Source: an uncultured Gammaproteobacteria bacterium
Lineage (GTDB): Bacteria; Patescibacteriota; Microgenomatia; 2-02-FULL-39-11
Assembly (NCBI GenBank): GCA_964354025.1
Contig: CAYGXQ010000004.1
Span: forward strand, 10,239 to 74,238
Length of the DNA: 64,000 nt
Direction of reading: 5' to 3'
Shown: piece by piece, positions 1 through 64,000 of the stretch
Numbering within the stretch: the stretch's first letter is position 1
How the letters are laid out: each line of letters begins with the position of its first letter
Position numbers and translations under genes: made by a program
Notes under the pieces: model-generated
What the model was told of the DNA's origin: nothing
Database searches by the model: none
Seen by the model: the letters and a program-made list of their open reading frames with translations, nothing else

Positions 1-115
1 ACTTCAAATCTTGATTTTACTGATCTATATCTTCTTCGTTTGAAAAAGAATTTGGATTGGAAAATAGCCTCTTTTGATAAGAAAGTAGCAAACAGATAAT
101 ATTTATACTTCTATA

Positions 116-1090
116 ATGCTTTTTATTAAACAAATAGGATTTAATGATTCCATTGATTGGAATGCTTTGATTGAAAAAAGTGAAACCGCCACCTTTTTCC
201 AGACGAGAGAATCGCTCAAGCTTTGGCTGAAGCATTTTCCGGGTGAACCATTGGTTTTGGGAGTATATGATGGTGTTAATCTGATCGGAATTGCCCCTTT
301 TTTGAAAAGAGAAAATTCCCTGCAGTTTTTAGGCGTGGCGGAAGTTTTGGGTGGCAATAAAGTGAGTGATTTTGGGGACATTATTACCCTTAGTGGAAGG
401 GAAAAAGAAGTTTGGGAAGCAATCATTAATCAAATTCAATCCGCCAGCTGGCGGACAAAATCCAAAATTCAAAATAATAGGATAGAGCTTAATTTTATCC
501 GGGAGGATTCGCCGAGTTTGGGGATTTTGAGGGAATTAGGAGGAAAGGTTGAAGAGGTGGATGTGGCGCCGTATCTTGATCTGCCGGCCACCTGGGAGGA
601 ATATCTGGGGAAGCTTGATCGGCACAACCGGCATGAACTGCGAAGAAAAATCCGCAAAGCGGAAGAAGCGGGAATCGAAAAAGTCAGCAATGACAAAGGA
701 GAGAGAATGGAAGAGTTCCTAAGGCTGATGGAGATCTCGCATGAGGGGAAAAAGAATTTCTTAAGTCAGAAGATGAAGAATTTTTTTAGGGAGATAGGGA
801 AAATAGGGGAGATTGGGGAAATTGGAGGAATACGAATGAGATATCTGGAGTTTGAAGACAAAATTATCGCCGGAGTGATGCTTTTTGAGTTTAAGGATCA
901 GTATTTGTTGTATAATTCCGGATACGACCCTGAATTTTCATATCTGTCTGCGGGTCTGGTAATGAAAGCCTACATGATTAAGGAAGCAATCGAAAAAGGG
1001 AAAAAAGTCTTTGATTTTTTAAGGGGAGATGAGAAGTATAAGTATGATTTCGGAGGGAAAGAGAGGAAACTGTATAGAGTTATATTGTAA
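116..1090 (+). CDS. GNAT-fold acyltransferase (FemAB/CelD/BioF2-like)
   Basis: 324-aa ORF. The C-terminal half (…LYNSGYDPEFSYLSAGLVMKAYMIKEAIEKGKKVFDFLRGDEKYKYDFG) fits the FemAB-like GNAT fold. It carries an in-frame EIGKIGEIGEIGGI simple-repeat insertion and an in-frame CCGCCAGCTGGCGG palindrome at 441-454. Confidence 0.45.
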   Translation: MLFIKQIGFNDSIDWNALIEKSETATFFQTRESLKLWLKHFPGEPLVLGVYDGVNLIGIAPFLKRENSLQFLGVAEVLGGNKVSDFGDIITLSGREKEVWEAIINQIQSASWRTKSKIQNNRIELNFIREDSPSLGILRELGGKVEEVDVAPYLDLPATWEEYLGKLDRHNRHELRRKIRKAEEAGIEKVSNDKGERMEEFLRLMEISHEGKKNFLSQKMKNFFREIGKIGEIGEIGGIRMRYLEFEDKIIAGVMLFEFKDQYLLYNSGYDPEFSYLSAGLVMKAYMIKEAIEKGKKVFDFLRGDEKYKYDFGGKERKLYRVIL

Positions 1091-1152
1091 TAGCAGATTA
1101 TAATCTGCGTAAGCGCGAACTAAAGTTCGCTATTCCAAAAGGAAGAAATTCT

Positions 1153-1899
1153 ATGACAAAACGATTACTTGCTGTTTTTGCCCATCCGGATGATGAGTCT
1201 TTCGGGCCCGGCGGGACGCTGGCGAAGTATGCCGGTGAGGGAGCGGAGATACACCTGCTATGCGCCACAAAAGGAGAAGCGAGGGGAAAATTACAAATTA
1301 CAAATGATAAATTACAAATTAAAAAGGATTTAAAGATTAGTCATATAAGAGAAGGAGAATTATTAGAGGCGGCCAAGGTGTTGGGGATTGCTAAAGTGGA
1401 GTTTTTGGATTTTATTGACGGGCAGCTTTGTAATGCTATCTATCACCAACTGGCGGAAAAGATTATCAAAAAAATAAATGAGTTCAAGCCCCAAGTAGTC
1501 CTTACGAGCGAGAGACGCGGTATCTCCGGACATCTAGACCACATCGCCGTTTCCATGACCACGACTTATGCCTTTTTGAAAACAAAAGTCTCACGAAAAC
1601 TGTATTACAATTGTTTATTGAAAGGGACGCGGGACAGAATGAGGGATGATTATTTTGTCTATTTCCCCGAAGGCTATCCGGAAAGTGAAATCACCACCAA
1701 AATCGATTATACCCCATATTGGAAACTGAAGAAACAGGCGATGCTATCCCACCAGTCACAGATTAAAGACGTAAGAGCCTTACTTGCGCGCTTCACCAAG
1801 TTTCCAAAAGTAGACTATTTTGTCCTGCAATACCATCGGGGAGTGAAGGTGAGTTTGCCGGAGAAGGATATATTTGCCGGGATAAATTCTCCTGATTGA
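1153..1899 (+). CDS. PIG-L/LmbE family N-acetylglucosaminyl deacetylase
   Basis: N-terminal AVFAHPDDESFGPGGTLAKY, the zinc-binding HPDDE motif of the PIG-L family, then HLDH further downstream. It carries an in-frame KLQITNDKLQIKKDLK insertion encoded by an aattacaaatt tandem repeat. Confidence 0.7.
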   Translation: MTKRLLAVFAHPDDESFGPGGTLAKYAGEGAEIHLLCATKGEARGKLQITNDKLQIKKDLKISHIREGELLEAAKVLGIAKVEFLDFIDGQLCNAIYHQLAEKIIKKINEFKPQVVLTSERRGISGHLDHIAVSMTTTYAFLKTKVSRKLYYNCLLKGTRDRMRDDYFVYFPEGYPESEITTKIDYTPYWKLKKQAMLSHQSQIKDVRALLARFTKFPKVDYFVLQYHRGVKVSLPEKDIFAGINSPD

Positions 1900-1951
1900 C
1901 TTTGAAATTTTTGGGATGTTATGCTGGAGAAAGAAAGCGGGGTGATGAGAG

Positions 1952-2296
1952 ATGGCGGAAAAAAATGCAAGCAATGAGAAAATGATGGCGGCCTTGGCTT
2001 ACTTTTTGGGTCCCGTAACCGGGATCATCTTTCTCCTGATGGAGAAAAAGAATGCCTATATTAGGTTCCACGCGATGCAGTCAACAATTGTTTTCGGAGC
2101 AATCCTGCTTTTAAATATCATACTGGGAATTATCCCGGTTTTGGGTTGGATTGTGGCTTTGATTCTTTCACCGTTGATAACTTTAGTCAGCTTTGTCCTT
2201 TGGATCATCCTTATGTGGAAGGCTTATAACGGCGAAAAATACAAGCTGCCTTATTTTGGCGAATTGGCCGAGAAACAACTGGCTAAACTTAAATAA
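1952..2296 (+). CDS. small integral membrane protein (DUF4870-like)
   Basis: 114 aa with 3 predicted TM segments and a layout typical of the DUF4870 family. Confidence 0.4.
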   Translation: MAEKNASNEKMMAALAYFLGPVTGIIFLLMEKKNAYIRFHAMQSTIVFGAILLLNIILGIIPVLGWIVALILSPLITLVSFVLWIILMWKAYNGEKYKLPYFGELAEKQLAKLK

Positions 2297-2367
2297 TTAA
2301 ATATTTATGGACAGATAATGACCATCCTGCCTGTTTTTGGTGGGATGGTTTTTATCCGCAATCTTAT

Positions 2368-2976
2368 ATGCTGACAAAACTGATAGTCGGACTTGGTAAT
2401 CCGGATGAAAAATACCAATATACCCGCCATAACATCGGATTTATGGTGGTGGAAAAGCTTTCCCGGGCGCTTTTACCTTTGGATAAATCGGAAAAAGCCT
2501 GGGTGGGAGAAAAAAAGTTTACCGCCCAACTTTGCCGGATATCAGAGGATCTTCTTTTGGCTAAACCGCATACTTATATGAACCGGTCGGGTATAGCCGT
2601 TTTGGCTTTGATGAATTTCTATAAGGTATCCATCGATAATTTATGGGTCATTCATGACGATATCGACCTGCCGTTGGGAATGATACGGATCAGAAAGGGA
2701 GGCAGCAGCGCCGGACACAACGGAGTGGAATCGATTATTGACAGTTTGCACAGTCCCCAGTTTGTAAGGTTTCGGTTTGGCATCGGCAAGGGAAAACTGA
2801 ATATCCAGCATACGGGTGATTTCAACCTGCACCGCAGAGAAATAGAAAAATACGTTCTTTCTCCTTTTCGGGAGAATGAAGGAGGGGAAGCGAAGAAATT
2901 GATCAAAAACGGCGTTGAAGCGACAAAGATCGCCTTGGAAAAAGGCCTCGAAGCAGCCATGAACAGATTCAATTGA
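2368..2976 (+). CDS. pth: peptidyl-tRNA hydrolase
   Basis: VGLGNPDEKYQYTRHNIGF and GHNGVES match the Pth active-site signatures. Confidence 0.85.
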   Translation: MLTKLIVGLGNPDEKYQYTRHNIGFMVVEKLSRALLPLDKSEKAWVGEKKFTAQLCRISEDLLLAKPHTYMNRSGIAVLALMNFYKVSIDNLWVIHDDIDLPLGMIRIRKGGSSAGHNGVESIIDSLHSPQFVRFRFGIGKGKLNIQHTGDFNLHRREIEKYVLSPFRENEGGEAKKLIKNGVEATKIALEKGLEAAMNRFN

Positions 2977-3007
2977 CAATTTGTACATATTGTACTAATA
3001 TAGGAAT

Positions 3008-3295
3008 ATGACTATTACAGTATCGATCAGCGATTTCAGGCAAAATATCAGTGATTACATCAGCCAGGTTCAGGCAGGTAACACTGTGGTACTGAAAGAC
3101 GAGAAAAAAGGGATAGAGGTAGCCGAGATGAAAGGTAAAAAACAATTTGATCCTGTGGCTTTTGATAGAGCCTTGAGGCGAGCGGCAGGGGTTTTTACCG
3201 CCAAAAACCATCCTGAATGGAGGACTAAACGTGATATTGTCAGATGGTTGGAAAAAAGCAGGAAAGCTGATGACAGAAATTTCAATATAAAATAG
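3008..3295 (+). CDS. Phd/YefM-type antitoxin
   Basis: 95 aa with a YefM-like N-terminus (MTITVSISDFRQNISDYISQVQAGNTVVL). It sits immediately upstream of a PIN gene, 4 bp apart. Confidence 0.55.
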   Translation: MTITVSISDFRQNISDYISQVQAGNTVVLKDEKKGIEVAEMKGKKQFDPVAFDRALRRAAGVFTAKNHPEWRTKRDIVRWLEKSRKADDRNFNIK

Positions 3296-3299
3296 GATT

Positions 3300-3674
3300 A
3301 TGTATATCATTGACACTGATGTATTGATCTGGGGATTAAGAGGTGAGGAAAAAGCGATTAAAAAGCTCTCCAAACTGAAAGAAGATACTTATCTTTCTAT
3401 CTCCGCGATCTCTATCGGAGAAATCTACAAAAATGCTTATCCATCAGAATTTGTGGAAACGGAGGAATTCATAAACCAATTTACGGTTTACGATATAAAT
3501 AGAAAAATTGCAAAGCAAGCCGGTCTTTATTGGCAGCAGTTTTCTAAAAAATTAGCAAAATTAAGTCTTGGAGATTGTATTGTTGCCGTTACAGCCAAGG
3601 AATACAATCTTACTCTGGTAACAATAAACACCCGCCATTTTCCGATGAGGGATATAAAAGTGATAAGCCCATGA
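3300..3674 (+). CDS. vapC: PIN-domain toxin VapC
   Basis: 124 aa. MYIIDTDVLI… has an N-terminal acidic residue and the usual PIN layout, paired with the upstream antitoxin. Confidence 0.7.
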   Translation: MYIIDTDVLIWGLRGEEKAIKKLSKLKEDTYLSISAISIGEIYKNAYPSEFVETEEFINQFTVYDINRKIAKQAGLYWQQFSKKLAKLSLGDCIVAVTAKEYNLTLVTINTRHFPMRDIKVISP

Positions 3675-3726
3675 AACGCAAATAATGCTTGATTATTTCG
3701 AATAGTTATGTGATTATATGTAATAT

Positions 3727-4281
3727 ATGATAGGAGAAATTCCACCAGGACAAGGAGCTCCACCCCCCCCATCCAAACCTATTGCAGGAGATTTACCCGC
3801 GAAAGATAAACCTCTGACGTTAGATGGACTTCGAAGAATATTTTTAGAAAAATGGGGATTAGATGATTTCAAACAAATTACCGCTGCCGTACCCGAAAGA
3901 GTGCCTTTGGATGCGCCACAAATGCTTGTATTAGGAAGAATGGTTCCAATGATGGTAATCCCGCGGACAAGATTAGATCAAAGAGAACTTGTCGGTGAAG
4001 ATAAATACTATTATTTTTACGCTCCAATAGGCCCTCAAGGAATGAAAACAACGGCTCTTAAACCTTTGAAACCAAACCATGAATATACTGTAGGAAAAGA
4101 AGGCGAGATTAAACCTGCAACTTATGATGTAAGATTACGATATGTTTCCAGTCAACATTGTACTCTAAAAGTGGAAGATCCTGCAGAAGGCGATGGTGGC
4201 CCGGTATTAGTAGTGACTGATACTTCATCGCTTAACGGTACTTACATGAAAAGATGGGAGACTGCCTCTTCTAAAACCTAA
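3727..4281 (+). CDS. FHA-domain protein with Pro-rich N-terminus
   Basis: The C-terminal R…VSSQHCTLKV…VVTDTSSLNGTYM matches the FHA GR…S..H…D.gS.NGT signature. The N-terminus is proline-rich (GQGAPPPPSKP). Confidence 0.5.
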   Translation: MIGEIPPGQGAPPPPSKPIAGDLPAKDKPLTLDGLRRIFLEKWGLDDFKQITAAVPERVPLDAPQMLVLGRMVPMMVIPRTRLDQRELVGEDKYYYFYAPIGPQGMKTTALKPLKPNHEYTVGKEGEIKPATYDVRLRYVSSQHCTLKVEDPAEGDGGPVLVVTDTSSLNGTYMKRWETASSKT

Positions 4282-4289
4282 AAATAAAC

Positions 4290-4952
4290 TCATTTTCCAA
4301 GAAGATACTGTTTTTCCAAGTGAGGGATAAAGGGGAGGAGTTTATTTTTTGCTAAAAGTTTTAAAACATTGGTCAAAACCACAAAAGAGATAGAAATCCC
4401 AGCCGCCATCAGAGTCCTTTCCATGGCGGTTTGGGGGATAAGAGAAAGCCACATGGTTTTACTGAGCCCAAAAGCCCAAACCCACAAAGCCCCGCCGACG
4501 GCGTGAGCAGTGAAGGTAGCTCCCAGGCTTCTGATAAATAAGTTCTTCCTCCAAAAATGAGCGGCAATCGGGATCAGCCAGAAAAGGGAATACTGCCAGG
4601 CCGACCGGCCGATGGGATGAAGATTAAAAGCGATAATAGCTAAAAGAGGGATGAAAAGGTCAGTTGATCTTTTCTTTGAGAAATAGAAAACACCAAAAAG
4701 AACGGGAAAAAGTCTGATCAGGCTGGCAAAACCAACATTGTTGAAGCCATGAAGGGCAATATTAATCAATTGCATCAGCAACACGGAAATAATCCCGGGG
4801 ATGGTTCCCAAAAAAGCCCCTGCAGTTGGTGCCAGGAAGTCAAAAAGGGTGAATTTGGTGCCTGAACCTAAGACGGTGGTAAAGGGGATTTGGAGGGCGA
4901 TTAAGCCAAGGATGGTAAAGAAGAAAGCAAAAGAAAGTTGATTTTTTTTCAT
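4290..4952 (-). CDS. polytopic membrane protein (ECF-transporter S-component-like)
   Basis: 220 aa, ~6 TM segments, small size and the FDFLAPTAGAFLG motif are reminiscent of ECF substrate-capture proteins. The assignment is tentative. Confidence 0.3.
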   Translation of the reverse strand: MKKNQLSFAFFFTILGLIALQIPFTTVLGSGTKFTLFDFLAPTAGAFLGTIPGIISVLLMQLINIALHGFNNVGFASLIRLFPVLFGVFYFSKKRSTDLFIPLLAIIAFNLHPIGRSAWQYSLFWLIPIAAHFWRKNLFIRSLGATFTAHAVGGALWVWAFGLSKTMWLSLIPQTAMERTLMAAGISISFVVLTNVLKLLAKNKLLPFIPHLEKQYLLGK

Positions 4953-5050
4953 GTTTCGAGACTTCGGCTGAGCTCAGTCGAAGCCCTCCGCTCACTATTT
5001 ATAATTTCACCATTCTAACAAATTTATAATCATAGTACAATTGATAGATA

Positions 5051-6028
5051 ATGAACAAAAGACAGGGGGAATTGCCAAGACTTTTCAAGGAACATCTCCA
5101 AAAGATCACCTTGGATAAATACAACAGCGTTCTCCATAGTTTCTCCGTAAGAAGACCGACAACCATCAGGGCCAATGCGCTGAGGATTTCGGGGCCAGAG
5201 CTTCTGCGGGATTTACGGGATCTTGGAGTGAAGCTGGATACGGTGAATTGGTGTCGGGAAGCTTTTATTGTAAAGAATAAGTCTCTTAAGGATCTTACCC
5301 GCCTTCGGGCCTCCTTCGCCGAAGTAGCTACGGAGGCCGAGCAAGGCTTCGGCGGGCAAAGGGGAATAAATTTTTATGAGGAAGGATATTTTTATGTCCA
5401 GAGTTTATCCAGTATGATTCCGGCAGTGGTACTTGACCCGAAACCGGGGGAAAAAATTCTTGATCTTTGTGCCGCGCCGGGGAGCAAGACAACCCAGATG
5501 GCGGCCATGATGGAAAATGCGGGAGAAATTGTCGCCAATGAACCCAATCCTATAAGAGCACAGAAATTAAATGCTAATCTGTTGAAACAGGGAGTGACAA
5601 ATACAACAATAATATGCGTAAAGGGTGAAGCGTTAAGCGTAAAACATGACAATTACTTTGATAAAGTACTGGTTGACGTTCCCTGTAGCGGTGAAGGCAG
5701 GATCCATACTTATGATCCGGAAACTTTCCGAGGCTGGTCTTTGGGAAAAATAGAAAGATGTGCCATTATTCAGAAGGAACTGTTGGTTGCCGCGGTTTTG
5801 GCTGTCAAAAAAGGAGGAATTATCGTCTATTCCACCTGTACGTTGGAACCGGAGGAAAATGAGAGAGTGGTGGAGAAGGTATTGCAGAAAGCGGGAGGAT
5901 ATCTCACTTTGGAAGAAATAAAGATTGGGGGACTTGGGGGAGTTGAAGGATATAAGGGTATGTTAAAAGTATGGCCGGACAAGATAATGGAAGGTTTCTT
6001 TGTGGCGAAGATGAGAAAAAATAGGTAA
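5051..6028 (+). CDS. RsmB/NOP2-family RNA cytosine-C5 methyltransferase
   Basis: LDLCAAPGSKTT (SAM motif I) and VLVDVPCSGEG (the PC catalytic motif of m5C methyltransferases). Confidence 0.75.
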   Translation: MNKRQGELPRLFKEHLQKITLDKYNSVLHSFSVRRPTTIRANALRISGPELLRDLRDLGVKLDTVNWCREAFIVKNKSLKDLTRLRASFAEVATEAEQGFGGQRGINFYEEGYFYVQSLSSMIPAVVLDPKPGEKILDLCAAPGSKTTQMAAMMENAGEIVANEPNPIRAQKLNANLLKQGVTNTTIICVKGEALSVKHDNYFDKVLVDVPCSGEGRIHTYDPETFRGWSLGKIERCAIIQKELLVAAVLAVKKGGIIVYSTCTLEPEENERVVEKVLQKAGGYLTLEEIKIGGLGGVEGYKGMLKVWPDKIMEGFFVAKMRKNR

Positions 6029-6081
6029 AAACAAATGAGTTGTTGTGGCGGTTTTTTTCTGTTATCCTTAAGATAAGTTTT

Positions 6082-7071
6082 ATGGAAAAGACGATTATCT
6101 ATGACCTGATCATTATCGGCGCGGGGCCGGCAGGGTTAACCGCTTCTATCTACGCTTCCTGTTTCCATCTCAAACATCTGGTTATCGGCTCGGTTTTAGG
6201 CGGACAGATGATAAACGCGCCTGATATCCTCAATTACCCGGGCTTTCCCGAAATCTCCGGAAAAGAATTGGCAGGCAAGATGGCGGAGCAGGTGAGCGCT
6301 CGCGGGGGAGAGATAGTTGTTAGTACTGTTATAAAGATCACAGCGGATCCTGCTACCTCAGTGAATCAAAAAAATATTTTCGAAATCGAGACGCAGGATG
6401 GAAAAAAATACCAGGCAAGATCAATAATTTTAGCAACCGGTACGGAGAGAAAGAAATTAAATGTGCCGGGAGAGGCGCAATATACAGGAAAAGGAGTATA
6501 TTACTGCGCTACTTGTGAAAAGCAGGATTACGAAGGGAAAATTTGCGCGGTGGTGGGTGGTGGAAACAGCGCCGTGCAGGCGGCGGTCGAACTGGCCCAA
6601 GCAGCAGAAAAAGTCTACATTATTTACCGGGGAACAGAGCTTCGGGGAGAACCGGTCTGGCTGGAGCAGATAAAAAATAATCCCAAGATTGAGGTGGTTA
6701 CCAACACAATCATTAATGAAATTGTGGGAGATGGGGAGAAGGTGACGGAGATAAAAATTACACCAACATCAATGGGTCCCGTATTATCCATTGATAAAAT
6801 ATTTATTGAAATCGGGGGGGTACCGGGGACAGCGCTCATCATTCCTCTTGGAGTAGAGGTCAACGGCGGAGGATATATCAAGGTAAATGAGAGGCTGGAA
6901 ACAAATATCCCGGGTGTTTTTGCCGCCGGTGATCTGGTGAAAAGCGGATTATCCATAGAACAAATTGCCACCGCCATCGGTTTGGGAGCCCGCGCCGCCG
7001 CCTCGGCCTTCGCCTTCCTCAAAGAAGATAAAATCCCCTCACTTTGGGGTCAGAGTCAGATAAAAAGGTAA
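6082..7071 (+). CDS. trxB: thioredoxin-disulfide reductase
   Basis: Starts at MEKTIIYDLIIIGAGPAGLTAS (FAD GxGxxG). Redox-active CATC, then AVVGGGNSAVQAA (NADPH site) and a C-terminal GDL…AAG. Confidence 0.8.
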   Translation: MEKTIIYDLIIIGAGPAGLTASIYASCFHLKHLVIGSVLGGQMINAPDILNYPGFPEISGKELAGKMAEQVSARGGEIVVSTVIKITADPATSVNQKNIFEIETQDGKKYQARSIILATGTERKKLNVPGEAQYTGKGVYYCATCEKQDYEGKICAVVGGGNSAVQAAVELAQAAEKVYIIYRGTELRGEPVWLEQIKNNPKIEVVTNTIINEIVGDGEKVTEIKITPTSMGPVLSIDKIFIEIGGVPGTALIIPLGVEVNGGGYIKVNERLETNIPGVFAAGDLVKSGLSIEQIATAIGLGARAAASAFAFLKEDKIPSLWGQSQIKR

Positions 7072-7075
7072 GAAA

Positions 7076-7504
7076 TTAAGGAAGACAGAGGAAATGATTC
7101 CCTGAAAATCTTTTGAAATCCTTATCAAAGCTGAAAAGAAAAGCAATCCGGTGTTTTTTAGTCAGGATGATATTGGTCGCATCGGTTAGGGAAAGAGTGT
7201 TTGGAGTAGGGTATTGTTTCAATAAATTCATCGCCTGCCAGGTATCATTTTTTGACACAGGCAGGATAACAACAATCTTTTTCCTCTCAAGATTCTTTAG
7301 TTTCCGGAAAAACTTATCAGCTTCTTTTTGACTGAGTGCGCGCCTGATTTTGGTGATTGTTTCATCGAAAACAAAAAGAGAGGTATAGATTTTAGTCTCC
7401 GTAGCAAACGACTGGAAGATTTTCACAGCCCTTGAATAATTGGAATCGGTGGGGATGAGATAACTAAGCCAGGCAGAACTGTCAATGAAAACAGAGTCAA
7501 TCAT
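7076..7504 (-). CDS. vapC: PIN-domain toxin VapC
   Basis: Likely starts at MIDSVFIDSSAW… with a PIN acidic-residue pattern. The 8-nt stop/start overlap with the upstream antitoxin is typical of TA operons. Confidence 0.6.
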   Translation of the reverse strand: MIDSVFIDSSAWLSYLIPTDSNYSRAVKIFQSFATETKIYTSLFVFDETITKIRRALSQKEADKFFRKLKNLERKKIVVILPVSKNDTWQAMNLLKQYPTPNTLSLTDATNIILTKKHRIAFLFSFDKDFKRFSGNHFLCLP

Positions 7505-7805
7505 TTTTATCCTCATAGATCTCATCAACAGTGACAGAAGTCTGAGTGGGTCCGGCTTCGAGTATCCCAGCCATGGCCAGTAGGGGATTTTTGACGCTTC
7601 TGACTTTCCTCATTTTTGCTTCTTTGATCATTCTTGCTACCTGAGGTTTGGCGGCAAATTCTTCACTGGCGAGACGGAGGGCCTGCGCCAAAGGCATGCC
7701 GTGTGTTTTGGCGTAAATCCGCAAGTCTTCCAGTAAATTTTCAGGATAATAAATCTGCAGGCGTTTCATAACTCCGAGAATAACATATAGATGTATATCT
7801 GTCAA
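7497..7805 (-). CDS. ribbon-helix-helix antitoxin (VapB-like)
   Basis: The N-terminal MKRLQIYYPENLLEDLRIYAKTHG fits an RHH DNA-binding fold. It is cognate to the downstream PIN gene; the true start may be the internal Met. Confidence 0.5.
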   Translation of the reverse strand: MTDIHLYVILGVMKRLQIYYPENLLEDLRIYAKTHGMPLAQALRLASEEFAAKPQVARMIKEAKMRKVRSVKNPLLAMAGILEAGPTQTSVTVDEIYEDKND

Positions 7806-7949
7806 GTAATAGATGTATATTAAACCAGTTTTGGCTGATTGGGGGTTTTAGAATGGGGGATTTTGAGGTGCTGGTAGGCTTTTTCGGTGGCTAAGTTAAG
7901 GTCTTGACAAAGATAATTTTGTATTGTACTGTAATATACAGGATCAGGT

Positions 7950-8267
7950 ATGAATGAAGAATTAGTTATTCCCGAAGTAATTTCTTTTGAGTGGGATACG
8001 GGCAATCTGTTAAAAAGCAAGATCAAACATAAAGTTGATTCATTGGAATGTGAGCAGATTTTCCATAATGATCCTGTTTATTTTTTTGATGAGAAACATT
8101 CGCAAAAAGAGAAACGATATGCTGTTTACGGAGAAGCAGATCAGGGTAGGAAGTTATTTATTATTTTTACAATAAGAGATGACAAGATCAGGGTGATTTC
8201 CGCCCGCGATCAGAGTAAAAAAGAAAGGAGGGTATATGAAAAAAATAAAACCAATGCCCAGATTTAA
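7950..8267 (+). CDS. brnT: BrnT-family ribonuclease toxin (DUF497)
   Basis: 105 aa. The C-terminal IRVISARDQSKKERRVYEK matches the BrnT signature, paired with the overlapping downstream RHH gene. Confidence 0.7.
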   Translation: MNEELVIPEVISFEWDTGNLLKSKIKHKVDSLECEQIFHNDPVYFFDEKHSQKEKRYAVYGEADQGRKLFIIFTIRDDKIRVISARDQSKKERRVYEKNKTNAQI

Positions 8268-8520
8268 AAAAGAAGATGAAGAAAGGGATTTTTGGGCGAC
8301 CCATGACAGTACGGAATATTTTGATACGGCCAAGCCCATAAAGCTGAGTTTTCCCAATCTTCGGCCGTCTAACAAAGCCATCACTTTGAGGCTGCCGTTA
8401 TCCCTTCTTCATGCTTTGAAGAATCTGGCCAATAAAAAAGACGTACCATATCAGTCATTGATGAAAGTTTTTCTGGCGGAAAAGGTAAGGGATGAGATAA
8501 ATTACCGGAGGTGCAAATAG
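8236..8520 (+). CDS. brnA: BrnA antitoxin (CopG/RHH-like)
   Basis: 94 aa. …ITLRLPLSLLHALKNLANKKDVPYQSLMKVFLAEKV fits the BrnA family. It overlaps the end of brnT. Confidence 0.7.
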   Translation: MKKIKPMPRFKKEDEERDFWATHDSTEYFDTAKPIKLSFPNLRPSNKAITLRLPLSLLHALKNLANKKDVPYQSLMKVFLAEKVRDEINYRRCK

Positions 8521-8565
8521 GGTTTCACCTTAGAGGTGTACTTCTCAAAAATCCGTAAGTGTATT

Positions 8566-8799
8566 TTAAGTACAGAATCCCTCTGAAGGAGCAAAAACAT
8601 TTCCTCCGCAAGATCCACAAGTATAAAGAACCCTACCGGTTTTAGGTATCTGTTCCCATTGTTCCGGATCACAAACTAAAGTACCGGTACCTCCGGGACA
8701 ATTACCATGTGGTCCTAATGTAATTTCAATTCTATAAAAACACTTGTGAAACTCAAAATATCCTTCAGTCGATTGCCTTTGTCCCTTTATCTCTTTCAT
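8566..8799 (-). CDS. small Cys-rich protein of unknown function
   Basis: 77 aa with 6 Cys in CPGGTG…C and CGSCGGN motifs (zinc-ribbon-like). It sits downstream of the 349-aa gene on the same strand. Confidence 0.3.
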   Translation of the reverse strand: MKEIKGQRQSTEGYFEFHKCFYRIEITLGPHGNCPGGTGTLVCDPEQWEQIPKTGRVLYTCGSCGGNVFAPSEGFCT

Positions 8800-8848
8800 A
8801 ATAGTCTTGTTTAGTTTATGTTTCCCTCAGGAGATAAAAGATAATAAA

Positions 8849-9898
8849 TCAATCCAGTGAATATTTTACTACTCCAGGAATTTCAGGTAAGAGGTTGAGA
8901 TCGGAATCCAAATGATTATCCGTCAGAGCCAAGGCGCAAACTCCTAAAGAAGGTAAATGCTCCAGTACAGTTATAATGTCTTTGTATAAGATCGAAAATC
9001 CAAAAATAGTCTTCATGCCCCGTGTTGTATTTATAACAGCCTCATCTTGAAAAATTAAGCGATTAGTTGTATCTCGGATACGTTCTCCTTCAATAAGCGC
9101 GTAATTGTCAGGATTAATAATCTTTTGAGCAAATAATTCTTCCATTGTCATATCGGCTAATTTAGCGTATTCAGGACTCAGGCTTAATCTTGCTACCCGG
9201 GGATTTTCCTTACCGCCGGGTTTGATATATTTATCTAAAATCATAAAGATTTTTGCAGCCAAAATGGAAGCGGCCGGAGCTACTGCTTCTAGCTTACCAA
9301 AAGGCAATTTATGGGGAAAAGGTTTAGGTTTATTTTTATCGAAATCTACTTGGACATCATTTTCGTCAGAATCAACGATAAGAACCGGTTTTCGTCTTGT
9401 ATCCGTAGGAGAGTATAAGTCCCGGATCTGTTTGATCAGTCCCTGGGCTTGTTGGCTGTTTGGACCAGCAGTTTTTGAGATTGCCAAAAGAGCGCTAAAG
9501 CCTTTGACAATAATGACAGGATTCAATAATGTTTTACCACTTATGGGTTCTGCAGAAAAAACTTCCAGTTCACCCGGGGAAACTTGAGGAAAATCAGCTT
9601 GAAGTTGTTTTGTCAATTTGGCACATGTGGCAACTGTCTGTTTCTCATCTCTGAAATCCACGAAATCAACCTGTGCTTTATTTTCGATTAATTTTTCTCC
9701 AAGCTTATCGAGAATAGTCGTTCCCTCACCGGTAAAACCGGATGGGATGATTCGTCCGTGAGGATGCTGGTAACAGGCACAGGTAGTCAATTTTCCTATG
9801 AGCCAATCAACGTATCTTGTCTTTACATGTTCGCCAACAGCGGAAAATTGTTGTTGTTCGAAAGATTGTAGGGTATTATCTGGAGTATTGGTAGCCAT
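8849..9898 (-). CDS. hypothetical protein (349 aa), cargo of islet 1
   Basis: Long uninterrupted ORF. No motif I can assign with confidence. Confidence 0.4.
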   Translation of the reverse strand: MATNTPDNTLQSFEQQQFSAVGEHVKTRYVDWLIGKLTTCACYQHPHGRIIPSGFTGEGTTILDKLGEKLIENKAQVDFVDFRDEKQTVATCAKLTKQLQADFPQVSPGELEVFSAEPISGKTLLNPVIIVKGFSALLAISKTAGPNSQQAQGLIKQIRDLYSPTDTRRKPVLIVDSDENDVQVDFDKNKPKPFPHKLPFGKLEAVAPAASILAAKIFMILDKYIKPGGKENPRVARLSLSPEYAKLADMTMEELFAQKIINPDNYALIEGERIRDTTNRLIFQDEAVINTTRGMKTIFGFSILYKDIITVLEHLPSLGVCALALTDNHLDSDLNLLPEIPGVVKYSLD

Positions 9899-9899
9899 A

Positions 9900-10928
9900 T
9901 CAGATTAATTTTTCTTGTTTAGCCTCGGAAGAATGTCTGATTTTGAGGTGCTGGTAGGCTTTTTCGGTGGCCTGGCGGCCGCGGGGAGTCCTTTTTAAGA
10001 AACCGATTTGCATAAGATAAGGTTCGAGAACTTCTTCAATCGTGCCGATATCCTCAGAGAGGGTGGCCGCCATAGTTTCCACTCCGACCGGGCCGCCGCC
10101 ATGCTTTTCGATCAAAGCTTTAAGAAACCTCCGGTCACTGTCATCAAGCCCCAGCTGGTCAATTTCCAGAAGGGAAAAAGCCTCGGCTAAAACTTCCTCG
10201 TCAATATTTTCTTTACTTTTTACCTGGGCAAAGTCACGGGCCCGTTTGAGAAGTTTCAGGCCGATTCTTGGCGTGCCGCGGGCACGAATGGAAAGGGATT
10301 TAAGGGAATCGGGGGAAATATGGATCTTCAGTTTCTTTGAGGCATTACGGATAATTTCTTCCAGTTCTTTCGGTTCATAAAATTGCAGTCTTTGGACAAT
10401 GCCGAAGCGGTCGCGAAGGGGAGCGGACATGAGGCCGATCCGGGTGGTGGCGCCGATGATGGTGAATTTCGGCAAGTCAAGCCGGAGCGTCCTGGCTGAG
10501 GGGCCTTTGCCGATGACGATATCCAAGGCAAAATCCTCCATAGCCGGATACAAAGTTTCCTCAACCACTTTATTGAGCCGGTGGATTTCATCGATAAACA
10601 AAACATCGCCCGGTTCAAGGTTAGTCAAAATCGAAGCCAGGTCACCCGATCTTTCGATGGCCGGACCGCTGGTAACGCGGATATTGACACCCATTTCTTT
10701 GGCGATCAGGTGGGCCAAAGTGGTTTTGCCAAGTCCCGGCGGGCCGTATAAAAGCGTGTGTTCAAGCGATTCTTTCCTTTTTTTGGCGGCGGTGATGGCT
10801 ACATGGAAGGATTGTTTGACGCGGGACTGGCCGAAGAACTCCGACCAGGCAGAAGCGCGAAGGGAGGTAAAGAGTTTTTCCTCTTCCACGTCCGGTACTT
10901 GTTTATTGGTGGATGGTTTAGTAGTCAT
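9900..10928 (-). CDS. ruvB: Holliday junction branch-migration ATPase RuvB
   Basis: [22 protein letters not shown] (Walker A), DEIHRL (Walker B) and a winged-helix C-terminal domain. Confidence 0.9.
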
Positions 10929-10972
10929 AAACGATTAGACTAATTTGGCAAATTTGACTAATTTGGGAAAGA

Positions 10973-11548
10973 CTATTTCTTCCCCAGCCACTTCAGCGAC
11001 TGTCTTATTTTATCAGATACCGAGCCCTCGAAATCTTTCAGGGATTTGAGCGCTTCCCGGCTTTCGGCAGGAGTAAAGCCGAAGGATTTCAAAGCATCGA
11101 TAATCTCTTTGGTTTCACCGCTGTCGGCACTTAAATCAAGAAGGCCGAGATTGCCCAACTTGCTTCGCAGTTCAATAATGATTTTCTGGCTGTTTTTGGT
11201 CCCTAAACGGGGAACACCGGTGAAAAAGGAAACGTCGCCTTTGATGATGGCTTCTTTGATTTTGGGCAGTTTACCGTTACTAAAAATCGAAAGGGCGGTT
11301 TTCGGGCCAATGCCGGAAACCGATAATAGAAGTTCAAACATGGCCAGTTCGTCAGGAGTCTCGAAACCGTAGAGATCAAGAGCATCTTCCTTGACATGGG
11401 TATGGATGAAAAGAGAAATAGGCGAATTAAGGGAAATACGGGAGAGAATATCGGTTGGGACCGAAACTTTGTAGCCGACGCCATTAATAAGAATTGTTAG
11501 ATAGTTAAGCCCTTTAAACTTTATTGTGCCTTCGAGATAAGAGATCAT
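10973..11548 (-). CDS. ruvA: Holliday junction DNA helicase RuvA
   Basis: MISYLEGTI…YGF…ELFELLLSVSGIGPKTALSI shows the RuvA OB fold plus HhH motifs. It lies upstream of ruvB. Confidence 0.85.
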   Translation of the reverse strand: MISYLEGTIKFKGLNYLTILINGVGYKVSVPTDILSRISLNSPISLFIHTHVKEDALDLYGFETPDELAMFELLLSVSGIGPKTALSIFSNGKLPKIKEAIIKGDVSFFTGVPRLGTKNSQKIIIELRSKLGNLGLLDLSADSGETKEIIDALKSFGFTPAESREALKSLKDFEGSVSDKIRQSLKWLGKK

Positions 11549-11555
11549 GTTTAGT

Positions 11556-11626
11556 AGCGTCTAGCGTCTAGAAATTAGCGTCTAGTTAAAATATAACTAA
11601 ACGCTAGACGCTAGTAACTAGACGCT
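11556..11626. repeat. TAGCGTCTAG-unit palindromic element (ruvA-ruvC spacer)
   Basis: TAGCGTCTAGCGTCTAGAAATTAGCGTCTAG-TTAAAATATAA-CTAAACGCTAGACGCTAGTAACTAGACGCT: three direct units on the left and their reverse complements on the right. Confidence 0.65.
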
Positions 11627-12108
11627 TTCATTTTATTTACTTTATACGAAAAACAGTGGGTTAACGCAATAGCCGCTGCATCTGAAACATCGTCGGGAGT
11701 AAGGATTTGCGGAAGTTTGAAAATAGTCTTCACCATCTGCTGGATCTGGTTTTTGTCCGCCCGGCCGTAACCGGTAAGAGCCATTTTTACCTGGAGAGGA
11801 GTGTATTCGAATATGGGAACCTTATTTTGGCAAAGGGCCAGTTGGACGACTCCCCGGGCTTGGCCGACGATCAGGGCGGTTTTGGTATTGGTGCCCCAAA
11901 AGAGACTTTCCAAAGCGCAGACTTCGGGGTGATATTTTCGGATAAGGGAAGTAAGCGACTTATGTAGTTTAAGTAACCTAAGGGAGGAAGATGAGGAAGA
12001 GGAAGTGAGAATAGTATCACTGTGTTTGAGGATGACTTTGCCTTTTTCTTCCAAAACAAGGGCAATTCCGGTGATGGCGATGCCGGGATCAATGCCGAGG
12101 ACTAGCAT
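11611..12108 (-). CDS. ruvC: crossover junction endodeoxyribonuclease RuvC
   Basis: MLVLGIDPGIAITGIALV… is the RuvC RNase-H-like N-terminus. It carries an in-frame poly-Ser (SSSSSSS) insertion. Confidence 0.85.
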   Translation of the reverse strand: MLVLGIDPGIAITGIALVLEEKGKVILKHSDTILTSSSSSSSLRLLKLHKSLTSLIRKYHPEVCALESLFWGTNTKTALIVGQARGVVQLALCQNKVPIFEYTPLQVKMALTGYGRADKNQIQQMVKTIFKLPQILTPDDVSDAAAIALTHCFSYKVNKMKASSY

Positions 12109-12183
12109 ACAAGGGGATTATAGCATGGATAAGAGGAACGGGATTTGATTTTCCAGGGTAGATAGGATATATAATGGCATTTT

Positions 12184-13257
12184 ATGGTAAAAACAGAGCT
12201 AGATAGTAATAAACAAGCGGGCAGTAGACCATCGAGTCGTTATCTAATGGATAGAAGAACATTTATAATATTAGGATTTAGTGCTATCACGGGCGCAGAT
12301 TTAGCTGTTTTGTGTTCAGCTGGACAAGTAGAACCGGCAAAAAAGGAAGAGAGACGTCTTTATCCTCAGGGAGGATGGTTGGAGACAGAACTTAAAGACA
12401 GACCAGCCTTTTTTACCGAAGAAGGGCATTTGGGATACCTACGGTATTTTGCCACCAGACACCCGGTAGTCAGAGAGACCGTAAAACAATTCTTTGACTT
12501 GCTTTTTACCAGGGATTTAGGTAAACCGATGACTCTAGGAGAGGTTTTTCAGGTGAATTTAGATTTTGCCAAAAAGTCCATAAAAAAATATAAAAATGAC
12601 GACCATCCTTCATGGGGAAATTTAGTGCATGTAGCTGCCTTCAGTATGGCTGTAGCCTTAAGCAGTGAGTTGACTGCTGATGATTTGAATGAAATTGGAG
12701 TACGGAAAGAACTGTATAACAATCCCGAAGCAATTTGGTTAGAAGGTAATATTTCCCAAAATTTTCCTCAAGTTTATCCGGAAAAACCGGAAATGTGCGA
12801 TTCTCCCCGGGATGTGGTTGCCCGATGCATCGGGATAGACAGAAGTATGCATTTTGCCAACCATTTTTTTATTGTCCATCAGTTTCTCTATACCAGAAGA
12901 CATAAACTGCAGGATTACGAAAGAATATTAAACGGGATTAAGTATGGTTATTTGCCTGCTGATTTATTACGACTGCCGACTGTAAGTGCGACTATATTTG
13001 ACCGTATAGCCCAGGTAGGATGGGAATTAGTGGAAACTTATAAATATTTTTTCAGGCCGGGAGAGTGTGCCAAAGATGAAGATGGGAATATTATCAAGAC
13101 CGGATTTAATGATCCATACGTTACAAACGATGTATTGGCAAATGAGTTGGGATTATATGTGGCTCTAAAGTTAGCTAAGGATAACCTGAGCAAGGATGAT
13201 ATAGAGGCGGTTGTCAGGGAATTAGATAATCCGGAATTATCTAAAACGCGGGATTAA
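12184..13257 (+). CDS. hypothetical protein with N-terminal TM/signal anchor
   Basis: 357 aa with a hydrophobic segment FIILGFSAITGADLAVLCSAG. No recognisable catalytic motif. Confidence 0.35.
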   Translation: MVKTELDSNKQAGSRPSSRYLMDRRTFIILGFSAITGADLAVLCSAGQVEPAKKEERRLYPQGGWLETELKDRPAFFTEEGHLGYLRYFATRHPVVRETVKQFFDLLFTRDLGKPMTLGEVFQVNLDFAKKSIKKYKNDDHPSWGNLVHVAAFSMAVALSSELTADDLNEIGVRKELYNNPEAIWLEGNISQNFPQVYPEKPEMCDSPRDVVARCIGIDRSMHFANHFFIVHQFLYTRRHKLQDYERILNGIKYGYLPADLLRLPTVSATIFDRIAQVGWELVETYKYFFRPGECAKDEDGNIIKTGFNDPYVTNDVLANELGLYVALKLAKDNLSKDDIEAVVRELDNPELSKTRD

Positions 13258-13355
13258 CGATTACTCATTTTGATATCTTGCCAAGGAGAAAATGTTTGTG
13301 GTATAAATTGAGTTTAACAGGAAGATCCTTCGATCCGCCAGCTGGCGGACTCAGG

Positions 13356-16145
13356 ATGACGATGACTGATATGGTCAAATTTGTCTATTTCTTCGGCGGG
13401 GGCAAGGCAGACGGCGATGAAAGTATGAAAAATCTGCTCGGCGGCAAAGGGGCCAATCTCGCTGAAATGGCCGGACATAAAGATCTCCAATTGCCTGTTC
13501 CTCCCGGTTTTACCATCACCACCGAAGTCTGCACTCAATACTTCGAAAACAAAAAAACCTTCCCTAAAAGTCTCCGCGATGAAGTCCACCAAGCTCTATC
13601 CAAAGTAGAGAAACTGATGGGTAAGAAATTCGGCGATCCTAAAAATCCCTTACTCGTTTCCGTCCGCTCCGGAGCCCGCCGGTCAATGCCGGGGATGATG
13701 GAGACGGTTCTTAACGTCGGCCTGACCGAAAAAACCATCCCCGGGATGATTGAAAGAACCAACGGCAACGAGCGGTTTGTTTACGACGCATACCGCAGAC
13801 TGATAATGATGTATTCGGACGTGGTGATGGAAAAAGCGGCCGGGATTGACCCTTCGACTACGCTCAGGGTCAATGGTGAGCGAAGTCGAACCATTGAACC
13901 AGCCAATGATGAGGCGGGCATCCGCAAACGTCTGGAAAAAATTATGACTGGCATGAAAAAAGAAAAGGGAGTCAAAAATGACACAGATTTGGATGAAAAA
14001 GATTTAAAGAAATTGTGCCTTCTGTTTAAACAGGAAGTGAAGAAGGTTTTGAAAAAGGATTTTCCCGATGACCCGTACGAGCAGTTATGGGGCGGGATTG
14101 CGGCGGTTTTTTCCTCATGGAACGGCAGAAGAGCCGTCTCATACCGAAGAATTGAAAATATTCCGCAAAGTTGGGGGACAGCGGTCAACGTCCAATCAAT
14201 GGTTTTCGGCAACATGGGGCAAGATAGTGCTACCGGTGTCGGCTTTACCAGAAATCCGGGTAACGGTAACAACCATTTTTACGGCGAGTACCTGACCAAT
14301 GCCCAGGGCGAGGATGTGGTGGCCGGGATCAGGACACCCTCTCCGGTCAACGAGTGGTCAAAAAGCGAACACAATCGGAATTTAATCAGCATGGAGAAAG
14401 GGATGCCGGCTTTGTACAAAGAACTTTTTAATATCCAAAAAAGACTGGAAAAACATTATCGTGACATGCAGGATATCGAGTTTACGGTGGAAAAGGGCCG
14501 TTTATTTATGCTCCAGTGCCGTATTGGCAAACGTAACGGTCCGGCGGCCGTCAAGATGGCGGTGGATATGGTGAAAGAGAAGTTGATTACTCCAAAAGAA
14601 GCAGTGATGAGAGTGACTCCCGGTCAACTGGACGAACTGCTTCATCCCATCATCGATCCCAAAGAGGAAATGGCGATTATACCGATTGCCAAAGGTTTGC
14701 CGGCCGGGCCGGGAGGGGCAGGAGGCGAGATTGTTTTCAGTGCGGCAGCAGCAGTTAAATGGGCTAAAGAAGGCAAACAAGTGATTTTGGTCCGTGAAGA
14801 AACCAATCCTGAAGATGTGGAGGGGATGAGAGCAGCCCAGGCCATATTGACAGCCCGCGGAGGTATGACTTCGCACGCGGCTCTGGTGGCCCGCGGCTGG
14901 GGAAAATGCTGTGTCGTCGGTTGCGGGGCGCTTCATATTGATTATTTGGACAAAAAAATGGTCGTTGGCGATAAGACTTACCATGAGGGCGACTGGTTGA
15001 CTTTAAACGGTAGCAAAGGGGCGATTTATGAGGGGAAATTAGCGATGGTTGAAGTATCGCAGGAGAATAAAAACCTAAATGAATTTTTGAAACTCTGTGA
15101 CCGGTTTCGCAAACTGAAAATCCGCACCAATGCTGATACTCCGGATGATTCAAAAAGGGCGCGGGCTTTTGGGGCTGAAGGGATCGGTCTTTTCCGGATC
15201 GAACACATGTTTTACGGCAAAGGCAGCGATAAAGCCCTTTTTCTCCTTCGCAAAATGATTGTTTCCAAAAGCGAAGAGGAAAGACAAAAAGCCTTAAACG
15301 AGCTTTTCCCTTATATGAAAGCGGATATCAAAGGTACGCTTTCAGTCATGCGGGGTCTGCCGGTGACCATCAGGCTGATGGATCCGCCCCTGCATGAATT
15401 TGTCCCCAGGGAAAGAAAACAGCAGGAAGAGCTTTGTAAAGATTTGAAGATCAGTTTGTCCGATTTCCAAAAAAGGGCTAACGCCCTTCATGAAAGCAAT
15501 CCGATGATGGGACATCGGGGAGTAAGACTGGGGATCACCTATCCGGAAATCACCCGGATGCAGGTGAGGGCGATTTTTGAGGCAACCGCCCAACTTCTCA
15601 AAGAGAAAATCAAAGTCCTGCCAGAAATAATGATCCCGGTTTTGGGCGAGGTAAAGGAATATTCCCATCAGAATGAAATTATTAAAGAAGTTTACCGGGA
15701 AGTTTTGCAAAAATATTCCCTGAAAAAAATTCCCCATCTGGTAGGGACCATGATTGAGATTCCCAGAGCGTGCATCACTGCCGGAAAAATTGCCGGAGAA
15801 GCCGAATTTTTCTCCTTTGGCACTAATGATCTGACCCAGATGGGTTTTGGTTTTTCCAGAGATGACATCGGCAGCTTTTTACCTGAATATTTAAGCAAGG
15901 GAATTCTGCCGGAGGATCCTTTTGCCACGATAGATGAAGAGGGGATTGGAGAGCTGATCAGTATGGCCATTATTCGCGGACGAAAGGTGAGAAAAGACCT
16001 GAAGATCGGCATCTGCGGCGAACACGGAGGGGATCCCCAGTCAATACATTTTTGCCATAAAAACGGGATGAATTATGTATCCTGTTCGCCCTTCCGCGTG
16101 CCGATTGCCAGATTAGCCGCCGCCCAGGCGGTTTTGGGAAAATAA
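13356..16145 (+). CDS. ppdK: pyruvate, phosphate dikinase
   Basis: The full PPDK architecture is present: N-terminal ATP-grasp (GGKGANLAEM), central phospho-His (GGMTSHAALVARGWG) and a C-terminal PEP-utilising TIM barrel. The start is taken at MTMTDMVKF; the upstream part of the ORF overlaps a palindromic repeat. Confidence 0.9.
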   Translation: MTMTDMVKFVYFFGGGKADGDESMKNLLGGKGANLAEMAGHKDLQLPVPPGFTITTEVCTQYFENKKTFPKSLRDEVHQALSKVEKLMGKKFGDPKNPLLVSVRSGARRSMPGMMETVLNVGLTEKTIPGMIERTNGNERFVYDAYRRLIMMYSDVVMEKAAGIDPSTTLRVNGERSRTIEPANDEAGIRKRLEKIMTGMKKEKGVKNDTDLDEKDLKKLCLLFKQEVKKVLKKDFPDDPYEQLWGGIAAVFSSWNGRRAVSYRRIENIPQSWGTAVNVQSMVFGNMGQDSATGVGFTRNPGNGNNHFYGEYLTNAQGEDVVAGIRTPSPVNEWSKSEHNRNLISMEKGMPALYKELFNIQKRLEKHYRDMQDIEFTVEKGRLFMLQCRIGKRNGPAAVKMAVDMVKEKLITPKEAVMRVTPGQLDELLHPIIDPKEEMAIIPIAKGLPAGPGGAGGEIVFSAAAAVKWAKEGKQVILVREETNPEDVEGMRAAQAILTARGGMTSHAALVARGWGKCCVVGCGALHIDYLDKKMVVGDKTYHEGDWLTLNGSKGAIYEGKLAMVEVSQENKNLNEFLKLCDRFRKLKIRTNADTPDDSKRARAFGAEGIGLFRIEHMFYGKGSDKALFLLRKMIVSKSEEERQKALNELFPYMKADIKGTLSVMRGLPVTIRLMDPPLHEFVPRERKQQEELCKDLKISLSDFQKRANALHESNPMMGHRGVRLGITYPEITRMQVRAIFEATAQLLKEKIKVLPEIMIPVLGEVKEYSHQNEIIKEVYREVLQKYSLKKIPHLVGTMIEIPRACITAGKIAGEAEFFSFGTNDLTQMGFGFSRDDIGSFLPEYLSKGILPEDPFATIDEEGIGELISMAIIRGRKVRKDLKIGICGEHGGDPQSIHFCHKNGMNYVSCSPFRVPIARLAAAQAVLGK

Positions 16146-16657
16146 AGGATTAGTCCTCCATATTAATGTAAACTTATCACCGGTACTTTTACGGAAATAT
16201 TCTTTATGTTATTCTTGTCTATGATGAGGATATTTCTCAATTATGAACAGTCAAGAAGTCTGGCAGGTTTTTTTATGGATATAGCCAAAGGATTGGTTTT
16301 GGGAGGAATTGGTTTTTCAATTTCAGCTCCATTTGAGATAAAAATAGTATTTATGTTTGGAAGTATCATTATTTCGTACTGGTGTATAAAACTTGCGCTG
16401 ATATTATTGGCGAATAACTTATGAATATCTCACAGAATGATATTGTTACTACCGGATATTTATTTCTGGTCGTGGCCGGAATAATTAGTTTGATCGGCGC
16501 GATAGTCGTTTATTACAACAACCCGCCTAAAAAAAGAAGGGGTAAATATGAATATAAATAATATTTTACTGTTGATTGCGGTGATTCTGATGATTGCCAC
16601 AGGATATATCATCCATGTTTTGATTCCCAGGAAAGAATCCAGAAGATAAAAAAGGCT

Positions 16658-16933
16658 TTATTTTACGGACATTTCCTGTTTGACCCGCTCCGCCAAAAAA
16701 ATCTTCATCAGAGACTGGTAGGGGACATCACGGAAATTGGCGAGTTCTTTAATCCTGGCAATCAGCCATTCCGGCAGGCGGATGGAAATTGAACGGGTAG
16801 ACGGTTTGAGATTGGGAAACACCGCCTCTTCGGCCTTACTCCAATCAATATAGTCAGTAGAATCATGGGTGCCCCAAAATTCTCTTTCTTCATCTTCATT
16901 TTTGAATGTTGGTATTGGTTTAAACTTTTTCAT
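16658..16933 (-). CDS. brnA: BrnA antitoxin (second paralog)
   Basis: …ISIRLPEWLIARIKELANFRDVPYQSLMKIFLAERV. About 55% identical to the brnA at 8236-8520. Confidence 0.65.
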   Translation of the reverse strand: MKKFKPIPTFKNEDEEREFWGTHDSTDYIDWSKAEEAVFPNLKPSTRSISIRLPEWLIARIKELANFRDVPYQSLMKIFLAERVKQEMSVK

Positions 16934-17213
16934 AGACTCTCCTTTCTTTTCTGCTCATATCTCTTGCAGAGATAATTCTGACGCTATCGTTTCTTACAGT
17001 AAAAGATATAAATATAAATCTGTCAGTATCAGTCTTGCCTAACGCCTGATATCTGCGCTCTGTCTTTGAATGTTCTCTATCTTCAGAAACTAATAACGGT
17101 TTATTTTCAAAAACATTCTCCGCCTCCTTATTTGTCACTCCATGCTTTTTTAGGTTTTTATCGATATTACCTTTATTCCATTCAAAAGATAACGGCGCAG
17201 GTAATATCTTCAT
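16920..17213 (-). CDS. brnT: BrnT toxin (second paralog)
   Basis: …VRIISARDMSRKERRVYEKV. Paralog of the brnT at 7950-8267. Confidence 0.65.
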   Translation of the reverse strand: MKILPAPLSFEWNKGNIDKNLKKHGVTNKEAENVFENKPLLVSEDREHSKTERRYQALGKTDTDRFIFISFTVRNDSVRIISARDMSRKERRVYEKV

Positions 17214-17362
17214 AAATAAAGTATATATGTGGCATATACATTTGTCAAGGATGGCATAAAAGAATCTATAGCTTTTGTTGGGATTTCTCGTTTGCGCGCA
17301 CTTCAGCCAAAGGCTGATCGTCCTTTGGACGAAAAGTGCGCTAGGCCAAAAATCAAGAGGGA

Positions 17363-19171
17363 TTACTTTAATCGTTTTCGCTGTTTCTTTATTTCCTCAA
17401 ACATAGCCTTCGGGATGTTCGGTTCGGCTTTGAAAATCGGCTCAATCCGCTCCAGTTTGGCCAAAAGATGGCTGGTGCGGATCCGGAATTGTTTGCGGTA
17501 ATCTTCTTTTTTATATGCCTGTTTCAGATTATCCCAAAACAGTTTTTTCAGATCCTCATATTTGGGGATGTAGCCGATCGGGGTTTTAATCGCTTTAAAT
17601 TCTCCGTGGATGCGGCCTTCCATCCAAAGGAGCCAGACCTTTTTGTCCAGTTTGCCGTTAAGATAGTTGTTGCCTTCTTTGATGAAATAATTGGTGGTAA
17701 AGATAACCGGTTTCTTTTTCAACTTTCTTCCAAAGGCCAAATGGTTATTTATATAAGTCGAAAGGGGAACAACCAGAAAATCGAAATTGGCCATCGGGTT
17801 GTGTTTCCGGACACCGGTTTCGCCGATGGTGGCGGCGGTCGTTTCCGATTCCAGCGCCGCGCCCATCAAGACTCCGTGCTGCCAATCAAAAGATTCAACG
17901 ACCGGCGGAGTCGTATCGCTGTCGCGTCCACCGTAGATGATACCGGAAATGGGGACGCCGTCGGGATTGTGAAGATTTTTGTCGGTATTAGGCAATTCCG
18001 ACAGTCTCATGGTATAACGGGCATTTTTGTGGGCGTGAGGGATTGGTATATCTTTTTCATCTTTATCGCCCAGTTTCCAGCGACCGGCAAAATTGACGCC
18101 GCTGTCCGGCAAGGTCTGTCCCATGCCGAGCCAATAAGGTTTTTTATTATTTATTAAAACATTGGAGAAGATGAGTTCCCGGGGTGTGTTTAAAGATTTA
18201 TAAATGAGCGGATCATCTTTCGGATTGACGTTTTCGATAATGCCAAAGATTCCCTGTTCGACATTGGCCCCGTAGCAGCGGCCGTCTTTGCCCCCTTTGA
18301 GATAGGCGATGTCATCGCCGATGATCGATTGTCCCGGAATCATGGCGGTGGAGGTCTTACCGCAAGCTGAGGGGAAAGCGCCGGTGAAATAGGTAACTCT
18401 TTTTTTACCCCGCGGTTTGGCCCCCAGGACGAGCATGTGTTCGCAAAGCCAGTCGGACTCGTTGGATTTTTTGATGGCCAGTCGGAGAGCCAGTTTTTTC
18501 AAACCTACACTATTTCCGGCGTATTGGGTGTTGACGGAAAAAACCCGGTTTTCCTCAAGGTCGATATAAATCCGTTTTTTGTCACTGTTTTTACTGACGC
18601 CATTTTCCAGTTCTCCGGCGGAGTGGATAAAATAGAAAAATTTATCCGGGTCTTTCAATTTTTTAAATTCCCCAAAGCCCTGCCGGTAAAGCATATTTTC
18701 ACTGTGGGCTACATAAGCCGAGTCGGTGATCTGCATGGCGGGAAGGGAAAAATGAGAGCCGGTCGGGCCGAGACAGTAAAAGAGAACGAGCATTTCGCGG
18801 CCCTTCATACTGCCGGAAAGGAGGGAAAAGATTTCCTCAAGACAGCTTTCCCGCTCTCCCGTATTGATCGATTTGCTAATTTTATTTTCGCCTGAAATAA
18901 GAACTTTGGTTTTTTCCTTATCCCGGCCCTGGTCAAAAAAGCCGTCGAAGTGGACGGTATGGCCAGGAGTTTTTAGGGAAGTCTCCTCTTTGTTTTTTAA
19001 AGCCAGCTTTCGGACATAGTCGATGTCTTTGAGGGAGTCGGTCAGGATAGTGACTTTGTCGGGTTTGCAAAGATCGATATAGTGTTTCACGATCTTTTCC
19101 ACTTTCCGGTTTTTCAGTTTTTGGAGTTGAGAAAGATTTTTTATTTTCATATAACAATATTTTTCTCGCAT
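17363..19171 (-). CDS. pckG: phosphoenolpyruvate carboxykinase (GTP)
   Basis: FTGAFPSACGKTSTAM (the GTP-PEPCK kinase-1a P-loop) and overall ~600-aa length. Confidence 0.85.
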   Translation of the reverse strand: MREKYCYMKIKNLSQLQKLKNRKVEKIVKHYIDLCKPDKVTILTDSLKDIDYVRKLALKNKEETSLKTPGHTVHFDGFFDQGRDKEKTKVLISGENKISKSINTGERESCLEEIFSLLSGSMKGREMLVLFYCLGPTGSHFSLPAMQITDSAYVAHSENMLYRQGFGEFKKLKDPDKFFYFIHSAGELENGVSKNSDKKRIYIDLEENRVFSVNTQYAGNSVGLKKLALRLAIKKSNESDWLCEHMLVLGAKPRGKKRVTYFTGAFPSACGKTSTAMIPGQSIIGDDIAYLKGGKDGRCYGANVEQGIFGIIENVNPKDDPLIYKSLNTPRELIFSNVLINNKKPYWLGMGQTLPDSGVNFAGRWKLGDKDEKDIPIPHAHKNARYTMRLSELPNTDKNLHNPDGVPISGIIYGGRDSDTTPPVVESFDWQHGVLMGAALESETTAATIGETGVRKHNPMANFDFLVVPLSTYINNHLAFGRKLKKKPVIFTTNYFIKEGNNYLNGKLDKKVWLLWMEGRIHGEFKAIKTPIGYIPKYEDLKKLFWDNLKQAYKKEDYRKQFRIRTSHLLAKLERIEPIFKAEPNIPKAMFEEIKKQRKRLK

Positions 19172-19376
19172 ATAAAATTTTCGCTAAAGCATTTCCTCGG
19201 AGACGGAATTTCTCCATTGCTTATGTCTTATCTTGTCTTGGTTGTTTTGGGCAAAGTATCCTATCTATACTTGATCGTTCGTCTGATTTGGTATCTCGCA
19301 TTCCGAAATTGTCTCCTTCGGAACTGCTTTTATTAATCTGCGAACATTTTACATGCTTCGCAAAATATTTATTATT

Positions 19377-20672
19377 TTATAATTGTTCCTTACAAGCTAA
19401 GTAGATATTTTCAAACAATCGCGGAATATCTTTGGTTGGGACGCTGGAGTAGGCGATCCGTAATAAATTTTTGATGGCGATGACGCCGGTGTCGTATTTT
19501 TTGATCAGGGTTTGCCTGACTTTTTCTCCTTCCAGGCCTTTTTTCAGTTCAAGGCACATGAAGTAGCCGGAGTTGAAAGGAAGCGGAGAAAAATACTCCT
19601 GATATTTTTTCACTTTCAGGACTTTTTCCACCATTTGGAAACGTTTCTTTAACATGAGGAAGTTTCGTTGTTTCTCTTTCCGGTATGTGGATGAAAATAA
19701 GCCGGTCAAAATCAGGCTTTGGGAAAGATGGGAGGCGTTGGAGATGCTGCCCCGGACCGCTCCGGCGGTTTTGGCTTCCAGCGCCTGATAAACATCTTTG
19801 CCGAGGTCTTTGCCGCCATATGTGATAAAGCCGATCCGCAATCCCCAGGCATATTCCTCTTTGGTGACCGCGTCCAGTTTGACCGCCAGGACATTTTTGT
19901 GAAGGTCGGCAAGGGAAGGGAAAAGAGACTGGGTGATGATCCCGCTTTTGTAAACCAGGCCGAAATAAGCATCATCGAGGATGACTAAAATCTTTTTGCC
20001 TTTGACGGCTTGTTTTTTGATGATCATGACGATCTGTTTGGCCTCTTCGACTGTCGGGGTATAGCCGGCCGGGTTATTGGGGAAATTAAAAAGCAGGATG
20101 ATTTTTTGGCTTTTGTTATTTTCCAACTTTTTCTCAAAAGCGGAAAGGTCAAGACCGTAACCGGTAAAAGTGTTATAAGAATCTAAAACTGCTTCAAAGC
20201 CGTATTCAAAAATCAGCCGGTAGTTGCCCCAGAACTTATCGGCAAGAATAATATGATCCTGCGGATCAACAAAAAGATAACCGATAATGGAAAGGGCGTG
20301 GGTCAGGGCCGATGTGACGATGGGTAAACTGGTAGGTGTTTTTAATGAAGGATTTTTCCGCTTGATATTTGCCAACCAACTTTCCCGAAGCTCCATTTTG
20401 CCGAAACTCGGCGCGTAAGGAAAAACGTCTTGCGGAGGCAGTTTAATTTTGCCGGCAATTGAAGGCAGGCGGGTTGGCGTCTTATCCTCGTCCAAGGCAA
20501 TGCCGATAGTGGCGTTGTATTTTGTCCCTTTAGCCTCAGCTGATTGGGCAAGGATGCCTTCCTTGGGGAAGTAGATGGATTGGCCTTTTTGGGAGAGGAG
20601 ATCAAAAACAGCCGGATTGCCGTTTTTAATAATTCGGTTTAACTCTGCCGCCTGGAGGTTGAGAGCGACCAT
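19377..20672 (-). CDS. class I/II PLP-dependent aminotransferase
   Basis: NFPNNPAGYTPT (cf. the N-P-x-N-P-T-G motif) and a downstream Lys region; ~430 aa. Confidence 0.65.
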   Translation of the reverse strand: MVALNLQAAELNRIIKNGNPAVFDLLSQKGQSIYFPKEGILAQSAEAKGTKYNATIGIALDEDKTPTRLPSIAGKIKLPPQDVFPYAPSFGKMELRESWLANIKRKNPSLKTPTSLPIVTSALTHALSIIGYLFVDPQDHIILADKFWGNYRLIFEYGFEAVLDSYNTFTGYGLDLSAFEKKLENNKSQKIILLFNFPNNPAGYTPTVEEAKQIVMIIKKQAVKGKKILVILDDAYFGLVYKSGIITQSLFPSLADLHKNVLAVKLDAVTKEEYAWGLRIGFITYGGKDLGKDVYQALEAKTAGAVRGSISNASHLSQSLILTGLFSSTYRKEKQRNFLMLKKRFQMVEKVLKVKKYQEYFSPLPFNSGYFMCLELKKGLEGEKVRQTLIKKYDTGVIAIKNLLRIAYSSVPTKDIPRLFENIYLACKEQL

Positions 20673-20777
20673 AATTGTTGTATTATAGCAAAAGTATGAA
20701 AAAATATGAAAGAGGGAGAATAGGCATAAAAGCGTGCTACTACAAAGAGAGTTAACTATATATAATAAGGTATATTT

Positions 20778-21641
20778 ATGATTTGGCAGACAGCTCTGAT
20801 CTTCTATGTCTTCTTTGGCGTATTGCGCGGCTACTTCGACAAAAAACTGGTGACGAAGGTAGATCCGGTAGTGGCTTTTTTCTACAGCGCCGTTTGGAGT
20901 CTGGTGGCTTATTTTGTCATTTATTTTATTACCACCGGTTTCTTCTTTCCGATTTTGCCGGAACAGCTGGTTTTGGGAGTAGTCTATGTTTTTGGGATCT
21001 GGGCTTATCTGACCGCTTTACAGTTTAGTTTGTCCCAGACAGCGGTTTTTTGCTCCTACAGTATCCTCATCCCGATGATTCTCTCGGCGGCCTTTTTGGG
21101 CGAGTGGCAACTTTTTCATCCCGGAACTTTGGCGGGGCTAAAAAATATCTTCGGGATCATTTTGGCGTTTCTTTCTATGTATCTGATAATCAAAAGTCAT
21201 AACATTAAAGAAGAGAAACTGGAGAAAAAATGGTTTTTCCTCATTATCGTTAATATCTTTTCCGTGGGGATCGCCAACTATCTGTCCAAAATATATCTTG
21301 CTTCTTACGGGCCGGTGGAAGCGCTGATTTCCCAATCGCTTTCCGGCATCCCGCTTATTCTGATTATTAGTTTAATCACCGGGAAAAGCCTGAAATTGGC
21401 AAAGAAAGCGCATGCCTTGGCGGCCACAGACGGGATAGTGGTGGGACTGTCGGTCATCTTTTTTTACGCCATGCTCAAAGCCGGCGCGGCTTCGCTGGTC
21501 CTGCCGATTGGGATGAGTGCTTTGACGATCGTTTCCGTCCTGGTCGGGCTATTTATTTTTAAAGAAACCCATCTTTTTACTAAAGAAAAATTAATAGGGT
21601 TATTTATCGGGATTTTGGGGATAGTATTGTTGATAATATAA
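20778..21641 (+). CDS. DMT/EamA-family membrane transporter
   Basis: 287 aa, ~10 TM segments in two repeated halves. Confidence 0.45.
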   Translation: MIWQTALIFYVFFGVLRGYFDKKLVTKVDPVVAFFYSAVWSLVAYFVIYFITTGFFFPILPEQLVLGVVYVFGIWAYLTALQFSLSQTAVFCSYSILIPMILSAAFLGEWQLFHPGTLAGLKNIFGIILAFLSMYLIIKSHNIKEEKLEKKWFFLIIVNIFSVGIANYLSKIYLASYGPVEALISQSLSGIPLILIISLITGKSLKLAKKAHALAATDGIVVGLSVIFFYAMLKAGAASLVLPIGMSALTIVSVLVGLFIFKETHLFTKEKLIGLFIGILGIVLLII

Positions 21642-21658
21642 AAATTGTAGTCGGCTAT

Positions 21659-22858
21659 TTATCGAGGTGAAGATGATCTATACTCATAAATGACATCTTT
21701 AACAACCTGGAGGTAACTAAAATCTACTTCTCCATCCCTTAATTCAGGTGTTAATCCGTGTCCTTGGATTATTTCAGTCTGAGAAGCGATGATTGGCAAA
21801 GGTTGTTCATCAGGAGAATGTTTCAGTTGGAAATCGATAGTCTTCCTAAGCATGTGGCCAAATGCTGGTGGAGTGTTATTAATAACAACCGGGTGCCAAG
21901 GTTCATATCCTATTACCGCCTTCATATTATTTTTATAACCGCGTTCTCCTCTTGGAGTAGCATCCCACCCGACGACAGCCGGAGGTAAGAAAGGTAGATG
22001 ACTTCTTTGGCTAATTTCTTCCCACTGAATCATTCTTTTTCTTACTAAATCCGAATAATCTTGTTGGAAAGGTGCGTCTTGACCAAATTGCGGCAAAAAA
22101 GCATAACAAGTTAAGGCGTTAACGCCCGTTTGAACATAAGCGTCAACGGATTCCATTAATGATAAATATCCAACGATTACTCCTACAATATAGGGAGCGG
22201 TTCGATACTTTTTCTGTGAATATTCCCGTAATTCATTAATAAATGGTATCAGTTGTTTTGCTTTCCGTGTTCTTTCTTCTTTCGATTTCCTGTAGGGACT
22301 AAAAATAAATAGATATGGTTGTCCTTCTCGAGTTAAATAGTTTGATTGAGTCCAGTAATTTTGTGCGCAGTCATCAACTATTTGACGAGCGGTTTCCGGA
22401 GTATAATCATAATATCTATCGGGCTCCTCATAATCATTTTGCCTAGGAATAGGGATGATAACTCGCGGTCGTGCCAAAACAGGCATAACGGCAAATTTCA
22501 TTGCTTGCCCCGGTTGCGTATTACAAAATGCGTCAAGCGGCGCAGTCATTTCTCTTACTGGTCTTCCTCCGATTAAGCCAGAGTACATAGTAAAGATCCA
22601 GCCTCCAACATAGTGATCTTTAGCGTATTCTGCCTGTCTGGCAATATCGGGTTCACTTGCATCATTCCATGATGTGATCTTTGGATCTCCAAGGCAATGA
22701 ATGCGCGGTTGTCTATGACCAGCAAACAAGGGTTCAGCTGTCTGAGTAAGCATGGTTTCATCAACTAATTCTCTGCCTAATTTTTCAGCTCGATCCCTTC
22801 TTTCCTTATCTTGTCTGGAAAGAGGATAAAAAAACGCTAAGGCCTCAAGATTTGACAT
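21659..22858 (-). CDS. WbsX-like glycosyl hydrolase/transferase family protein
   Basis: 399 aa. The VVGWDATPRGERGY motif resembles the GWDNTPR signature of the WbsX family. Tentative. Confidence 0.35.
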   Translation of the reverse strand: MSNLEALAFFYPLSRQDKERRDRAEKLGRELVDETMLTQTAEPLFAGHRQPRIHCLGDPKITSWNDASEPDIARQAEYAKDHYVGGWIFTMYSGLIGGRPVREMTAPLDAFCNTQPGQAMKFAVMPVLARPRVIIPIPRQNDYEEPDRYYDYTPETARQIVDDCAQNYWTQSNYLTREGQPYLFIFSPYRKSKEERTRKAKQLIPFINELREYSQKKYRTAPYIVGVIVGYLSLMESVDAYVQTGVNALTCYAFLPQFGQDAPFQQDYSDLVRKRMIQWEEISQRSHLPFLPPAVVGWDATPRGERGYKNNMKAVIGYEPWHPVVINNTPPAFGHMLRKTIDFQLKHSPDEQPLPIIASQTEIIQGHGLTPELRDGEVDFSYLQVVKDVIYEYRSSSPR

Positions 22859-22941
22859 AAAACTCTTTTAGATATTTTTTAATCTCTAATGTAAAATATA
22901 AAGGGTATTTTATATATAAGTCTGACAATAATCAATATTAT

Positions 22942-23472
22942 ATGGATATTACTGACGACCAAAACGAATTGTTTGATATCGTGGATGAGGATGATCAGGT
23001 CATTGGTCAGGCGAGAAGGGGAGAAGTACATAAGGATAAGAAGTTGATCCATCGGAGTGTGAGTATTCTGGTTTTCAATGACTGGGGCGAGTTGTATCTG
23101 CAGAAGCGGTCAGCCACTAAAGACACAGATCCGGGTATATGGACGGTTTCCGCCTCCGGTCATGTGGAAGTGGGGGATAATTATGAGGAAACAGCGCATA
23201 GAGAACTACGGGAGGAATTGGGGATCGATATGGAGATTTCTTTTGTTGATAAATTCCTCTGTCGCGCTCCACATGAAACGGAGATGACAGCCATCTTTAA
23301 AGCCTTTCATAACGGTCCTTTTAAGTTAAACAAAGAGGAAATATCCGATGGTAAATTCTTTACCCGTAAAGAGCTAAATGAGGCAGTAAAAAAAGGAGAA
23401 ATTGACTTGAGTTTTATGGGAAGGCAGGTTTTGGAAAGAGTGGGGTGGATTTTAGGGCGAATTCCAAAATAA
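22942..23472 (+). CDS. NUDIX hydrolase
   Basis: GHVEVGDNYEETAHRELREELGI matches the Nudix box GX5EX7REUXEEXGU. Confidence 0.75.
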   Translation: MDITDDQNELFDIVDEDDQVIGQARRGEVHKDKKLIHRSVSILVFNDWGELYLQKRSATKDTDPGIWTVSASGHVEVGDNYEETAHRELREELGIDMEISFVDKFLCRAPHETEMTAIFKAFHNGPFKLNKEEISDGKFFTRKELNEAVKKGEIDLSFMGRQVLERVGWILGRIPK

Positions 23473-24624
23473 CATCTGCATTTTGGATTCGCCACAAAGG
23501 GCCGCAATCCTAAATAATTGTAAACATTATTTAGGAGCGAGCCCTTAGAGCAACTTTTTAATTTCCGAAATTGTCGATCTTTGTTTTGTCTGCAATTCCC
23601 TGATTTTTTTTACCCGTTCAATCATCGAAGGGTCAAATAACTGGTAACCGCCTTTGGTGAAACCCGCAACCGGTAATAATCCCTCTTTTGTCCAATACCT
23701 GATGGTATGGATTGTTTCATTGGTTGCCTTTGCCAATTCCCCGATTTTGAGGGAGGATTTCTCAGGTGAAAACTTTTTCAGGACCGGCTGTTTTTCTTCG
23801 ACAGCCCTGGTGAACATATCAAGAGAATTTTCAACTGCTTTTTCAATGAAAGCGTAGAAGGGTTGAAGATCATTTTTGGTTTGTCCGGTAAAAATAGCGT
23901 CAAGATATTGGGTGCGTTCTTCGTTTTTTATGATGGCCATGGGATACCCGTTTAAAAGCAAAATAAGATTCATCAGAAGCCTGGCTGTCCTTCCATTACC
24001 GTCAACGAACGGATGGATAGATACCAACTTAAAATGAGCATCGGCGGCAATTCTGACGGGATGATTTTCCTGTTGTCCTTCCAGCCAGCGGAAAAAGTCT
24101 TTCATCAGTGGCGGTACCTGACGGGGGAGGGGAAATTCAGTGTCAACACCCCGGATAAAAATTTCCGTTGCCCGATACCGGCCGGCCCAAAGATCATTGA
24201 TGCGGGTTAGAATAATTTTATGGATTGCCAATACATCAGCTTCGGAAATATATTGATGTCCCTTCAGTTTTGTGGAAAGCTCTTTGATGTAATCGACTGC
24301 TTGCGCGTGATTAATCGCCTCCAATTGATCTTGGAGCGGCTTGCCGCTGATAACCGCAGTGACACCTCTTTCGATCACTTCCGCAGTCTCAAGGCGGGAG
24401 AGGGTATTGCCTTCAATGGCATTTGAAGAATAAGTCAGTTCAACCTTTAGCCATTCCTCAAGGTTTTTGATCAGTTCAGGCGGCAACGGTCTGTATTTAT
24501 CCAATTGCCGTTTTTTCTCCGTCAGGATTTTTAATAGGCTGTCCATACCTAGAAGTATAAAGCAATGCTTTATGGTTGTCAAGTTATTGATGGGAAGAAA
24601 GGTTTTGGAGAGGGTGGGGTGGAT
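23416..24624 (+). mobile_element. putative integrated cargo islet 2 at the NUDIX gene 3' end, bounded by a ~35-bp imperfect direct repeat
   Basis: ATGGGAAGGCAGGTTTTGGAAAGAGTGGGGTGGAT (23416-23450, end of the nudix CDS) recurs as ATGGGAAGAAAGGTTTTGGAGAGGGTGGGGTGGAT at 24590-24624. The only gene between the copies is Fic-MerR. Confidence 0.45.
23545..24582 (-). CDS. Fic-family AMPylation protein fused to a MerR-type HTH
   Basis: HPFVDGNGRTARLLMN matches the Fic motif HPFx(D/E)GNGRxxR. The C-terminal IGELAKATNETIHTIRYWTKEGLL is a MerR-like HTH. Confidence 0.8.
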   Translation of the reverse strand: MTTIKHCFILLGMDSLLKILTEKKRQLDKYRPLPPELIKNLEEWLKVELTYSSNAIEGNTLSRLETAEVIERGVTAVISGKPLQDQLEAINHAQAVDYIKELSTKLKGHQYISEADVLAIHKIILTRINDLWAGRYRATEIFIRGVDTEFPLPRQVPPLMKDFFRWLEGQQENHPVRIAADAHFKLVSIHPFVDGNGRTARLLMNLILLLNGYPMAIIKNEERTQYLDAIFTGQTKNDLQPFYAFIEKAVENSLDMFTRAVEEKQPVLKKFSPEKSSLKIGELAKATNETIHTIRYWTKEGLLPVAGFTKGGYQLFDPSMIERVKKIRELQTKQRSTISEIKKLL

Positions 24625-24628
24625 AAAA

Positions 24629-26020
24629 TTAGCGAATGCCGTATTTGATTAAACGTTTGGCTTCGATCCGCAGGACTTCCGGAATCAGAGCTTTGTAGAC
24701 ACTGCAATACGGTGAAGAGGTATCATACCGCCCTTTTTGTTGATAGGTAAGTAAGGGGCAGCCGCCACCACAAAGGTATTTCCACTGACAATTCTTACAA
24801 GGAGTTTTACCTAATACAGTCAAACCAATTGGTCTGACAAAATTACCTTTTATCATTGTCTCCATCAAATCAGGATCATCAATAGAGCCGATCGGTTTCT
24901 CCAAAGTCATCTGACAGCTTGATAGCTTTCCCTGATGGTTAATGACCAGATAACCGTAGCCCATGCCGCAGGGATGAAAATGGGGTTTGCTGAAATTTAC
25001 CCGGTCCAAAAGACTGTCCATCACCGGATATTCAGGCGGATTGTCATAAAGATATTGATAGGCTTTTTTTAATTTTTTAACTAACTTTTTATCATTGCCT
25101 TCCAATTCTTCGGTAACATAAGGATTTTCACGATAGAAATTAAAAGCAAAATGGATCTTCCGGTCAAGCAAATATTTCGTCAACTCGGGAATTCCGTCAA
25201 TGTTTTTGGATGAAATAGTCACGGAGACATTAAAAGGAACTTTAGCTTTTATTAAATTATTTATCCCTTTTATCACCAGATCAAAACTGCCAATACCAGA
25301 AGGAAATATTCTTGTCCGGTCGTGAAATTTTTTCAAACCGTCAAGAGAAACTGCCGCCCGAAGGTTATTCTCTTTTAATATTATAGCCACTTTCTCATTA
25401 ATCAGGATGCCATTGGTCAAAACGACAAAATCAGTTTTGATGCCGTATTTCTTGCTTAAACTTTTAGCCTGTTTGACAAGTGTGAGAATCATCGGCAGTT
25501 CCAAAAGAGCTTCTCCGCCGGAGAATTTCAGGGCAACTTTTTCAATCCCGTGTTTTTTGGCAGACAGGTATACTTGATCAATGGCTTTCTTGCCGACTGC
25601 CGGACTCATCTTCTCTACGGTTTTGCGGACATAACAATAAGTGCAACGCAAATTACACTGGTTGATGATATGCAGCCAAACGCTGATGATTTTGGGTTTT
25701 TTGGCTGATAATTCCAGCAGGGTCTTGGGTTTACCGAAATAAATGATTTCTGAAGCGTATAAATCTTTGAAAGTCTGTTTAATGACGGAAAACTTGATTT
25801 TGGGAACTTGTTTTTGAGCTGACTGCCAAATATCCTCAAGCGTCTTTTTCCCGTCTATCAAAGAGTACAAAAAAGCGGCATCCTTATTTAAGACAACTAA
25901 ACCTTTTTCCGAAAGAGGAGCGTAAACCAATAAAAAACCCTCCACTTTATCCGTATAAGTCTCCGGATAAAAGCAAGGGACAGAAGAAGCGGTTAAATCA
26001 GAGTTTAAACTCATCCGCAT
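24629..26020 (-). CDS. radical SAM/SPASM maturase with N-terminal PqqD-like RRE
   Basis: CNLRCTYCY (CxxxCxxC) and GGEALL (SAM glycine motif). A C-terminal CKNCQWKYLCGGGC (Cx2Cx5Cx3C SPASM) follows, and the first ~100 aa (GLVVLNKDAAFLYSLIDGKKTLEDIW…) resemble a RiPP recognition element. Confidence 0.8.
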   Translation of the reverse strand: MRMSLNSDLTASSVPCFYPETYTDKVEGFLLVYAPLSEKGLVVLNKDAAFLYSLIDGKKTLEDIWQSAQKQVPKIKFSVIKQTFKDLYASEIIYFGKPKTLLELSAKKPKIISVWLHIINQCNLRCTYCYVRKTVEKMSPAVGKKAIDQVYLSAKKHGIEKVALKFSGGEALLELPMILTLVKQAKSLSKKYGIKTDFVVLTNGILINEKVAIILKENNLRAAVSLDGLKKFHDRTRIFPSGIGSFDLVIKGINNLIKAKVPFNVSVTISSKNIDGIPELTKYLLDRKIHFAFNFYRENPYVTEELEGNDKKLVKKLKKAYQYLYDNPPEYPVMDSLLDRVNFSKPHFHPCGMGYGYLVINHQGKLSSCQMTLEKPIGSIDDPDLMETMIKGNFVRPIGLTVLGKTPCKNCQWKYLCGGGCPLLTYQQKGRYDTSSPYCSVYKALIPEVLRIEAKRLIKYGIR

Positions 26021-26202
26021 GCGCAGTCATTGAGTGGTTTAAATGGTTCTTGTCCAACTCCTGGCTGATAAATGACACCTGATCGTGATGATATAGAAAG
26101 TCTATTTTCTATACCAGGTTTAGCCAGACCAAGTCTTGACAAACCCAATGTTGATCGTCCATCTCCGAGCGGTCGATGTCCTTCACATAATGCTACTGGC
26201 AT
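26011..26202 (-). CDS. candidate RiPP precursor peptide (63 aa, C-terminal NDCACG)
   Basis: Small ORF MPVALCEGHRPLGDGRSTLGLSRLGLAKPGIENRLSISSRSGVIYQPGVGQEPFKPLNDCACG. Its stop overlaps the start of the rSAM gene. A strong SD (AAGGAGGTGA) lies 13-15 nt upstream of its ATG. Confidence 0.3.
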   Translation of the reverse strand: MPVALCEGHRPLGDGRSTLGLSRLGLAKPGIENRLSISSRSGVIYQPGVGQEPFKPLNDCACG

Positions 26203-26339
26203 ATCAAATCAGCTTCACCTCCTTAATAATTTTAGTTTGGATTATTGTATCTTACTATATAATGTTTGGGACAGTCAATACTTGCATGCCACAAAAACCT
26301 ATAGTATAATAAACCCTCAAATTTCTGCCTCACAAAAAT

Positions 26340-29300
26340 ATGCCTATAGAGCGTATTCATGTTCAAAATGGCGATAGATCTACCAGAGTTGCCTTACCCG
26401 GAGGTATTGGTCTTAGGGGATTGACCGTGGGTGATACTCCTGATGTTGTCAGAATTTTGTCTGATCCTGATAATAGCAAGTACATGAATTTAACTTTTGA
26501 TCCTGCTGACCAAAATGCGGTACAAGGTTGGATAAGAGAGGTTGGAAACAGAGGTCTATATTTTGCTATTGAAAGAAAAAATAGACATGGCCCTTGTCAG
26601 GTGGTTGGCCATGTTGGATTAAAGCCCAGTGTATCTAACCAAGCCCAGGCTGAAATCGGAATTGTTTTGGATCATGACGAGCAAGAACGGGGAACAGCCA
26701 TGCAGGCGGTCTTGGCCGCTTTGCATATCGCAGACCGCTGCGGCATCACAACAGTACAAGCTCGAATCCATCCAGGAAATCACCGGAGCAGAAGACTATT
26801 CCGTCGTCTTGCCGGCTCGGAACATATGGGCACTGACGGATGCATCGTTGTTTCTCTTGACAGGCTGAAAAGATTAAAAAGCGGTTTTGATGGTTTATTT
26901 GACGAAGGCAGAAAATGGTTTTCCCACCAATTGGAAACGATTCCGTATCAGTCGCTCGACAGTTTTATCAGGCATTGGTTGGAAAATCTCTCGGAGGCAA
27001 TTCCTCAAGATGTACTACTGCAATATTGGGCTAAAACTGATCCTTCAAACGAGGTTCGCCAATTGGCTGACCAGGCCAAAGCAGGTGAACATCTGCCAAT
27101 TTCTCATTTCTGGTGGCAGCGTACAGTGGTGGAGACAGTGCTAAATTTAGACCCTCTGACAATTGAATATCTAAAACCGGAGACGATGAAACTCGCGGCG
27201 GAAAATTTTTTTGCCAATCCTTTAACCGCAAAAGAAGAGATCATAAAACTCGCTGATAAAACAACTAAAGAAGTGACGTGGGAACCTGTTGCCCATCTCA
27301 AATCAAATACAATTTTTAATGCCTGCTGTGCAGGATTATCCGAAGCCATGTCCAGAAGAGATCTGTCTCATGGATTTAACTCCGCACAAATGGGTTTTGA
27401 GATGGAAAACTACCGGACTTTTTTTATAAAAGTATTAGCAGATATCCGGGAACGAGCCACATTCTATGATACCCGTTTGCCTTACCAGAATATAGTGAGC
27501 ATTTGTGATGCTTTGGGGCTTTCTGAAACCGTGACAGGACTAAGTTGTGAACAACTGCGTTTTGTCTTGCCCTTATTTTGCCGGTATCTGGAGCTTTATA
27601 TTGCCAGCGCCACCTTGCTACCCAGAGGATACAACTTCGATAAAACTGATATGAGATTGAACTTGAAATATCTACTTGAGAGACATTTGAATTATCTTCG
27701 TCAACAGGCAGAAAACCATACAGAGGCATATGACCTGAATGAATTGCGCCAATTGGTTGATCCGGAAAAATTCCCTGAAATAACCGGCATCGTTGATGAT
27801 AAATTTTCACCCGGAGAAACCTTTTGGGCAGAATTGGCAAAAAAGGATACAGTTTCTATTCTTTCCCGGGAAACTTATCACGATACTCTTTGTTTCCAAT
27901 TGGAAAGGGGAGAGAAACAAAAAATTATTTATGTGCCGGTTGGCAACCAGTTATATCTTTCCGCGGCACTGGTGGCGGTGGAAGATTTTTTGACGCATCC
28001 GGAGGAATATCCAATTGGTTTGCATTTCCATGAATTTCTGGAAACGGTTCCGGCCGGCACCGGTCAAGAGATCAAAGCCCAGAGCGTCGGTGACATTTTA
28101 TATGTAACAACGTTAACAGCACTCCGCTATGCTAATACGGTGGCCGGTTGGCGGGTGCATTTCCGGCATGAAGCAGACCATCTTTGGTTCACCCGCAAAT
28201 ATGCCAAACTTTACCAGATGATTGGATCGCCAACGCACCTTGAAGGATGGCTTTATTACCTTCGCCATCGTTTTGATATGGCACTTTTCCGGCCGGAGAA
28301 TGGCAGATTACCGGTCTTTGGTCCGATGCAGCTTCTGATTGACGACTGGGAAAATTTTTCCGCCGGCAGATGGGGAGAGACTTGCGCCATCTGGTTTTAT
28401 ATTTGCGACAGATTGCGTTCTATTACTCCGGATCCGGTCAGGGATTTGGTAGATTTTTTATACCAACACTACGAAATAAACGGTGTGTTATCAATATTAG
28501 ATGATTTAGATGGAAATACTTTGTACGACAATCAGGAGTATTTTTTTCATATTTTTGCCAGATTTGTTTTTGAGAGACTTGACCGGTCCGGATTAAGTAA
28601 CCCTGAAACGGCTGTTTTGGCAACCGGCAATTTCCCCCTGATCATGATTGAGGCTTTGATGCAAGCGCCGGAAACCGCCTGGACTCAGTTGCCCGGAGTT
28701 AGGCAGCTTTATGGGAAAAAACATGCCGATGAGGTCATACCGGTATTAGAACGATTACGCAAACATCCGGAAGAATGGTATGCCTTGTTATATTTTACCC
28801 TTGAAGATGATTTCAAGCGGTGGAAACAACATGTCGACAAAAGATTAACCGCCATCGTTGATGATCAATTTGTAATTATTGACCCAGAAAGCTTTTCTAA
28901 TCCTGCTCTGAGAAGATTAATACAAATTCAAACTGAGAAGCTTGATGAAGCCGGATTTGACTATTTTAAATACAGAGATACACATCACCCTTTTTTGGTT
29001 GAAGATTTAGGGAGGCGATTGGACCAACAACTGAAGACAGATTTATTTAATAATAGTTTTGAAGGAAATGATGTACGGTTGACCTATTTATTCATGCGCT
29101 ACAAACTGCTGTGGGAATATACCAAACGGACTCATGAATGGAGTTCGGAGCAAATTGAAAGCAGATTGGATTTCTTAGAATCAACTCTCGAAGACATATT
29201 AGCGCATAATCAAACCAAAGGCGTATTTAGAGAATCTCTGGAAAGAACAGCAGAATATATCAGAAGTTGGATTGCCAAAACAAAAGAGGAATTGTCTGTC

Positions 29301-30266
29301 TATGAGATGAAATCGGTTGCCCCGGCCGGTAGTTTGGAGGCAAAAAGATCATCTGTTATCAAAGCTGAACCGGTGACTTCGGAGAAAAGAGCGCGGGTGG
29401 TAGATGTTCTAAAAGAAGCCAAAACTATCGGTAATTTCACTTGCGAAAAACAATTAATGTCATTTGCCACTAACAACGGCGGTGAATTATTTTTGTTTGA
29501 AGCCGCTGGTCAACAAAGGCTGGTTTTAAGAAGAGAGACGCCAATCCCGCAAGCGAGAATTATGTTTTCTCAAACTCAAAGGGATGAAGAATTAGTTAGT
29601 TGGTTAATAAGGAATTGGGGTGCAGAGTATATAGCATATACTTTATTAGCGGAACCGATCGATGGTATGGGAGAGCCGGCATTGAGAGAGGATCTGGTTG
29701 GTTATTTACCGGAAATTGCTTTAATGACCAATCCGGAAGTTGAACATAGTTTCCGCAGAGCTCTAAAAGCTCATCAGGGCTTGAAATATTATCCGTTATC
29801 CGGAAGTGATGAAGAGAAAGTAACTATTATGAGGTTATTTGATTTTTGGGATAGACAAGGGGCCAATCAACCTATTCCAATGTCGACAGCGATGGACAGA
29901 CGGTTTCTGGATATGTATTGGGGTGATTCGGATGTTTGGGGTGGACTGGCGATGATCGGCAAGCAGGCAGTTGGAGTGGAACTGGGAGCGCCGCATAGCG
30001 TCAGGCCTGATTATGCAACCGGGATAGTTTTAAAAACTGATCATCGATATATTGGCATCGGGACCTTTCTGCAGGTTGAAAGGGCAAAATTATTAGTTGA
30101 GCGAGGCTTTCGATATTTATGCTTTGGAGATCCCGGAACTACTCCAAAGCAATATCTCAATAAGAAACCGTTTTTAATACCAGGGGGTAAGGTAAATGTG
30201 TCTTATTCGTATAAACTTAAAGGACCGGAATTAGGGAATGAATTCCTGAAAGATTTTTATAGATAA
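26340..30266 (+). CDS. giant (1308 aa) protein with N-terminal GNAT acetyltransferase domain and C-terminal GNAT-like domain
   Basis: The N-terminal ~170 aa (…AEIGIVLDHDEQERGTAMQAVLAALHIADRCGITTVQARIHPGNHRSRRLFRRLAG) show a RimL/Acetyltransf_3-like pattern. The C-terminal …GIVLKTDHRYIGIGTFLQVERAKLLVERGFRYLCFGD is also GNAT-like. The middle ~950 aa is Trp/aromatic-rich with no match I recognise. Confidence 0.5.
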   Translation: MPIERIHVQNGDRSTRVALPGGIGLRGLTVGDTPDVVRILSDPDNSKYMNLTFDPADQNAVQGWIREVGNRGLYFAIERKNRHGPCQVVGHVGLKPSVSNQAQAEIGIVLDHDEQERGTAMQAVLAALHIADRCGITTVQARIHPGNHRSRRLFRRLAGSEHMGTDGCIVVSLDRLKRLKSGFDGLFDEGRKWFSHQLETIPYQSLDSFIRHWLENLSEAIPQDVLLQYWAKTDPSNEVRQLADQAKAGEHLPISHFWWQRTVVETVLNLDPLTIEYLKPETMKLAAENFFANPLTAKEEIIKLADKTTKEVTWEPVAHLKSNTIFNACCAGLSEAMSRRDLSHGFNSAQMGFEMENYRTFFIKVLADIRERATFYDTRLPYQNIVSICDALGLSETVTGLSCEQLRFVLPLFCRYLELYIASATLLPRGYNFDKTDMRLNLKYLLERHLNYLRQQAENHTEAYDLNELRQLVDPEKFPEITGIVDDKFSPGETFWAELAKKDTVSILSRETYHDTLCFQLERGEKQKIIYVPVGNQLYLSAALVAVEDFLTHPEEYPIGLHFHEFLETVPAGTGQEIKAQSVGDILYVTTLTALRYANTVAGWRVHFRHEADHLWFTRKYAKLYQMIGSPTHLEGWLYYLRHRFDMALFRPENGRLPVFGPMQLLIDDWENFSAGRWGETCAIWFYICDRLRSITPDPVRDLVDFLYQHYEINGVLSILDDLDGNTLYDNQEYFFHIFARFVFERLDRSGLSNPETAVLATGNFPLIMIEALMQAPETAWTQLPGVRQLYGKKHADEVIPVLERLRKHPEEWYALLYFTLEDDFKRWKQHVDKRLTAIVDDQFVIIDPESFSNPALRRLIQIQTEKLDEAGFDYFKYRDTHHPFLVEDLGRRLDQQLKTDLFNNSFEGNDVRLTYLFMRYKLLWEYTKRTHEWSSEQIESRLDFLESTLEDILAHNQTKGVFRESLERTAEYIRSWIAKTKEELSVYEMKSVAPAGSLEAKRSSVIKAEPVTSEKRARVVDVLKEAKTIGNFTCEKQLMSFATNNGGELFLFEAAGQQRLVLRRETPIPQARIMFSQTQRDEELVSWLIRNWGAEYIAYTLLAEPIDGMGEPALREDLVGYLPEIALMTNPEVEHSFRRALKAHQGLKYYPLSGSDEEKVTIMRLFDFWDRQGANQPIPMSTAMDRRFLDMYWGDSDVWGGLAMIGKQAVGVELGAPHSVRPDYATGIVLKTDHRYIGIGTFLQVERAKLLVERGFRYLCFGDPGTTPKQYLNKKPFLIPGGKVNVSYSYKLKGPELGNEFLKDFYR

Positions 30267-30454
30267 GACTTTTTCAGGAGATATAACATACTGGACAATT
30301 TATTTTTCCTGGAGTAAACTATCAGATACCACTCACGCTTTAACTGTTCGAGTATATACCCCTCTAATCCGCTCCCGATTAAATCGGGACCGGAATAAGA
30401 CGGGTATACATTATCATAAAACATTATTAACATTTATATTAATAAAAGGTATGG

Positions 30455-30483
30455 ATTCCTCCCGATTAAATCGGGACAGGAAT
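30455..30483 (+). promoter_or_regulatory. near-perfect 13-bp-stem hairpin overlapping the gdhA SD/start codon
   Basis: ATTCCTCCCGATTAAATCGGGACAGGAAT contains AGGAATG, with the annotated ATG at 30482. A sister copy TCCCGATTAAATCGGGAC lies at 30363-30380. Confidence 0.4.
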
Positions 30484-31813
30484 GACAATTATTAATATGA
30501 CTACAAAAATCAATCCTTTCGAAAACGCCATGGGGCAGTTAGAAAAAGCTTTAAAATATCTGAAACTGGAGAAATGGCAGATCGACCGTTTGAGAAACCC
30601 CGAAAAAATTATTTCCGTCAATTTTCCCGTCAAAATGGACAATGGTGAAACCAAGATTTTCCACGGATTTAGGGTACAACACAACAGTGCTCGAGGCCCA
30701 TACAAAGGTGGCATCCGTTATCATCCGCAAGTCGATATGGATGAGGTGAAGGCGCTGGCTTTCTGGATGGCGATCAAATGCGCGGTGGCAGATATCCCGA
30801 TGGGTGGAGGTAAAGGCGGGATCGAGGTTGACCCGAAAATTTTGTCGGAAAGCGAATTGGAAAGATTGAGTCGGGCTTATGCCAAGGCAATTTCGGCTGA
30901 CATCGGTCCTTATAAAGACGTACCGGCGCCGGATGTGAATACGACCCCGCAGATTATGAAGTGGATGGTTGACGAGTATATTAAAGATCAAAAATCAAAG
31001 ATCAAAAACATTAAGAAGAAAGAAATAAGCAAACTAATGGGGACGTTTACAGGGAAGCCGGTGGACTATGGTGGAAGTCTTGGAAGAACTGAAGCGACAG
31101 GTAGGGGAGGATCATATGTTTTGGAAGCATTACTTGCGAGAATGAAACTCAAGGGGCGGTACGGGAAAGAACTGACGGTAGCTGTCCAGGGATTTGGTAA
31201 TGTCGGTTTTTATATTGCTAAATTTTTACGCGAGATGGGGATGAGGATAGTGGCTCTCTCCGACTCCAAGGGAGCAATTGTCGTCAAAAACATAGAGAAG
31301 GACGGTTTCAATCCGGATTTGGTCTTGAAATGCAAGAAAGAGAAAGGGGAACTTTCAAGCTGTTATTGCGTTGGTTCTGTTTGTGACTTGTCTTTTGGAA
31401 AAACACTGACCAATGAAGAACTTCTGGAATTGCCGGTGGATATTCTGGTACCATCAGCTTTGGAAAACCAGATTACCGGAAAAAATGCCGGTAGGATAAA
31501 AGCCAAGGCGATTCTTGAGATGGCCAATGGACCAACAACTCCGGAAGCAGACGTGATTTTGCATAAGAGTGGAATTCCGGTTGTGCCGGATGTTTTGTCC
31601 AATTCAGGCGGAGTAACCGTTTCCTGTTTTGAGTGGGAACAGAATCTGAAAGCCCAACATTGGACGGAAAAAGCGGTGAATGCCAAATTGAAACAGAAGA
31701 TGGTGAAGGCTCTTGAAATGGTTTGGGAAACCTCAAAACGGGAAAAAACGGATTTGCGGACAGCCGCCTTCATCGTCGCTATAAGAAGAATTATGGATAA
31801 AACAAGGGGTTGA
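30482..31813 (+). CDS. gdhA: Glu/Leu/Phe/Val-type glutamate dehydrogenase
   Basis: KGGIRYHP…MGGGKGGI (substrate/Lys motif) and a C-terminal NAD(P) Rossmann GFGNVG. Carries an in-frame KDQKSKIKNIKKKEISK low-complexity insertion. The true start may be the second ATG at 30497. Confidence 0.85.
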   Translation: MTIINMTTKINPFENAMGQLEKALKYLKLEKWQIDRLRNPEKIISVNFPVKMDNGETKIFHGFRVQHNSARGPYKGGIRYHPQVDMDEVKALAFWMAIKCAVADIPMGGGKGGIEVDPKILSESELERLSRAYAKAISADIGPYKDVPAPDVNTTPQIMKWMVDEYIKDQKSKIKNIKKKEISKLMGTFTGKPVDYGGSLGRTEATGRGGSYVLEALLARMKLKGRYGKELTVAVQGFGNVGFYIAKFLREMGMRIVALSDSKGAIVVKNIEKDGFNPDLVLKCKKEKGELSSCYCVGSVCDLSFGKTLTNEELLELPVDILVPSALENQITGKNAGRIKAKAILEMANGPTTPEADVILHKSGIPVVPDVLSNSGGVTVSCFEWEQNLKAQHWTEKAVNAKLKQKMVKALEMVWETSKREKTDLRTAAFIVAIRRIMDKTRG

Positions 31814-31885
31814 CAAGAAGCTTTTAGTCTGGTATTTTTAGTAAACTTTATACATTATTATATAGGTTTAATAAGGAGATTAATT

Positions 31886-32647
31886 ATGCCTGAGGAAAAA
31901 ACTTCTGCCAAGAATAATTATTTAAAATATGGATTGATTGGTCTTTTGGTGGTTGCCGCTTTTGCTATTGGTAGCCTTTATACCAAAGTCCAGACTCTTG
32001 AAAAAGGTGGAAAAGTAGCTGGAGTTCAGGAGGGCCAGCCGACCCAACCGGCGAAAGTAGATGTCAAAGTAACTGACGATGATCCGCAAAAAGGTCCGAA
32101 AAATGCTAAAGTAACGGTCGTGAATTTTTCCGATTTCCAGTGTCCTTTTTGTGGCGCATATTCGGGGCACAATACCGAGCTGGTAAAAACTATGCAGCAA
32201 AGGGATGCTTCTTGGCAGGCGGCAGAGACCAATATTTTGAAGGAATACGTTGACAGCGGTAAAGCCAGATTTGTCTGGAAAGATTATCCTTTCCTTGGGC
32301 AGGAATCTATGGACGCGGCCGCAGCCGCCCGTTGTGCTCAGGACCAGGGAAAATTCTGGGAGTATCATGATTATCTTTTTGGAAACCAAAAAGGGGAGAA
32401 TCAGGGGCAGTTTTCCAAAGAGAATCTGAAGAAATTTGCGGCAACTTTGAAGTTGAACACCAAAGACTTCAATAATTGCGTCGATAGCGACAAGTATGCC
32501 AATAAAGTCAAAGACGCTATCGCTTACGGGCAAAGCGTTGGCGTCTCTGGTACGCCGGCTACCTTCGTCAATGGCAACTTAATCTCCGGAGCGGCTCCTT
32601 TTGCCACTTTTAAGGCGGCGATAGAAGAGGAATTGAAGAAAAAATAA
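31886..32647 (+). CDS. DsbA-family thiol:disulfide oxidoreductase (membrane-anchored)
   Basis: N-terminal TM, then FSDFQCPFCGAY (CPFC thioredoxin-fold active site). Confidence 0.7.
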   Translation: MPEEKTSAKNNYLKYGLIGLLVVAAFAIGSLYTKVQTLEKGGKVAGVQEGQPTQPAKVDVKVTDDDPQKGPKNAKVTVVNFSDFQCPFCGAYSGHNTELVKTMQQRDASWQAAETNILKEYVDSGKARFVWKDYPFLGQESMDAAAAARCAQDQGKFWEYHDYLFGNQKGENQGQFSKENLKKFAATLKLNTKDFNNCVDSDKYANKVKDAIAYGQSVGVSGTPATFVNGNLISGAAPFATFKAAIEEELKKK

Positions 32648-32854
32648 AGGAATAAGAGTCAAGTTTGACCAATTGACAAAAACCTATTTCTTGGTAAAAT
32701 ATAATACTGCTTATTTAATGTTTAAGCATTTTGGGAAATTAACTGAAGGTTTTTATCCAAAAAGGATAATGAGAAAATCGCTTTTCATATTTTTATACCA
32801 GAAGAATACTTCATAGCGGCCTTCAGTTTCGTCTTCCAAAATTTCTAATTTTGC

Positions 32855-32927
32855 GGGCTCGTAGTTCAACCGGTAGAACATCTCATTTGCAATGAGAAGG
32901 TAGGCGGTTCGAGTCCGCCCGGGTCCA
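32855..32927 (+). tRNA. tRNA-Ala (anticodon UGC)
   Basis: Hand-folded cloverleaf: acceptor GGGCUCG/CGGGUCC with two GU pairs, D-stem GUUC/GAAC, anticodon stem UCUCA/UGAGA with loop UUUGCAA, T-arm GGCGG-UUCGAGU-CCGCC. No encoded CCA. Confidence 0.75.
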
Positions 32928-32932
32928 CTTTT

Positions 32933-32999
32933 TAGCGTCTAGAGGTTAGCGTTTAGCGTTTAGAAAAAACTATACGCTAGACGCTAGTAACTAAACGCT
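32933..32999. repeat. TAGCGTCTAG-unit palindromic element (between tRNA-Ala and 23S)
   Basis: TAGCGTCTAGAGGTTAGCGTTTAGCGTTTAG-AAAAAACTATA-CGCTAGACGCTAGTAACTAAACGCT. The right arm is 22/23 identical to the ruvA-ruvC copy. Confidence 0.65.
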
Positions 33000-33051
33000 G
33001 ATATTGGCTCTTTAAAAAGTGAATAGAATGTAAGTATTGGACACATCTTTA

Positions 33052-36116
<3,065 letters not shown>

Positions 36117-36183
36117 GATGTCAAGGATACTTATTCTATTCACTTTTTAAGGCGCTAAATAAGCACTTTTTACATTCGAATCT

Positions 36184-36299
36184 TTCGGTCTTTTGAGCGG
36201 AGTGGTACTACCTCTTCCCATACCGAACAGAATCGTAAAACGCTCCAGCGCCGACGATAGTTTAGGCGCAAGCCTAAGCGAAAATAGGTCAAGGCCGAA
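36184..36299 (+). rRNA. rrf: 5S ribosomal RNA
   Basis: …GGUACUACCUCUUCCCAUACCGAACAGAAUCGUAAAACGCUCCAGCGCCGA… matches the conserved 5S loop C/helix III regions. The terminal helix pairs UUCGGUC with GGCCGAA. Confidence 0.8.
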
Positions 36300-36367
36300 G
36301 GATTTGAGTGTAAAAAGCATATGCTATAATAAAGCAATCTTACAAAGAAAGGACGGTATGAGAACAA

Positions 36368-37468
36368 GTGAAAAAAAATCAGAAAAAAACAGCTTCCTCC
36401 CCCAAGGATAAAGAACCACAGACAATGGATGAATTGCTGGCAATGACCGGCGGTTTGCAGTTAAATCTCAAAAAAGGAACGACAGTTGAAGGTACAGTCA
36501 TTTCTGTTTCTCCCAGAGAAGTTTTAGTGGATATCGGCCGTAAAAGTTACGGTATAATCGCCGAATGGGAGCTTGAGCAGGTTAAGGAATTTACCGCTTC
36601 CCTTAAGCCGGGCGATAAAGTCGTGGCCCAAGTAATCAATCCGGAAAATGATTTGGGTTACGCCACTTTATCCCTTCGCCGGTCAAGCATGGAGCACCGC
36701 TGGACAAAACTTAACGAATTAAAAGAATCAGGAGCCGATTTGGAAGTGACCGGTTTAGAAACTGCCAAAGGGGGACTTTTGGTTGATTGGCAGGGACTTC
36801 GCGGTTTTATCCCTTCAACTCAACTTGAAGGCAGTCTGGCGGCAAATCCAGGCGGTTTGATAGGGAAAAGAATTAGAGTCAAAGTCCTCGAAGTTGACAG
36901 GTCGATAAACCGTCTGGTTTTATCGCAAAAAGCATCTGTTTTGGGTGTTACTCCAACAGTACAGAAAGAAAGATTGGAAAAAATAAAAGCCGGTGATACC
37001 CTCAAAGGCACCATTTCCGGGATTGCCCCTTTTGGTATCTTTGTGGATATTGATGGTTTGGAAGGTTTAGTCCATATTTCCGAGATTGCCTGGGAGAAAG
37101 TTGATAACCCGTCTGCTCTTTTTAAAGTCAATTCAGAAGTCGAAGTTTTAGTTTTGGACGTCAATAAAGACGAAGGTAAGCTTAATCTTTCCATAAAAAG
37201 ATTGACGCCGGATCCATGGAAAAATATTCTTGATCGTTATCCACATGAAACAGTCGTTACGGGCAAAGCAGTAAGAAATGCTTCATACGGGATTTTTGTT
37301 AAGCTTGAACCGGGGATTGAAGGTTTGATTCATATCAGTAAGTTGATTGCCGGACAGGAGCCGAAGATCGGTGACGAGATAGAATGTATGGTAGAAAATA
37401 TCGATCAGGTCAAGCGAAAAATTTCCCTCACTTTCCTTCCCAAAGAGAAACCGGTAGGGTACAGATAG
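36368..37468 (+). CDS. rpsA: 30S ribosomal protein S1
   Basis: Four tandem S1 (OB) repeats, each with the G.V.G.V..i…G.FV.i.g…GL.HiSe pattern. The start codon is ambiguous: GTG at 36368 or ATG at 36425. Confidence 0.8.
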   Translation: MKKNQKKTASSPKDKEPQTMDELLAMTGGLQLNLKKGTTVEGTVISVSPREVLVDIGRKSYGIIAEWELEQVKEFTASLKPGDKVVAQVINPENDLGYATLSLRRSSMEHRWTKLNELKESGADLEVTGLETAKGGLLVDWQGLRGFIPSTQLEGSLAANPGGLIGKRIRVKVLEVDRSINRLVLSQKASVLGVTPTVQKERLEKIKAGDTLKGTISGIAPFGIFVDIDGLEGLVHISEIAWEKVDNPSALFKVNSEVEVLVLDVNKDEGKLNLSIKRLTPDPWKNILDRYPHETVVTGKAVRNASYGIFVKLEPGIEGLIHISKLIAGQEPKIGDEIECMVENIDQVKRKISLTFLPKEKPVGYR

Positions 37469-37475
37469 TAACCTT

Positions 37476-38390
37476 TTAATTACAATTTGCACCGGGTGTC
37501 ATTGTACAGGTGAAGTAACTACGCGACCAATTGACGTTTCCTCCAGTATCAGCGGCTTTCACTTCTTGATTGCAAACTTGTACGGTACATCTGGAAAGCT
37601 CTCTGCAATCTCTTGTGGTTTCATCACGATAAGGTTTTTGATCAGGCTTAAGCATCCAATCGGGAACATCACAATTACAGATTCCAAAACCACACCCGCA
37701 AAATTTGCCATTTACATGTTTAGTACACAAGGTTTTATTACTGTCAACTGGGGTTGTCGGTGTATTAGTAATAATGGGAGGTATTGTTGGTGTTTCGTAG
37801 CCAATGGGAGAAGGTGCAGTAGGAAAAGAAGTTGGTAAAACTGTTGGTATACGGTTTCCAGCAGGGTAAGGTGTCGCTTCCCAAGGAGAAGATGTTGGTT
37901 GAATAGGATTTTGTATGTTATCTGACGGAGGGGATATTCCTCTGCCTCCGATAACGGCAAAAAATCCCTGGGCGATTTCGGCCACACCCGGAGGAAGGTT
38001 ATTAATAATCAATGGTAAAATATTTGCCGTAAAAAAATCTCCTGTTTCTTTTAGCGGAATATTTGACGGAGCCTCTATCGGAGGTTGAGAATCATCTCTG
38101 CCGCCAATACCAACGTTAATGGGGGCAATTGGCAGATTAATATCGATCTCAGGCAGGGCAGGAAGAGAAATATCTACTTGAGGAAGATCTATGCTTATTT
38201 GCGGATTAATATCAATCGTGGGAAGAGGCGGTAAGTTCACTTGCGCTTTTGATTGGGATGATAACCTGTATTTTATTTGAGAAGAAACAAGGACTGTCAG
38301 AAGAAGCAGTAATAATATTATTATTAATTTGAAATACGAAGAGGATGCTTCCCGTTTTTGATAATCAATACTTTTTTTAGAATTACTCAT
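37476..38390 (-). CDS. membrane-anchored Pro-rich protein with C-terminal Cys-rich domain
   Basis: N-terminal TM (LIIILLLLLLTVLV). IDINPQISIDLPQVDISLPALPEIDINLP repeats and a Pro/Thr-rich linker follow. The C-terminal ~90 aa contain 10 Cys. Confidence 0.35.
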   Translation of the reverse strand: MSNSKKSIDYQKREASSSYFKLIIILLLLLLTVLVSSQIKYRLSSQSKAQVNLPPLPTIDINPQISIDLPQVDISLPALPEIDINLPIAPINVGIGGRDDSQPPIEAPSNIPLKETGDFFTANILPLIINNLPPGVAEIAQGFFAVIGGRGISPPSDNIQNPIQPTSSPWEATPYPAGNRIPTVLPTSFPTAPSPIGYETPTIPPIITNTPTTPVDSNKTLCTKHVNGKFCGCGFGICNCDVPDWMLKPDQKPYRDETTRDCRELSRCTVQVCNQEVKAADTGGNVNWSRSYFTCTMTPGANCN

Positions 38391-38471
38391 ATTCTTACAA
38401 TAAGAATAAAAAAGGAAGATGTCAAATACGTATTGTAGATATCGTCAGATCTTTCTATAATGTCAAGATAG

Positions 38472-39785
38472 ATGGCAAGAGCGCATACTCAGTATATCTG
38501 TCAGCAGTGCGGGTACAAGAGCCCGTCATATCTTGGTAAATGCCCAAATTGCGGCACTTGGAACAGTCTGGTGGAAACAATTGAGAAAGAGAGCAGGAGT
38601 CCGTCTTGGGGGAAAAATAAAAGAGAAAGGAAAGACGGTGTAAAAGCTGCTCCTCTTCAAAATGTCCAAACCGCCAAAGTTTCCAGAGTTACAACCGGCA
38701 TAAAAGAAGTTGATCAGGTTTTAGGCGGGGGATTAGTGCCCGGCTCTTTAATCCTTCTGGCCGGTGATCCGGGTATAGGAAAGTCCACTTTGACCCTCCA
38801 AATTATTTCACAAATCGGCGGTTTGTATGTTTCCGGCGAGGAATCGGCTGAACAACTGAAATTGCGCGCCGAAAGGCTCAAACTAAAAAATGACAAGATT
38901 CTTGTTCTTCCCGAGACCAATGTGGAAGCGATAATCGAAGAGTCCAAGGATAACCTCAAAGAAATTAAATTATTGATTGTTGATTCCATCCAGACCCTCT
39001 GGTCGGAAGAATTAAGCGGAAGCCCGGGAGCCATCGGGCAGGTGAGGGAAAGTACCCTGAAATTGCTTGATTTTGCCAAGAAAGAGCATGTACCGATTAT
39101 TTTGATCGGTCATGTGACCAAAGAAGGGACGATCGCCGGACCAAAAACGCTTGAGCACATTGTGGATACGGTTTTGTATCTTGAGGGCGAAAGGTTCCAG
39201 TCTCTTAGGCTTCTTCGTACCAGTAAGAACCGCTTCGGCCCGGTTGATGAAGTCGGTGTTTTTTCCATGGAAGAATCCGGTATGCGGGAAGTTGCTAATC
39301 CGTCTGAACTTTTTCTTGGCAAAGACCAGAAAGCCGCCGGTTCAGTGACGGTAGCCACTTTGGAAGGGACGAGACCGCTTCTGGTGGAAGTGCAGGCTTT
39401 GACGGTGGCTTCGCAGTTGCCCATGCCTCGAAGGATAGGGAATGGTATCAATAACAACCGGCTACAGATGTTAGTGGCCATAATTCAGAAACATTTGAGA
39501 CTACCCCTTGGGAAATTTGATATTTTTGTCAATGTTGCCTCCGGCATCAAAGTTTTTGAGCCGGCGGCAGATCTGGGAATATGTCTGGCCATTGTTTCTT
39601 CTTTCAAAAACAAGCCGTTAACCTCAAAGACCGTGGCGATAGGGGAGGTAGGACTTCTGGGAGAGATTAGAAACGTCATAGGATTAGAACGAAGGATCAA
39701 AGAAGCAAAAAAACTCGGGTTCACCAATATCATTTCTCCCAGAGATTTCCAACATCTCCCGAAAATCGCAAGTGATTTGTTTTAA
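38472..39785 (+). CDS. radA: DNA repair protein RadA/Sms
   Basis: C4 zinc finger CQQCGYKSPSYLGKCPNCGTW, RecA-like GDPGIGKSTL, and a C-terminal Lon-protease-like domain. Confidence 0.9.
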   Translation: MARAHTQYICQQCGYKSPSYLGKCPNCGTWNSLVETIEKESRSPSWGKNKRERKDGVKAAPLQNVQTAKVSRVTTGIKEVDQVLGGGLVPGSLILLAGDPGIGKSTLTLQIISQIGGLYVSGEESAEQLKLRAERLKLKNDKILVLPETNVEAIIEESKDNLKEIKLLIVDSIQTLWSEELSGSPGAIGQVRESTLKLLDFAKKEHVPIILIGHVTKEGTIAGPKTLEHIVDTVLYLEGERFQSLRLLRTSKNRFGPVDEVGVFSMEESGMREVANPSELFLGKDQKAAGSVTVATLEGTRPLLVEVQALTVASQLPMPRRIGNGINNNRLQMLVAIIQKHLRLPLGKFDIFVNVASGIKVFEPAADLGICLAIVSSFKNKPLTSKTVAIGEVGLLGEIRNVIGLERRIKEAKKLGFTNIISPRDFQHLPKIASDLF

Positions 39786-40432
39786 CCAAGTACCCTCTTT
39801 TTGGTAACTTTTTTCTCCACACCTTTATCCACAATCATTGTTAATAAATTTATCAGCTTATTCTATGGCTCTATAATTACATATACATACTATAGGTATA
39901 TAGGTTTTCACGATTTTACAAACTATAGGGTCTTGACAGAGACTTTTACACATGCTAGGATAATTTTAGATATGTTTAAAAAAGTTTTCGCAAAACTATT
40001 TGAAAATAAAAGAAGGGAAACAAGACCGAGAGATTTTGAGTGGGAGAAGTTTCAAAAGACAGCAAAAGAGCAGTTTGTTAAATTGAGGGATAAAGGACTA
40101 AGTATACCGGTGGTTACACTCTAAAAGAAAAGAGCATCACTAACGCTAGCGGGTCATGGCTACGATTAGTAATGCTCTTTAGTAATGGTATTGATCATCA
40201 AATGAGCAGAGATGATCAATTCCTGTAATCTTCTTTATCATAAAAGCTTTTTCCCTGTCAAGAAATTTTTCCTGCGTAAAAATCCTAAAAAAATCGTCAG
40301 ACCGCCAAAAAACACCAACGTTTATTTAGCGTTATCCTTTCCGTCTGTATACTACAAGTAGTGTTTAACATATTATTTTGCTAATTTCATATTTCCTCTT
40401 TCAAATTAGATCGGCAGATTAAGCCGTTATCC

Positions 40433-40461
40433 TTGACAAGTATTTTTCTGAGTGTTAGAAT
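40433..40461 (+). promoter_or_regulatory. sigma70-like promoter (TTGACA-17-TAGAAT)
   Basis: TTGACA at 40433-40438, a 17-nt spacer, then TAGAAT at 40456-40461. Confidence 0.4.
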
Positions 40462-40540
40462 GGCCCGACTGAACTGAATAATCTCTATTCTATGACAAGA
40501 TTGCCCTATAAATTATTTTTGCAGATCATTTCTTTATTTA

Positions 40541-40586
40541 CTCTGGTGGTTGCCGTTTGCGGCAAAAACCAGAGTTTTTCTTTTTA
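40541..40586 (+). terminator. intrinsic terminator hairpin + T-tract
   Basis: CTCTGGTGGTTGCCG-TTTG-CGGCAAAAACCAGAG followed by TTTTTCTTTTT. Confidence 0.5.
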
Positions 40587-40768
40587 TTGCAGGTAAATGT
40601 ATTGATCTTGGGATGGGGAATCGGATGTAGGGCAGGCGTCCGATTTCCCTTTCGAGGGTCAATCGGCAATAATTACGCGTCTAGAGAGTGTAATTTGAGG
40701 AGACTTTGATAATCTTCGTCGTTCCGCTTTCAAAAACCATTTTTTACAGTATTCACGTTAATCCCGCT

Positions 40769-40797
40769 TGACAAGTGGCGCAATTCGCGTTAAAATA
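40769..40797 (+). promoter_or_regulatory. sigma70-like promoter of the COG1373 ATPase gene (TTGACA-17-TAAAAT)
   Basis: CTTGACAAGTGGCGCAATTCGCGTTAAAATAG immediately upstream of ATG 40806. Confidence 0.4.
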
Positions 40798-40805
40798 GTA
40801 ATATT

Positions 40806-41939
40806 ATGCTTATTCCGCGCTTACTCACTGCCACTATTTTGGAGAAACTGAAGTTCTCAAATAAGGGAGTGATTATCTACGGAGCCAGGCAGGTGGGTAA
40901 GACCACGCTGGTAAATGAGGTTATCCGCTTGCTGGGCTTAAGGACTTTGACGGTAAATGGAGATCAAAGTCGTTTTATTGATATCTTTTCAAGCCGCGAT
41001 CTGGCAAAGATAAAATCTTTAACCGAAGGTTACGAATTGCTTTTCGTCGATGAGGCACAGAGGATTCCGGAAATAGGGATTGCCTTAAAAATCATTCTGG
41101 ATAATCTGCCTTCCTTAAAAGTACTGGTGACAGGTTCATCTTCTTTGGATCTGGCGAGCAAAATCAGCGAACCACTGACCGGTCGTGTCTGGAATTACCG
41201 TTTGTATCCGATTTCCTTTCAGGAACTAATGCAAAATCAAAATAAAGCTGAACTTGATACTACTTTGGAAGAAAGGCTGATATACGGGTCGTATCCGGAA
41301 GTATGCCTGATGATCGGTGATGCTCAAAAAAGGGAATATCTGCAAAATTTAAGCGATGCCTATTTATATAAAGATCTAATTGAATTCGGCGAGATAAAAA
41401 ATTCCTCCAAAATCAGGGATCTGGTGAAACTGCTGGCTTTTCAGATAGGCTCGCAGGTTTCTTTGTCGGAGATCGGCAGTCAACTCATGATGAGCAAAGA
41501 TACCGTATCAAGATATATTGATCTTTTAGAAAAATCAAACATTATTTTCCGCCTGAAAGGCCTTAGCCGTAATTTGCGGAAGGAAGTAGTGAAAATGGAT
41601 AAAATATTTTTCTATGATTTGGGAATAAGAAATATTGTGATTGATAATCTTAAACCTTTAAAAGACCGTATTGATACCGGTCAGCTTTGGGAGAATTTTC
41701 TGATAATCGAAAGAATGAAATCATTGGCCTACAGACAGGAATATGCCTCGATATATTTTTGGCGGACTTATACAGGCGCGGAATTGGATTACGTGGAAGA
41801 AAAAGAAGGGAAATTAAGCGGATTTGAATTTAAATTCGGAATAAAAACAGCTAAACCGCCCATCAGCTGGATGAAAACTTATCCCAAATCAGGGTTTAAG
41901 TGTATAAATAGGGACAATTACCTTGATTTTATCCTTTAA
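40806..41939 (+). CDS. COG1373-type AAA+ ATPase (AAA_14 + DUF4143)
   Basis: GARQVGKTTL (Walker A), LFVDEAQ (Walker B) and a C-terminal DUF4143-like region. Confidence 0.65.
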   Translation: MLIPRLLTATILEKLKFSNKGVIIYGARQVGKTTLVNEVIRLLGLRTLTVNGDQSRFIDIFSSRDLAKIKSLTEGYELLFVDEAQRIPEIGIALKIILDNLPSLKVLVTGSSSLDLASKISEPLTGRVWNYRLYPISFQELMQNQNKAELDTTLEERLIYGSYPEVCLMIGDAQKREYLQNLSDAYLYKDLIEFGEIKNSSKIRDLVKLLAFQIGSQVSLSEIGSQLMMSKDTVSRYIDLLEKSNIIFRLKGLSRNLRKEVVKMDKIFFYDLGIRNIVIDNLKPLKDRIDTGQLWENFLIIERMKSLAYRQEYASIYFWRTYTGAELDYVEEKEGKLSGFEFKFGIKTAKPPISWMKTYPKSGFKCINRDNYLDFIL

Positions 41940-44296
41940 TACCTGAAGGTATCCACTTTTATCACCTTCGTTGTTCCGCTTTCGAAGACCACTTTTCCAA
42001 GTTTCAAGACCTTTTCTTCATCAAGAGCCGGGTATTTTTGTCTTTCCAGAGTGCCTAAGAAAATATATTCCACATTGTATTTACGGAGAATCTCCTTGGT
42101 ATTTTCCATGTCTTTTGACTCGTAAATGGCGGCCACTTCCGGGATCCTTTTACCGGCCTCGTCATAACTGCCGCGCCAAAGCCATTCGTGGACCGGCCAG
42201 CCGACAATTGTTGGTAAACCAGTATATGCTGAGACCCGGTCAAAGTCGGTGTAAGAGTCACCGTTGGCCTCTACAATGACCGGTTGTTTGTTGCAGTCGG
42301 TTCCTTCACAGCTGATATTTTTATTCAGCCACATGATGGCGTTGTAATCATCCGGATACTGATTGATCATCCAGCTGATGCCGTTTAAGCTGTAATATTT
42401 TTGCAGGTTGCCGTAATAAGAGTTGATGGCAAATTGGGGATAGATGGCCACCAGGGTAAAAAGAATCAGAAAGCAAAAAGTATAAAGGATAAAACCGATT
42501 TTTCTTCCCCTGTCTTCTTTTTCCGCCCTGATCCGGAAGAAAATATAGGCGCTGGCGATCCCGAGCATCATGAAAGCCTGGTAGCCGAGCTTAAACATGG
42601 TGTTGGCCCGGTAATGGGCCGGATAGATATCCTTGATGTAGAAAAATTCCGGAAAAATTAAAAGAAGTGTAGAGATGAAGATCAGTAAACCAACAAAAAT
42701 ATCGATCGGATTAAGGTTTATAAGCGACGATAACTTATTTTTGAGTTCCCGAAGAGGACGGAGAGAACCGATTTTCGGCCAAATGACCAGCGTCAAAAAA
42801 CCGAAGACGTTAAAATAGAAAAATCCCCACAAGAGAGCCAGCATATAAAGAGGCGACTTCTGGCAATGGTCGGCTTCAAAAAGCAGCGGACCGATTTTTT
42901 TGTCAGCCAGGAATTTCGGCGCGCATAAAACGCCCAGACCGGAAACAAACGGCTTGAAGTTAAGTGAAAATGGAAGGTTAGCCACCAGGAAGAAAAACAG
43001 CAGGAAAAGCGAGGCGGAAAAGGTTTTGTATAAAAGAGCAAATAAAGTCACCTGCTGATCCGTTTTTTTCCTTCTGATGTTGACATAGAGAAAAACCAGA
43101 CCGCACAAAACCATATAAATCAAGCCGTCCCAGGCGTTGGTCATATACATGACCGCCAGGAGTGTTCCCAGTAAGATGATTTTATAAAAAGGGATGGAAG
43201 TATGGTTTTCGAAATCAGCAATGAATGAAGACAGTCTGGATGGGGCAGAAGAGATGTTTTCCAGCCGCTTCTCCTTGCGTTCTTCAATGACGATGGTTAA
43301 AAGCAAAGCAATGATCAAAAAGACCATCGGGATGTCTGAAACGTGTCCATGAAGGTCGGCTACCACAAATGAATAGATGGGAAACTCATGGATGGTAAAA
43401 GGAACAAAGCGGGTGGCGTTGGGATACCAGTACTTTTCCGGGTGATACCCGGCTTCTATTTTCCAAAAAGGGACAGGGTCTTCATTTGGGTAACCGTTGG
43501 TGAAGACATAAATTGTGTGTAAGTTGCCGCCGAGCGAAACCAAAAAAGCGGCCAACAGACCGACTATCAGCAGCTTCAGATTATCCCGGAAATTCAGGGG
43601 CATCTCCCGGACATTTTTCAGGTGTTTTAATTTCAGTTTCAGGTTTTCCCATAAGTGAAGCCTCAGGAAGTAATACAAATTCATAGCGATAGAGAAAGGC
43701 AGGGTAAAAGTGAAGGCGAAGAGGGTAGCGATCATCAGATTATAAGTAATTGCCGAGTCGATCCCGGCAATTTTTGTGAGGAAAGCGTTGATGTAGTGGC
43801 CGTAATAATAATAATTGATGAAATAGCCGCCGGTGTATTCCGGCGATTTGGTCAGCCACATATCAAGGGGCGGGAAGTAGGTGGTCCGCAGGATTGAATT
43901 AACGAAGCCGAAGTCCATATATTTTTCCAGGGAATGGATGGAAGGCTCATTGGCCCGGACATATGACCATAAAGAAAGAGTCAGGAGAAAAAGGCTTTCT
44001 TCAAGGATAATTAACCGCCAGGGAATTTTCGTTTGGCTGTTTTTATTTCTCAAAAACAAGTTAAATAAAGCAAATCCCACCAGAACGACGATGATCGTCA
44101 TTTTGGAAAAGGGGAGGATGTGGAAACTGCCCAGAAGCCAAATAAGGTATGAGGAAGACAGGATGCCGATGATTTTGGAGAAGATGTAGCCTTTATCGAG
44201 AAATTTGCGGAAAATGGAGAAGGTGATCGGGGTGAAAATGCCGCCGATGACGAAAATCGTCAGCCACCAGATTAAAATAGCTGAAACATCAGACAT
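41936..44296 (-). CDS. DUF2298/Chlor_Arch_YYY-family polytopic membrane protein (putative glycosyltransferase)
   Basis: 786 aa, many TM segments, and a YFINYYYYGHY motif matching the YYYxG hallmark of this family. Confidence 0.5.
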   Translation of the reverse strand: MSDVSAILIWWLTIFVIGGIFTPITFSIFRKFLDKGYIFSKIIGILSSSYLIWLLGSFHILPFSKMTIIVVLVGFALFNLFLRNKNSQTKIPWRLIILEESLFLLTLSLWSYVRANEPSIHSLEKYMDFGFVNSILRTTYFPPLDMWLTKSPEYTGGYFINYYYYGHYINAFLTKIAGIDSAITYNLMIATLFAFTFTLPFSIAMNLYYFLRLHLWENLKLKLKHLKNVREMPLNFRDNLKLLIVGLLAAFLVSLGGNLHTIYVFTNGYPNEDPVPFWKIEAGYHPEKYWYPNATRFVPFTIHEFPIYSFVVADLHGHVSDIPMVFLIIALLLTIVIEERKEKRLENISSAPSRLSSFIADFENHTSIPFYKIILLGTLLAVMYMTNAWDGLIYMVLCGLVFLYVNIRRKKTDQQVTLFALLYKTFSASLFLLFFFLVANLPFSLNFKPFVSGLGVLCAPKFLADKKIGPLLFEADHCQKSPLYMLALLWGFFYFNVFGFLTLVIWPKIGSLRPLRELKNKLSSLINLNPIDIFVGLLIFISTLLLIFPEFFYIKDIYPAHYRANTMFKLGYQAFMMLGIASAYIFFRIRAEKEDRGRKIGFILYTFCFLILFTLVAIYPQFAINSYYGNLQKYYSLNGISWMINQYPDDYNAIMWLNKNISCEGTDCNKQPVIVEANGDSYTDFDRVSAYTGLPTIVGWPVHEWLWRGSYDEAGKRIPEVAAIYESKDMENTKEILRKYNVEYIFLGTLERQKYPALDEEKVLKLGKVVFESGTTKVIKVDTFRY

Positions 44297-44352
44297 GATT
44301 CCATCATTATAAAGTCTTTTTCTTCCGTTGAAAAGAGATGATATTGACCTCT

Positions 44353-44751
44353 TCAGAGAAGCTTCACGAAGCCTGATTTTTTAGTTTTCTCAAAAAGTTT
44401 TTTATCAGCGGTGATTAGTTGGGTGTTCAGTCTTTTAGCGAGAAATATATAGGAGTAATCATAAAAACTGATGTTAACATCGTGAGCTTCATTAATTATC
44501 TTATTCCAATCTTGAAAGGTCAAGTCATGGTATGATAAAGGTAATTCTTCAAGAATTTTACCGGCCTGTTCAATTTTATCTTCTGAGTAGGGTTTATGAA
44601 AGAGAAGTGAGTTGCCTATCTCATAATAAAGGAGTCTGGGAACAGACACGGATATTTTTCTCTCTTTAATATCCGCAAATAAAACAAGGGCTTTTTCCGT
44701 TCCCTCTTCAATGATAAACCATTTAAAAATAACGGAAGAATCAAGTATCAT
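44353..44751 (-). CDS. vapC: PIN-domain toxin VapC
   Basis: 132 aa. MILDSSVIFKWF… has PIN acidic residues. It lies directly downstream of the antitoxin, 5 bp apart. Confidence 0.6.
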   Translation of the reverse strand: MILDSSVIFKWFIIEEGTEKALVLFADIKERKISVSVPRLLYYEIGNSLLFHKPYSEDKIEQAGKILEELPLSYHDLTFQDWNKIINEAHDVNISFYDYSYIFLAKRLNTQLITADKKLFEKTKKSGFVKLL

Positions 44752-44756
44752 TATTA

Positions 44757-45092
44757 CTATTTCTCATTCCGGTAATGTGTATGTGTCTTTAACCACTTTT
44801 TACCATAGCGTTCATCACGCATCTTGCGGATAAATTCGGTGGATGATAAACCACCAAAACCATTTTTATTTGATCCCCAAGTCTTCCGCCAGTTTTCAAG
44901 CATTTTTGAAACTCTTTCAAGACGATCTGCATGCTTCTTTTCTTCAATCTCTCTCTTTTTCTCCTCAAAAGGATACATCACCACCACGGGTTCATTTTGT
45001 CTCTCCACGATCATAGGTTCGCCGGTGGCAATCACCCGGTCAATGATTTCCCCGAATTTTTGCCTGAAGGTGAGAGCGCTGACGGTATTCAT
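44757..45092 (-). CDS. Phd/YefM-type antitoxin
   Basis: Start taken at MNTVSALTFRQKFGEIIDRVIATGEPMIVERQNEPVVVMYPFEE (YefM fold). The longer upstream ORF extension is probably not translated. Confidence 0.5.
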   Translation of the reverse strand: MNTVSALTFRQKFGEIIDRVIATGEPMIVERQNEPVVVMYPFEEKKREIEEKKHADRLERVSKMLENWRKTWGSNKNGFGGLSSTEFIRKMRDERYGKKWLKTHTHYRNEK

Positions 45093-45168
45093 TATGATAA
45101 TGATACTATCATATGATATATTATATATCAATTGCTTCCACGGTAACCCTCCACGAGTTTCCGAAAAT

Positions 45169-45272
45169 GTCATTGCGATCCGCCCGCTGGCGGAGAAGCA
45201 ATCCCGTGATGTTACAGTAATTCCTACGGGATCGCCACGGGACGCACCGTCTGGTGCATCCCTCGCGATGAC
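45169..45272. repeat. palindromic ~100-bp dispersed element (GTCATTGCGA…CCGCCCGCTGGCGG…GAAGCAATCCCGT…GGATCGCCACG…CTCGCGATGAC), copy A, intergenic
   Basis: Terminal inverted repeats GTCATTGCGA / TCGCGATGAC and an internal 14-bp palindrome. Shares the GAAGCAATCCCGT and GGATCGCCACG blocks with copies at 46587, 54249, 58407 and 59479. Confidence 0.7.
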
Positions 45273-45347
45273 AAAGTTTTGCCAAATCCTGAACGATTAC
45301 AACCAGACTTGTTTAATCAGGAAGCAGGCATGTTATAATTCTGGAAA

Positions 45348-45915
45348 TATGCGGAAGAAAATCAGGGTTGGTTTTGATTTTGACGGCGTGATTGCCTATA
45401 ACCCATTTCGGGTCTGTCGGGCGCCCCTAACCTTTTTCAAGAAAAGAATATTAGGTGCGCAGAAGTTGAAGTTTTGGTATCCGCGATCCCGCTGGCAGCA
45501 GATTTTTTGGATTATTCTCCATCAGTCAAGTGTCTTTCCGGCCAAAGGGATAAGCCTTTTTAGGGAGATGGTGGAGAAAGAGGTGATTGAAGCCCATATA
45601 ATTACCGGCCGTTACAGTTTCCTGGATGATCATCTGGTCAGATGGTTGGATAAATACAAATTAAAACATCTTTTTAAGACGATCAATGTGAATAAAAAAG
45701 ACGAACAGCCGCACTTGTTTAAGGAAAAAATGCTCAAAGAATATGACTTGCATTACTTCATAGAAGACAATCTGGATATTGTGACTTACCTTCACGGCCG
45801 ACAACGGACGAAGATCTACTGGATCTATAACCTGATCGACAGAAAACATCCGCATCCGTATAAATCACCGCATCTGGAACACGCGCTGAAAGAGATTGCG
45901 AAAAAAATAAAATGA
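45348..45915 (+). CDS. HAD-like hydrolase (tentative)
   Basis: MRKKIRVGFDFDGVIAYNP has a DxDGV motif I of HAD phosphatases. It lies in the 3' part of a longer ORF whose 5' part covers a palindromic repeat. Confidence 0.35.
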
Positions 45916-47114
45916 AAGTTCTTTTTTCCATCACCTACTACACTCCTTATGTCTCCGGATTGACTCTGTATGTCAAAAGGCTGGCTGAGGCGTTGGCAGA
46001 AAAGAGTAATCAGGTATCAGTGATCAGCTTTCAGCATGAAGAGGGATTGCCTTCTGAAGAGAAGATAAATAATATCAGGGTAGTGCGGGTTAAGCCGCTT
46101 TTTAAGATAAGTAAAGGTTTTGTTTCTCTTGGTTGGTTGACGAAGTGCTTCCGCGAGGTGAGGAAACATGAGACGGTGATTATTAATCTGCCGCAGTTTG
46201 AAGGCGTTACTGCGGCACTACTTGGAAAAATCTTCGGCAAAAAAGTCATATCCGTCTATCACTGTGAAGTGGTTTTACCCCGGGGATTTTCCAACCGGAT
46301 CATCAATTGGCTGTTAAACCGGTCAAATAAGATTTCCCTTGCTTTATCGGACACGGTTGTCACTTATACCGAGGACTTTGCCAGTCATTCAAAAATATTA
46401 CTGCCGTATCTCAAAAAAACCAAGTATGTTTATCCACCTATACCTTTGCCAAAGATTGATAAAAGAGTACAAAAAATGATCATGGAGAAAATCGGAAAAA
46501 CAGACTATGTCATCGGCGTGGCCGCGAGGTTAGCGGCGGAAAAGGGAATAGAGTATTTGCTTGAGGCTATACCACTAATACAAAATGTCATTGCGAGGAA
46601 CGAAGCGACGAAGCAATCCCGTGGGGGATCGTCACGCCCCGCCATGGCGGGGCTCGCGATGACATACTCGCCTTTTAAAATTATCATTGCCGGCTCTTTA
46701 GATCCAGTCGGTGAAACAAGTTATAAAAAGAAAATATTACAATTAGTTGAGAAATATAGAGACTACATCATCTTCTTAGGAGAGTTGAAGGAAGAGGAGA
46801 TGGGAGCTTTTTATTCTTTGCTTGATGTCTTGGTGTTGCCGTCCATTAATTCCACCGAGGCTTTCGGCATGGTGCAGGTGGAAGCAATGATGATGGGCGT
46901 GCCGGTGGTGGCAACTAATCTTCCGGGAGTCAGGGTACCGATCCAAAAAACAGGGATGGGGACGGTTGTGCCCGTCAAAAACAGCCAAAAACTGGCGGAA
47001 GCGATTGTAGAAGTCTTAAAAAACAAAAAAGAATATCTTAAAGACAAAGAGATTGTAAAGAGAGAATTTTTGTTTTCTAAGACGGTTGATTTTTACGGTC
47101 AATTATTGACTTGA
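45912..47114 (+). CDS. GT4-family glycosyltransferase (with in-frame repeat-element insertion)
   Basis: The C-terminal VLPSINSTEAFGMVQVEAMMMGVPVVATNLPG matches the GT4 EX7E region. Residues ~227-252 (VIARNEATKQSRGGSSRPAMAGLAMT) are encoded by a 77-bp palindromic element. Confidence 0.75.
   Translation: MKVLFSITYYTPYVSGLTLYVKRLAEALAEKSNQVSVISFQHEEGLPSEEKINNIRVVRVKPLFKISKGFVSLGWLTKCFREVRKHETVIINLPQFEGVTAALLGKIFGKKVISVYHCEVVLPRGFSNRIINWLLNRSNKISLALSDTVVTYTEDFASHSKILLPYLKKTKYVYPPIPLPKIDKRVQKMIMEKIGKTDYVIGVAARLAAEKGIEYLLEAIPLIQNVIARNEATKQSRGGSSRPAMAGLAMTYSPFKIIIAGSLDPVGETSYKKKILQLVEKYRDYIIFLGELKEEEMGAFYSLLDVLVLPSINSTEAFGMVQVEAMMMGVPVVATNLPGVRVPIQKTGMGTVVPVKNSQKLAEAIVEVLKNKKEYLKDKEIVKREFLFSKTVDFYGQLLT
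46587..46663. repeat. palindromic dispersed element, copy B (77 bp), in-frame inside the GT4 CDS
   Basis: GTCATTGCGAGGAACGAAGCGACGAAGCAATCCCGTGGGGGATCGTCACGCCCCGCCATGGCGGGGCTCGCGATGAC. Confidence 0.7.
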
Positions 47115-47155
47115 TATATTTTTTGGTTATTGACAATAACCAAAAATAGAATATA

Positions 47156-48556
47156 ATGGTTAATATGATTAACCAAATTCCGGAAAGCACCAAAAGATTC
47201 CTGAGTTTGCAGAATCCGTGGTTTTCCGCGCCGGTTGAGATTATCAAGGAGGATGAAAAGCTTAAAGAGCTGGACAGTCAGCATTTCCAATGGCAGCCGG
47301 AAATTCTGGATGAAATTTCATACCAGCCGGGCGTGTTTGTTCTGCGCGGTCCCCGCCAGGTAGGCAAAACTACTGTTGTCAAATTATTGATTAAAAAGTT
47401 ATTGCTTGAAAAAAAAGTACCTCCAAGTTCTGTTTTTTATTATTCCTGCGAGGATCTGCAGAATTTTCAGGATTTAAACAACCTGATTTTCAGTTTTTTT
47501 GATCTGGCCGGTTCATTGCCGGCGGGTAAAAGATATATTTTTCTGGATGAGATTTCCTTTGTCAGGGAATGGCAAAGAAGCATTAAGTCATTCGTGGAAA
47601 GCGCGGGGGGGAAGAATATTTTTTTCTTTTTAACAGGTTCTTCTACTATTGACCTTGAATTTTCAGGTGAAAGATTACCGGGCAGGAGGGGAGCCTACAC
47701 CAGAGATTATTTATTTTTACCCCTGACTTTTGGAGAATTTGTGAAATTAACCTCACCGGAACTGTTTCCACCCGAAGAAAAGAAACAATTATTGATTTTG
47801 CCGAAATTGCGCGCCAAACTTCATCAATATCTTCTGACCGGCGGTTTTCCGAAAGCGATCAACAATTACTTCAAAAACAGAAACATTTCGCAGTCTATTT
47901 ATGAACTTTATATTTCCTGGGTGTTGGGCGATATCCATAAATTGAATAAATCGGATAAGTTTTTAAATAATTTACTGGCCGTATTGCAAAAACATGAGTC
48001 TTCGACGTTTTCGTACCAGTCTTTAGCCAGAGAAAGCGGCATTATTTCCCATCTGACGGTCCAGGATTATTTGGCGGTATTAGAAAAAATGTTTGTCCTT
48101 TTTCCGATTGACGCTTTTTCCATTGCCGAGAAAAAACCGTCTTATAAAAAAAATCATAAGAATTATTTTTATGATCCTTTCATCAAAAATTGCCTGAATG
48201 CCAGCGCCTTTGGTTTAACGGAGAATATCGCCAACTATATTAATGATCAAAAAGAAGAAGAGGATTACTGGTCAAAAAACGCGGAGAATTTGGTCGCTTC
48301 GCACCTTAAACGGGACAGTGCCCAATTATACTGGGGATCAATAGGCGAGAGGGAAGTGGATTTCGTCGTTTTCAAAGACGGAAGTTACAGTTATTTTGAG
48401 GTTAAACAGAGCGCGAGAGTCGAATTTGAAGATTTTTCATATTTTTTCACCGCGATGCCAAACAGCCGCCTGACAGTGATTTCCAAGAATGACTTTTGGG
48501 AAAAGAAAAATCTGAAAGTTATCCCTTTGGAACTGTTTCTTCTGAAAAAATTTTAA
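47156..48556 (+). CDS. COG1373-type AAA+ ATPase (second paralog)
   Basis: GPRQVGKTTV Walker A, then YIFLDEISF. Same architecture as the gene at 40806-41939. Confidence 0.65.
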   Translation: MVNMINQIPESTKRFLSLQNPWFSAPVEIIKEDEKLKELDSQHFQWQPEILDEISYQPGVFVLRGPRQVGKTTVVKLLIKKLLLEKKVPPSSVFYYSCEDLQNFQDLNNLIFSFFDLAGSLPAGKRYIFLDEISFVREWQRSIKSFVESAGGKNIFFFLTGSSTIDLEFSGERLPGRRGAYTRDYLFLPLTFGEFVKLTSPELFPPEEKKQLLILPKLRAKLHQYLLTGGFPKAINNYFKNRNISQSIYELYISWVLGDIHKLNKSDKFLNNLLAVLQKHESSTFSYQSLARESGIISHLTVQDYLAVLEKMFVLFPIDAFSIAEKKPSYKKNHKNYFYDPFIKNCLNASAFGLTENIANYINDQKEEEDYWSKNAENLVASHLKRDSAQLYWGSIGEREVDFVVFKDGSYSYFEVKQSARVEFEDFSYFFTAMPNSRLTVISKNDFWEKKNLKVIPLELFLLKKF

Positions 48557-48747
48557 GATAATTTTATGCAAGTAAGCTACGAGAGTAATCGTCCTGTTAA
48601 AATCAAACGAATTTGGTATTATCTGCAGTAAAAATATTGCAAGCGGCAAATTTTAAGATAAAAATCAAACCACGCAAAGAAGTAAACAATCTCGGATTAC
48701 TCTATGCGGTAAGATCAGATAAATAACAACTGGTATATTATTTTTCA

Positions 48748-49545
48748 ATGAAAAATATAGAGTACTTTTTTAAAGAATATTTCAAAAACAGGCCTCTTTT
48801 TCTCTCTTTGATCCGTGCTAAAGAGGCGTTTTTATATCAGAAATATTTGCCATTTAAAAGCCCAATTCTGGATATAGGTTGTGGCGACGGGTTCTTCGCA
48901 AAAACTGTATTAGGTCAGCAATGGAGCAAGGGAATAATTGCTGTAGGTTTGGATATTGCCGATAGCCGGATAGAGGAGGCGAGGGGTTTAGGAATGTATA
49001 AGAAACTGGTTATCTATGATGGTTTGAAGATGCCTTTTGCGAATAGATCCTTTAATACGGTCGTTTCCAATTGCGTGTTGGAACATATACCCGATTTGGA
49101 CGGGACTTTAAAAGAAATTTACAGAGTACTTAAACCCGGAGGACTGTTTATCACCACAGTCATGGCCAAACCATGGGAAGAAAATTTATTTGGAAGCATG
49201 ATCTTGGGTAAATGGTATAAGGATTGGATGAGAAAAAAACAGGTTCATCTTAACCTCTTTACAAGACAAAGTTGGGATCAGGCGTTCAGGCGAGCAGGAT
49301 TTAGAATTAGTTCTACGGTTGGTTATCTTTCCCCATCAGCCTGTAAATTAATTGATCTGTGTCATTATTTATCGTTGCCGAGCCTGATTACATATAAAAT
49401 ATCCGGTAAGTGGGTATTATGGCCAAAAATCAGTGAAAAGATCTACCCGATTGATTATTTAGTGAAAATTATTAACGAGAAAGTCAATACTGATAAATCA
49501 GGAGCCATATTTTATGTCTTAAATAAAAAAAATGTTAAACAATAA
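48748..49545 (+). CDS. class I SAM-dependent methyltransferase
   Basis: ILDIGCGDGFF (motif I) and VVSNCVLEHIPD (motif II/III), Methyltransf_11-like. Confidence 0.7.
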   Translation: MKNIEYFFKEYFKNRPLFLSLIRAKEAFLYQKYLPFKSPILDIGCGDGFFAKTVLGQQWSKGIIAVGLDIADSRIEEARGLGMYKKLVIYDGLKMPFANRSFNTVVSNCVLEHIPDLDGTLKEIYRVLKPGGLFITTVMAKPWEENLFGSMILGKWYKDWMRKKQVHLNLFTRQSWDQAFRRAGFRISSTVGYLSPSACKLIDLCHYLSLPSLITYKISGKWVLWPKISEKIYPIDYLVKIINEKVNTDKSGAIFYVLNKKNVKQ

Positions 49546-49684
49546 ATAAGAGCTTTTTATAGCTAGTCCTAGTCTTTTGGAATCATGGAGAAAATGAAAG
49601 GAAATCTGTCTTATACAAGAGTGAAATAATTTTATTATCCTTCAAGAACTATTGCTTTTCGGGCAGTGGAATATCAATAAAGCC

Positions 49685-51355
49685 TTAATTGGCAAACAAA
49701 CTATAACCTTTTGAAATATTGATTATCTTGCCGTTCGGATCCAGCTGTTGGAATTTATCGTTAAAATCTTCAGGAAAGATGATCGCGTAAACATATTTTT
49801 CATTAGGATTAAAAGTAGTTATAAACCCGTCATGATAGCCTGTGGTAATAGACTTAGCATTTTTTCCCTGTGAAAAATAATAGACTTTATCAAAGCCAAA
49901 TCCGGGATACGCAGCCACATAAATATGTCTTCCAGGGAAGTTTTTATTTATATAGTCGGAGATCATAACGCTTTCATTATAGCTTTCTTTTTCTACTGAT
50001 TTTAGGAAATATTTTTCATTATTGAAACAATAAATTAATAGAAAAATGATGATTAAGCCATATCCCAGAATTTTAAAATTCTTAGTCAGTTTAAAAAGGG
50101 TAGCAAACGGCAGAGCGCAGATAACAGATATAAAAGGGAAAGCCAAAGTTAACCGGTGATAGCCGGGGGGTGGAACGGCTAAGATCACTGTCGCAAGGGA
50201 AAGAAAAATGGTTAAAAACAAGACAAAAATAATCAGATTGTTGAAAAGCATGGTTGAGCCGATGAGCAAACCCAATATAAAGAGAATAAGCGTGAATTTA
50301 TCAAAAATCGCCTGATGGGCAAAGTCAAATCCGCCTGCGCCCCCGATATCGTTTTGATAGAAGGATTTTAAGGTATTCAGGGCGTTTTCTTTCAGGGGTA
50401 TCAGCGGACTTTCGCCTTTTTGGATTCGTTCCCGGGCTCCCGACCAGGATCCGGTTAGAAGAGAGACTTGGTTGGTGCGGGAAGTGAAATAATTATCGAA
50501 ACGGAAGGCGTAAGTTAAAAACGGACCTAAAACCACCAAAAAACCAATTAAGGCCCAAGCAAAATTTTTTATAACAGTTGATTTCTTATATTTCAAAAAC
50601 TGAAAAAAATAGACGATTGCCATTACCGGTAAAGCGATAAATGAAGTCATATAAAATAAATAACAAAAACCACAGGAAATTCCTGTCAGAACCGAGGAGA
50701 AATCGTTTCTTTTGCCTATTCCGTAAATCAAGGCGGCAATAAAGAGACAATAAATTGCAGTCCCGCTGATAAAAATCAATCCTAAAGTATCGAAGTACAA
50801 ACTGATGGCTAAAAACCCATAAAGGATTACGGCGATTAAAGCTATTTTCTTCGGGATGGATTTACCGGCAATATAAAAAAGGGCCGCGGAAACGATCAAT
50901 ATATAAGGTATAACCGACAATTTAACCGTAAGCAGATTTTCCCCAAAGATTAGAAAAAAGAATTTTTGCAACGCAAAAAACGGAGCAGGAAATTGAGATT
51001 GCCATTGAGTCTTATCACTGGGAATCCCGGAGAAAAAGATTATTTTTGAGAAATTTTCGGTGGCGGAAAAATAAGCGGTAAGCATGTCATCTCCATGGAT
51101 CCGGTTCAGATTGAAATTGACGATACGGACAATAGATGGCAGGAGAATAATCAGGAAAATAAGCAAATATTTTTTATTCACAAACCCGGATGGCAGTTTT
51201 AACGCATTTTTCTTACCGGTTAGAACACCCAGCGGTAAAATAACAATGGAGAGAATCCACCAGTATATTAAAACAGGAGAATATTTGCCGGTACTGACAG
51301 CAAAACTTATGCAGAGAGTAATAATAATTGATAACAGATAGATGATTATTTTCAT
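49685..51355 (-). CDS. GT-C-fold polytopic membrane protein (PMT/ArnT-like glycosyltransferase), paralog A
   Basis: 556 aa, ~12 TM, a periplasmic-loop RIHGDD motif and a C-terminal soluble domain. It has a tandem duplicate whose 3' ~270 bp are near-identical. Confidence 0.45.
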   Translation of the reverse strand: MKIIIYLLSIIITLCISFAVSTGKYSPVLIYWWILSIVILPLGVLTGKKNALKLPSGFVNKKYLLIFLIILLPSIVRIVNFNLNRIHGDDMLTAYFSATENFSKIIFFSGIPSDKTQWQSQFPAPFFALQKFFFLIFGENLLTVKLSVIPYILIVSAALFYIAGKSIPKKIALIAVILYGFLAISLYFDTLGLIFISGTAIYCLFIAALIYGIGKRNDFSSVLTGISCGFCYLFYMTSFIALPVMAIVYFFQFLKYKKSTVIKNFAWALIGFLVVLGPFLTYAFRFDNYFTSRTNQVSLLTGSWSGARERIQKGESPLIPLKENALNTLKSFYQNDIGGAGGFDFAHQAIFDKFTLILFILGLLIGSTMLFNNLIIFVLFLTIFLSLATVILAVPPPGYHRLTLAFPFISVICALPFATLFKLTKNFKILGYGLIIIFLLIYCFNNEKYFLKSVEKESYNESVMISDYINKNFPGRHIYVAAYPGFGFDKVYYFSQGKNAKSITTGYHDGFITTFNPNEKYVYAIIFPEDFNDKFQQLDPNGKIINISKGYSLFAN

Positions 51356-51368
51356 TTATGAGATACTA

Positions 51369-53036
51369 TTAATTCACGAACAAACTATAACCTTTTGAGA
51401 TATTGATTATTTTGCCGTTTGGATCCAGCTGTTGGAATTTATCGTTAAAATCTTCAGGAAAGATGATCGCGTAAACATATTTTTCATTAGGATTAAAAGT
51501 AGTTATAAACCCGTCATGATAGCCTGTGGTAATAGACTTAGCATTTTTTCCCTGTGAAAAATAATAGACTTTATCAAAGCCAAATCCGGGATAGGAGGCC
51601 ACATAGATATTTCTGCCGGGGAAGTTTTTATTGATATAGTCGGAGATCCTCAGACTTTCATGATATTCTTCACCTTTTATTGATTTCAAAAAATACTGCT
51701 GATTAAAGTACATATAGATAAATATAAAGATCACACAAACGATGTATCTTATTAGTCTATTTGTCTTATTGAGTGACAGCAAAATATAGAAGGGAATCGA
51801 AAGGATCATGGATAAGAATGGGAAAGATAGGGAAAGCCGGTGGTAGGCCGGTGGAGGAGTGGAGAAGACCATCGCGCTAAAACAAAAAAGAATAGTCAGA
51901 TAAATAAAAAGTACTTCGAAATTGGTAAAGATGAGAAATATTCCGATTATTGCTCCAGCAATAAATAGGTATAGAGAATATTTTTCAAAAAAAGCCAGAT
52001 GGCCGAAGTCATAGCCGCCGTGACCGCCAATACCATCTTGATAAAATGATTTGAGAGAAATAGTTAAACTTTCCTTAATTTCGTTGAGAGTACTGCTTTC
52101 ACCGCGGGCGATTTTATCTTTGATACCAGACCAGGAGCCGGAAAGTAGAGAGACTTGACTGGTGCGGGAAAAGAAATAATTATTGTATTTCAAAGCATAA
52201 GTAAGATAAGGCGACAGAACAATGAGGAAAGTCACGATGGCCAGGCCGAAATTTCCTATCACGGACAGTTTTCTCACGTTAATCAGTTGAAGAAAATACA
52301 AAATCAGCATCAGGGGAAAAGCGATAAAAGAAGTGTTATAAAAAAGATAACAAAAGCCGCAAAATAGTCCCGTCAACACGGAATAAACCGGTCTGTTTTT
52401 TTTCCACTGAAGAATCGCAAAGTAGAAGAAAATCATAAATGGTGCCGTACTGCTGACAAAATGCAATCCTAAAGTTTCATGGTACAGACTGATTGGTAGG
52501 AAAGCGTAAAGAATAACCGTGATGATAGCGGTTTTAGCATTAAAGATTTCCCGTATAATCAGAAATAGCATGAGGGAGATAATCAGTACATACGGGATTA
52601 CCGATAATTTTACGCTCAAGACGCCTTCTCCGAAACAAAGGAAAAATATTTTTTGCAGGGCAAAAAACATCGTCGGAAATTGGGCAACCCATTGTCCTTT
52701 ATCTGAAGGAATGCCTGAGAAAAAGTTTATTTTTGCGAAATTTTCGGTGGCGGAAAAATAAGCGGTGATAAGATCATCTCCATGGATACGACTGAGATTA
52801 TAGTTGGTTATCCTGATAATTGAAGGCAACAGAATTGCCAGGATAATGATGAGATTTTTTATCGAAAAGCGGATTTTGATATGGAAACTTTTTTTCTGAT
52901 ACAAAACCGAAGCAAGGATGAAAATGATTGACAATATCCACCAATAAATAAGAACCGGAGTATATTGATTCCGGAAAACCATCAGGTTGATATAAATACT
53001 GATTAGGATGGAAATAAAGAAAAAAATAATTTGCAT
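51369..53036 (-). CDS. GT-C-fold polytopic membrane protein, paralog B
   Basis: 555 aa, collinear with 49685-51355. Same RIHGDD motif and an identical C-terminal 85 aa. Confidence 0.45.
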   Translation of the reverse strand: MQIIFFFISILISIYINLMVFRNQYTPVLIYWWILSIIFILASVLYQKKSFHIKIRFSIKNLIIILAILLPSIIRITNYNLSRIHGDDLITAYFSATENFAKINFFSGIPSDKGQWVAQFPTMFFALQKIFFLCFGEGVLSVKLSVIPYVLIISLMLFLIIREIFNAKTAIITVILYAFLPISLYHETLGLHFVSSTAPFMIFFYFAILQWKKNRPVYSVLTGLFCGFCYLFYNTSFIAFPLMLILYFLQLINVRKLSVIGNFGLAIVTFLIVLSPYLTYALKYNNYFFSRTSQVSLLSGSWSGIKDKIARGESSTLNEIKESLTISLKSFYQDGIGGHGGYDFGHLAFFEKYSLYLFIAGAIIGIFLIFTNFEVLFIYLTILFCFSAMVFSTPPPAYHRLSLSFPFLSMILSIPFYILLSLNKTNRLIRYIVCVIFIFIYMYFNQQYFLKSIKGEEYHESLRISDYINKNFPGRNIYVASYPGFGFDKVYYFSQGKNAKSITTGYHDGFITTFNPNEKYVYAIIFPEDFNDKFQQLDPNGKIINISKGYSLFVN

Positions 53037-53517
53037 GAAATCAGTTGAATTTATTAATTAACAGCATCTTAATTGTCCTCTAGGAGTTTCTGACTATTAA
53101 TATTAGATTAATATAAAAATCCAAATAAATAAAGGGGGATGGTTTTTTATTCCCGATGAGGATACCTTATCAATATGGTCAGGAATGGGGATAGTCTATT
53201 CCTATTTTCCAGACATTCTTTTCTAAAAAAGCCTCGATAGTTTGTCTGTTTGCTTTATTGATAAGGTTTGAATGAGAAAGTTTACTGGTTTTTGCGTAGT
53301 CGGCAAGAGTAATAATCCTTTTGCCTTCCAAATATGCTAATCGCTTATGATAGCTATTGGTAAGCGCTTTTCCTACTATTTCTTCCATAACGGCAGATAT
53401 ACCTTTCTTCACGATTTTGTCAATATAACCGTGAAAAATAGGTATAATTTGTTACTTATTCACGATTTTGGCTATAATTCTCTTAATATTTACTAAAAAA
53501 GTTTGACTCCAGTCAAG

Positions 53518-54222
53518 TTATTTATGCCTGATCAGCGTCTTTACCGCTCCCCAGGCATCTCTGACGGTCAGTTTTTTGCCGGACAGATGGGAGCGGCCCC
53601 GGTATGAAATGGGGACTTCCACGATCGGGACTTTTGCCTTGACCAATTTTGCGGTGATTTCCGGTTCGATTTCAAACCGGTTTCCGGTGAGGTGAACTTT
53701 TTTCAAAAAAGACGAAGGTAATAGTTTATACCCGGTTTCCATGTCGGTAAGTTTGGTTTGGTAAAACAAATTTGTCAAAAAAGTCAGCAGTTTATTACCC
53801 CAAAGGTAAAGTCGGGGTATGACGGCATTGTTACTTAGAAAACGGGAGCCGTAGACGGCAATATTAGTCTTTAGTCGTTGGTCTTTAGTCTTTGGCGATA
53901 ATATTGGTTTTAAGAGCTGGGGAATTTCGTCAGGGTTGTATTCCAGATCGGCGTCCTGGATAAGGATATAGTCGCCGCTGGCCGCTTTTATCCCGGTTCG
54001 CACAGCCGTTCCCTTTCCCCGATTTTTCTTATGAGTAATGATCTTTAAATTCTTAATTCTTAATTCATAATTCTTAATTCTATTTCCCGTTCCGTCGGTT
54101 GATCCGTCATCCACCACAATAATTTCTTTCCGGCAGGGGAGTTTGACCCGGGAAACCTTATCCAAAACGGTAGAGATGGTTTTCTCTTCGTTGTAAACGG
54201 GAATAATGATTGACAGTTTCAT
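53518..54222 (-). CDS. GT2-family polyprenyl-phosphate sugar synthase (DPM1-like)
   Basis: IIIPVYNEE…VVDDGSTDGT…IQDADL (DxD) of GT2/GT-A. Contains in-frame taattct and tagtctt repeat tracts. Confidence 0.75.
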   Translation of the reverse strand: MKLSIIIPVYNEEKTISTVLDKVSRVKLPCRKEIIVVDDGSTDGTGNRIKNYELRIKNLKIITHKKNRGKGTAVRTGIKAASGDYILIQDADLEYNPDEIPQLLKPILSPKTKDQRLKTNIAVYGSRFLSNNAVIPRLYLWGNKLLTFLTNLFYQTKLTDMETGYKLLPSSFLKKVHLTGNRFEIEPEITAKLVKAKVPIVEVPISYRGRSHLSGKKLTVRDAWGAVKTLIRHK

Positions 54223-54248
54223 AATATTTAAGAGCCTGTTTGAGAAGC

Positions 54249-54346
54249 GTCATTGCGAGGCCGCAGCCGAAGCAATCCCGTGATACTATAGTAATTCCAA
54301 CAGGATCGCCACGTTCTCCGCCAGCTGGCGGATCGCTCGCGATGAC
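54249..54346. repeat. palindromic dispersed element, copy C, intergenic
   Basis: GTCATTGCGAGGCCGCAGCCGAAGCAATCCCGTGATACTATAGTAATTCCAACAGGATCGCCACGTTCTCCGCCAGCTGGCGGATCGCTCGCGATGAC. Confidence 0.7.
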
Positions 54347-54413
54347 ATTTTTTTGACTTTTCAAACAGGTTCTAACGCGATATTTTTGATATTTGCACTT
54401 TGATTTTGAAGTG

Positions 54414-56348
54414 TCATAAAGTAACAGAAAGAACTTTAAGATAATCTATAGTCTTGACCTTTTTGAAGATAATTACCTTCGGGTGGTCGTAGACGGTAAA
54501 AGTCTCATCAGCATAATCATCCACAAAACTGATGCCTGTTTGGTTGCATTCCTGCGTTTTCAGAGCTACTATTCCGTATCTGACGAAGGGAGGGGTAAGA
54601 CATAATTTAATTCCAGGTATGGGCAGATTCGGGCGGGAAGTAAATTCAGCCACTTTTTCAAAGCCCAAAGATCCATCAAATAACGCATTGTAATATTTAA
54701 TGGTAATCGGATATTTCTGGGGATAGGTCATGGTGGATCCATAAAGCCGGTTGCTGGTTAAGATCACGTAATCGGTTTTTTCCAAATCAGCGGAGATTTT
54801 TCTCCATTTTTCTTCGTTATCCGGCCAGTACAAGGGAAACTGCACTTTTTGATATTGTTCATGGATGTAATTTCCAAGACTCACGGGGAGGCCGTCGTCC
54901 CATTCTTCGCTTGAGACGGTTACGCCTGCCGGTAAGTTTTTGAATATCCAATATGAAGCCTCTACTCTTGAATTTAATCTTGAATAAATCGTAACAAAGG
55001 ATAGGGGATATACAATTATTAATAACCCAATTACCAAATAACCCAATAATCCAATTTTATATTTATTGATGATTCGGACAACAAAATATCCGGAAAGAAT
55101 AGCTAGAAAAGGATAGATCGGGAAGAAATATCGGAGAGCCTTGACGAATTGCCCGCCTTGGTAAATGAATAATATGAGGATCCAAAGAGTCGATAAAAAG
55201 AGTATAAAGTGGGAAGTATTAAGTATTTGGGATAATTTTTTCTTCTGAAATAGTAAACGTATTATACATAATACTTGATACATAATACTTAATACCGCGA
55301 GTATTCCCAGAGGTATTCCTAAGCCCCAAAACAACATATTTTTCAAAGGAAAAAGGTAAGGTTTAGTGGTAATCCATTGAACCGCGGGAGGGAATCCGCC
55401 GGTTGTATCGTCAAAAGATTTTAGCTCTTTCCAATTTTGCAGAATTTTTGGGTTTAAAGAGAAAGTGATCAGAGCAGAGTTGGAGAAAAGATACGGTTGA
55501 GCCAGACGGACGGTGAAATAGGAAGAAACAAAGAACATAAAACATATAACAAAAAACAAAAAAAGATTTCTATTCTTAATCAAAAAGAATAATAGACTCA
55601 GTCCGATGATTGGGAGAAATAAGACGGCGGTGATTTTCGAGGCAATGGCCAGACCAAACGCAATTCCCAGGAGAGTTGTAAGTTTTAAGTTGCAGGTTAT
55701 AAGTTTATTACCTTTTTGAGTGTTAGAGATTATTTTGATGAGAAGATAAAAAGATAGAGCGATGAAAAAAGTCAGATAGGTTTCCACGGCGAAGAAATGG
55801 GAGAGTTGGATAGGAAGGACCGACGCCGCATAGAAGAACATCGCCAATAATGGAAAAATCCAATTTTTTGGTAATGTCATTCCGAGTCCGCCAGCTGGCG
55901 GATCCGAGGAATCTTCCAACGATGGAAGATCCCTCCACGCGTCCCGATCTGATCGGGACTTGGTCGGGATGACGCTTTTTGCGATGAGCAAAACGAGAAT
56001 CACCGTTCCCAGATCGAAAAAGCCTGAAAGCGACCTTCCGATAAGCGTCAGGTTTCCGTAATCTCCTTTCCCAAGGCCTTCAGCCACCCATTTGGTGAAA
56101 AAGATGGGGAAGGTGCCGTAGACGAAAAAGCCGTAGCCGCGGTTATGAGGATTGAGGGGAGAAGTGGCAGTATCAAGATATTCCGTCAGATTCTTTGGCC
56201 AGGCGATACCGTTGGCCACCATGGTCAAAAACCTTTCGTCAGGATGAAGGTGCTGGTCCTGGTCCCAGTTGACGCCGTAGAGGCGGAAGAATGAGGCTAA
56301 AAATAAAATTCCTAAAGCTACTATTATTATTTTATATTTTTCTCTCAT
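54414..56348 (-). CDS. GT-C-fold membrane glycosyltransferase-like protein (with in-frame repeat-element insertion)
   Basis: 644 aa, polytopic, with an N-terminal loop HLHPDERF. It shares a C-terminal …LGFEKVAEF…TFTVYDHP… with 56363-58375. Residues SRSDRDAWRDLPSLEDSSDPPAGGLGMT are encoded by a 98-bp palindromic element. Confidence 0.45.
   Translation of the reverse strand: MREKYKIIIVALGILFLASFFRLYGVNWDQDQHLHPDERFLTMVANGIAWPKNLTEYLDTATSPLNPHNRGYGFFVYGTFPIFFTKWVAEGLGKGDYGNLTLIGRSLSGFFDLGTVILVLLIAKSVIPTKSRSDRDAWRDLPSLEDSSDPPAGGLGMTLPKNWIFPLLAMFFYAASVLPIQLSHFFAVETYLTFFIALSFYLLIKIISNTQKGNKLITCNLKLTTLLGIAFGLAIASKITAVLFLPIIGLSLLFFLIKNRNLFLFFVICFMFFVSSYFTVRLAQPYLFSNSALITFSLNPKILQNWKELKSFDDTTGGFPPAVQWITTKPYLFPLKNMLFWGLGIPLGILAVLSIMYQVLCIIRLLFQKKKLSQILNTSHFILFLSTLWILILFIYQGGQFVKALRYFFPIYPFLAILSGYFVVRIINKYKIGLLGYLVIGLLIIVYPLSFVTIYSRLNSRVEASYWIFKNLPAGVTVSSEEWDDGLPVSLGNYIHEQYQKVQFPLYWPDNEEKWRKISADLEKTDYVILTSNRLYGSTMTYPQKYPITIKYYNALFDGSLGFEKVAEFTSRPNLPIPGIKLCLTPPFVRYGIVALKTQECNQTGISFVDDYADETFTVYDHPKVIIFKKVKTIDYLKVLSVTL
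55876..55973. repeat. palindromic dispersed element, copy D (variant), in-frame inside the GT-C CDS 54414-56348
   Basis: GTCATTCCGAGTCCGCCAGCTGGCGGATCCGAGGAATCTTCCAACGATGGAAGATCCCTCCACGCGTCCCGATCTGATCGGGACTTGGTCGGGATGAC. Confidence 0.6.
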
Positions 56349-56362
56349 ACTTTATCAGTTTA

Positions 56363-58375
56363 TCATTTTACAAAGAGGAGTCTATATTCTTCCGCCGTCA
56401 TAGGCTTGACTTTCTTATAGATCCTAATCACCGGATGATCAAAGACGGTATACGTCTCCTCAGCCTGTTCATCCGGAAGCGTCCAGCGTAAAGCGTTAAG
56501 CGTTAAGCTGGGGAAAGAACTGAACTCGGCCACTTTTTCAAACCCTAGGTTACCGGAGAAAAGAAGCCGGTAATATTTGGCTAAGCGGGGATATTTGGTC
56601 AGAATCTTCGGATGATTGGCAAAAAGCCGGCGGGAGGGGATGAAAATATAATCGGCTTTCTCCAGATGGGTGAAAAGCTGGTCAAAAATCGCCGGATTTT
56701 CGTCCATATGATAAAAATCAAAAGAGATGACCGGTACATTATTCCATTTTTCCGAAAGTGGTCGGTCCGGATCATCATTAAGAAGACCAAGAGGGATATC
56801 CACAACGTTTGCTGTTTCAGAAAGGACATAGGAATTACCGGGAATATTTCTATAGATCCAGCGGGAGGCAGTCAACCGGCTGTCTTCGCTGGCATAGATA
56901 GACATGAAAGCGACCCCTGGTAAAAAGCTCAAAAAGCAAAACGCAAAGATCAAAAATTTAATAAGTGGTCGGGATGATAGGAACTGATAGAATTTATACA
57001 AGAGATACCCTGCAAAAATATAGAAGAAAGCAAATATCGGTGTCATGAATCTGGTCCATTTGGCGAAAAGAAAAGCGTTGGGGATAAAGTAAATTAAAAA
57101 TGAAACCGTTATGATAAATAATAATAGAAACTCGTTCCGTTTCGTATTCTTTGTATAATTTGAAATTTGAGTTTTGAAATTTTTATTAAATTTGAAAATT
57201 TTTAATTTGAATTTTGATTGAAAATTGAAAATTGAAAATTGAAATTTTTTTCCTAGATCAATAATAAAAATAACAACTGTAATTAGAAACCCAAGGGAAC
57301 CAAGAATAAATACCGGCCATCCAAGCGTATATGGAAATACCTTTTGTGCCTGAAAGACAATCGGGACGGTATTGACAAACTGCCTGGTATAAAAAGCTTC
57401 GTACCGGCCGGTGGCCACATCGCTTTCGTAGCCGAAGACCGCGCTTTTGAAGCTTTCTTTTTCCACCAGATTATACGGAGAGGAAACGGCGGTGAAGAAG
57501 AGGGAACCGGCAAGTAATAATAATCCAATAATCAAATAAACCCCTGCCTGCCGGCAGGCAGGCAATAACCCAATCAGCCAATTTTTCCTCTTTTTTTTAA
57601 AAAATATAAATAATTGCATCATAATTGCCAAACCGGGCGGGACGAAAAAGAATAAACCGGTGAATTTGGAGCCGAAAGCCAGGCCGATGGTTAAAGATAA
57701 AAGTATTAAGTATTTAGTATTAAGTATTAGGTATTTTCGGAAAGATTTTTTAAGTGGATTTTCTAATAATTTCATTGAAAGATATATAGAGGAGAGGAAG
57801 AAGTAAGAGAGTAAAGATTCGGTGGTGCCGAAGTGGGCCGCCTGGATGAGTCCCGGAGAAAAAGAACTGGCAAGGGCGGCTAAGAGGCCAAATTTGAGAC
57901 CCGTCAATTTCCTGGTAATCAGATAAACGAGATAAACGGAAGCAACCGAAGAGAAGGCTGACCAGAAACGCAGCCAAAAGATGGCCGCCGGGAAATTGGT
58001 GGCAAAAGCTTCACGGTCATCCATTATTTGAGCTGAATAAATGTTGAAAACAGGTTTTGTCACCTGGTTGGAAAGATAGGCCAGATAGAGAGGGAATTGG
58101 CCGTAGGCGAAAAAATGGGGATTAAGGCTGCATAAATTAGCGTCTAGCGGATAGCGTTTAGCGTCTAGCTGGTAAGGAAAGAATTGAGATTTTAGACAAG
58201 TGGAGATAGAGGATAGATTTTTGGGAAGGCGAAACTGCATGATTGCACCGGCCATATTGCGTTCGTCTGGGTCAAAAAAATACGGATAATCGCGCATCAG
58301 GTTATAGAAGCGGAGAAAGCAGGAAATAATTATAATAGCTATTAAAAATAGTTTTATTTTCTTTAATATTTTCAT
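56363..58375 (-). CDS. GT-C-fold membrane glycosyltransferase-like protein (paralog)
   Basis: 670 aa with an FFDPDERN loop motif and C-terminal NLGFEKVAEFSSFP…ETYTVFDHP paralogous to 54414-56348. Contains in-frame simple repeats (gaaaatt x n; taagtatt x n) and an in-frame TAGCGTCTAG element. Confidence 0.45.
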   Translation of the reverse strand: MKILKKIKLFLIAIIIISCFLRFYNLMRDYPYFFDPDERNMAGAIMQFRLPKNLSSISTCLKSQFFPYQLDAKRYPLDANLCSLNPHFFAYGQFPLYLAYLSNQVTKPVFNIYSAQIMDDREAFATNFPAAIFWLRFWSAFSSVASVYLVYLITRKLTGLKFGLLAALASSFSPGLIQAAHFGTTESLLSYFFLSSIYLSMKLLENPLKKSFRKYLILNTKYLILLSLTIGLAFGSKFTGLFFFVPPGLAIMMQLFIFFKKKRKNWLIGLLPACRQAGVYLIIGLLLLAGSLFFTAVSSPYNLVEKESFKSAVFGYESDVATGRYEAFYTRQFVNTVPIVFQAQKVFPYTLGWPVFILGSLGFLITVVIFIIDLGKKFQFSIFNFQSKFKLKIFKFNKNFKTQISNYTKNTKRNEFLLLFIITVSFLIYFIPNAFLFAKWTRFMTPIFAFFYIFAGYLLYKFYQFLSSRPLIKFLIFAFCFLSFLPGVAFMSIYASEDSRLTASRWIYRNIPGNSYVLSETANVVDIPLGLLNDDPDRPLSEKWNNVPVISFDFYHMDENPAIFDQLFTHLEKADYIFIPSRRLFANHPKILTKYPRLAKYYRLLFSGNLGFEKVAEFSSFPSLTLNALRWTLPDEQAEETYTVFDHPVIRIYKKVKPMTAEEYRLLFVK

Positions 58376-58406
58376 TAAAATTAAAACATGACTTACGTAA
58401 TTTTAT

Positions 58407-58505
58407 GTCATTGCGAGGCTAAGAGCCGAAGCAATCCCGTTGGGCAAACTGGTATCCTACGGGATCGCCACGCTCTCCGCCAGCTGGCGGATCGCTCGCG
58501 ATGAC
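58407..58505. repeat. palindromic dispersed element, copy E, intergenic
   Basis: GTCATTGCGAGGCTAAGAGCCGAAGCAATCCCGTTGGGCAAACTGGTATCCTACGGGATCGCCACGCTCTCCGCCAGCTGGCGGATCGCTCGCGATGAC. Roughly 90% identical to copy C in the outer blocks. Confidence 0.7.
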
Positions 58506-58517
58506 AAATAACCAATT

Positions 58518-59438
58518 TCAGAGGACATATAGGATGGTAATGATTATTACTCCCCAACAACCCATGGAAACAATTAAAGGAATATCAGTTGTCACGATCT
58601 TTTCCGGTTGTTCCGCATCGGCTCCGCTGTAGGCCAGTTGGGCGTAGCGCATGAGGATGTAGATGATAAAAGGGATAGTGATTATCATCCATTTCCGATC
58701 CACTGCTTGAGGCATGACGGTTATCAGGAAATCTTTGACGGGTGTATTGAATTGCGGCGGCTCCTCAAGAAAAGCAAAAAGTGAATAAGCGATGATCGAA
58801 GCTGATCCGAACATGGAAGTATAAAAATCCAAAAGCCTTTCCTGATACTGGAAGAGAGCCGGTCTGGTTTTTGAGCCTTCCCGCAGCAGTTCGGCGTGCC
58901 TTTTTGTGGCGGCAATAAAGATAGCGATAAAAATAATGGTCAAAGACAGCCAGAAGGGGAGGTGGAAGCCGGTCAGGATTTCGCCGGCAAAAGCCCTAAG
59001 CGTGAAAGAGAAAGAGATGCTTAAGATATCCAAAATAGCGTATTTTTTGAAAACCAGCGAATAGAGAACATGGAGAAGGATAAAGGAAAAAGCAATCATA
59101 AAAAAACCGGGCGAAATAAGGATTGCGGAAAGCAGGGCAAAAAGGGCTAAAAGGAAGGCAATTTCAACAGCCGTGTTCAAAGGCAAGTCGCCTGAGGCAA
59201 GCGGCCTTTTTTTCTTGAGGGGGTGAAGCCGGTCGTATTTTAAGTCGATAATGTCGTTGAAAAGATACGAGGATGAAGAAAGGGCGCAAAAGATAAAAAA
59301 TCCGGATAAGGTATGCAATAGATAAGGACCGTCAAAAATTTTGCCGTTGAAGATTATTGCCGCAAAAAGGATCAGGTTCTTGATCCACTGGTTTGGCCGC
59401 AAAGCTTTGAATAAAATCCGCCAGTTTAACAAATTCAT
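58518..59438 (-). CDS. UbiA-family prenyltransferase (decaprenyl-phosphate phosphoribosyltransferase-like)
   Basis: NDIIDLKYDRLHPLKKKRPLASG matches the NDxxDxxxD UbiA motif and resembles the DPPR-synthase subfamily. ~8 TM. Confidence 0.7.
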   Translation of the reverse strand: MNLLNWRILFKALRPNQWIKNLILFAAIIFNGKIFDGPYLLHTLSGFFIFCALSSSSYLFNDIIDLKYDRLHPLKKKRPLASGDLPLNTAVEIAFLLALFALLSAILISPGFFMIAFSFILLHVLYSLVFKKYAILDILSISFSFTLRAFAGEILTGFHLPFWLSLTIIFIAIFIAATKRHAELLREGSKTRPALFQYQERLLDFYTSMFGSASIIAYSLFAFLEEPPQFNTPVKDFLITVMPQAVDRKWMIITIPFIIYILMRYAQLAYSGADAEQPEKIVTTDIPLIVSMGCWGVIIITILYVL

Positions 59439-59478
59439 ATTAGTTTAGTAGTTATGCAATGAATGTTGATTTAGATTT

Positions 59479-59517
59479 GTCATTGCGATCCGCCGGCTGG
59501 CGGAGAAGCAATCCCGT
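59479..59517. repeat. palindromic dispersed element, copy F (truncated 5' half)
   Basis: GTCATTGCGATCCGCCGGCTGGCGGAGAAGCAATCCCGT, then unrelated sequence. Confidence 0.5.
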
Positions 59518-59585
59518 CCGAGATTGCCTAAGCCCTGTCAGTTCTTATTTTAAGTGACGGTCATTTGAATATCAACCTGGATTAG

Positions 59586-59660
59586 CTATTAGTCGTTAGC
59601 TTTTAGTCTTTAGCAATCTGATGTTACTAATGACCAACGACAAACAACTAAAGACCAATA
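59586..59660. repeat. GTCGTTAGC/TTTAGTC palindromic element
   Basis: TTAGCTATTAGTCGTTAGCTTTTAGTCTTTAGCAA…CTAAAGACCAA. A related copy lies at 63261-63372 downstream of rho, and a fragment sits in-frame in the GT2 gene (53865-53896). Confidence 0.55.
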
Positions 59661-60916
59661 ATTTTTGATACTTCATCGCCTAATTCTATAGCGTAATTCG
59701 TCCCCCTGTCCCAGGGATAAACCATATCCATATTGGCCAGATAAACGTCTTGGATAGGGGTAACGAAATCTGGTTTGGTTTTTGAATAATTGACGGAGAA
59801 AACCGGTTGGGCGGAGGGGGAACGGAATAGTTGTAGGCCCGCCTTCGCTAAAGCTTCAGAGGGTAAATTGGGATTTATTTTTTTTAAATAGGGTAAATAG
59901 AGCTTGAAAAGTTGCTCTTTGGACATTGCCAGATACGGGTGGTCGTCGGGTAAATAGTTGCCGACGTAGGTTAAATGTTTGTTGCCGTAATATTTTTTAT
60001 CAACCAAATTGGTTTGCTGGATGACGGAGATAAAGGGAAACTGCCGGTCATTGATGTTCAGCCAGTAAGTCTCCGGCAGGATTTTTTCTGCTACGATAAT
60101 CAGCAGAGTGAGGGCGGTCAGGTGGGGGATGGAGCTTAGTTGTTTCTTATAGCTTGCCGGGAGCCGGGGATAGAGTTTTATAAATTCGCCGGACGGGGCA
60201 GTAAAAATAATTTTGTCAAACTCTGCCGTGTTTGCCGGGTGAAAAGGAGTATTAAAGAGAACTTTGGCGCCATTATTGGTGATATTTTTCACCAATGTAT
60301 CGAGAAAAGTTTGGTATCCGCCTGACAGATAAACCAACTTCATGGTCCTTTTTTTGATTCTCGCCCAAAACCAGGCCATGTTTACCAGTTTTGCGAATCC
60401 GCCGGCCGGCGGACCGAATTTACCGTCAAAAAGCGGTTTCCAGATGACCCGGAAAGCATCCCGGCCGTAATATTTCTCAACGGTTTGATATGCCGTTTCT
60501 TTTTCCAAAGATAGGCCGGTCTTTTTCGGCAGTAATTTGAGATATAAGGTAGCCAGACCGGTCCGAAGACGGTTGGGAAAACTGATTGGGGAAAAGGCGA
60601 GCACATGAGCTGGTGTATTGAATGGATAGATACGGCCGTGATAATAAATTGCCGTTTGTGTTTTGGAAAAAATGATAAGATCAGACAGTTGCAGTTCTTC
60701 CAGCAATCTCATTGTCGAAACATCGTTGGTAAACCAGTGGTGATAATGCTGTTCAACCGGCCATGTCCATGAGGGGAGCTTAAAGGTAGCCGAAAGTCCG
60801 CCGGCAAATTTTTCTTTTTCAAAAACGGTGACTTTGTGATGTCTTGACAGTTTAAAAGCGGCGGTAAGTCCGGTAAAGCCGGCACCAATGATGGCAATTT
60901 TCAAAGGACTCGTCAT
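59648..60916 (-). CDS. Rossmann-fold FAD/NAD(P)-binding oxidoreductase (amine-oxidase/UDP-galactopyranose-mutase-like)
   Basis: The N-terminal KIAIIGAGFTGLTAAFKL…FEKEKFAGG is a dinucleotide-binding GxGxxG…E…GG pattern. Contains an in-frame CCGCCGGCCGGCGG palindrome (60399-60412; FGPPAGGF). Confidence 0.55.
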   Translation of the reverse strand: MTSPLKIAIIGAGFTGLTAAFKLSRHHKVTVFEKEKFAGGLSATFKLPSWTWPVEQHYHHWFTNDVSTMRLLEELQLSDLIIFSKTQTAIYYHGRIYPFNTPAHVLAFSPISFPNRLRTGLATLYLKLLPKKTGLSLEKETAYQTVEKYYGRDAFRVIWKPLFDGKFGPPAGGFAKLVNMAWFWARIKKRTMKLVYLSGGYQTFLDTLVKNITNNGAKVLFNTPFHPANTAEFDKIIFTAPSGEFIKLYPRLPASYKKQLSSIPHLTALTLLIIVAEKILPETYWLNINDRQFPFISVIQQTNLVDKKYYGNKHLTYVGNYLPDDHPYLAMSKEQLFKLYLPYLKKINPNLPSEALAKAGLQLFRSPSAQPVFSVNYSKTKPDFVTPIQDVYLANMDMVYPWDRGTNYAIELGDEVSKIIGL

Positions 60917-61335
60917 TCTATGATTTGGGCAGTCGGGATATTGGAGATAACAGTATTGCTTTCCGTATCGGTAGCAGTGAATTTTACAATCCCTTTAACC
61001 GGTGAAGTGACGGTGAATTGCGCCTGGCCGATATTATCCGTCGTTTGAGTGTCTGATGGTTTGATTATGACATCGGAAGATGAAGCGGCCAGTTTCACCA
61101 ATCTATTGGGAATGACAGAGCCATTTACGTCACGGACATAAACAGAAACCCTGATACCCGTGCCAGCACTACCGACTTGCGGAAAAACCACTCCGAATGA
61201 TTTAAGCGGTGAGGGAGTGACATTTCTGGCCCGTAGGATTCCTGAAAGCGGTTGATTGAGAGTCAGAGCGGCGATACCGATGATGAAAAGAAGAAAAAAG
61301 AGTCCTGCTAAAGTGACAAAAGTTTTGTCTTTCAC
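60913..61335 (-). CDS. membrane-anchored hypothetical protein (beta-rich, Ig/CarboxypepD_reg-like?)
   Basis: 140 aa, N-terminal TM, Ser/Thr/Val-rich body. Overlaps the start of the upstream gene by 4 bp. Confidence 0.3.
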   Translation of the reverse strand: MKDKTFVTLAGLFFLLFIIGIAALTLNQPLSGILRARNVTPSPLKSFGVVFPQVGSAGTGIRVSVYVRDVNGSVIPNRLVKLAASSSDVIIKPSDTQTTDNIGQAQFTVTSPVKGIVKFTATDTESNTVISNIPTAQIIE

Positions 61336-61872
61336 GCGTATTTCCTCCTGTTTTTGATTTTCCCATTACTCTGAACCGTTGTCAATAACTATCAAGACTT
61401 GACAAAAGGGGTATATTTTTGTCACACTGAAACTGCCCTTCGGGCTGGAAAGGCTAAACGGGAGTTATTTTTCCTCTACAACCTTTCGAAGTGGGTAATC
61501 TCCCGATTTATTCGGGGGTGAAAGGGTTAAAGTATCTGCGATTCTGCGGAATCTTGATCTACCCTCCCATTAAAACTTCGGGGAAAAATCCCGTTTTGGC
61601 CGCCTTTTCGAAGGGCAATATTTTTACTCTCCTTCGCCAGAAATGGCGTTAAGGAGAGTTATCCCACGTAGCTTTAGCGAAGTGGGATAGGCTTCGGAGA
61701 GTGACCCAAGGTAGGTATATATACAGAAATTTAGAACAGGAATATGTCACCATTGACAAAAGGAAAAAAATTTGGTTAAATACAAGACAGCAAATCAGTT
61801 ATTCCTCATTGATATTTCTTTACATAAAAAACAGAAAAAATATCCCACGAATGGTAATTCAATGAGAAAATT

Positions 61873-63258
61873 ATGCCGATAAGAACAAAAATATCAGCCG
61901 ATAAACCGTTAAGTGTAGATGATCTGATTGGTCTTCCACAGACACCAGTCAAGGAGCAGGTAAAGCCGTCTGTTTCTACCGTTCCTACTGTTCCTACCAT
62001 TTCAACTGCGTCTTCTGTGCCGGCACCATTTGTGCCTGGTTTAGTTTCTTCACCTTCACCGGCAACGGTAAATAATACAGCGGTTATTACTCCGGTAAAC
62101 AATAACCTGCCGGCTAACGGCGGGTTTGACCGTTATAATGCCGTGCCTGCCGTGGTAAAGACGGTTTCCGGTATTTTGGATATCATGCCGGAAGGACACG
62201 GCTTTTTACGGCCAAAGTTTGTGCCTGGGGAAGGGGATATCTACATTTCCCAATCACAAATCCGTAAATTTCAACTGCGAGACGGCGACAAAGTCGAAGG
62301 CCAGGCCAGGCTTCCAAAGGAGAATGAACGGTATCTTGGACTCTTGAAAGTAGAAAAGGTTAATGATATGTCGGCCGATAATTCAGTAAAAAGGCCGCAT
62401 TTTGATGATTTGACGCCGATTTATCCCAAAGAACAGGTGAAGATGGAAACAGGCAAAATCCCGATTTCCACCAGAATGATTGATCTTTTAGCCCCGATCG
62501 GTTTCGGCCAGCGGGGACTGATCGTTTCGCCGCCAAAAGCGGGAAAGACGACGATCCTTAAAGAAATTGCTCATGGGATTTCAGAAAATTATCCCAAAGT
62601 CCACCTGATGGCGGTTCTTATCGGTGAACGGCCGGAAGAGGTGACGGATATAAGCCATTCCGTCAAAGGGGAAGTGGTTGCCAGCAATTTCGATGAAGCG
62701 CCCGAAGCTCAGACCCGAGTGGCAGAGGTAGCGCTTGATCGGGCAAAGCGGATGACGGAGCTGGGGGCAGATGTGGTGATTCTTCTTGACTCGATTACCC
62801 GGCTTGCCCGGGCATATAATCTATGCGTTAACCCATCAGGCCGTACGCTTTCCGGCGGTTTTGACCCGGCCGCTTTATATCCGGCCAAACGGTTTTTGGG
62901 AGCCGCCCGCAAATGTGAACAGGGCGGCAGCCTGACGATATTAGGGACGACTTTGGTGGAGACCGGGTCACGGATGGATGATCTTATCTACGAAGAATTC
63001 AAAGGAACCGGCAATATGGAACTTCACCTTTCCCGCTCACTGCAGGAACAGCGGATTTTTCCGGCCATTGACGTGGATAAATCCGGTACCCGTCATGAAG
63101 AGTTGTTATTGACCCCCGCAAATTTAAAGAGAATTGTCACCATGAGACACATGTTGTCCCTTCTGAGTGAAGGACAGGAAAGAACATCTACCATTATTGA
63201 GCGTCTTCTCAAAACCCGCAGTAATAAAGAATTCCTTGACAGCCTGCACCAGGGATAG
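61873..63258 (+). CDS. rho: transcription termination factor Rho (with Ser/Pro/Thr/Val-rich N-terminal extension)
   Basis: RNA-binding domain (MPEGHGFLRPKFVPGEGDIYIS), P-loop GQRGLIVSPPKAGKTT, and Q/R-loop regions. ~80-aa low-complexity N-terminal insertion. Confidence 0.9.
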   Translation: MPIRTKISADKPLSVDDLIGLPQTPVKEQVKPSVSTVPTVPTISTASSVPAPFVPGLVSSPSPATVNNTAVITPVNNNLPANGGFDRYNAVPAVVKTVSGILDIMPEGHGFLRPKFVPGEGDIYISQSQIRKFQLRDGDKVEGQARLPKENERYLGLLKVEKVNDMSADNSVKRPHFDDLTPIYPKEQVKMETGKIPISTRMIDLLAPIGFGQRGLIVSPPKAGKTTILKEIAHGISENYPKVHLMAVLIGERPEEVTDISHSVKGEVVASNFDEAPEAQTRVAEVALDRAKRMTELGADVVILLDSITRLARAYNLCVNPSGRTLSGGFDPAALYPAKRFLGAARKCEQGGSLTILGTTLVETGSRMDDLIYEEFKGTGNMELHLSRSLQEQRIFPAIDVDKSGTRHEELLLTPANLKRIVTMRHMLSLLSEGQERTSTIIERLLKTRSNKEFLDSLHQG

Positions 63259-63384
63259 ATTTGCTATTGGTCGTTAGTCATTGATCTTTAGTCAAGTTGT
63301 TTGCATTTTTCTAACATTTCTCTATACTTCTTTTCTATAAACCTTATAGCTAACGACTAAAAGCTAACGACACTCAGTTAAAAT

Positions 63385-64000
63385 ATGCAAATAATAAATA
63401 AATGGGAACCATATAAAGAAAAGCTTCAGGAATTCATAAAAGATCTTGGTGACTGGCTCTATTTTCTTTTCCTCTTCAGCCGAAAACGGATAATCATTGG
63501 TGCCGTGCATTTTGAAAAAAGCAAGGATGTTTTAGTTGACATCTTGCTGGTAAAAAGAGGCCGCTACAGCAAACATTTTTTAAATATTTCCTTTCTTTTT
63601 ATTGTCGCCGGGGCAATTGTCGGCGGTCCGGTGATTGCCGAATATTACCCGACCGTCCAAAGAGATAGTGAAAATCCGGCTGACTACAGCGATATGATAC
63701 CGGTTCTTTCACAGGAAGATTTAAATACCACCACAGTTGTATCAGACAAGCCGCGTTTTGACATTATTGATTACGAGGTTGTCAGTGGGGATACTTTAGG
63801 TTCGATTGCCGATAAATTCGGCATTTCCATCGATACGATCAAATGGGCAAACAGCTTGAAGACGGAAAAACTGATTCCCGGCCAGACCCTTCGTATCCCT
63901 CCGGTCACCGGTATCGTCCATAAAGTCGTGCCTGGTGATACGATCTATTCTTTGGCCAAAAAATACAAGTCTGACTCGCAAAAAGTCGTCAATTTTCCCG
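63385..64000 (+). CDS. LysM-domain protein (5' partial; probably a peptidoglycan hydrolase)
   Basis: Open frame from ATG 63385 to the window edge. N-terminal TM, then two LysM repeats (DYEVVSGDTLGSIADKFGISIDTIKWANSL and HKVVPGDTIYSLAKKY). Confidence 0.55.
   Translation, partial: MQIINKWEPYKEKLQEFIKDLGDWLYFLFLFSRKRIIIGAVHFEKSKDVLVDILLVKRGRYSKHFLNISFLFIVAGAIVGGPVIAEYYPTVQRDSENPADYSDMIPVLSQEDLNTTTVVSDKPRFDIIDYEVVSGDTLGSIADKFGISIDTIKWANSLKTEKLIPGQTLRIPPVTGIVHKVVPGDTIYSLAKKYKSDSQKVVNFP

Follow-up and report, generated by a model that had tools for sequence, protein, structure and literature searches.

Several described elements resemble the locus reported here. The e14 element and phage 21, which integrate in the icd gene of E. 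coli (icdC pseudogene), enter a gene at its 3' end and bring a replacement for that end, so that the gene remains intact. The original end persists as a downstream fragment, and differences between the copies are mostly synonymous or conservative (PMC13626634). The same principle of integration is described for SGI1 in trmE and for other elements in the 3' ends of tRNA and protein genes (PMC8409611). Elements of the e14/icd type measure 15-40+ kb and carry an integrase of their own beside the att site. The streptococcal CIMEs and the microcin H47 island of E. coli have imperfect direct repeats at their boundaries and lack their own recombinase. A cognate ICE integrase accounts for the CIMEs, and the H47 island is excised via its repeats by a RecA-independent host activity, the agent of which was not identified (PMC5426353). 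Integron gene cassettes are ~1-kb single-gene units that accumulate, also without a recombinase of their own, and often carry defence or toxin-antitoxin cargo. The PDC-S01/COG1373 family, in which an ATPase is fused to a PD-(D/E)XK domain (PMC12988326, PMC3424549), has been considered a defence candidate because of its position in islands. A packaging of PDC-S01 as a single gene bracketed by repeats that mimic a gene tail was not met with in the literature found.

The cassette analysed here lies in a 64-kb stretch of DNA (hereafter the window) and represents the known principle of e14/icd-type 3'-end replacement in a new, integrase-free form. An insertion relative to a collinear empty site, mosaic direct repeats and a replacement 3' end were all observed, and excision would likewise restore a chimeric but functional gene. 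However, the unit was 1.25 kb long, the ATPase was its sole gene, no integrase was encoded in it, and related cassettes used many unrelated targets, unlike the e14/icd-type elements. The imperfect direct repeats and the lack of a recombinase were shared with the CIMEs and the H47 island, whereas those islands are multigenic, selected mimicry of coding tails has not been described for their repeats, and no cognate integrase was evident for the cassette. Unlike integron cassettes, the unit had its own promoter, its repeats corresponded to the end of the target gene and differed at each site, and attC hairpins, IntI and attI were absent; an Rfam scan of the window at gathering thresholds returned rRNA and tRNA only.

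Table. Features of the DUF2298 locus and of the two sister sites (window coordinates).
Feature	Position	Strand	Basis
Target gene: DUF2298 / chlor_Arch_YYY membrane protein, 786 aa	41936..44296	-	PF10060, TIGR03662
Inserted unit, 1,252 bp	40714..41965	.	Repeat spacing of 1252, gap in L006 alignment, composition
Cargo: AAA+ ATPase, winged HTH, C-terminal PD-(D/E)XK-type domain; PADLOC PDC-S01	40806..41939	+	Pfam, PADLOC, AF2
Cassette promoter TTGACA-17-TAAAAT	40768..40796	+	Consensus scan, 11/12
Proximal repeat copy, attL-like	41955..41996	-	Three-way alignment with L006 empty site
Relic, attR-like: displaced original DUF2298 terminus KMVFESGTTKIIKVSSNYTL-stop	40681..40743	-	Reading frames and L006 alignment
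Sister instance 1, ruvB end (gene 9900-10928)	7850..9971	-	Repeats, relatives L174, L175/L176
Sister instance 2, NUDIX end (22942-23472)	23413..24631	+	Repeats, PADLOC, relatives L177, L178

The target gene matched the DUF2298 profile of Pfam (PF10060, 4e-95) and TIGR03662 (8e-143); since the latter match spanned residues 5-781, the replaced tail lay inside the conserved domain. The sequence-only reading of the window had reported a 31-bp duplicate of the gene terminus at 40714-40745. The duplicate was real, although 27 of the 31 positions were identical rather than 26, and the full direct repeat extended over 42 nt (40703-40744 and 41955-41996, 35/42 identical, spaced by 1252). On the minus strand, the gene itself ended in GKVVFESGTTKVIKVDTFRY-stop, and the distal copy read stop-KMVFESGTTKIIKVSSNYTL-stop. 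A chance match was rejected, since 42-mers of the window normally matched best at 22-24/42 within ±4 kb and the 26-nt core of the repeat (≤3 mismatches) was expected 0 times in shuffled sequences (n=100). As the core occurred only at the two copies, a terminator motif common to unrelated genes, which the earlier reading had named as one of the observations that would overturn it, was rejected as well. Among ~76 other DUF2298 orthologue loci, no nucleotide duplicate of the gene's own tail was found within 10 kb downstream, so the site was not a general hotspot.

The empty site was found in a close relative, L006 (JALHWS010000059.1, ~90% nucleotide identity). Its alignment followed window positions 43379-41955 and then jumped to 40755-40633, the 1,252 bp being absent; the window therefore holds an insertion of that length. 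The DUF2298 gene of L006 ended in the relic-type ...GKVVFESGTTKIIKVSPNYTL-stop and continued straight into the DNA found behind the relic of the window. Thus, the proposed insertion of the ATPase gene and displacement of the original terminus were shown directly, and the search for empty sites in related genomes that had been suggested yielded L006 for DUF2298 and L174 for ruvB. The L006 site could be an excised rather than a naive one. The exact DUF2298 protein of the window was not on record, and an exact-protein look-up of RadA matched only L081, where the arrangement was the same; an empty site at the strain level was not found.

Both repeat copies were mosaic. The proximal copy consisted of a host-derived 5' part, a crossover zone CTTCGT..GTTCCGCTTTC (41966-41983) and a cassette-derived 3' part (41936-41965), so that the last ~10 codons of the gene (VIKVDTFRY-stop) were cassette DNA while the reading frame stayed intact at 786 aa. 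In the relic, the host-derived segment 40681-40713 deviated from the L006 tail at 1 position and the cassette-derived segment 40720-40745 at 4-5; counted with the DNA downstream, its 3' part showed 1 mismatch to L006 in ~78 nt as opposed to 4-5 in ~31 nt for its 5' part. The pattern was reversed in the gene-proximal copy. The parental sequences were reconstructed and compared with the final 75 nt of the gene in L006, where attB scored 62 and attP 28. Another Gottesmanbacterium, L011, had the variants specific to the cassette (GTT TTT, ACG, GTG) in its natural DUF2298 tail. The mosaic junctions are as expected of one reciprocal, Campbell-type crossover and not of a target-site duplication. The mosaic of this site by itself was weakly significant, with 7 informative sites and an ordering p of about 1/35; it is at the ruvB site that the evidence for a mosaic is strong.

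The inserted unit contained a 1,134-bp gene and a further 118 bp, namely ~61 nt of tail mimic and ~57 nt of promoter. Its GC content was 39%, compared with 44% for DUF2298 and 46% for radA. As had been predicted, the ATPase gene was the only one between the copies, no other ORF of at least 60 aa lying wholly inside, and it was convergent with the DUF2298 gene, with overlapping stop codons. The product matched AAA_14 (1.5e-29) and DUF4143 (2.1e-38) above the Pfam cut-offs and PDC-S01 of PADLOC over its full length (2e-144). The Walker A (G26-T34) and Walker B (D82-E83) motifs and residues E302, D328, E341 and K343 of the PD-(D/E)XK-type domain were intact and invariant in an alignment that included the 26%-identical paralog. 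An AF2 model (pLDDT 88.5) had RuvB, Orc1/Cdc6 and PABY2304 as the nearest solved folds, which are generic AAA+/wHTH neighbours, and a sequence search of solved structures gave no match. The cargo is probably a DNA-directed ATPase/nuclease of the defence-island type. No relative of it was found on viral contigs, hence there was no sign of phage carriage. The promoter proposed earlier was located upstream of the gene, and comparison of the cassette upstream regions of the window, L108, L115, L106 and L150 showed that its context, (C)CGCTTGACA, also preceded homologous ATPase genes elsewhere.

The same order of gene 3' end, cargo and old 3' end had been noticed at two further sites of the window, and repeats were located at both, at the ends of ruvB and of a NUDIX gene. 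At ruvB, the copies (7850-7891 and 9930-9971) shared an exact core of 33 nt that broke off abruptly on its 5' side, and they enclosed genes for a 349-aa protein without Pfam match (8849-9898) and for BrnT (7950-8267). Sites for comparison in relatives corroborated the recurrent architecture. L174 had an empty ruvB site with a tail of the relic type, and the relic of the window (~7827-7891) was 86% identical to this working tail, from which the working tail of the window was ~45% diverged. L175/L176 had an occupied site with homologous cargo and a cassette-type tail that matched the working tail of the window. At the NUDIX gene, repeats at 23413-23450 and 24587-24624 bracketed a convergent Fic+MerR-HTH cargo (23545-24582, PDC-S04/SoFic-like), followed by the relic MGRKVLERVGWIKLANAVFD-stop (24587-24650), and the cargo at this tail varied between relatives, among which L177 and L178 were compared.

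Codon differences between copies were counted in 8 tail-repeat pairs; 35 were synonymous and 14 non-synonymous, against a random expectation of 21% synonymous (p=9e-14). Judged by these substitutions, the two tail copies differ like two functional alleles.

Further, the surroundings of homologous ATPases were compared. Direct repeats scoring at least 38 bits flanked 11 of the 57 testable metagenomic ATPase loci, and the inverted control gave 1. The question raised earlier, whether COG1373 ATPases are generally cassettes, was thus answered in part: about one fifth of the testable relatives were bracketed and ~80% were not. The second COG1373 paralog of the window (47156-48556) likewise had no detectable flanking repeat, as first noted. 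The bracketed units measured 1,247-1,393 nt and held only the gene and its promoter, whereas their repeats (23-111 nt) differed in sequence and target at every site. By inspection, no motif was shared among these repeats, which argues against one site-specific recombinase. In the window, L086, L115, L141 and L146, a convergent gene (for Peptidase_M23, SNase, a pilin-like protein or another product) had its stop or tail within one of the two repeat copies. In a control scan, tail duplicates elsewhere had other causes: a DGR in L034, tandem duplication of a paralog in L011, and paralog similarity in L003, L016, L040 and L045. No circular or attP junction and no excision event was seen; when short ATPase contigs were tested as circles, a terminal overlap was found only in L159, a 1,655-nt contig with a 52%-identical relative, whose 76-nt exact overlap was ambiguous because inverted repeats were also present.

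We proposed that the locus holds a minimal integrative cassette, an unusually small mobile unit of ~1.25 kb that is guided by its mimic and has no recombinase of its own, and we regard this as the probable reading. The unit comprises the PDC-S01 ATPase-nuclease gene, its own promoter and a ~60-nt antisense tail mimic that corresponds to the final 19 codons of a DUF2298 gene (KMVFESGTTKVIKVDTFRY-stop). This mimic was presumably captured as the tail of an orthologue in another Gottesmanbacteria lineage. The mimic and the DUF2298 tail of the chromosome underwent one reciprocal exchange within GAAAGCGGAAC..ACGAAG, which placed the cassette inside the gene, left the gene intact but ending in cassette-borne codons, and pushed the original end 1.25 kb downstream as a dead relic. 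Since there was neither a recombinase gene nor room for one, and since homologous cassettes occurred at different targets with different repeats, the mimic itself most likely directs integration. Recombination functions of the host or acting in trans would carry it out, on a circular copy or on a linear, repeat-ended copy taken up as DNA. Selection at the protein level presumably maintains the mimic, since every integration turns it into the working end of the gene. The longest perfect identity between mimic and target, 11 nt, counts against this proposal, being short for a RecA-type exchange, and so does the ~80% of ATPase relatives without a flanking repeat.

An unlikely alternative is that the cassette is a CIME-like, cis-mobilizable remnant of a larger, 3'-end-targeting integrase element, which retained attL and attR and was inserted, or is moved to this day, by a site-specific tyrosine or serine recombinase encoded elsewhere. 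The architecture, including the synonymous differences between copies, is like that of icd-icdC (PMC13626634), and the exact core of the ruvB repeats with its abrupt boundary is like classical att sites. No integrase, transposase or reverse transcriptase domain was found among the scanned ORFs of at least 100 aa in the 64-kb window, nor a recombinase domain within 6 kb of the ATPase in L083 and L086; the search in this genome covered 64 kb, and an integrase could lie beyond. However, the unit was free of pseudogene debris around its gene and 118 nt, and the DUF2298 orthologues lacked tail duplicates at this site. At least 7 independent ATPase loci were equally tight (1,247-1,393 nt) with unrelated repeats, and every one of them would require a separate integrase and decay of remarkable precision. 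It is distinctly unlikely that the AAA+/wHTH/PD-(D/E)XK protein is itself the mobility enzyme, recombining or cleaving at the mimicked sequence, and improbable that PDC-S01 (COG1373) is a new kind of autonomous single-gene mobile element, which would carry a captured coding mimic of the end of its target gene and whose protein would drive homology-guided integration and excision at that mimic. The content of the bracketed units and the invariant catalytic-type residues favour such a role, as do relatives 73-80% identical in unrelated contexts across Woese-, Levy- and Daviesbacteria, many of them on contigs of ~1.3-1.5 kb. Moreover, one tested PDC-S01 representative gave no protection against T4, T5 and T7 in E. 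coli B (bioRxiv 10.1101/2024.09.26.614923). Yet cassettes of the same architecture carried unrelated cargo (Fic-MerR, the 349-aa protein with BrnT, and a secreted protein in L019), the second paralog and most relatives lacked detectable repeats, and a biochemical precedent was absent.

A transposition-type insertion with a long target-site duplication that later decayed is very improbable. Each copy was 3-4/42 nt off L006, within the genome-wide divergence of ~10%, as such decay would allow, but there was no transposase, the repeats of homologous cassettes (23-111 nt) had no fixed length, and the differences were overwhelmingly synonymous instead of random. A usable new C-terminus would also have to arise by chance, and at ruvB the relic resembled the working tail of a relative while the working tail matched other cargo-bearing genomes. 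That the repeat is a DGR template/variable pair, a tandem duplication or a chance match is the least credible reading. CPR genomes do have DGRs with the variable repeat at a gene 3' end, as in L034 with its RT, accessory gene and 123-nt repeat, and L011 provides a case of tandem duplication; both readings were rejected here, given the lack of an RT in the window, mismatches that involved all bases and were not adenine-specific, and a foreign intervening gene missing in L006.

Reduced CPR genomes can add defence- or toxin-type genes singly in the ends of housekeeping genes, without damaging them and without a recombinase in the unit. If mimic-guided integration is confirmed, this would be a very economical gene flow, its sole "address label" being a short coding mimic that is kept functional. 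PDC-S01 is among the most abundant candidate defence genes, and the use of its island presence as defence evidence should weigh its frequent packaging in cassettes. If PDC-S01 were autonomous, the fourth most common "candidate defence system" of prokaryotes would be in islands through mobility and not, or not only, defence. Where short "orphan" pieces of a gene tail lie behind an accessory gene, they are useful in marking a recent insertion and the ancestral allele.

A radA-tail relic was looked for in L006 and was not found. In the same genome, an extra 253-aa ORF followed radA, and another, different PDC-S01 gene overlapped the NUDIX stop.

It was concluded from the comparison with a related genome that islet 3, the 1,252-bp ATPase cassette at the end of the minus-strand DUF2298 membrane-protein gene, arose when the chromosomal gene tail and a cassette-borne copy of that tail (the mimic) recombined in one reciprocal (Campbell-type) exchange, and that the working end of the DUF2298 gene arrived with the insertion. 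The repeat at the gene end was present and exceeded the 31 bp initially claimed for it, as 35 of 42 positions were identical between the two copies, which lay 1,252 nt apart. When 42-mers of the window were compared with the surrounding ±4 kb, the highest identity was normally 22-24/42, and values of at least 35/42 were confined to paralogous genes and two other short repeat pairs besides islet 3. The 26-nt core (up to 3 mismatches) occurred exactly twice, when 0 occurrences were expected from shuffles. Translated from the minus strand, the distal copy gave stop-KMVFESGTTKIIKVSSNYTL-stop, and the DUF2298 gene terminated as GKVVFESGTTKVIKVDTFRY-stop. As the sequence-only reading had stated, one gene, the single ORF of at least 60 aa, lay between the copies, together with its TTGACA-17-TAAAAT promoter. 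Its stop codon overlapped that of the convergent DUF2298 gene, and the cassette was composed of the ATPase gene plus 118 nt (~61 nt of mimic and ~57 nt of promoter).

Features of the window, with coordinates in the 64,000-nt stretch
Feature	Coordinates	Strand	Remark
PIN	3300-3674
RHH-PIN	7076-7805		absent in relative L174
BrnT	7950-8267
ruvB	9900-10928	(-)	tail-like fragment 2,080 nt downstream of gene end
NUDIX	22942-23472	(+)	then convergent Fic+MerR gene, then relic MGRKVLERVGWIK...
Radical-SAM/SPASM gene	24629-26020
GNAT-domain gene	26340-30266		1,308 aa
Islet 3 repeat, distal copy	40703-40744
ATPase promoter	40768-40796
Islet 3 ATPase	40806-41939	(+)	AAA_14, HTH, DUF4143
Islet 3 repeat, gene-proximal copy	41955-41996
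Phd-PIN	44353-45173
ATPase paralog	47156-48556
PMT_2-family paralogs	49685-51355, 51369-53036		tandem
Intergenic direct repeat	54249-54347, 58407-58506		100 nt, 81% identical
Bracketed gene 1	54414-56348	(-)	no Pfam match
Bracketed gene 2	56363-58375	(-)	PMT family

The genome of the window was Gottesmanbacteria-like (Microgenomates, CPR), and an empty site was found in L006 (JALHWS010000059.1; Ca. Microgenomates PFL108, ~89-92% nucleotide identity), which was collinear and lacked the 1,252 bp, aligning to window positions 43379-41955, then to 40755-40633 and onward to radA. The DUF2298 terminus of L006, GKVVFESGTTKIIKVSPNYTL followed by a stop, was of the same tail type as the relic, the displaced original gene end downstream of the cargo. 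In a three-way alignment the 3' part of the relic and the DNA behind it were nearly identical to L006 and the 5' part carried 4-5 differences; the gene-proximal copy showed the opposite pattern, its final 30 nt (GTGATAAAAGTGGATACCTTCAGGTATTAA) being unrelated to the L006 tail. The left half of the gene side joined to the right half of the relic recreated the L006 tail (attB, the pre-insertion tail, junction TTGGAAAAGTGGTCTTCGAAAGCGGAACAACGAAGATTATCAAAGTCTCCTCAAATTACACTCTCTAG) with a score of 62 against the last 75 nt of the L006 gene. The remaining two halves gave the sequence that the cassette must have carried (attP, junction ACTGTAAAAAATGGTTTTTGAAAGCGGAACGACGAAGGTGATAAAAGTGGATACCTTCAGGTATTAAAGG, encoding KMVFESGTTKVIKVDTFRY and a stop), which scored 28 against the same 75 nt. 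The cassette-specific variants GTT TTT, ACG and GTG were found in the natural DUF2298 tail of L011, a locus of another Gottesmanbacterium. The mosaic of islet 3 alone offered seven informative sites, with an ordering probability of ~1/35, and replicates were therefore sought.

The other instances of the architecture noticed in the 64 kb, at ruvB (islet 1) and NUDIX (islet 2), were confirmed, each with a downstream relic. The ruvB end and its downstream fragment had a 33-nt exact core in common, with an abrupt 5' boundary. The relative L174 (RuvB 90% identical) carried a thioredoxin-reductase-like gene 12 nt after ruvB and a ruvB tail of the relic type (ending in KIPHPKSPNQQKLI and a stop), when L175 and L176 carried a tail of the window's working type and a homologous cargo gene. 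Hence, the tail type travels with the cargo, and a target-site duplication followed by decay was ruled out at ruvB. At the NUDIX site, L177 (5001-6634 of JALHWS010000037.1, same genome as L006) held a convergent AAA_14/DUF4143 gene, 27% identical to the window's ATPase, which overlapped the NUDIX stop by 6 nt; the contig stopped short of any relic position. In L178 a glutamate dehydrogenase gene directly followed the NUDIX gene. As the window carried Fic-MerR, L177 AAA_14/DUF4143 and L178 neither, the NUDIX tail is a site holding different cargo in different relatives. It was also observed that, compared with window 23451-30289, L178 ran from the NUDIX tail straight into the glutamate dehydrogenase region, so that the Fic cassette, the radical-SAM/SPASM gene and the GNAT-domain gene were absent. 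The L178 NUDIX ORF read through this junction, which coincided with the 'GWIK' position at which the relic in the window diverged.

Integrase, transposase and reverse transcriptase domains were absent from the scanned window ORFs of at least 100 aa, and in the relative loci L083 and L086 none was encoded at up to 6 kb from the ATPase. Since the cassette was a gene plus 118 nt, the mimic was the only plausible recombination site, and it differed per cassette; this was the main argument that the mimic, and not a dedicated integrase with its own sequence specificity, probably guides integration. It was proposed that the mimic would direct integration into the chromosomal gene tail either from a circular cassette copy by a single crossover, or from a linear repeat-ended copy taken up as DNA, both ends of which would pair with a single chromosomal tail; both routes would give the observed product. 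Weak points of a mimic-guided exchange were that the longest perfect identity between mimic and target was 11 nt and that neither a circular copy nor an attP junction was observed; a trans-acting integrase encoded elsewhere in the genome may have acted instead. The integrase-less, repeat-flanked H47 island was excised by a RecA-independent host activity, the agent of which was unidentified (PMC5426353).

The proposal that cargo was inserted at a gene end and the old terminus displaced was thus supported, and the insertion principle is already known: e14 and phage 21 in icd, and many islands, insert in a gene 3' end and supply a replacement end, as islet 3 does. However, islet 3 differed by its minimal one-gene size and the absence of a recombinase in the scanned ORFs, and islet-type cassettes by their recurrence with unrelated cargo and unrelated targets and by the link to PDC-S01 (the COG1373 family of AAA_14 + DUF4143 ATPases); these are the unusual traits.

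Between the copies of eight tail cassettes, 35 synonymous and 14 non-synonymous codon differences were counted within blastn-defined repeats, when 21% synonymous would be expected from random single changes (binomial p=9e-14), and the stop codon was still in register in several relics. Such a bias fits two working alleles, with the mimic periodically used as a real gene end. The icd/icdC pair made by e14 displays the same kind of pattern (PMC13626634).

Further, thousands of relatives of the ATPase were found at 73-80% identity in Woese-, Levy-, Daviesbacteria and others, in unrelated gene contexts and many on 1.3-1.5 kb contigs; none was found in viral contigs. The idea that COG1373 ATPases are generally cassettes held for a fraction of them: of the 57 metagenomic loci tested, which all extended 300 nt or more to either side, a flanking direct repeat of at least 38 bits was present at 11 and absent at the rest (inverted-repeat control, 1). 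Repeats bracketing just the ATPase gene were recorded at seven to nine loci, some of them interrelated, with units of 1,247-1,393 nt; these repeats were 23-111 nt long, 79-100% identical and unrelated between loci. In the window's cassette and in L086, L115, L141 and L146, a convergent gene had its stop or tail covered by one of the copies; SNase, Peptidase_M23 and a pilin-like membrane protein were among these targets. Several cassettes had the promoter context '(C)CGCTTGACA' upstream of the ATPase. A 52%-identical ATPase was located in L159 (1-1655 of Ga0180007_10129425), the first and last 76 nt of which were identical, so that the contig is a 1,579-nt circle or else carries a perfect repeat; ~22-nt inverted repeats flanked the gene on both sides.

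Short repeats spaced 250-8,000 nt were scanned for in 1.46 Mb (the window, 80 DUF2298 loci and a few others), yielding 69 direct versus 14 inverted pairs. A gene 3' end carried one copy, with the second downstream, in 12 of the direct pairs, three of which had the second copy on a gene end too, which reflected paralog similarity; no pairs had the 'wrong-side' arrangement only. Duplicated gene tails hence exceeded chance but had mixed causes: a diversity-generating retroelement (DGR; L034), a tandem paralog duplication (L011) and paralog similarity (L003/L016) were rejected as cassettes, and two loci were cassettes of the islet type, namely L086, and L019 with a secreted protein encoded behind a signal-peptidase gene. 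Accordingly, the 64-kb window had three cassettes and the remaining 1.4 Mb about two. The look-alike in L034 (16203-18950) was a complete DGR: a 277-aa gene had a 123-nt template/variable repeat pair at its 3' end, accompanied by a reverse transcriptase-like ORF and an accessory ORF of 120 aa.

Even when the 26%-identical paralog was compared, the islet 3 ATPase showed no variation at Walker A (G26-T34), at Walker B (D82-E83) or in the C-terminal E302/D328/E341-x-K343 set; DUF4143 is classified within the PD-(D/E)XK superfamily (PMC3424549). The AF2 model (pLDDT 88.5) resembled RuvB, Orc1/Cdc6 and PABY2304, AAA+ proteins that bind DNA and have a lid and a winged helix. The protein matched PADLOC PDC-S01 over its full length (2e-144), a candidate single-gene defence system reported to rank fourth by frequency in prokaryotes (PMC12988326); one representative assayed left E. 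coli unprotected from T4, T5 and T7 (bioRxiv 10.1101/2024.09.26.614923). Since the islet 2 Fic cargo matched PDC-S04/SoFic and the islet 1 cargo included BrnT, the cargo is likely of the defence or toxin type, judging by these assignments. Toxin-antitoxin modules were dense in the window (2969-3674 and the RHH-PIN, BrnT and Phd-PIN modules).

Several minor observations were made. Beside the relic, an ORF-free stretch (40433-40592) following a 107-aa ORF contained a promoter-like TTGACA-17-TAGAAT with TG (11/12) and, ~80 nt beyond, a strong hairpin with a U-run (40540-40590; fold z-score -2.4). It was conserved in L006, had no Rfam match and may be a small RNA. Relative to the window, L006 had two additions: an ORF of 253 aa without a Pfam match (2511-3272), located between the 107-aa ORF and radA, and, at window position 40633/40634, an insertion of 136 nt (1495-1631). 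The radA tails differed markedly (PKEYRQIVKIILDMF in L006, PRDFQHLPKIASDLF in the window, each with a stop), and a relic of the radA tail was looked for in this comparison and not found. At 32855-36300, a DsbA-like gene was directly followed by tRNA-Ala, 23S and 5S rRNA genes, and a 16S gene was lacking upstream; at 3,049 nt the 23S match exceeded the 2,925-position model, and the gene may contain an insertion. The intergenic direct repeat surrounded two large minus-strand genes located between UbiA-type and GT2 genes; a duplicated promoter region is one possible origin, a further insertion bounded by repeats another. The PMT_2-family glycosyltransferase paralogs were 100% identical in nucleotide sequence along stretches close to one end (42/42 matches over ~150 nt), which suggests a recent duplication or gene conversion.

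Follow-up and report, generated by a model that had tools for sequence, protein, structure and literature searches.

What does an ultra-small bacterium make with a UbiA-family enzyme, a flavoenzyme and several large GT-C membrane proteins encoded within a single locus, and on which molecules is the product spent? The host, a Gottesmanbacteria-like member of the Microgenomates (CPR), carries this locus within the window considered here, i.e. the whole 64-kb stretch of DNA analysed, and the initial annotation had proposed that it supplies a polyprenyl-phosphate-linked sugar, possibly a pentofuranose or galactofuranose, to the GT-Cs. We consider it fairly probable that these genes form an extracytoplasmic glycosylation cluster conserved within the lineage and assembled from modules, each pairing the synthase of a lipid-linked monosaccharide donor with GT-C transferases, in the full form that includes both a pentose and a hexose module.

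Results

All genes listed initially between 41936 and 60916 are real, each an intact ORF at its given position and of the family named. The conserved cluster nevertheless extends beyond 60916 to 61335 by the addition of a Big_1 gene, and the first list lacked a conserved, GT4-coupled HAD-like ORF (45349-45915, plus strand). The cluster genes lie on both strands, MITE-like repeats occur among them, and the locus is broken up by unrelated genes, namely two DUF4143 ATPases and a toxin-antitoxin pair. One AAA_14/DUF4143 ATPase (47156..48556, plus strand; Pfam), missing from the syntenic clusters compared, is probably an interrupting gene outside the pathway; the PIN toxin and Phd/YefM antitoxin genes (44353..45173, minus strand; Pfam PIN and PhdYeFM_antitox), which sit between the DUF2298 and HAD-like genes, are likewise outside it. 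The gene set is no chance assembly, since its core (Big_1, flavoenzyme, UbiA, both GT-Cs of the 670/644 type, methyltransferase, GT4, HAD-like and DUF2298) recurs in Gottesmanbacteria GW2011_GWA2_43_14 (locus L009), and the two components that L009 lacks, the GT2 and the 555/556 GT-C pair, are represented in loci L001 and L087 by a GT2 and a 555-type GT-C.

The UbiA protein (58518..59438, minus strand), which contains NDIIDLKYDRLHPLKKKRPLASG, was placed by NCBIfam models, PDB searches and residue conservation. The two NCBIfam DPPRS models match it with E 1e-58, at scores (197.7 and 196.2 bits) slightly under their equivalog cutoffs of 234 and 207, whereas other UbiA families reach E 1e-16 at best; among solved structures its best relative is Rv3806c of M. 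tuberculosis (PDB 8j8j, E 4e-33), the next family being DGGGP synthase at E 5e-5. The expectation that it would group with DPPR synthase rather than with quinone or archaeal-lipid prenyltransferases is thus borne out. A KRxAE motif characteristic of DPPRS stands in place of the second Asp-rich motif of prenyltransferases, and ten of the twelve functionally tested residues of Rv3806c are identical (R22, K28, Y70, N73, D77, K87, R90, Y138, K143 and K191), the residues kept being mutationally tested positions that bind PRPP, Mg or the lipid phosphate. The family departs from Rv3806c at Q135, the contact to ribose O3, which is His throughout, and at Y157, which is Phe, a pattern common to all 121 relatives (121/121). 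According to the structure paper, the PRPP-specific K28 and Y70 and the K/R cluster are absent from ordinary UbiA enzymes (PMC10994848). Judged by its sequence, the enzyme is of the decaprenyl-/polyprenyl-phosphate 5-phosphoribosyltransferase type (DPPRS/PPPRS), and its predicted product from PRPP would be polyprenyl-P-ribofuranose-5-P.

Gene order ties this enzyme to the GT-Cs. In 27/27 related contigs the gene immediately after UbiA encodes a GT-C of the 670 type, and the flavoenzyme lies directly upstream in 19 of 23. In distant relatives (46-50% identity) UbiA takes the slot of the flavoenzyme, in the order PilO, Big_13, UbiA, GT-C, GT-C, and in loci L139, L144, L153 and L156-L165 of this group it directly precedes the same GT-C pair with no GT2 nearby; some other relatives stand isolated among housekeeping genes.

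The first of these GT-Cs (670 aa; 56363..58375, minus strand) matches Pfam PMT at 39 bits and PMT_2 at 31 bits, and its relatives bear the NCBI label 'GT39 family'. Its AF2 model (pLDDT 85.6) retrieves AglB, STT3, ArnT, PglB, Pmt4 and ALG12/9 in Foldseek at probability 1.0, its family profile matches Pmt1/Pmt2 at 2e-5, and a loop-1 motif, D37-E38, is kept in 33/33 sequences. A likeness to Emb and Aft enzymes did not hold, AftD and EmbA/B reaching only E 0.03-0.5: the GT-Cs resemble PMT, AglB and ArnT instead. From its gene linkage and fold, we propose that the protein may be a pentofuranosyltransferase. Next to it lies a 644-aa paralogue (54414..56348, minus strand), identified by BLASTP over its full length (26% identity, E 2e-46), which has the PDER motif and the C-terminal domain in common with the 670-aa protein and is lengthened in frame by a repeat element of about 25 aa; the pair is kept in most related loci.

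The flavoenzyme (59648..60916, minus strand) belongs to an uncharacterised family, NF005560 (PRK07233; score 370 bits, cutoff 252), of the amine-oxidase / phytoene-desaturase / PPOX superfamily, and shows the Pfam domains Amino_oxidase and NAD_binding_8. It is cytoplasmic, no TM segment being predicted in it. Its AF2 model (pLDDT 94.5) matches rice PDS best in Foldseek (5mog, TMq 0.82), followed by PPOX and MAO. The analogy drawn earlier with the galactopyranose mutase Glf fails, for the protein has no GLF domain and UGM ranks only about 28th in the fold comparison, and nothing points to galactofuranose as the donor sugar; a DprE1-type enzyme was also rejected, its VAO fold differing from the amine-oxidase/PDS fold found here. 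A PDS/PPOX grouping of the oxidoreductase together with a lack of sugar-pathway context had been named beforehand as grounds for abandoning the proposal; the grouping was found, but so was the context, the flavoenzyme having strongly glycosylation-related surroundings at about 80 loci. In Microgenomates GT-C genes follow it with or without UbiA, and in many lineages a flavoenzyme/GT-C/DUF2298 cluster occurs with no UbiA nearby; in Chloroflexota it comes after a flippase-like LPG_synthase_TM gene that overlaps it and before Ugd or PGM, and in L006 and L011 it is followed by a PilB-like ATPase. Most likely it acts on the lipid-linked donor, possibly by oxidizing the sugar, as DprE1 does, which would turn ribose into another pentose, or possibly by changing the saturation of the polyprenyl carrier.

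A second set of genes would handle a hexose. The GT2 (53518..54222, minus strand; Pfam Glycos_transf_2, E 1e-34) is a candidate polyprenyl-phosphate hexose synthase whose catalytic domain is of the DPM synthase / AglJ / ArnC / GtrB kind: AglJ is its best NCBIfam match (118 bits, under the equivalog cutoff), Dol-P-Man synthase of P. furiosus its best PDB match (5mlz, E 1.2e-17, residues 1-217), and no TM segments were found in it. In L001 the GT2 overlaps a downstream gene like that for the 555-aa GT-C, which is proposed to use the donor made by the GT2. That GT-C (51369..53036, minus strand) matches Pfam PMT_2 at 40.4 bits (cutoff 26.1), bears a GDD motif after its early TM segments and shows no relationship to the 670/644 pair by BLAST; its tandem paralogue of 556 aa (49685..51355, minus strand; PMT_2 at 24.7 bits, just under the cutoff) is 61% identical to it in amino acids. 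The last 300 nt of the two genes are 93% identical, suggesting recent gene conversion between them; the evidence for the tandem copy includes repeat families D1, D2 and D5.

The remaining genes travel with the cluster to differing degrees. The Big_1 gene (60913..61335, minus strand; Pfam E 1e-10), ending in a 4-nt overlap with the start of the flavoenzyme gene, encodes an Ig-like membrane-anchored protein of 140 aa with one Big_1 domain and an N-terminal hydrophobic segment; it is the immediate upstream neighbour of the flavoenzyme gene in L001, L003, L006-L009, L011 and most of the loci L087-L120, and its product is a candidate acceptor or accessory protein. The HAD-like protein (188 aa; 45349..45915, plus strand), which has no Pfam, NCBIfam or PDB match and 151 relatives in 1.8 billion representatives, retains the four HAD motifs in its family alignment (GxDxD, S/T-G-R, K and DDD) and is, by sequence, a candidate phosphatase. 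Its gene is syntenic with those for DUF2298 and GT4, its stop overlapping the GT4 start; in 9/10 longer relatives scanned the HAD-like region is followed C-terminally by GT4 domains, and because of this fusion it may serve a different step. The GT4 (45912..47114, plus strand; Pfam Glycos_transf_1 and Glyco_transf_4), a cytoplasmic GT-B-fold enzyme into which about 23 aa missing from its homologues are inserted in frame, is kept in L009, L078, L084, L085 and L139-L165. The class I SAM-dependent methyltransferase (48748..49545, plus strand; Pfam Methyltransf_23/11/31) is weakly conserved, a 30%-identical homologue occurring in the clusters of L009 and L092. The Microgenomates cluster ends in a conserved gene for a polytopic DUF2298 / TIGR03662 'Chlor_Arch_YYY' protein (786 aa; 41936..44296, minus strand; Pfam E 4e-95, TIGR03662 score 478 bits, cutoff 300) with a soluble C-terminal domain and invariant residues that include E124, D128, an NYY motif, H303-E304 and D314xH316. 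At least 27 loci have it downstream of flavoenzyme/GT-C genes, and it may be a further lipid-linked-sugar transferase; hhalign relates it to the 670-aa GT-C family at a probability of only 35%.

Discussion

The best reading of the locus, given a DPPRS-like UbiA enzyme tightly linked to GT-Cs, is that a polyprenyl-phosphate-linked pentofuranose serves these GT-Cs as donor, and to this extent the original proposal stands. UbiA would move 5-phosphoribose from PRPP onto polyprenyl phosphate at the cytoplasmic face, a step suggested by residue-level conservation with Rv3806c; the 5-phosphate would then be removed, with the HAD-like protein as a candidate only, and polyprenyl-P-pentofuranose would be flipped across the membrane, where the two PMT/AglB-like GT-Cs would move the pentofuranose to an acceptor outside, as their invariant gene linkage and fold suggest. 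In a second module the GT2, resembling Dol-P-Man synthase, would make a polyprenyl-P-hexose used by the tandem PMT_2 paralogues, and the GT4 with its HAD-like partner, the methyltransferase and DUF2298 belong to the same conserved cluster. The locus contains no flippase of the GtrA, SMR, MATE or Wzx kinds, no PAP2 phosphatase and no DprE1/DprE2, the 64-kb window contains no GalE-like SDR, and no clear 5'-phosphatase was found. The acceptor is probably a secreted or membrane-anchored surface protein: the proteins encoded upstream combine an N-terminal anchor with Ig-like domains and Pro/Thr-rich tails, the likeliest candidates being the upstream Ig-like protein here and the Pro/Thr-rich Ig-like proteins of sister lineages whose cluster comes after type IV pilus genes.

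The same donor chemistry could instead build or decorate a cell-wall or envelope glycopolymer, such as an arabinan- or ribofuranan-like chain or O-antigen-type side chains, and known DPPRS/PPPRS systems do mostly modify polysaccharides (mycobacterial arabinan, Citrobacter O-antigen), while several GT-Cs with a GT4 and DUF2298 would fit a polymer. We hold this to be somewhat unlikely, in that the families closest to the GT-Cs, PMT and AglB/STT3, modify proteins, the invariant upstream neighbours are pilus genes and genes for surface proteins of the Ig-like, Pro/Thr-rich kind, and Wzx/Wzy/ABC polysaccharide export genes were not found in the locus. Less probable still is a mosaic of independent neighbour modules, whereby the GT-Cs would use only the hexose donor made by the GT2, as in PMT-like O-mannosylation, and the UbiA product would serve some other purpose, e.g. 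as a membrane phosphoribosyl lipid. Clusters without UbiA and solitary UbiA genes do imply that the GT-Cs could work independently of what UbiA makes, these GT-Cs resemble PMT and OST (hexose or oligosaccharide transferases) rather than known pentofuranosyltransferases, and mobile interruptions and the use of both strands fit a mosaic as well; against it stand the 670-type GT-C that never fails to follow UbiA, the distant loci in which UbiA precedes the same pair away from any GT2, and the near-complete repetition of the gene set in L009. That UbiA is an ordinary aromatic or lipid prenyltransferase (for menaquinone/ubiquinone, haem O or archaeal-type lipid), with the flavoenzyme as desaturase of the same isoprenoid and no role in glycosylation, is scarcely credible and largely refuted, for although Pfam gives only the generic UbiA family, some relatives are named '4-hydroxybenzoate polyprenyltransferase' in databases and the flavoenzyme fold is phytoene-desaturase-like, the margin in favour of DPPRS in family-specific models and PDB searches exceeds 40 orders of magnitude, KRxAE replaces the second Asp-rich motif, the PRPP-binding residues are invariant, and both genes lie within glycosyltransferase clusters at roughly 150 loci.

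With the pentofuranose donor as the preferred reading, the nearest precedent is the three-component extracytoplasmic pentofuranose glycosylation by a PPPRS, a flippase and a GT-C (Kelly et al. 2024, PMC11127046), exemplified in Citrobacter youngae O1/O2 by ORF15 (PPPRS), ORF14 (MATE flippase) and ORF12 (GT-C/GT136) (PMC11127046). In both systems a gene for a UbiA-family polyprenyl-phosphate phosphoribosyltransferase adjoins a GT-C gene and a lipid-monophosphate-linked pentofuranose would be spent outside the membrane, and a GalE-like SDR in relatives L099 and L121 is comparable to the ORF13 epimerase. Here, however, UbiA lacks the fused HAD phosphoribose-phosphatase domain, the locus has neither MATE nor SMR flippase, Pfam assigns the GT-Cs, a paralogue pair rather than a single protein, to PMT/PMT_2 (GT39-like), a flavoenzyme is the usual upstream partner, and in this CPR host the acceptor is probably a protein rather than an O-antigen. 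The mycobacterial decaprenyl-phospho-arabinose pathway (Rv3806c DPPRS, Rv3807c phosphatase, DprE1/DprE2, Rv3789 and Emb/Aft GT-Cs) begins with a homologous enzyme whose catalytic, PRPP- and lipid-phosphate-binding residues are kept, and likewise has a flavoenzyme adjoining the synthase and GT-Cs as end users; it differs in its VAO-fold flavoenzyme, in its Emb/Aft-like GT-Cs, and in possessing the DprE2 and PAP2 phosphatase that are missing here.

In the D-arabinofuranosylation of type IV pilin in Pseudomonas aeruginosa Pa5196/PA7 (PPPRS homologue, DprE1/E2 homologues and the GT-C TfpW), a DPPRS-type enzyme feeds a GT-C whose target is a surface protein, and the homologous cluster of sister Microgenomates directly follows PilO-like pilus genes, the link to pilin being one of gene context; in this window pilus genes do not adjoin the cluster and DprE1/E2 homologues are lacking. 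The hexose module recalls the Dol-P-Man and Und-P-hexose systems (DPM synthase with PMT; GtrB with GtrA and a Gtr GT-C; ArnC with ArnT; archaeal AglJ/AglS), the GT2 being nearest to P. furiosus Dol-P-Man synthase, AglJ, ArnC and GtrB, and the GT-Cs having PMT/PMT_2 domains with AglB, ArnT and Pmt as nearest structures, but here a GtrA-type flippase is absent, TM helices are missing from the GT2 and a PRPP-dependent donor synthase shares the cluster.

The pathway had been called unexplored, which does not apply to the general type of system, already described (PMC11127046). For CPR bacteria the description is fair.

Gene content of the cluster and of the window

The initial annotation had described a glycosylation locus, and all the genes that it listed were recovered by ORF listing and by Pfam and NCBIfam scans: on the reverse strand a DUF2298/TIGR03662 protein (41936-44296), two PMT_2 proteins of 556 and 555 aa (49685-51355 and 51369-53036), a GT2 (53518-54222), two larger polytopic proteins of 644 and 670 aa (54414-56348 and 56363-58375), a UbiA protein (58518-59438) and an FAD oxidoreductase, hereafter the flavoenzyme (59648-60916); and on the forward strand a GT4 (45912-47114) and a SAM methyltransferase (48748-49545). 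Several features had been overlooked, namely a Big_1 Ig-like membrane protein of 140 aa (60913-61335) whose gene overlaps the start of the flavoenzyme gene, a HAD-like ORF (45349-45915) overlapping the start of the GT4 gene, and three kinds of interruption: MITE-like repeats, a pair of AAA_14/DUF4143 ATPases inside or bordering the cluster (40806-41939 and 47156-48556) and a PIN/Phd toxin-antitoxin pair (44353-45173). Neither the ATPases nor the toxin-antitoxin pair is found in the syntenic clusters of relatives. A 77-aa ORF (53179-53412) lies between the GT2 gene and the first PMT_2 gene; the corresponding two genes overlap directly in the related locus L001.

The window belongs to a CPR genome, and a 76.8-kb NCBI contig encodes proteins with 100% identity to its flavoenzyme and its 670-aa protein. 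An exact database look-up of the UbiA protein returned no record; it shares 97% identity with a protein of 'Candidatus Microgenomates bacterium' and 60-75% with many Gottesmanbacteria proteins. Outside the cluster the window is of housekeeping character (RuvABC, PPDK, PEPCK, Rho, RadA and a 23S-5S rRNA pair). A tRNA, the 23S rRNA and the 5S rRNA lie at 32855-36300, and the 64-kb window lacks a 16S gene; the rRNA genes are in an unlinked arrangement, and the 23S gene, 3049 nt long as compared with a 2925-nt model, possibly carries a small insertion. At 23545-30266, a 1308-aa protein with a GNAT domain at its N-terminal end only adjoins a radical-SAM/SPASM protein and a Fic-MerR fusion protein.

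The UbiA protein and its phosphoribosyltransferase signature

The top PDB sequence match of the UbiA protein is Rv3806c, the decaprenyl-phosphate 5-phosphoribosyltransferase (DPPRS) of M. tuberculosis (8j8j, E 4e-33), the next family being DGGGP synthase (4.6e-5), and among NCBIfam models three for DPPRS are matched at E 1e-41 to 1e-58, as against 1e-16 or worse for other UbiA families; Pfam reports the generic family only. The protein falls below every NCBIfam equivalog cutoff (197.7 versus 234 bits for NF008977, 196.2 versus 207 for NF008978, 140.6 versus 474 for NF008976), near misses that are consistent with a divergent subfamily.

The structure paper on Rv3806c lists the residues that bind Mg2+, ribose, the 5-phosphate, pyrophosphate (a K/R cluster) and the lipid phosphate, and the phosphoribose-binding residues among them are absent from ordinary UbiA enzymes (PMC10994848). 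When the functional residues known from mutagenesis of Rv3806c were mapped onto the UbiA protein via a HMMER alignment, 10 of 12 proved identical (R22, K28, Y70, N73, D77, K87, R90, Y138, K143 and K191), and the two substitutions are Q135→H123 and Y157→F145, a Phe at Y157 being the variant of some mycobacteria (PMC10994848). These mapped positions are invariant in 121 of 121 family members. The loop IV R/E pair that was mutated in Citrobacter ORF15 (PMC11127046) is also kept and likewise invariant in these members (R180, E183); K208 of Rv3806c is not conserved and corresponds to P193. From this homology we infer that the protein is a polyprenyl-phosphate 5-phosphoribosyltransferase (PPPRS), and the DPPRS-like identity first proposed for it has therefore held up, with NCBIfam, PDB and the Rv3806c residues all separating it from the quinone and archaeal-lipid prenyltransferases.

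Two pairs of GT-C proteins and a GT2

The 670-aa and 644-aa proteins encoded after UbiA are paralogous over their full length (26% identity, E 2e-46), the latter bearing a PDER motif, and the 555-aa and 556-aa proteins encoded after the GT2 share 61% identity and a GDD motif; BLAST found no relationship between one pair and the other. Pfam places the GT-Cs in PMT/PMT_2, with the PMT_2 score of the 555-aa protein above the Pfam cutoff. Single GT-C proteins matched nothing in PDB by sequence, and only the family profile of the 670-aa protein reached yeast Pmt1/Pmt2 (2e-5), followed by AglB (1e-3). When the 670-aa protein was modelled with AF2 (pLDDT 85.6) and the model compared by Foldseek, AglB, STT3, PglB, ArnT, Pmt4 and ALG9/12 were matched with probability 1.0 and TM-scores of at most 0.43, and the loop-1 residues D37-E38 are kept in 33 of 33 sequences. 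Arabinosyltransferases of the Emb/Aft type were considered and rejected, since AftD and EmbA/B appear in the Foldseek results at E 0.03-0.5, far behind AglB, STT3, ArnT and PMT. The window proteins are thus GT-C enzymes whose closest kin are the PMT and OST families, which modify proteins, and not the mycobacterial arabinosyltransferases.

The best PDB match of the GT2 is the dolichol-phosphate mannose synthase of P. furiosus (E 1.2e-17, over the whole catalytic domain), followed by ArnC and GtrB, and its best NCBIfam model is AglJ. In L001 the GT2 gene overlaps the gene of the 555-like GT-C, which supports the existence of a second module composed of a donor synthase and a GT-C. Over their 3'-terminal 300 nt (49685-49984 versus 51369-51668) the tandem PMT_2 genes are 93% identical, as against about 61% at the protein level elsewhere, which points to a recent gene-conversion event in the region of the C-terminal extracytoplasmic domain.

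Identity of the flavoenzyme

The flavoenzyme scores 370 bits against NF005560/PRK07233 (cutoff 252), a family named merely 'hypothetical protein'; its Pfam matches are confined to the Amino_oxidase, NAD_binding_8 and DAO families, and its PDB sequence matches to weak ones with PPOX and amino-acid oxidases. A Foldseek search with the AF2 model (pLDDT 94.5) ranked rice phytoene desaturase first (TMq 0.82, E 1.5e-24), with PPOX and MAO after it; the substrates of these fold relatives are long isoprenoids or planar hydrophobic molecules. The Glf analogue that the initial annotation had envisaged did not survive these searches: the protein has no GLF Pfam or UGM NCBIfam match, PDB sequence and fold searches favour other enzymes, and UDP-galactopyranose mutases enter the Foldseek list from about rank 28 (E 1e-17), with PDS and PPOX first (E 1e-24). 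Nor is it DprE1, given that the VAO-type FAD_binding_4 domain is lacking and that no short-chain reductase (SDR) was found in the window. Domains, PDB matches and fold ranking together therefore argue against both identities.

Literature searches returned no papers on PRK07233 and none that dealt with a polyprenol reductase resembling PDS. Among the GTDB species representatives, at least 596 NF005560 relatives were detected, distributed over Chloroflexota and Microgenomates (Gottesman-, Levy-, Shapiro-, Davies-, Roizman-, Blackburn- and Chisholmbacteria). Across the 85 loci in which its context was surveyed, the family always occurs with lipid-linked-sugar machinery, in the form of GT-C or flippase-like neighbours, and shows no tie to ribose. 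This context, taken together with the isoprenoid or hydrophobic substrates of the fold relatives, leads us to retain two candidate roles: the flavoenzyme may, as a DprE1 analogue, oxidise the sugar of a polyprenyl-phosphate-linked donor, or it may modify the polyprenyl carrier.

Conserved gene neighbourhoods

In Microgenomates the flavoenzyme stands in a recurrent gene order, partial or complete in at least 29 loci, which runs PilO-like, a 112-aa protein, an Ig-like protein of about 470 aa (Big_13/fn3), flavoenzyme, 670-like, 644-like, GalE-like SDR (in about 9 loci), HAD-like and DUF2298. In at least 29 Microgenomates loci (among L004, L005 and L012-L085; e.g. L005:7449-18532) the flavoenzyme/GT-C/DUF2298 cluster comes right after PilO-like genes and two Pro/Thr-rich membrane-anchored proteins, and a PilB-like ATPase follows the flavoenzyme in L006 and L011. 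Chloroflexota loci carry a flippase-like LPG_synthase_TM gene upstream of the flavoenzyme in 14 cases detected by tblastn (L037, L042, L048, L051, L058-L062, L064, L069, L079, L081 and L082), the two genes showing start/stop overlap in several of them, e.g. L069, and a UDP-glucose dehydrogenase or phosphoglucomutase downstream.

Only Gottesmanbacteria-type loci have UbiA placed after the flavoenzyme and before the GT-C pair. In the window, 143 nt separate the UbiA stop from the GT-C start, and in the 80 metagenome loci examined for UbiA context, relatives of at least 60% identity have a 670/644-type GT-C directly downstream in all 27 contigs that extend far enough and the flavoenzyme directly upstream in 19 of 23. 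Relatives at 46-50% identity occur in the order PilO, Big_13, UbiA, GT-C, GT-C, GT4, where UbiA occupies the usual slot of the flavoenzyme, and others stand alone amid housekeeping genes, so that lineages with a UbiA-less cluster may encode UbiA elsewhere. The Gottesmanbacteria locus of GW2011_GWA2_43_14 (L009) shares with the window Big_1, flavoenzyme, UbiA, the two GT-Cs, methyltransferase, GT4, HAD-like and DUF2298, and is without the GT2 and the 555/556 pair.

The HAD-like protein, DUF2298 and functions absent from the locus

All four HAD motifs (DxD, S/T, K, DDD) are conserved in the alignment of the HAD-like protein, which matched nothing in Pfam, NCBIfam or PDB, even by profile, and belongs to a tiny family (151 representatives in 1.8 billion). 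Ten longer relatives were scanned, and nine of them have GT4 domains, and not UbiA, C-terminal to the HAD-like region; these fusions indicate that GT4 is the primary partner, and a role as ribose-5-phosphate phosphatase is only a possibility. Such Rosetta-stone links occur, for instance, in the relatives P0372, P0374, P0376, P0380, P0385, P0420 and P0448, with 45349-47114 as the window counterpart, an arrangement that recalls sugar-phosphate synthase/phosphatase pairs.

The DUF2298 protein scores 477.7 against TIGR03662 (cutoff 300.25) and matches PF10060 at E 4e-95; its NYYYYG motif is present, with N161, Y162 and Y163 invariant. An hhalign comparison with the GT-C family gave 35% probability, a profile search of PDB was empty, and a literature search on DUF2298 found nothing useful.

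Among the locus ORFs, Pfam detected none of the flippases GtrA, SMR, MATE or Wzx, and neither a PAP2 phosphatase nor DprE1/E2 was found in the locus. A GalE-like SDR is absent from the locus and had no match in the whole window, as was the case for LPG_synthase_TM, the flavoenzyme partner of Chloroflexota. The only window transporter resembling the lipid-sugar flippase superfamilies is an EamA/DMT protein; at 20778-22858, 28 kb from the cluster, it adjoins a WbsX-like glycosyltransferase.

Repeats and insertions

A MITE-like repeat, whose core is the 16-nt palindrome TCCGCCAGCTGGCGGA and whose flanks read gtcattgcga...gaagcaatcccgt, occurs at 45168-45281, 54269-54355, 58428-58514, 59478-59517, 13323-13362, 55876-55910 and 440-455. 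Its palindromic core is present in 9 copies versus 0.01 expected, most of them in intergenic gaps of the glycosylation cluster; a copy in the 23S rRNA gene (33797) lacks the element flanks and probably belongs to the rRNA sequence itself. Repeat-derived, in-frame insertions add about 25 residues to the 644-aa GT-C (55876-55910) and about 23 to the GT4 (about 46590-46660), leaving both ORFs open, and are missing from homologues (L001, L007, L009, L084 and L085). Degenerate short direct repeats of the TTAGCGTCTAG type (11554-11626, 32932-32999, 56476-56507, 58137-58168 and 59582-59613) lie in intergenic DNA and twice within the 670-aa GT-C gene.

Acceptor and biological significance

What the analysis observed is which genes are present, the families they fall into, the conservation of their residues, their folds and the synteny statistics; all of the chemistry, the direction of flow between the modules and the acceptor are our inferences. 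The cluster resembles the pentofuranose systems of Kelly et al. 2024, composed of PPPRS, flippase and GT-C, in linking a PPPRS gene to a GT-C gene, and the mycobacterial DPA pathway in its first step. It differs from both in that its GT-C family is PMT-like, that it has no recognisable flippase or epimerase and no clear phosphatase, that it has a distinct flavoenzyme partner, and that it is joined to a module of the Dol-P-Man-synthase type, a GT4/HAD-like pair and DUF2298.

As to the acceptor, a wall glycopolymer is possible. The Big_1 membrane-anchored Ig-like protein is encoded immediately upstream of the flavoenzyme, and in sister lineages this position, downstream of pilus-assembly genes, is taken by larger Ig-like proteins that have Pro/Thr-rich tails and are anchored at the C-terminal end, together with a small Pro/Thr-rich protein; this neighbourhood and the PMT/AglB-like character of the GT-Cs favour O-glycosylation of proteins, whether at the surface or in pili, for which P. 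aeruginosa pilin arabinosylation is the precedent. As a broader and decidedly tentative proposal, which we consider rather unlikely to hold in full, NF005560 would be a class of enzymes not recognised before, with lipid-linked sugar donors as substrates: either a non-homologous replacement of DprE1 that oxidises or epimerises polyprenyl-phosphate-ribose to another pentofuranose, or a bacterial saturase of the polyprenyl carrier that yields dolichol-like carriers for the PMT/AglB-like GT-Cs. With the DPPRS-type UbiA it would then form a CPR-wide system for pentofuranose O-glycosylation of pili or surface proteins.

CPR/Patescibacteria are ultra-small episymbionts whose surface and pili mediate attachment to the host, and to our knowledge their envelope glycobiology is essentially unstudied. 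The route suggested by the cluster would lead from PRPP to a lipid-linked pentofuranose and on to its extracellular attachment by PMT/AglB-like enzymes, which predicts that its CPR hosts spend PRPP to this end. The cluster also connects lipid-linked-sugar pathways with a widespread and uncharacterised flavoenzyme family, with the HAD-like/GT4 pair and with DUF2298, and if the flavoenzyme is a DprE1 analogue or a carrier saturase, it would represent a new reaction type in polyprenyl-phosphate glycobiology.

Follow-up and report, generated by a model that had tools for sequence, protein, structure and literature searches.

The DNA analysed here is a 64-kb stretch (the window) from a member of Candidatus Gottesmanbacteria (CPR). 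It carries six copies, A to F, of a short repeat, and all six were found where a preliminary description had placed them. Doublet A (45168..45273, + strand) is intergenic and adjoins a VapC/Phd toxin-antitoxin pair. Doublet B (46586..46664, + strand) lies inside a GT4 glycosyltransferase ORF (45912-47114), is in frame with it and encodes the peptide VIARNEATKQSRGGSSRPAMAGLAMT. Doublet C (54248..54347, + strand) is located between a GT2 gene and a gene for a 644-aa PMT-like protein. Doublet D (55875..55974, + strand) is in frame on the - strand within ORF 54414-56348, giving the peptide VIPTKSRSDRDAWRDLPSLEDSSDPPAGGLGMT, and its site is a loop that is hypervariable among orthologues. Doublet E (58406..58506, + strand) is found in the intergenic region between a PMT gene (56363-58375) and a UbiA-family gene (58518-59438), and F occupies 59478..59517 on the + strand. 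The flanking genes encode GT4, GT2, PMT_2 and UbiA-type enzymes, in agreement with the clustering in a glycosylation locus proposed earlier. The in-frame translation of B and D, both inside glycosyltransferase genes, had been overlooked.

The copies stand above background. The motif GTCATTSCGAG, with up to one mismatch, occurs 11 times in the window against 1.6 expected, and none of 100 shuffles reached 11. An nhmmer profile made from 78 copies, solely from other genomes, matched E (E-value 4e-17), C (1e-16), A (2e-14) and B (9e-14) at the intervals given above, over the full model and on the + strand. It matched F at 59478-59523 over model positions 1-45 only (7e-5). No further match was obtained in the window, and shuffled windows gave E-values of at least 0.7. 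Doublet D was missed by the profile because it belongs to a parallel subfamily, with ATTCC/GGAAT on the left and ATCCC/GGGAT on the right; D-type relatives are present in other genomes. F had been regarded as a truncated copy. It is instead a left half-unit standing alone (TGTCATTGCGAT-CCGCCGGCTGGCGG-AGAAGCAATCCCGT), and it shares 98% identity with A's left half.

The element is a head-to-head pair of non-identical half-units. The left half-unit reads YGTC-ATTGC-GAG-(variable hairpin)-GAA-GCAAT-CCCG, and the right one, on the opposite strand, YGTC-ATCGC-GAG-(variable hairpin)-CGTG-GCGAT-CC; the constant blocks of the whole element are YGTCATTGCGAG, GAAGCAATCCCG, GGATCGCCACG and CTCGCGATGACR. 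In doublet A, for instance, the left half-unit (45169-45203) has the ATTGC/GCAAT stem and the apical hairpin CCGCCCGCTGGCGG, and the right half-unit (45230-45272, read on the - strand) has the ATCGC/GCGAT stem. This pairing of two non-identical half-units in each element was not noticed in the earlier reading. Each half-unit is composed, in order, of a 5' YGTC tag, a 5-bp basal stem starting with AT, a small internal loop (GAG/GAA or GAG/CGTG), an apical hairpin that varies freely and measures 6-45 nt, and a 3' tail rich in C (CCCG, CCAG or CCA). The stems are ATTGC/GCAAT, ATCGC/GCGAT, ATTCC/GGAAT and ATCCT/AGGAT. GTC stands immediately 5' and C immediately 3' of the palindrome in every half-unit, and every tag in the window is TGTC or CGTC, while among 90 full copies extracted for this comparison the 5' ends were TGTC (43), AGTC (23) and CGTC (8). 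Head-to-head heterodimers are formed by five copies in the window and by 86 of 86 copies from other genomes.

Some copies extend beyond the doublet. In C the unit with its outer arms spans 54231-54373, since the inverted arms 54231-54247 and 54357-54373 belong to the repeated unit, and in A it spans about 45133-45303. Matching flanks had made A, C and E look like orthologous insertion sites with loci of other genomes (L192, L189 and L188, respectively), an idea that was rejected as the loci have no neighbouring genes in common. The shared flanks of A and C are the outer arms of the longer repeat unit; the flank match between E and L188 is short, and an outer arm is demonstrated for A and C, not for E.

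Two more solo half-units lie on the - strand of the window. One, of a third stem type (13324..13360; CGTC-ATCCT-GAG-TCCGCCAGCTGGCGGA-TCGA-AGGAT-C), is directly upstream of the pyruvate phosphate dikinase gene. The other (30454..30486; TGTC-ATTCC-TGTCCCGATTTAATCGGGA-GGAAT-CCA) is intergenic, with a degenerate second unit nearby at about 30372-30405. A replication-strand bias, considered since six copies lie on the G-rich + strand, was dropped on account of these two units; the common orientation is limited to the doublets and F. Of the isolated palindromes listed earlier, the one at 13335 is thus a genuine solo half-unit, whereas those at 441 and 60399 are inside ORFs and have no tag. The palindrome in the 23S rRNA is present, as a 15-nt expansion of an rRNA hairpin loop.

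The palindrome CCGCCAGCTGGCGG, which contains a PvuII site, occurs in five copies and had been taken as the core of the family, with a suggestion that CAGCTG is a restriction-modification or recombinase target. It forms the left apical hairpin in A, D and F and the right one in C and E, but B and most members of the family lack it, and unrelated hairpins take its place at the same position. Its central four bases vary (AGCT, CGCT, GGCT, GGCC, AGTT) while the CCGCC/GGCGG stem is kept, which is how a hairpin loop behaves and not how a restriction site behaves. The palindrome is one among many interchangeable apical hairpins, and the idea that such a target defines the family was rejected.

In keeping with the earlier view of a hairpin-forming element, the computed folds of the copies are much stronger than those of shuffled sequences (z = -2.5 to -6.5). 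The apical hairpins are themselves structured (MFE -5.4 and -6.1 versus -2.6 and -2.2 for shuffles), with 76 and 75 distinct sequences among 86 copies, and the spacer in the middle has no structure. Covariation is seen at the outermost base pair, which is T..A 46 times and A..T 27 times. No fewer than 83 of the 90 copies retain the T-left/C-right asymmetry, which the ATTCC/ATCCC subfamily has too. With ATTGC/GCAAT on the left and ATCGC/GCGAT on the right, each half is perfectly self-complementary, whereas pairing across the halves would give G.T and A.C. A four-way junction is the computed minimum for the whole element, yet these cross-half G.T and A.C mismatches are conserved, so the cloverleaf was rejected as the selected form and two separate hairpins are argued to be the conserved form.

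Strong folds would also be expected if the primary role were at the RNA level, with transcribed hairpins stabilising or terminating the mRNAs of the glycosylation genes, like operon REP/BIME. Copies C, E and F are indeed in spacers of co-directional genes, and many REPs have been argued to be transcribed (Di Nocera et al., PMC3733652). However, the copies point either way with respect to genes and are also found inside ORFs, the transcribed strand has no T-run at C, E or F as read from the sequence, and the perfect within-half stems are present on both strands, which is relevant for DNA only. The copies matched no Rfam family: nothing reached the gathering threshold, and at E <= 10 there were only chance-level miRNA and snoRNA matches. 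This also speaks against a known structural RNA family, one of the outcomes that would have undone the preliminary description. A primary role in RNA seems improbable to us.

The family is widespread. Among the matches listed, a 23-base core pattern was found at more than 104 loci, in Gemmatimonadales, four proteobacterial classes, Verrucomicrobiota, Acidobacteriota, Bacteroidota and many CPR lineages; with hardly any change, the four constant blocks recur at over 100 loci, which represent eight or more phyla. Full-text searches of the literature with the terminal 11-mer returned unrelated primer matches only, and the repeat-derived peptides had no match there. Copy B is a net 84-bp (28 codons) in-frame insertion that is absent from the three closest orthologues (82-84% identical). 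The insertion exceeds the 79-bp element by 5 bases, and no target-site duplication was seen when B was compared with the empty orthologous sites. In-frame copies are found in other CPR as well, in the genes of LeuRS, IleRS and LepA. The presence or absence of B among close relatives agrees with the MITE/REP-like nature suggested earlier, as does the previous description of the repeat superfamily as REPs (PMC3733652).

What accompanies these repeats elsewhere is a small gene. At the locus L193, a GIY-YIG ORF sits exactly between a left and a right half-unit, and at L193, L213 and metagenome loci the half-units flank a gene for a single-domain GIY-YIG protein of about 95 aa (PF01541 only). Among 80 metagenome relatives of the L193 protein, 74 have ATTGC-type units within 300 nt of the gene and 54 have them on both sides; roughly estimated rather than computed, chance would yield about 0.01 units per locus. 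In the usual arrangement, a + unit precedes the gene by 3-100 nt and a - unit follows its stop codon by 4-12 nt. An NCBIfam search with the protein gave no match, and a PDB sequence search gave only weak UPF0213 matches and no family-level assignment. In the L193 protein, Y8, Y19 and E66 are spaced just like Y6, Y17 and E64, the catalytic residues of SsnA.

The repeat-flanked layout has been described for the Ssn single-strand DNA nucleases, single-domain GIY-YIG proteins of CDD family cd10448 (Chenal 2025, Nat Commun 16:2388; PMC11893778). SsnA binds such hairpins as ssDNA only, requires GTC 5' and C 3' of the palindrome and cuts a few nt upstream (PMC11893778). It does not bind RNA (PMC11893778), a further point against the mRNA role discussed above. 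Since the half-units bracket a GIY-YIG gene elsewhere, the most fitting reading of the copies in the window is that they are doublets of such a cassette, non-autonomous and MITE/REPIN-like.

The doublet architecture is REPIN-like and the terminal inverted repeats, of 12 bp, look like the ends of MITEs, so mobilisation by a RAYT (an IS200/IS605-type tyrosine transposase) as REPINs, or by a DDE transposase as TIR-MITEs, was also considered. The tag is YGTC and not GTAG, no target-site duplication accompanies the element, and the gene between the half-units elsewhere is a GIY-YIG nuclease. The window has no Y1 or DDE transposase (no Y1_Tnp match among 55 ORFs), and Di Nocera et al. (PMC3733652) found no transposase flanked by CGTC units. 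Both transposase-based routes are very improbable.

The 55 ORFs of 90 aa or more in the window include no GIY-YIG, RAYT, transposase or integrase gene, and none was found in about 45 kb of loci of a related Microgenomates genome, PFL108. As the window has no nuclease gene, nuclease activity in the host genome is something we infer. The 64 kb lacking such a gene would suit the idea that the repeats are fossils, which once spread with a GIY-YIG cassette and persist as neutral or mildly useful DNA after loss of the cognate nuclease. That F and two other units are solo halves points the same way, and Di Nocera et al. (PMC3733652) raised extinction as one possibility for CGTC families. However, the window is only about 6% of a roughly 1-Mb genome, and the presence of B sets this genome apart from relatives whose shared genes are about 87% identical at the nucleotide level. 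Moreover, copies from distant phyla have exactly the same four constant blocks while hairpins and spacers differ, a pattern that would be hard to keep without selection or recent spread. We consider the fossil explanation unlikely.

Our preferred reading, with a probability of about 0.7, is that the elements are head-to-head heterodimers of CGTC/TGTC-tagged REP-type units and represent the gene-less, MITE/REPIN-like form of a GIY-YIG nuclease cassette. The following working is proposed. When the DNA becomes single-stranded in replication, repair or DNA uptake, each half would fold into its own hairpin. An Ssn-type nuclease, presumably encoded elsewhere in the genome, would bind the hairpin and the 3' C and nick a few bases 5' of the GTC tag. 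With the halves in inverted orientation, this would place one nick on each strand, just outside the element. Nicking may promote copying, loss or local recombination, and surviving copies would be those at harmless sites, that is, in intergenic spacers or in frame in flexible protein loops. To our knowledge, transposition activity has been shown for no Ssn protein.

We also put forward, tentatively, a broader proposal. The gene for the GIY-YIG protein of about 95 aa, bracketed by T-type and C-type units, might be the long-missing autonomous partner of the CGTC-tagged REPs and, together with the gene-less doublets, might constitute a pan-bacterial IS/MITE-like system that moves via single-stranded DNA. 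In CPR, much of the lineage-specific in-frame insertion into essential proteins (aminoacyl-tRNA synthetases, LepA) could stem from this system, as could much of the plasticity of surface-glycosylation loci.

Under the preferred reading, repeats that are abundant in a streamlined CPR genome and had gone unremarked belong to a superfamily whose partner, the Ssn ssDNA nucleases, is biochemically defined. This reading would extend the Ssn partnership to a hairpin type that the published search pattern misses, and it bears on the statement of 2013 that CGTC REPs have no dedicated enzyme. Such elements are written in frame into CPR enzymes. Annotation is affected because peptides like VIARxEATKQSR...LAMT are repeat-derived, and it also matters for how the many "CPR-specific insertions" of conserved proteins are understood. 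Should gain, loss or recombination at these sites be driven by the nuclease, cell-surface glycosylation would have a mechanism of diversification.

Neisseria dRS3/NTS and Rickettsia RPE-4/-6 are members of the CGTC-tagged REP superfamily, into which the elements also fit. Head-to-head heterodimers and some intragenic copies have been described for CGTC-tagged REPs (Di Nocera 2013, BMC Genomics 14:522; PMC3733652); five phyla were reported in that survey, CPR not among them (PMC3733652). Shared features are the unpaired 5' CGTC/TGTC tag, a stem opening with A-T and then T-A, a C-rich 3' tail (consensus CCA), mostly head-to-head dimers that are often heterodimers, spacers with possible small stem-loops, and some ORF-internal copies. 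The ATCGC...GCGAT ends of the right half (peptide VIAGLDPAIH) are shared with CGTC-3. In families CGTC-1 to -4, however, the stem is a continuous 8-9 bp with a loop of 4-5 nt, whereas here a 5-bp basal stem is followed by an internal loop and a variable nested hairpin, which puts the units within the superfamily and probably outside the four described families. ATTGCGAG and its peptides do not appear in the supplementary tables of PMC3733652, and the units are likely absent from CGTC-1 to -4.

With NTS/dRS3 and SsnA the elements share the frame YGTC-ATT...AAT-CC(A/C)G, including the GTC and 3' C needed by SsnA, the repeat-gene-repeat arrangement around a single-domain GIY-YIG gene of about 95 aa (seen here in other genomes), and the clustering around variable surface-related genes. 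They differ from NTS and the Ssn-related motifs (SRM) in their fixed T-type/C-type heterodimers, their modular hairpins and the outer arms of some copies, and they are known from sequence alone. The SRM pattern HGTCWYN(0-2)YYVSBRHN(0-5)WNVSBRGN(0-2)RNCYNB matched an NTS control, but no unit of the window and nothing elsewhere in it, because the units have G at stem position 4 and a long nested hairpin. Neither Patescibacteria nor in-frame insertions occur as terms in PMC11893778.

The Rickettsia palindromic elements, of which RPE-4 and RPE-6 are CGTC-tagged (PMC3733652), are likewise inserted in frame into protein genes, those with housekeeping functions among them, and loops apparently tolerate them; the sequence family and host phylum are different and the likeness is by description. 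Finally, REPINs/BIMEs with RAYT are likewise inverted doublets of short hairpins and non-autonomous partners of one small repeat-flanked gene, whereas their REPs combine a GTAG tag with an HUH tyrosine transposase and the elements described here combine YGTC with a GIY-YIG nuclease.

Direct inspection bore out the positions of all six copies in the preliminary description: A (45169-45272), B (46587-46663), C (54249-54346), D (55876-55973), E (58407-58505) and F (59479-59517). An nhmmer profile trained on 78 copies, all from other genomes and independent of the window, matched E (E = 4e-17), C (1e-16), A (2e-14) and B (9e-14) on the + strand over the whole model. F matched the left half of the model only (7e-5). 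There was no further match anywhere in the 64-kb window, and shuffled windows gave E >= 0.7. D was missed because it represents a parallel subfamily. The 11-mer terminus occurs 11 times in the window versus 1.6 expected by chance, and a direct-repeat search of the window recovered the family (repeat pairs D3, D4, D9 and D16).

The element is composed of two half-units placed head-to-head with a spacer of 0-30 nt: the left one on the + strand, YGTC-ATTGC-GAG-hairpin-GAA-GCAAT-CCCG, and the right one on the - strand, YGTC-ATCGC-GAG-hairpin-CGTG-GCGAT-CC. Among 90 full copies, 4 in the window and 86 elsewhere, stem position 3 is as a rule T in the left half and C in the right half, and therefore pairing is perfect within halves, while pairing across halves would include one G.T and one A.C. 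D and its relatives follow the same rule (ATTCC/GGAAT left, ATCCC/GGGAT right). The outermost base pair of the 90 copies covaries (T..A in 46, A..T in 27). Apical hairpin sequences are nearly all different, with 76 (left) and 75 (right) distinct among 86; their MFE is -5.4 and -6.1 versus -2.6 and -2.2 in shuffles, and stems of at least 4 bp are found in 48% and 77% versus 24% and 33%. The spacer lacks structure. Each half-unit folds on its own into the expected hairpin, and for the whole strand folding programs prefer a four-way junction. In A and C the repeat unit also includes extra outer arms. The copies match no Rfam family; a secondary role in operons at the RNA level is possible, but it is insufficient alone to explain the data.

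The CCGCCAGCTGGCGG palindrome, previously regarded as the core of the family, is merely one possible apical hairpin: it is the left hairpin in A, D and F, the right hairpin in C and E, and absent from B. Copies in the related Microgenomates genome PFL108 have CTCGTTCCTCG in its place. Isolated palindromes do occur inside genes as stated, in the form (A/G)TCCGCCNGCNGGCGGA(C/T), at 435-456 in a GNAT/FemAB-like ORF (116-1090; peptide QSASWRT) and at 60393-60414 in an amine-oxidase-like ORF (59648-60916), but neither site has a YGTC tag; they could form a small module of their own, or be what is left of decayed units. The hairpin reported in the 23S rRNA arises from a 15-nt hairpin-loop insertion near model position ~690 (window ~33790-33812), which creates CCGCCAGUUGGCGG, one base from the mini-palindrome. 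This 23S gene (33061-36109) is 3049 nt long versus the 2925-nt model and is immediately preceded by a tRNA gene (32855-32927); there is no 16S gene in the window.

The closest protein matches of the window are from Candidatus Gottesmanbacteria/Microgenomates, and the host therefore belongs to the CPR. The copies cluster in a glycosylation locus, as first described: the 45-60 kb stretch encodes GT4, GT2, four PMT/PMT_2-type membrane glycosyltransferases, a methyltransferase and a UbiA-family prenyltransferase, a gene content unlike that of relatives sharing ~87% nucleotide identity in common genes. Two tandem PMT_2-type paralogues (49685-51355 and 51369-53036) adjoin each other, and their 93% identity over the first 300 nt and ~70% beyond suggests recent partial gene conversion. 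Element A lies inside a ~1-kb segment (44345-45354) missing from the relatives L001 and L002, together with a VapC (PIN) toxin gene (44353-44751, -) and a Phd/YefM antitoxin gene (44757-~45092, -). Each junction of the segment resembles the promoter region that is present once at the empty site, resulting in a ~55-nt imperfect direct repeat. The listed ATG of ORF 44757-45173 is the CAT at 45171-45173 within the GTCATT terminus of A; the real antitoxin start is probably downstream, since the Pfam match starts only at residue 28. Toxin-antitoxin and related modules are dense in the window for a small genome, with three PIN genes, two BrnT/CopG pairs and a Fic protein fused to a MerR domain (3300-3674, 7076-7528, 7950-8520, 16658-17213 and 23545-24582).

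B is translated within the GT4 ORF as VIARNEATKQSRGGSSRPAMAGLAMT, at the linker between two Rossmann domains. Exactly this segment is missing from the three closest orthologues (82-84% identical); aligned as DNA, it measures 84 bp. More distant orthologues carry other repeat-like peptides at the site. Those recurring at the linker in other Gottesmanbacteria orthologues (P0005-P0066, against window 46580-46680), KTPRGWPAYKDSP..., SRITSNENDSGQARMT and FWTSQND, seem to be translated from additional repeat families, which makes the linker an insertion hotspot. D is read on the - strand within a PMT-like protein of 644 aa; the loop that contains it is freely variable in length and sequence among orthologues. 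In other CPR bacteria this doublet type is in frame in LeuRS, IleRS, LepA and glycosyltransferases; the LeuRS ORF of Parcubacteria GW2011_GWB1_42_6 has three different tagged-repeat insertions, the doublet and two others, all in frame (CHCEESEGRRSNP...ARDD, VIASSERAKQSR...APRNDD and VIPAQAGIQ...RFHGDD).

The left half-unit pattern was found at at least 120 loci in the viral contigs scanned, and a 23-base pattern across both inner blocks at at least 104 loci in the genome collection. By hand count of 80 titles among the matches listed, 30 are CPR lineages and 17 Gemmatimonadales or related; the remaining titles among those listed are Alpha-, Beta-, Gamma- and Deltaproteobacteria, Verrucomicrobiota, Acidobacteriota, Bacteroidota and one DPANN archaeal bin. 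GC of the matching loci spans 0.32-0.71. Which base pair flanks the element depends on the lineage (A..T in Gemmatimonadales), and contamination was therefore rejected as the source of this wide distribution. PFL108, whose GT4 site is empty, still has at least eight copies elsewhere in its genome. Low-complexity repeats TTAGCGTCTAG/TTAGTCTTTAG recur in intergenic spacers of the window (11554, 32932, 53863, 56476, 58137, 59581 and 63266); the one adjoining F could be a divergent right partner (59580-59634, -).

Small GIY-YIG genes were detected by tblastn in 4 of 104 genome-collection loci. In L193 the gene stands exactly between one left and one right half-unit, in L213 full doublets flank it, and in a Saccharibacteria locus the flanking units are of another stem type, ATTCT/AGAAT. 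Relatives of the L193 protein (54-76% identity) were examined at 80 metagenome loci: ATTGC-type units lie within 300 nt of the gene in 74 and on both sides in 54. Usually a + unit is 3-100 nt upstream and a - unit 4-12 nt past the stop codon, and several loci have precisely these two units. Proteins of this kind are frequent in CPR bacteria, and many are encoded on very short contigs. The doublets are best read as non-autonomous forms of a GIY-YIG (Ssn-like) mini-cassette, with this clade as a plausible enzyme partner. In the proposed mechanism, DNA that becomes single-stranded would fold into the hairpins, and nicks made by the nuclease outside the two element ends, on opposite strands, would lead to copying, loss or recombination. 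The main rival reading regards the copies as fossils, in line with the absence of nuclease or transposase genes of any kind among the window's 55 ORFs.

The REP/MITE-like interpretation was right, and the elements belong to the CGTC-tagged REP superfamily defined by Di Nocera et al. 2013 (PMC3733652). Its members, which include dRS3 and RPE-4/-6, have AT-starting stems and C-rich tails; they form head-to-head dimers, often heterodimers, and some copies lie within genes. According to that paper, they 'apparently lack a dedicated transposase'. In Neisseria, ssnA is a 94-aa single-domain GIY-YIG gene flanked by NTS, which is dRS3 plus flanks, and related motifs; SsnA binds the hairpin solely as ssDNA, requires a 5'-flanking GTC and a 3'-flanking C, cuts upstream at a distance of a few bases and modulates transformation (Chenal et al. 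2025, PMC11893778). CPR hosts, the ATTGC/ATCGC stem type and the fixed T/C heterodimer are described in neither paper. What is new here is a stem type in which variable hairpins are nested, the fixed T/C heterodimer, a CPR host for units of this type, copies in frame within CPR enzymes and a direct link of these repeat units to a GIY-YIG clade. Y8, Y19 and E66 of the L193 protein are spaced as Y6, Y17 and E64 of SsnA. The window units do not match the Ssn-related motif search pattern of PMC11893778, but they retain the GTC and C that SsnA requires.

Follow-up and report, generated by a model that had tools for sequence, protein, structure and literature searches.

The host gene and its product

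The window, i.e., the whole 64-kb stretch of DNA that was analysed, contains an intact gene for a GT4 glycosyltransferase, which carries a short palindromic element in its reading frame (Table 1). The N-terminal Glyco_transf_4 domain (PF13439, 2.3e-10, residues 15-162) and the C-terminal Glycos_transf_1 domain (PF00534, 7.9e-29, residues 193-375) are both found in the host protein by Pfam, which identifies it as a GT4 enzyme, and further matches are to PF13692 and PF13579. The AlphaFold2 model (pLDDT 94.5) consists of two beta/alpha/beta domains, corresponding to a GT-B fold, and its nearest solved structures are MshA, BshA and PimA (Foldseek, E down to 1e-19). Homologs of the protein are named as Candidatus Gottesmanbacteria or Microgenomates, and the taxonomic placement of the host is based on these names. 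The exact protein forms a single-member cluster, its allele being known from one contig.

In the model, the C-terminal domain runs from a strand (E199-204) through a helix (H213-237) and the insert region to a second strand (E255-260). Helix H220-237 continues into the insert, residues 241-250 have a mean pLDDT of 57, and the remainder of the fold is confident. Hence the insert is modelled as an extension of the first C-terminal Rossmann helix, the helical part within the insert coming from single-sequence signal only, followed by a floppy loop before the second strand; as a predicted surface loop, its position fits the fold. The original prediction had placed the insertion between the N-terminal and C-terminal Rossmann halves, upstream of the EX7E region, with a tolerated surface loop as one of two outcomes. 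The model agrees with such a loop, and the EX7E motif (E316-AFGMVQV-E324, TEAFGMVQVEAM) is indeed intact and downstream of the element, but the insert lies within the C-terminal domain, between helix 1 and strand 2, and not between the two halves.

Table 1. Positions in the window of the host gene, the in-gene element and its relatives
Feature	Position	Strand	Evidence
GT4 (GT-B fold) glycosyltransferase gene, intact ORF, 400 aa	45912..47114	+	ORF list, Pfam, AlphaFold2, Foldseek
In-frame palindromic element, 77 nt GTCAT..ATGAC plus one flanking A = 26 codons, VIARNEATKQSRGGSSRPAMAGLAMT, residues 226-251	46587..46664	+	sequence, folding, orthologs without it
Left terminal repeat GTCATTGCGAG	46587..46597	+	inverted-repeat search, window copies
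Right terminal repeat CTCGCGATGAC	46653..46663	+	inverted-repeat search, window copies
Internal perfect palindrome GCCCCGCCATGGCGGGGC, hairpin module of right half-unit	46636..46653	+	palindrome search, folding
Intergenic copy, 104 nt, between PIN/antitoxin pair and gene upstream of GT4	45169..45272	+	11-mer search, alignment, folding
Intergenic copy, 98 nt, between GT2 gene and 644-aa membrane protein gene	54249..54346	+	11-mer search, alignment
Intergenic copy, 99 nt, between PMT-family gene and UbiA gene	58407..58505	+	11-mer search, alignment
Variant family GTCATTCCGAG...TCGGGATGAC, 98 nt, in-frame in ORF 54414..56348(-), encodes VIPTKSRSDRDAWRDLPSLEDSSDPPAGGLGMT (residues 126-158)	55876..55973	-	13 orthologs without the segment
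Solo left half-unit GTCATTGCGAT..GAAGCAATCCCGT, intergenic	59479..59518	+	repeat search

The in-gene element and its copies in the window

The element at 46587-46663 (GTCATTGCGAGGAACGAAGCGACGAAGCAATCCCGTGGGGGATCGTCACGCCCCGCCATGGCGGGGCTCGCGATGAC) has terminal inverted repeats of 13 nt that are 92% complementary (ATGTCATTGCGAG / CTCGCGATGACAT) and contains a perfect 9+9 palindrome (GCCCCGCCA/TGGCGGGGC). RNA folding of the region gives -44.2 kcal/mol (z = -5.0), a value equalled by none of 200 shuffles, and the insert-bearing stretch has a GC content of 52% compared to 41% in the flanks. The GT4 ORF is open across the palindromic element of 77-78 bp, as initially described, and the translation is exactly the one given at that time. 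Three of the six reading frames of the element are open. Both in-gene copies of the window, in the GT4 gene and in the gene of the 644-aa protein, are read in element frame 0, and on either strand this frame is open in the family more often than any other. It is the one element frame in which the TGA within ATGAC is avoided, the reading being GTC ATT ... ATG ACn (VI...MT). Because the number of codons is whole and this frame is free of TGA, the element is expected to be translated as 26 additional residues; a translated insert would yield the tryptic peptide QSRGGSSRPAMAGLAMTYSPFK.

No match to the element was found in Rfam at the gathering threshold over the whole window, or at E <= 1 for the copy at 58407. 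At E <= 1, the in-gene copy gave only two matches, both to RsmY, with 13.8 and 11.9 bits (E = 0.14 and 0.46) against a gathering threshold of 57, and a known structured RNA family was rejected on these scores. A role of the in-gene copy as an intrinsic terminator was also rejected, since no T-run follows it and the terminator scan is negative there.

The terminal 11-mer was searched in the window with one mismatch allowed and with shuffles as a control. It has 11 matches against 0.72 expected, and no shuffle had as many. These matches pair into four complete copies, including the in-gene one, whose alignment has 51 invariant columns. With the variant element, which adds 33 aa in-frame to the 644-aa protein and is absent from 13 orthologs, the window holds five full copies and one half-unit. 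A hairpin at 13689-13744 in the PPDK gene was considered as a further insert and rejected, as it encodes PGMMETVLNVGL, which we take to be a native motif of that protein.

Architecture, ends and spread of the family

The element is built from two inverted half-units, GTCAT-TGCGAG-[hairpin]-GAA-GCAATCC and GGATCGC-CAC-[hairpin]-CTCGCG-ATGAC, joined by a spacer. Each half-unit folds on itself, leading to a REPIN-like doublet, and a cloverleaf-like shape is also possible; the copies fold as an outer stem with hairpins. The base at the right terminus covaries with the central arm, the pairs being A-T in 23 copies, G-C in 9, A-C in 2 and G-T in none.

A pattern search of metagenomes for the family recovered at least 120 matching stretches, on contigs of 33-74% GC; nhmmer with the four window copies found almost nothing in related genomes. 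The elements are ~62-138 nt long and their ends read YGTCAT...ATGACR. Termini and architecture are conserved across the family and internal modules are not. Most of the complete metagenome copies (68 out of 86) are intergenic, and the detection of copies within ORFs is biased toward in-frame survivors. In the literature, the terminal sequences returned unrelated primer matches only.

The flanks of 122 non-redundant elements have T (84) or C (27) at position -1 and A (76) or G (31) at position +1. Flanking direct repeats of 2-5 nt occur in this set at chance frequency, i.e., no target-site duplication was detected. A TA-duplicating (Tc1/IS630-like) mechanism, which would leave TA on each side, was rejected because T is confined to -1 and A to +1.

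The segment is an insertion in the GT4 gene

The closest orthologs (L001/P0002 and L002/P0004, 82-84% identical) lack the segment and show a clean gap of 81-84 nt exactly at this position, between well-aligned flanks, indicating a true insertion. Beside the element, the window has about two more codons than L001 (YSPF vs KC); the junction itself is therefore not clean, which leaves uncertainty about the ancestral linker and about how much was inserted (77, 78 or 79 nt).

A segment common to all orthologs at the protein level, which would point to a native linker, was looked for and is not found. Linker length is hypervariable in this family (baseline 6-20 aa), and linkers are often lysine-rich and repetitive, in agreement with a native, lineage-specific low-complexity linker of a GT4 subfamily rather than mobile DNA. 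However, this reading is refuted by the ortholog gap together with the nucleotide-level similarity to the intergenic window copies, and the terminal inverted repeats, the fold z-score and the higher GC content of the segment also argue against it, so that it retains practically no credence. It is very improbable, too, that the segment arose during assembly as a repeat-induced chimera, or that the element is removed from the mRNA and never translated. The source is a metagenome-assembled contig and repeats can mis-join assemblies, but on both sides of the element the contig matches the orthologs in gene order and reading frame, and analogous in-frame inserts occur in independent assemblies (NCBI, ENA, JGI, Logan). 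Furthermore, no known ribozyme or intron family was matched in Rfam, and a consistently in-frame, stop-free reading is what translation predicts and splicing does not.

The 77-nt segment is, with good confidence, one copy of a non-autonomous, multi-copy palindromic element that is in-frame, translated and tolerated. The original prediction of a repeated palindromic element in-frame in a GT4 gene, as known for Rickettsia palindromic elements, is thereby backed by the ortholog gap, the intergenic copies and the GC content. The element entered a functional GT4 gene, at linker codons rich in A/T, once this lineage had split from its nearest sampled relatives.

Recurrent insertions at the same loops

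Of 115 homologs, 32 have an insert of 8 aa or more at the loop of the GT4 element and 9 have one at a second loop just before the first strand of the C-terminal domain, and no other position has more than 3. Every insert checked at the DNA level is a palindromic element with a significant hairpin (L004, L005, L083 at both sites, L084, L085, L086, L087, L210, L211 and L212). The elements at the loop belong to several families and stand in both orientations, the one in L087 being of the window's family in the opposite orientation, and the encoded peptides are unrelated in sequence and length. At locus L083, six elements all lie within Pfam-supported genes, in four genes of the same glycosylation cluster. 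Some inserts are shared and diverged within clades, such as the KTPRGWPAYKDSP group and SRAKSRDLS, which is present in P0016/P0020 and leaves in-frame remnants in P0024/P0034.

In orthologs, both loops have received many independent insertions, from different families and in both orientations. They appear to be permissive sites, at which in-frame insertions survive purifying selection, and a preference for A/T-rich, Y|R junctions probably helps recurrence there.

A probable tolerated passenger

The first reading of this gene had left two outcomes, namely a tolerated surface loop or an inactivated protein. Tolerance is favoured by the intact ORF, by the dozens of full-length homologs with analogous inserts, by the intact catalytic motifs and by the substitution ratios: all family-invariant and near-invariant residues are kept, and dN/dS between the host and its insert-free orthologs is 0.14-0.17, compared to 0.23 between the two orthologs themselves. 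These ratios average the whole divergence (dS ~0.63), from which the time since the insertion is not isolated. The insertion would be a tolerated, near-neutral passenger. From the Rossmann topology, loops leading from a helix to a strand are expected on the far edge of the sheet, away from the nucleotide-sugar cleft, and the enzyme is therefore predicted to be still active.

The alternative is a young pseudogene, in which the insertion inactivated the enzyme and the ORF is open only because the event is recent. Folding could suffer from 26 extra residues in a Rossmann domain, the allele itself is known from a single contig, and a chance in-frame, stop-free insertion is not negligible when half of the element frames are open. 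Inactivation is nevertheless unlikely, in view of the retained invariant residues and EX7E motif, of a dN/dS lower than that between the insert-free orthologs and of the confident GT-B fold around the insert in the model. In addition, inserts at the same loop in 32 of the 115 full-length homologs, some of them shared and diverged in clades, indicate that insert-bearing genes persist.

It is equally unlikely that the insert has been exapted, with selection acting on the peptide, on the mRNA or DNA hairpin or on an outward promoter-like end, and with the hot spots reflecting targeted or selected variation. Possible roles would be to modulate how the glycosylation-cluster mRNA is translated or how stable it is, or to diversify envelope-glycosylation enzymes. 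All six window elements lie in an envelope-glycosylation cluster at 45-60 kb, the other 45 kb having none, and the six elements of L083 are in genes of the same cluster. However, the statistic for this clustering was computed post hoc, and no other part of the window is as rich in A/T. The promoter-like ATGACA-17-TATCAT, which includes the right end of the element, is a bare consensus match. The strong RNA hairpin would also suit exaptation, but the family is mostly intergenic in metagenomes, and the loop inserts share neither peptide sequence nor length nor orientation, which argues against a selected peptide function. A tolerated passenger remains the preferred reading.

Candidate mobilising enzyme

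No transposase, RAYT or nuclease domain was found by Pfam in the 40 ORFs of the window. A long element of 0.4-4 kb with the same ends and enclosing a gene was searched in ~1.4 Mb from related loci, which represent little of any one genome, and only neighbouring small elements were found. The lack of target-site duplication, together with hairpins kept by covariation, points to a trans-acting enzyme that recognises structure. By conjecture, an HUH/RAYT or IS200/IS605 type of enzyme would fit better than a classical DDE transposase.

Tentatively, and with more doubt than conviction, the elements may form one undescribed REPIN-like superfamily with GTCAT...ATGAC ends, spread across phyla (CPR, Chloroflexota, hosts of 33-74% GC), moving without target duplication by means of a structure-specific enzyme and, in Microgenomates, systematically colonising those surface loops that tolerate insertions in enzymes of envelope glycosylation (GT4, GT2, PMT-like, DUF2298). 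Such a superfamily may have a real target preference for glycosylation gene clusters, rather than random insertions having survived there. If true, it would be a major and recurrent source of protein length variation in the reduced genomes of Microgenomates.

Comparison with known palindromic elements

The elements are coding palindromes of the Rickettsia type, here in Microgenomates: a palindromic repeat is found both in intergenic DNA and in-frame in ORFs, and is absent from orthologs. Rickettsia palindromic elements (RPEs; Ogata et al. 2000 Science, 2002 Genome Res; reviewed in PMC10969869) are similarly short, multi-copy and palindromic, and lie in-frame in unrelated housekeeping genes, where they are translated as an additional peptide at fold-compatible positions. 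In both cases several families coexist, and RNA genes and intergenic DNA also hold copies. In contrast, the host here belongs to CPR/Microgenomates and is not an alphaproteobacterium, and the present elements are shorter than RPEs (~100-150 bp), end in YGTCAT...ATGACR and are built as doublets of two hairpins. RPEs are confined to one genus, whereas this family extends over contigs of widely differing GC content. The present case also documents a single loop, in orthologs of one protein, that has repeatedly and independently taken up elements. Membership in RPE-1 to RPE-10 is not claimed, as host phylum, length and termini differ.

REP superfamilies carry GTAG/CGTC tags, and REPINs are REP doublets that form hairpins and are mobilised by RAYT transposases (PMC3733652). 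The window elements resemble REPINs in consisting of two inverted copies of a short imperfect palindrome with a spacer, in their mosaic, modular make-up without target-site duplication, in the occurrence of solo half-units (here 59479-59518) and in a structure maintained by covariation. However, neither a GTAG nor a CGTC tag is present, the ends being YGTCAT, and the 64-kb window has no RAYT gene. In addition, REPs are extragenic by definition and typically 20-40 bp, whereas a sizeable fraction of the present copies is inside genes and the half-units are longer.

The size (77-104 nt), the terminal repeats (11-13 nt) and the copy number are those of MITEs, which are also small, non-autonomous and flanked by terminal inverted repeats, and which are occasionally fused in-frame to host ORFs, adding residues, or have promoter-like ends. 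In Coxiella, QMITE1/2 are inserted in-frame in genes, with target-site duplications of 2-3 nt (QMITE1) and 7-11 nt (QMITE2) (PMC5896051), and intragenic ERIC and BOX elements provide other examples of in-frame insertion (PMC10969869). Classical MITEs make target-site duplications, unlike the 122 elements examined here, and the ~1.4 Mb of loci yielded no parent IS whose ends match.

Mitochondrial genes of Nematomorpha contain coding palindromes that form perfect hairpins of up to 284 bp (PMC6649704). Here again, inverted repeats lie within conserved protein-coding genes and are translated. However, that case is organellar and eukaryotic, the hairpins are long and perfect, and nothing there indicates a dispersed mobile family with further copies in intergenic DNA.

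Significance

In-frame selfish DNA in proteins has so far been treated largely as a Rickettsia curiosity, and a 2024 review of MITEs only speculates on similar protein evolution outside Rickettsia (PMC10969869). No report of in-frame palindromic elements in CPR/Patescibacteria was found in the literature searched. With at least nine separate insertions by different elements, the orthologous loop offers a natural experiment on insertion-tolerant sites and on the gain of peptides from selfish DNA. For mobile-element biology, the family is very widespread, with conserved ends and structure and no known transposase, and is defined well enough for an enzyme search. For annotation, VIARNEATKQS..., ...GQARNDK and ...PPAGG... 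in CPR proteins are translated repeats and not domains, and element ends create some ORF starts and extensions.

Insertion of the palindromic element into the GT4 gene

The in-gene element, GTCATTGCGAGGAACGAAGCGACGAAGCAATCCCGTGGGGGATCGTCACGCCCCGCCATGGCGGGGCTCGCGATGAC, is translated as VIARNEATKQSRGGSSRPAMAGLAMT within an uninterrupted ORF of 400 aa (45912..47114, +), so that both the open frame and the peptide of the original prediction were reproduced. Its outer arms are ATGTCATTGCGAG and CTCGCGATGACAT, and it contains a perfect palindrome, GCCCCGCCA/TGGCGGGGC. The predicted RNA fold (-44.2 kcal/mol, z = -5.0) was equalled by none of 200 shuffled sequences.

In a search over 5.8 billion protein clusters, the exact window protein had a single match. 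Its three closest orthologs (P0002-P0004, 372-373 aa, 82-84% identical over the alignment) are named Candidatus Microgenomates, and remoter homologs Candidatus Gottesmanbacteria. In the two ortholog loci compared as DNA, L001 and L002, both flanks align to the window and are interrupted by one clean gap of ~82 columns exactly at the element. The linker reads LLKDKC in the orthologs vs LIQN-[26 aa]-YSPF in the window, and the GC content is 52% in the insert-bearing stretch vs 41% in the flanks. The segment is hence not common to the orthologs at the protein level, whereas such sharing would have counted against the original prediction, and, judging from these alignments, the in-gene element is an insertion. 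The right end of the element also supplies the -35 box of a promoter-like match that points downstream (ATGACA, 17 nt, TATCAT; 46659-46687); it is a consensus match only (10/12).

Position of the insert and state of the enzyme

Pfam matches to PF00534 (7.9e-29) and PF13439 (2.3e-10) assign the window protein to GT4. AlphaFold2 gave a confident GT-B fold (mean pLDDT 94.5, pTM 0.91), for which MshA, BshA, PimA and similar enzymes are the nearest solved structures. The original prediction was essentially correct in describing a real in-frame insertion, but its placement between the two Rossmann halves was wrong: in the model, insert residues 226-251 lie in the connection from helix 1 to strand 2 inside the C-terminal domain, and the Pfam C-domain match (193-375) spans them. 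The surface loop that had been envisaged was modelled as a helix extension (block 231-240, pLDDT 84) followed by a low-confidence loop (block 241-250, pLDDT 57). In Rossmann folds, ligands are bound at the C-terminal ends of the strands and helix-to-strand loops therefore lie on the opposite edge. This well-established arrangement predicts an insert facing away from the nucleotide-sugar cleft.

The window protein retains every column invariant across 37 or 115 homologs, and its EX7E motif, TEAFGMVQVEAM, is intact. The dN/dS ratio was 0.138 and 0.168 against the two insert-free orthologs and 0.228 between those orthologs, values averaged over the whole divergence (dS ~0.63) and not just over the time since insertion. 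Taken together, the retained residues and low dN/dS argue against decay of the window GT4.

Repeated insertion at two loops of GT4 homologs

Among 120 homologs, the linker at the insert site is usually 6-20 aa long, and in about one third of them the site is lengthened by inserts, unrelated to one another in sequence, of as much as 67 aa (e.g., SRAKSRDLSRMRARTSREIP, SGERSDSRITSNENDSGQARMT, CHAELVSTSYSKGIPKQVRDD, HPGLRAGIQGKKQWIPGQARNDK, AIKTPRGWPAYKDSP, VPASAAPPAKPMAMHGKARAGRQ and HPPAGG). A second loop, immediately before the first C-domain strand, holds inserts in about 10 homologs. Across 115 aligned homologs, inserts of at least 8 aa number 32 at the first loop, nine at the second and at most three at any other position.

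The insert DNA of eleven insert-bearing homolog genes was examined, and a significant hairpin is formed by every insert checked. GTCAT...ATGAC elements, of differing subfamilies, account for six of the inserts (loci L005, L083 at both loops, L085, L087 and L210); L004 and L086 carry another palindrome, of the CACCTC-GG...CC-GAGGTG type, L211 a palindrome unlike the GTCAT...ATGAC elements, L212 the short palindrome ATCCGCCAGCCGGCGGAT, and L084 a mixed-hairpin insert at the first site. In L087, an ortholog only ~50% identical, the window's own family is found in reversed orientation. Given this reversal and insertion points shifted by a few codons between genes, the inserts are independent events. 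One insert is common to P0016 and P0020, and P0024 and P0034 look like its in-frame deletion remnants, so inserts can persist and decay without killing the GT4 gene.

The low-complexity segment RIKNYELRIKN of the window GT2 protein (ORF 53518-54222, -; about 54040-54085) is nearly identical to the GT4 linker of several homologs (IKNYELRKK, IKNYELRIKK), which suggests another short DNA repeat translated in GT2 and GT4 genes.

The repeat family, its anatomy and its mobility

With 0.72 occurrences expected, the window contains 11 of the terminal 11-mer; these matches pair up into four complete copies, the in-gene copy being the shortest. Their alignment has 51 invariant columns, with a common core GTCATTGCGA...GAAGCAATCCCGT...GGGATCGCCACG...CTCGCGATGAC between whose parts the hairpin modules vary. 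A solo left half-unit and a variant family, GTCATTCCGAG...TCGGGATGAC, are also present.

Repeat copies in the window and structural elements of the modelled GT4 protein
Feature	Position	Located in
Complete copy	45169-45272	window
Complete copy, in-gene	46587-46663	window
Complete copy	54249-54346	window
Complete copy	58407-58505	window
Solo left half-unit	59479-59518	window
Variant family, GTCATTCCGAG...TCGGGATGAC	55876-55973	window
Palindrome CCGCCAGCTGGCGG	441, 13335, 33798, 45180, 54318, 55888, 58477, 59490, 60399	window
TAGCGTCTAG family	11555-11626, 32933-32986, 58138-58168	window
N-domain end	near residue 172	AlphaFold2 model
Interdomain helix	184-194	AlphaFold2 model
C-domain first strand	199-204	AlphaFold2 model
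C-domain first helix	213-237	AlphaFold2 model
C-domain next strand	255-260	AlphaFold2 model

All six GTCAT...ATGAC elements of the window are confined to a 15-kb stretch (45169-59518) that is part of an envelope-glycosylation cluster (DUF2298, GT4, methyltransferase, PMT_2, GT2, PMT, UbiA and amine oxidase genes), and the remaining 45 kb contain none; the A/T content of the window is also highest in this stretch. The ATG of the minus-strand ORF 44757-45173 is supplied by an element end read as its reverse complement (GTCAT), and the plus-strand TTG ORF 44824-45915 reads across an intergenic copy; both are probably gene calls over-extended by the repeat. A 9-bp inverted repeat, CCTGTTTGA/TCAAACAGG (54235-54369), encloses the intergenic copy at 54249, as if the latter had inserted into the loop of a hairpin already present.

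The plan is constant across families: GTCAT-xxx-GAG/GG, hairpin A and a central arm reverse-complementary to the left end form the left half, and after a loop follow the central arm in the other sense, hairpin B and CTC/CC-xxx-ATGAC. Each half can fold on itself, yielding two inverted half-units as in REPINs (REP doublets forming hairpins); alternatively, the whole element can adopt a cloverleaf-like fold with an outer stem and three hairpins. Among non-redundant copies, covariation links the variable base of CTCGC[A/G]ATGAC, at the right end, to that of GGAT[T/C]GC, in the right central arm (A-T 23, G-C 9, A-C 2, G-T 0). This pattern supports pairing within halves, and the solo half-unit fits the doublet model.

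The flanks of 122 non-redundant elements show no target-site duplication, with a strong preference for Y at position -1 (T 84, C 27) and for R at position +1 (A 76, G 31). No transposase domain was detected among 40 window ORFs, nor any long element with the same ends in the related loci examined. These observations stand against a classical DDE-type MITE. Mobilization would instead occur in trans, through an HUH/RAYT- or IS200/IS605-type enzyme that recognizes hairpins.

In-frame elements in other genes and distribution across genomes

The variant element is held in-frame by a 644-aa membrane protein (54414..56348, -), orthologous to PMT/PMT_2-annotated genes adjoining GT4 in related loci; its 33-residue insert (126-158), VIPTKSRSDRDAWRDLPSLEDSSDPPAGGLGMT, is absent from 13 orthologs. 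In the 171-kb contig L083, six GTCAT...ATGAC elements are found within 12 kb (8008-19569), each of them in-frame in a gene with Pfam support: one in DUF2298, one in each of the two GT4 loops, one in GT2 and two in PMT. In the window, element frame 0 (GTC ATT... to ...ATG ACn) is used by both in-gene copies, with peptides beginning with VI and ending with MT. This frame skips the TGA within ATGAC and, on either strand, is open in more members of the family than any other; the 77-nt and 98-nt elements with a flanking purine amount to 78 and 99 nt, hence whole codons. These features explain how in-frame copies can survive.

The pattern GTCATTGCGA-N8-30-GAAGCAATCCCGT was found in at least 120 metagenome stretches and two IMG/VR contigs, on host contigs of 33% to 74% GC. 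Among the matches listed, most of 86 complete copies are intergenic and ~18 lie in long stop-free frames, such as ORFs of 836 aa (L108) and 1283 aa (L155). Hypothetical proteins from many phyla presumably often contain translations of such elements ('...ATKQS...', '...ARNDK'). Chloroflexota loci also have related elements, in one case as a tandem array of four: in L060, four GTCATTGCGAG...CTCGCAATGAC elements repeat with a period of ~84 bp (4565-4888), and two more lie 14 kb away (18883-19076). The complete copies on predicted viral contigs (L088, 7885-7973 and 11586-11675; L089, 308-394) could reflect a route of spread between hosts or misclassified contigs.

Relation to known palindromic elements

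Rickettsia palindromic elements (RPEs) are in-frame, translated and fold-compatible (PMC10969869). The window element is like them in this mode of behaviour, although the host phylum differs. It is also similar to the Coxiella QMITEs, MITEs that are occasionally in-frame (PMC5896051), and, in structure, to REPINs. However, its family lacks both the target-site duplication of MITEs and the GTAG/CGTC tag of the REP superfamily (PMC3733652). It is no demonstrated member of RPEs, MITEs or REPs/REPINs, and no Rfam family matched it. The literature searched, the coverage of which was incomplete, contained no account of coding palindromes from CPR/Patescibacteria, so this is an absence of evidence.

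The interest of the system lies in the repeated independent colonization of the same two loops in one enzyme family, and in the breadth of a GTCAT...ATGAC superfamily without known mobilizer. That a cross-phylum superfamily systematically remodels surface loops of Microgenomates envelope-glycosylation enzymes, possibly with targeting, is a tentative and rather unlikely extension.

Other repeats in the window

The 14-bp palindrome CCGCCAGCTGGCGG occurs nine times vs 0.05 expected, both alone (441 and 13335) and as a module of larger elements. One copy (33798) lies inside the 23S rRNA, where the Rfam alignment has a hairpin loop with 15 inserted nt, and another (60399) inside the amine-oxidase ORF, with the peptide GPPAGGF; homolog P0048 (L212) has this palindrome in its GT4 linker, too. 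The 23S gene is 3049 nt long vs 2925 nt for the model. The tRNA-Ala, 23S and 5S rRNA genes (32855-36300) directly follow a thioredoxin/DsbA-like gene and no 16S rRNA gene was found in the entire 64-kb window; the 16S gene is therefore either unlinked or separated by no less than 32 kb.

A separate family built from TAGCGTCTAG (8 copies vs 0.03 expected) forms palindromic clusters in the ruvA/ruvC and tRNA-Ala/23S spacers, and two direct copies are in-frame in a 670-aa PMT-family ORF (LDAKRYPLDA). In the pyruvate phosphate dikinase ORF (13278-16145, 955 aa), Pfam matches are stretched or split, with PPDK_N in two stretches and the 291 profile positions of PEP-utilizers_C spread over 356 residues, a hint of further insertions.
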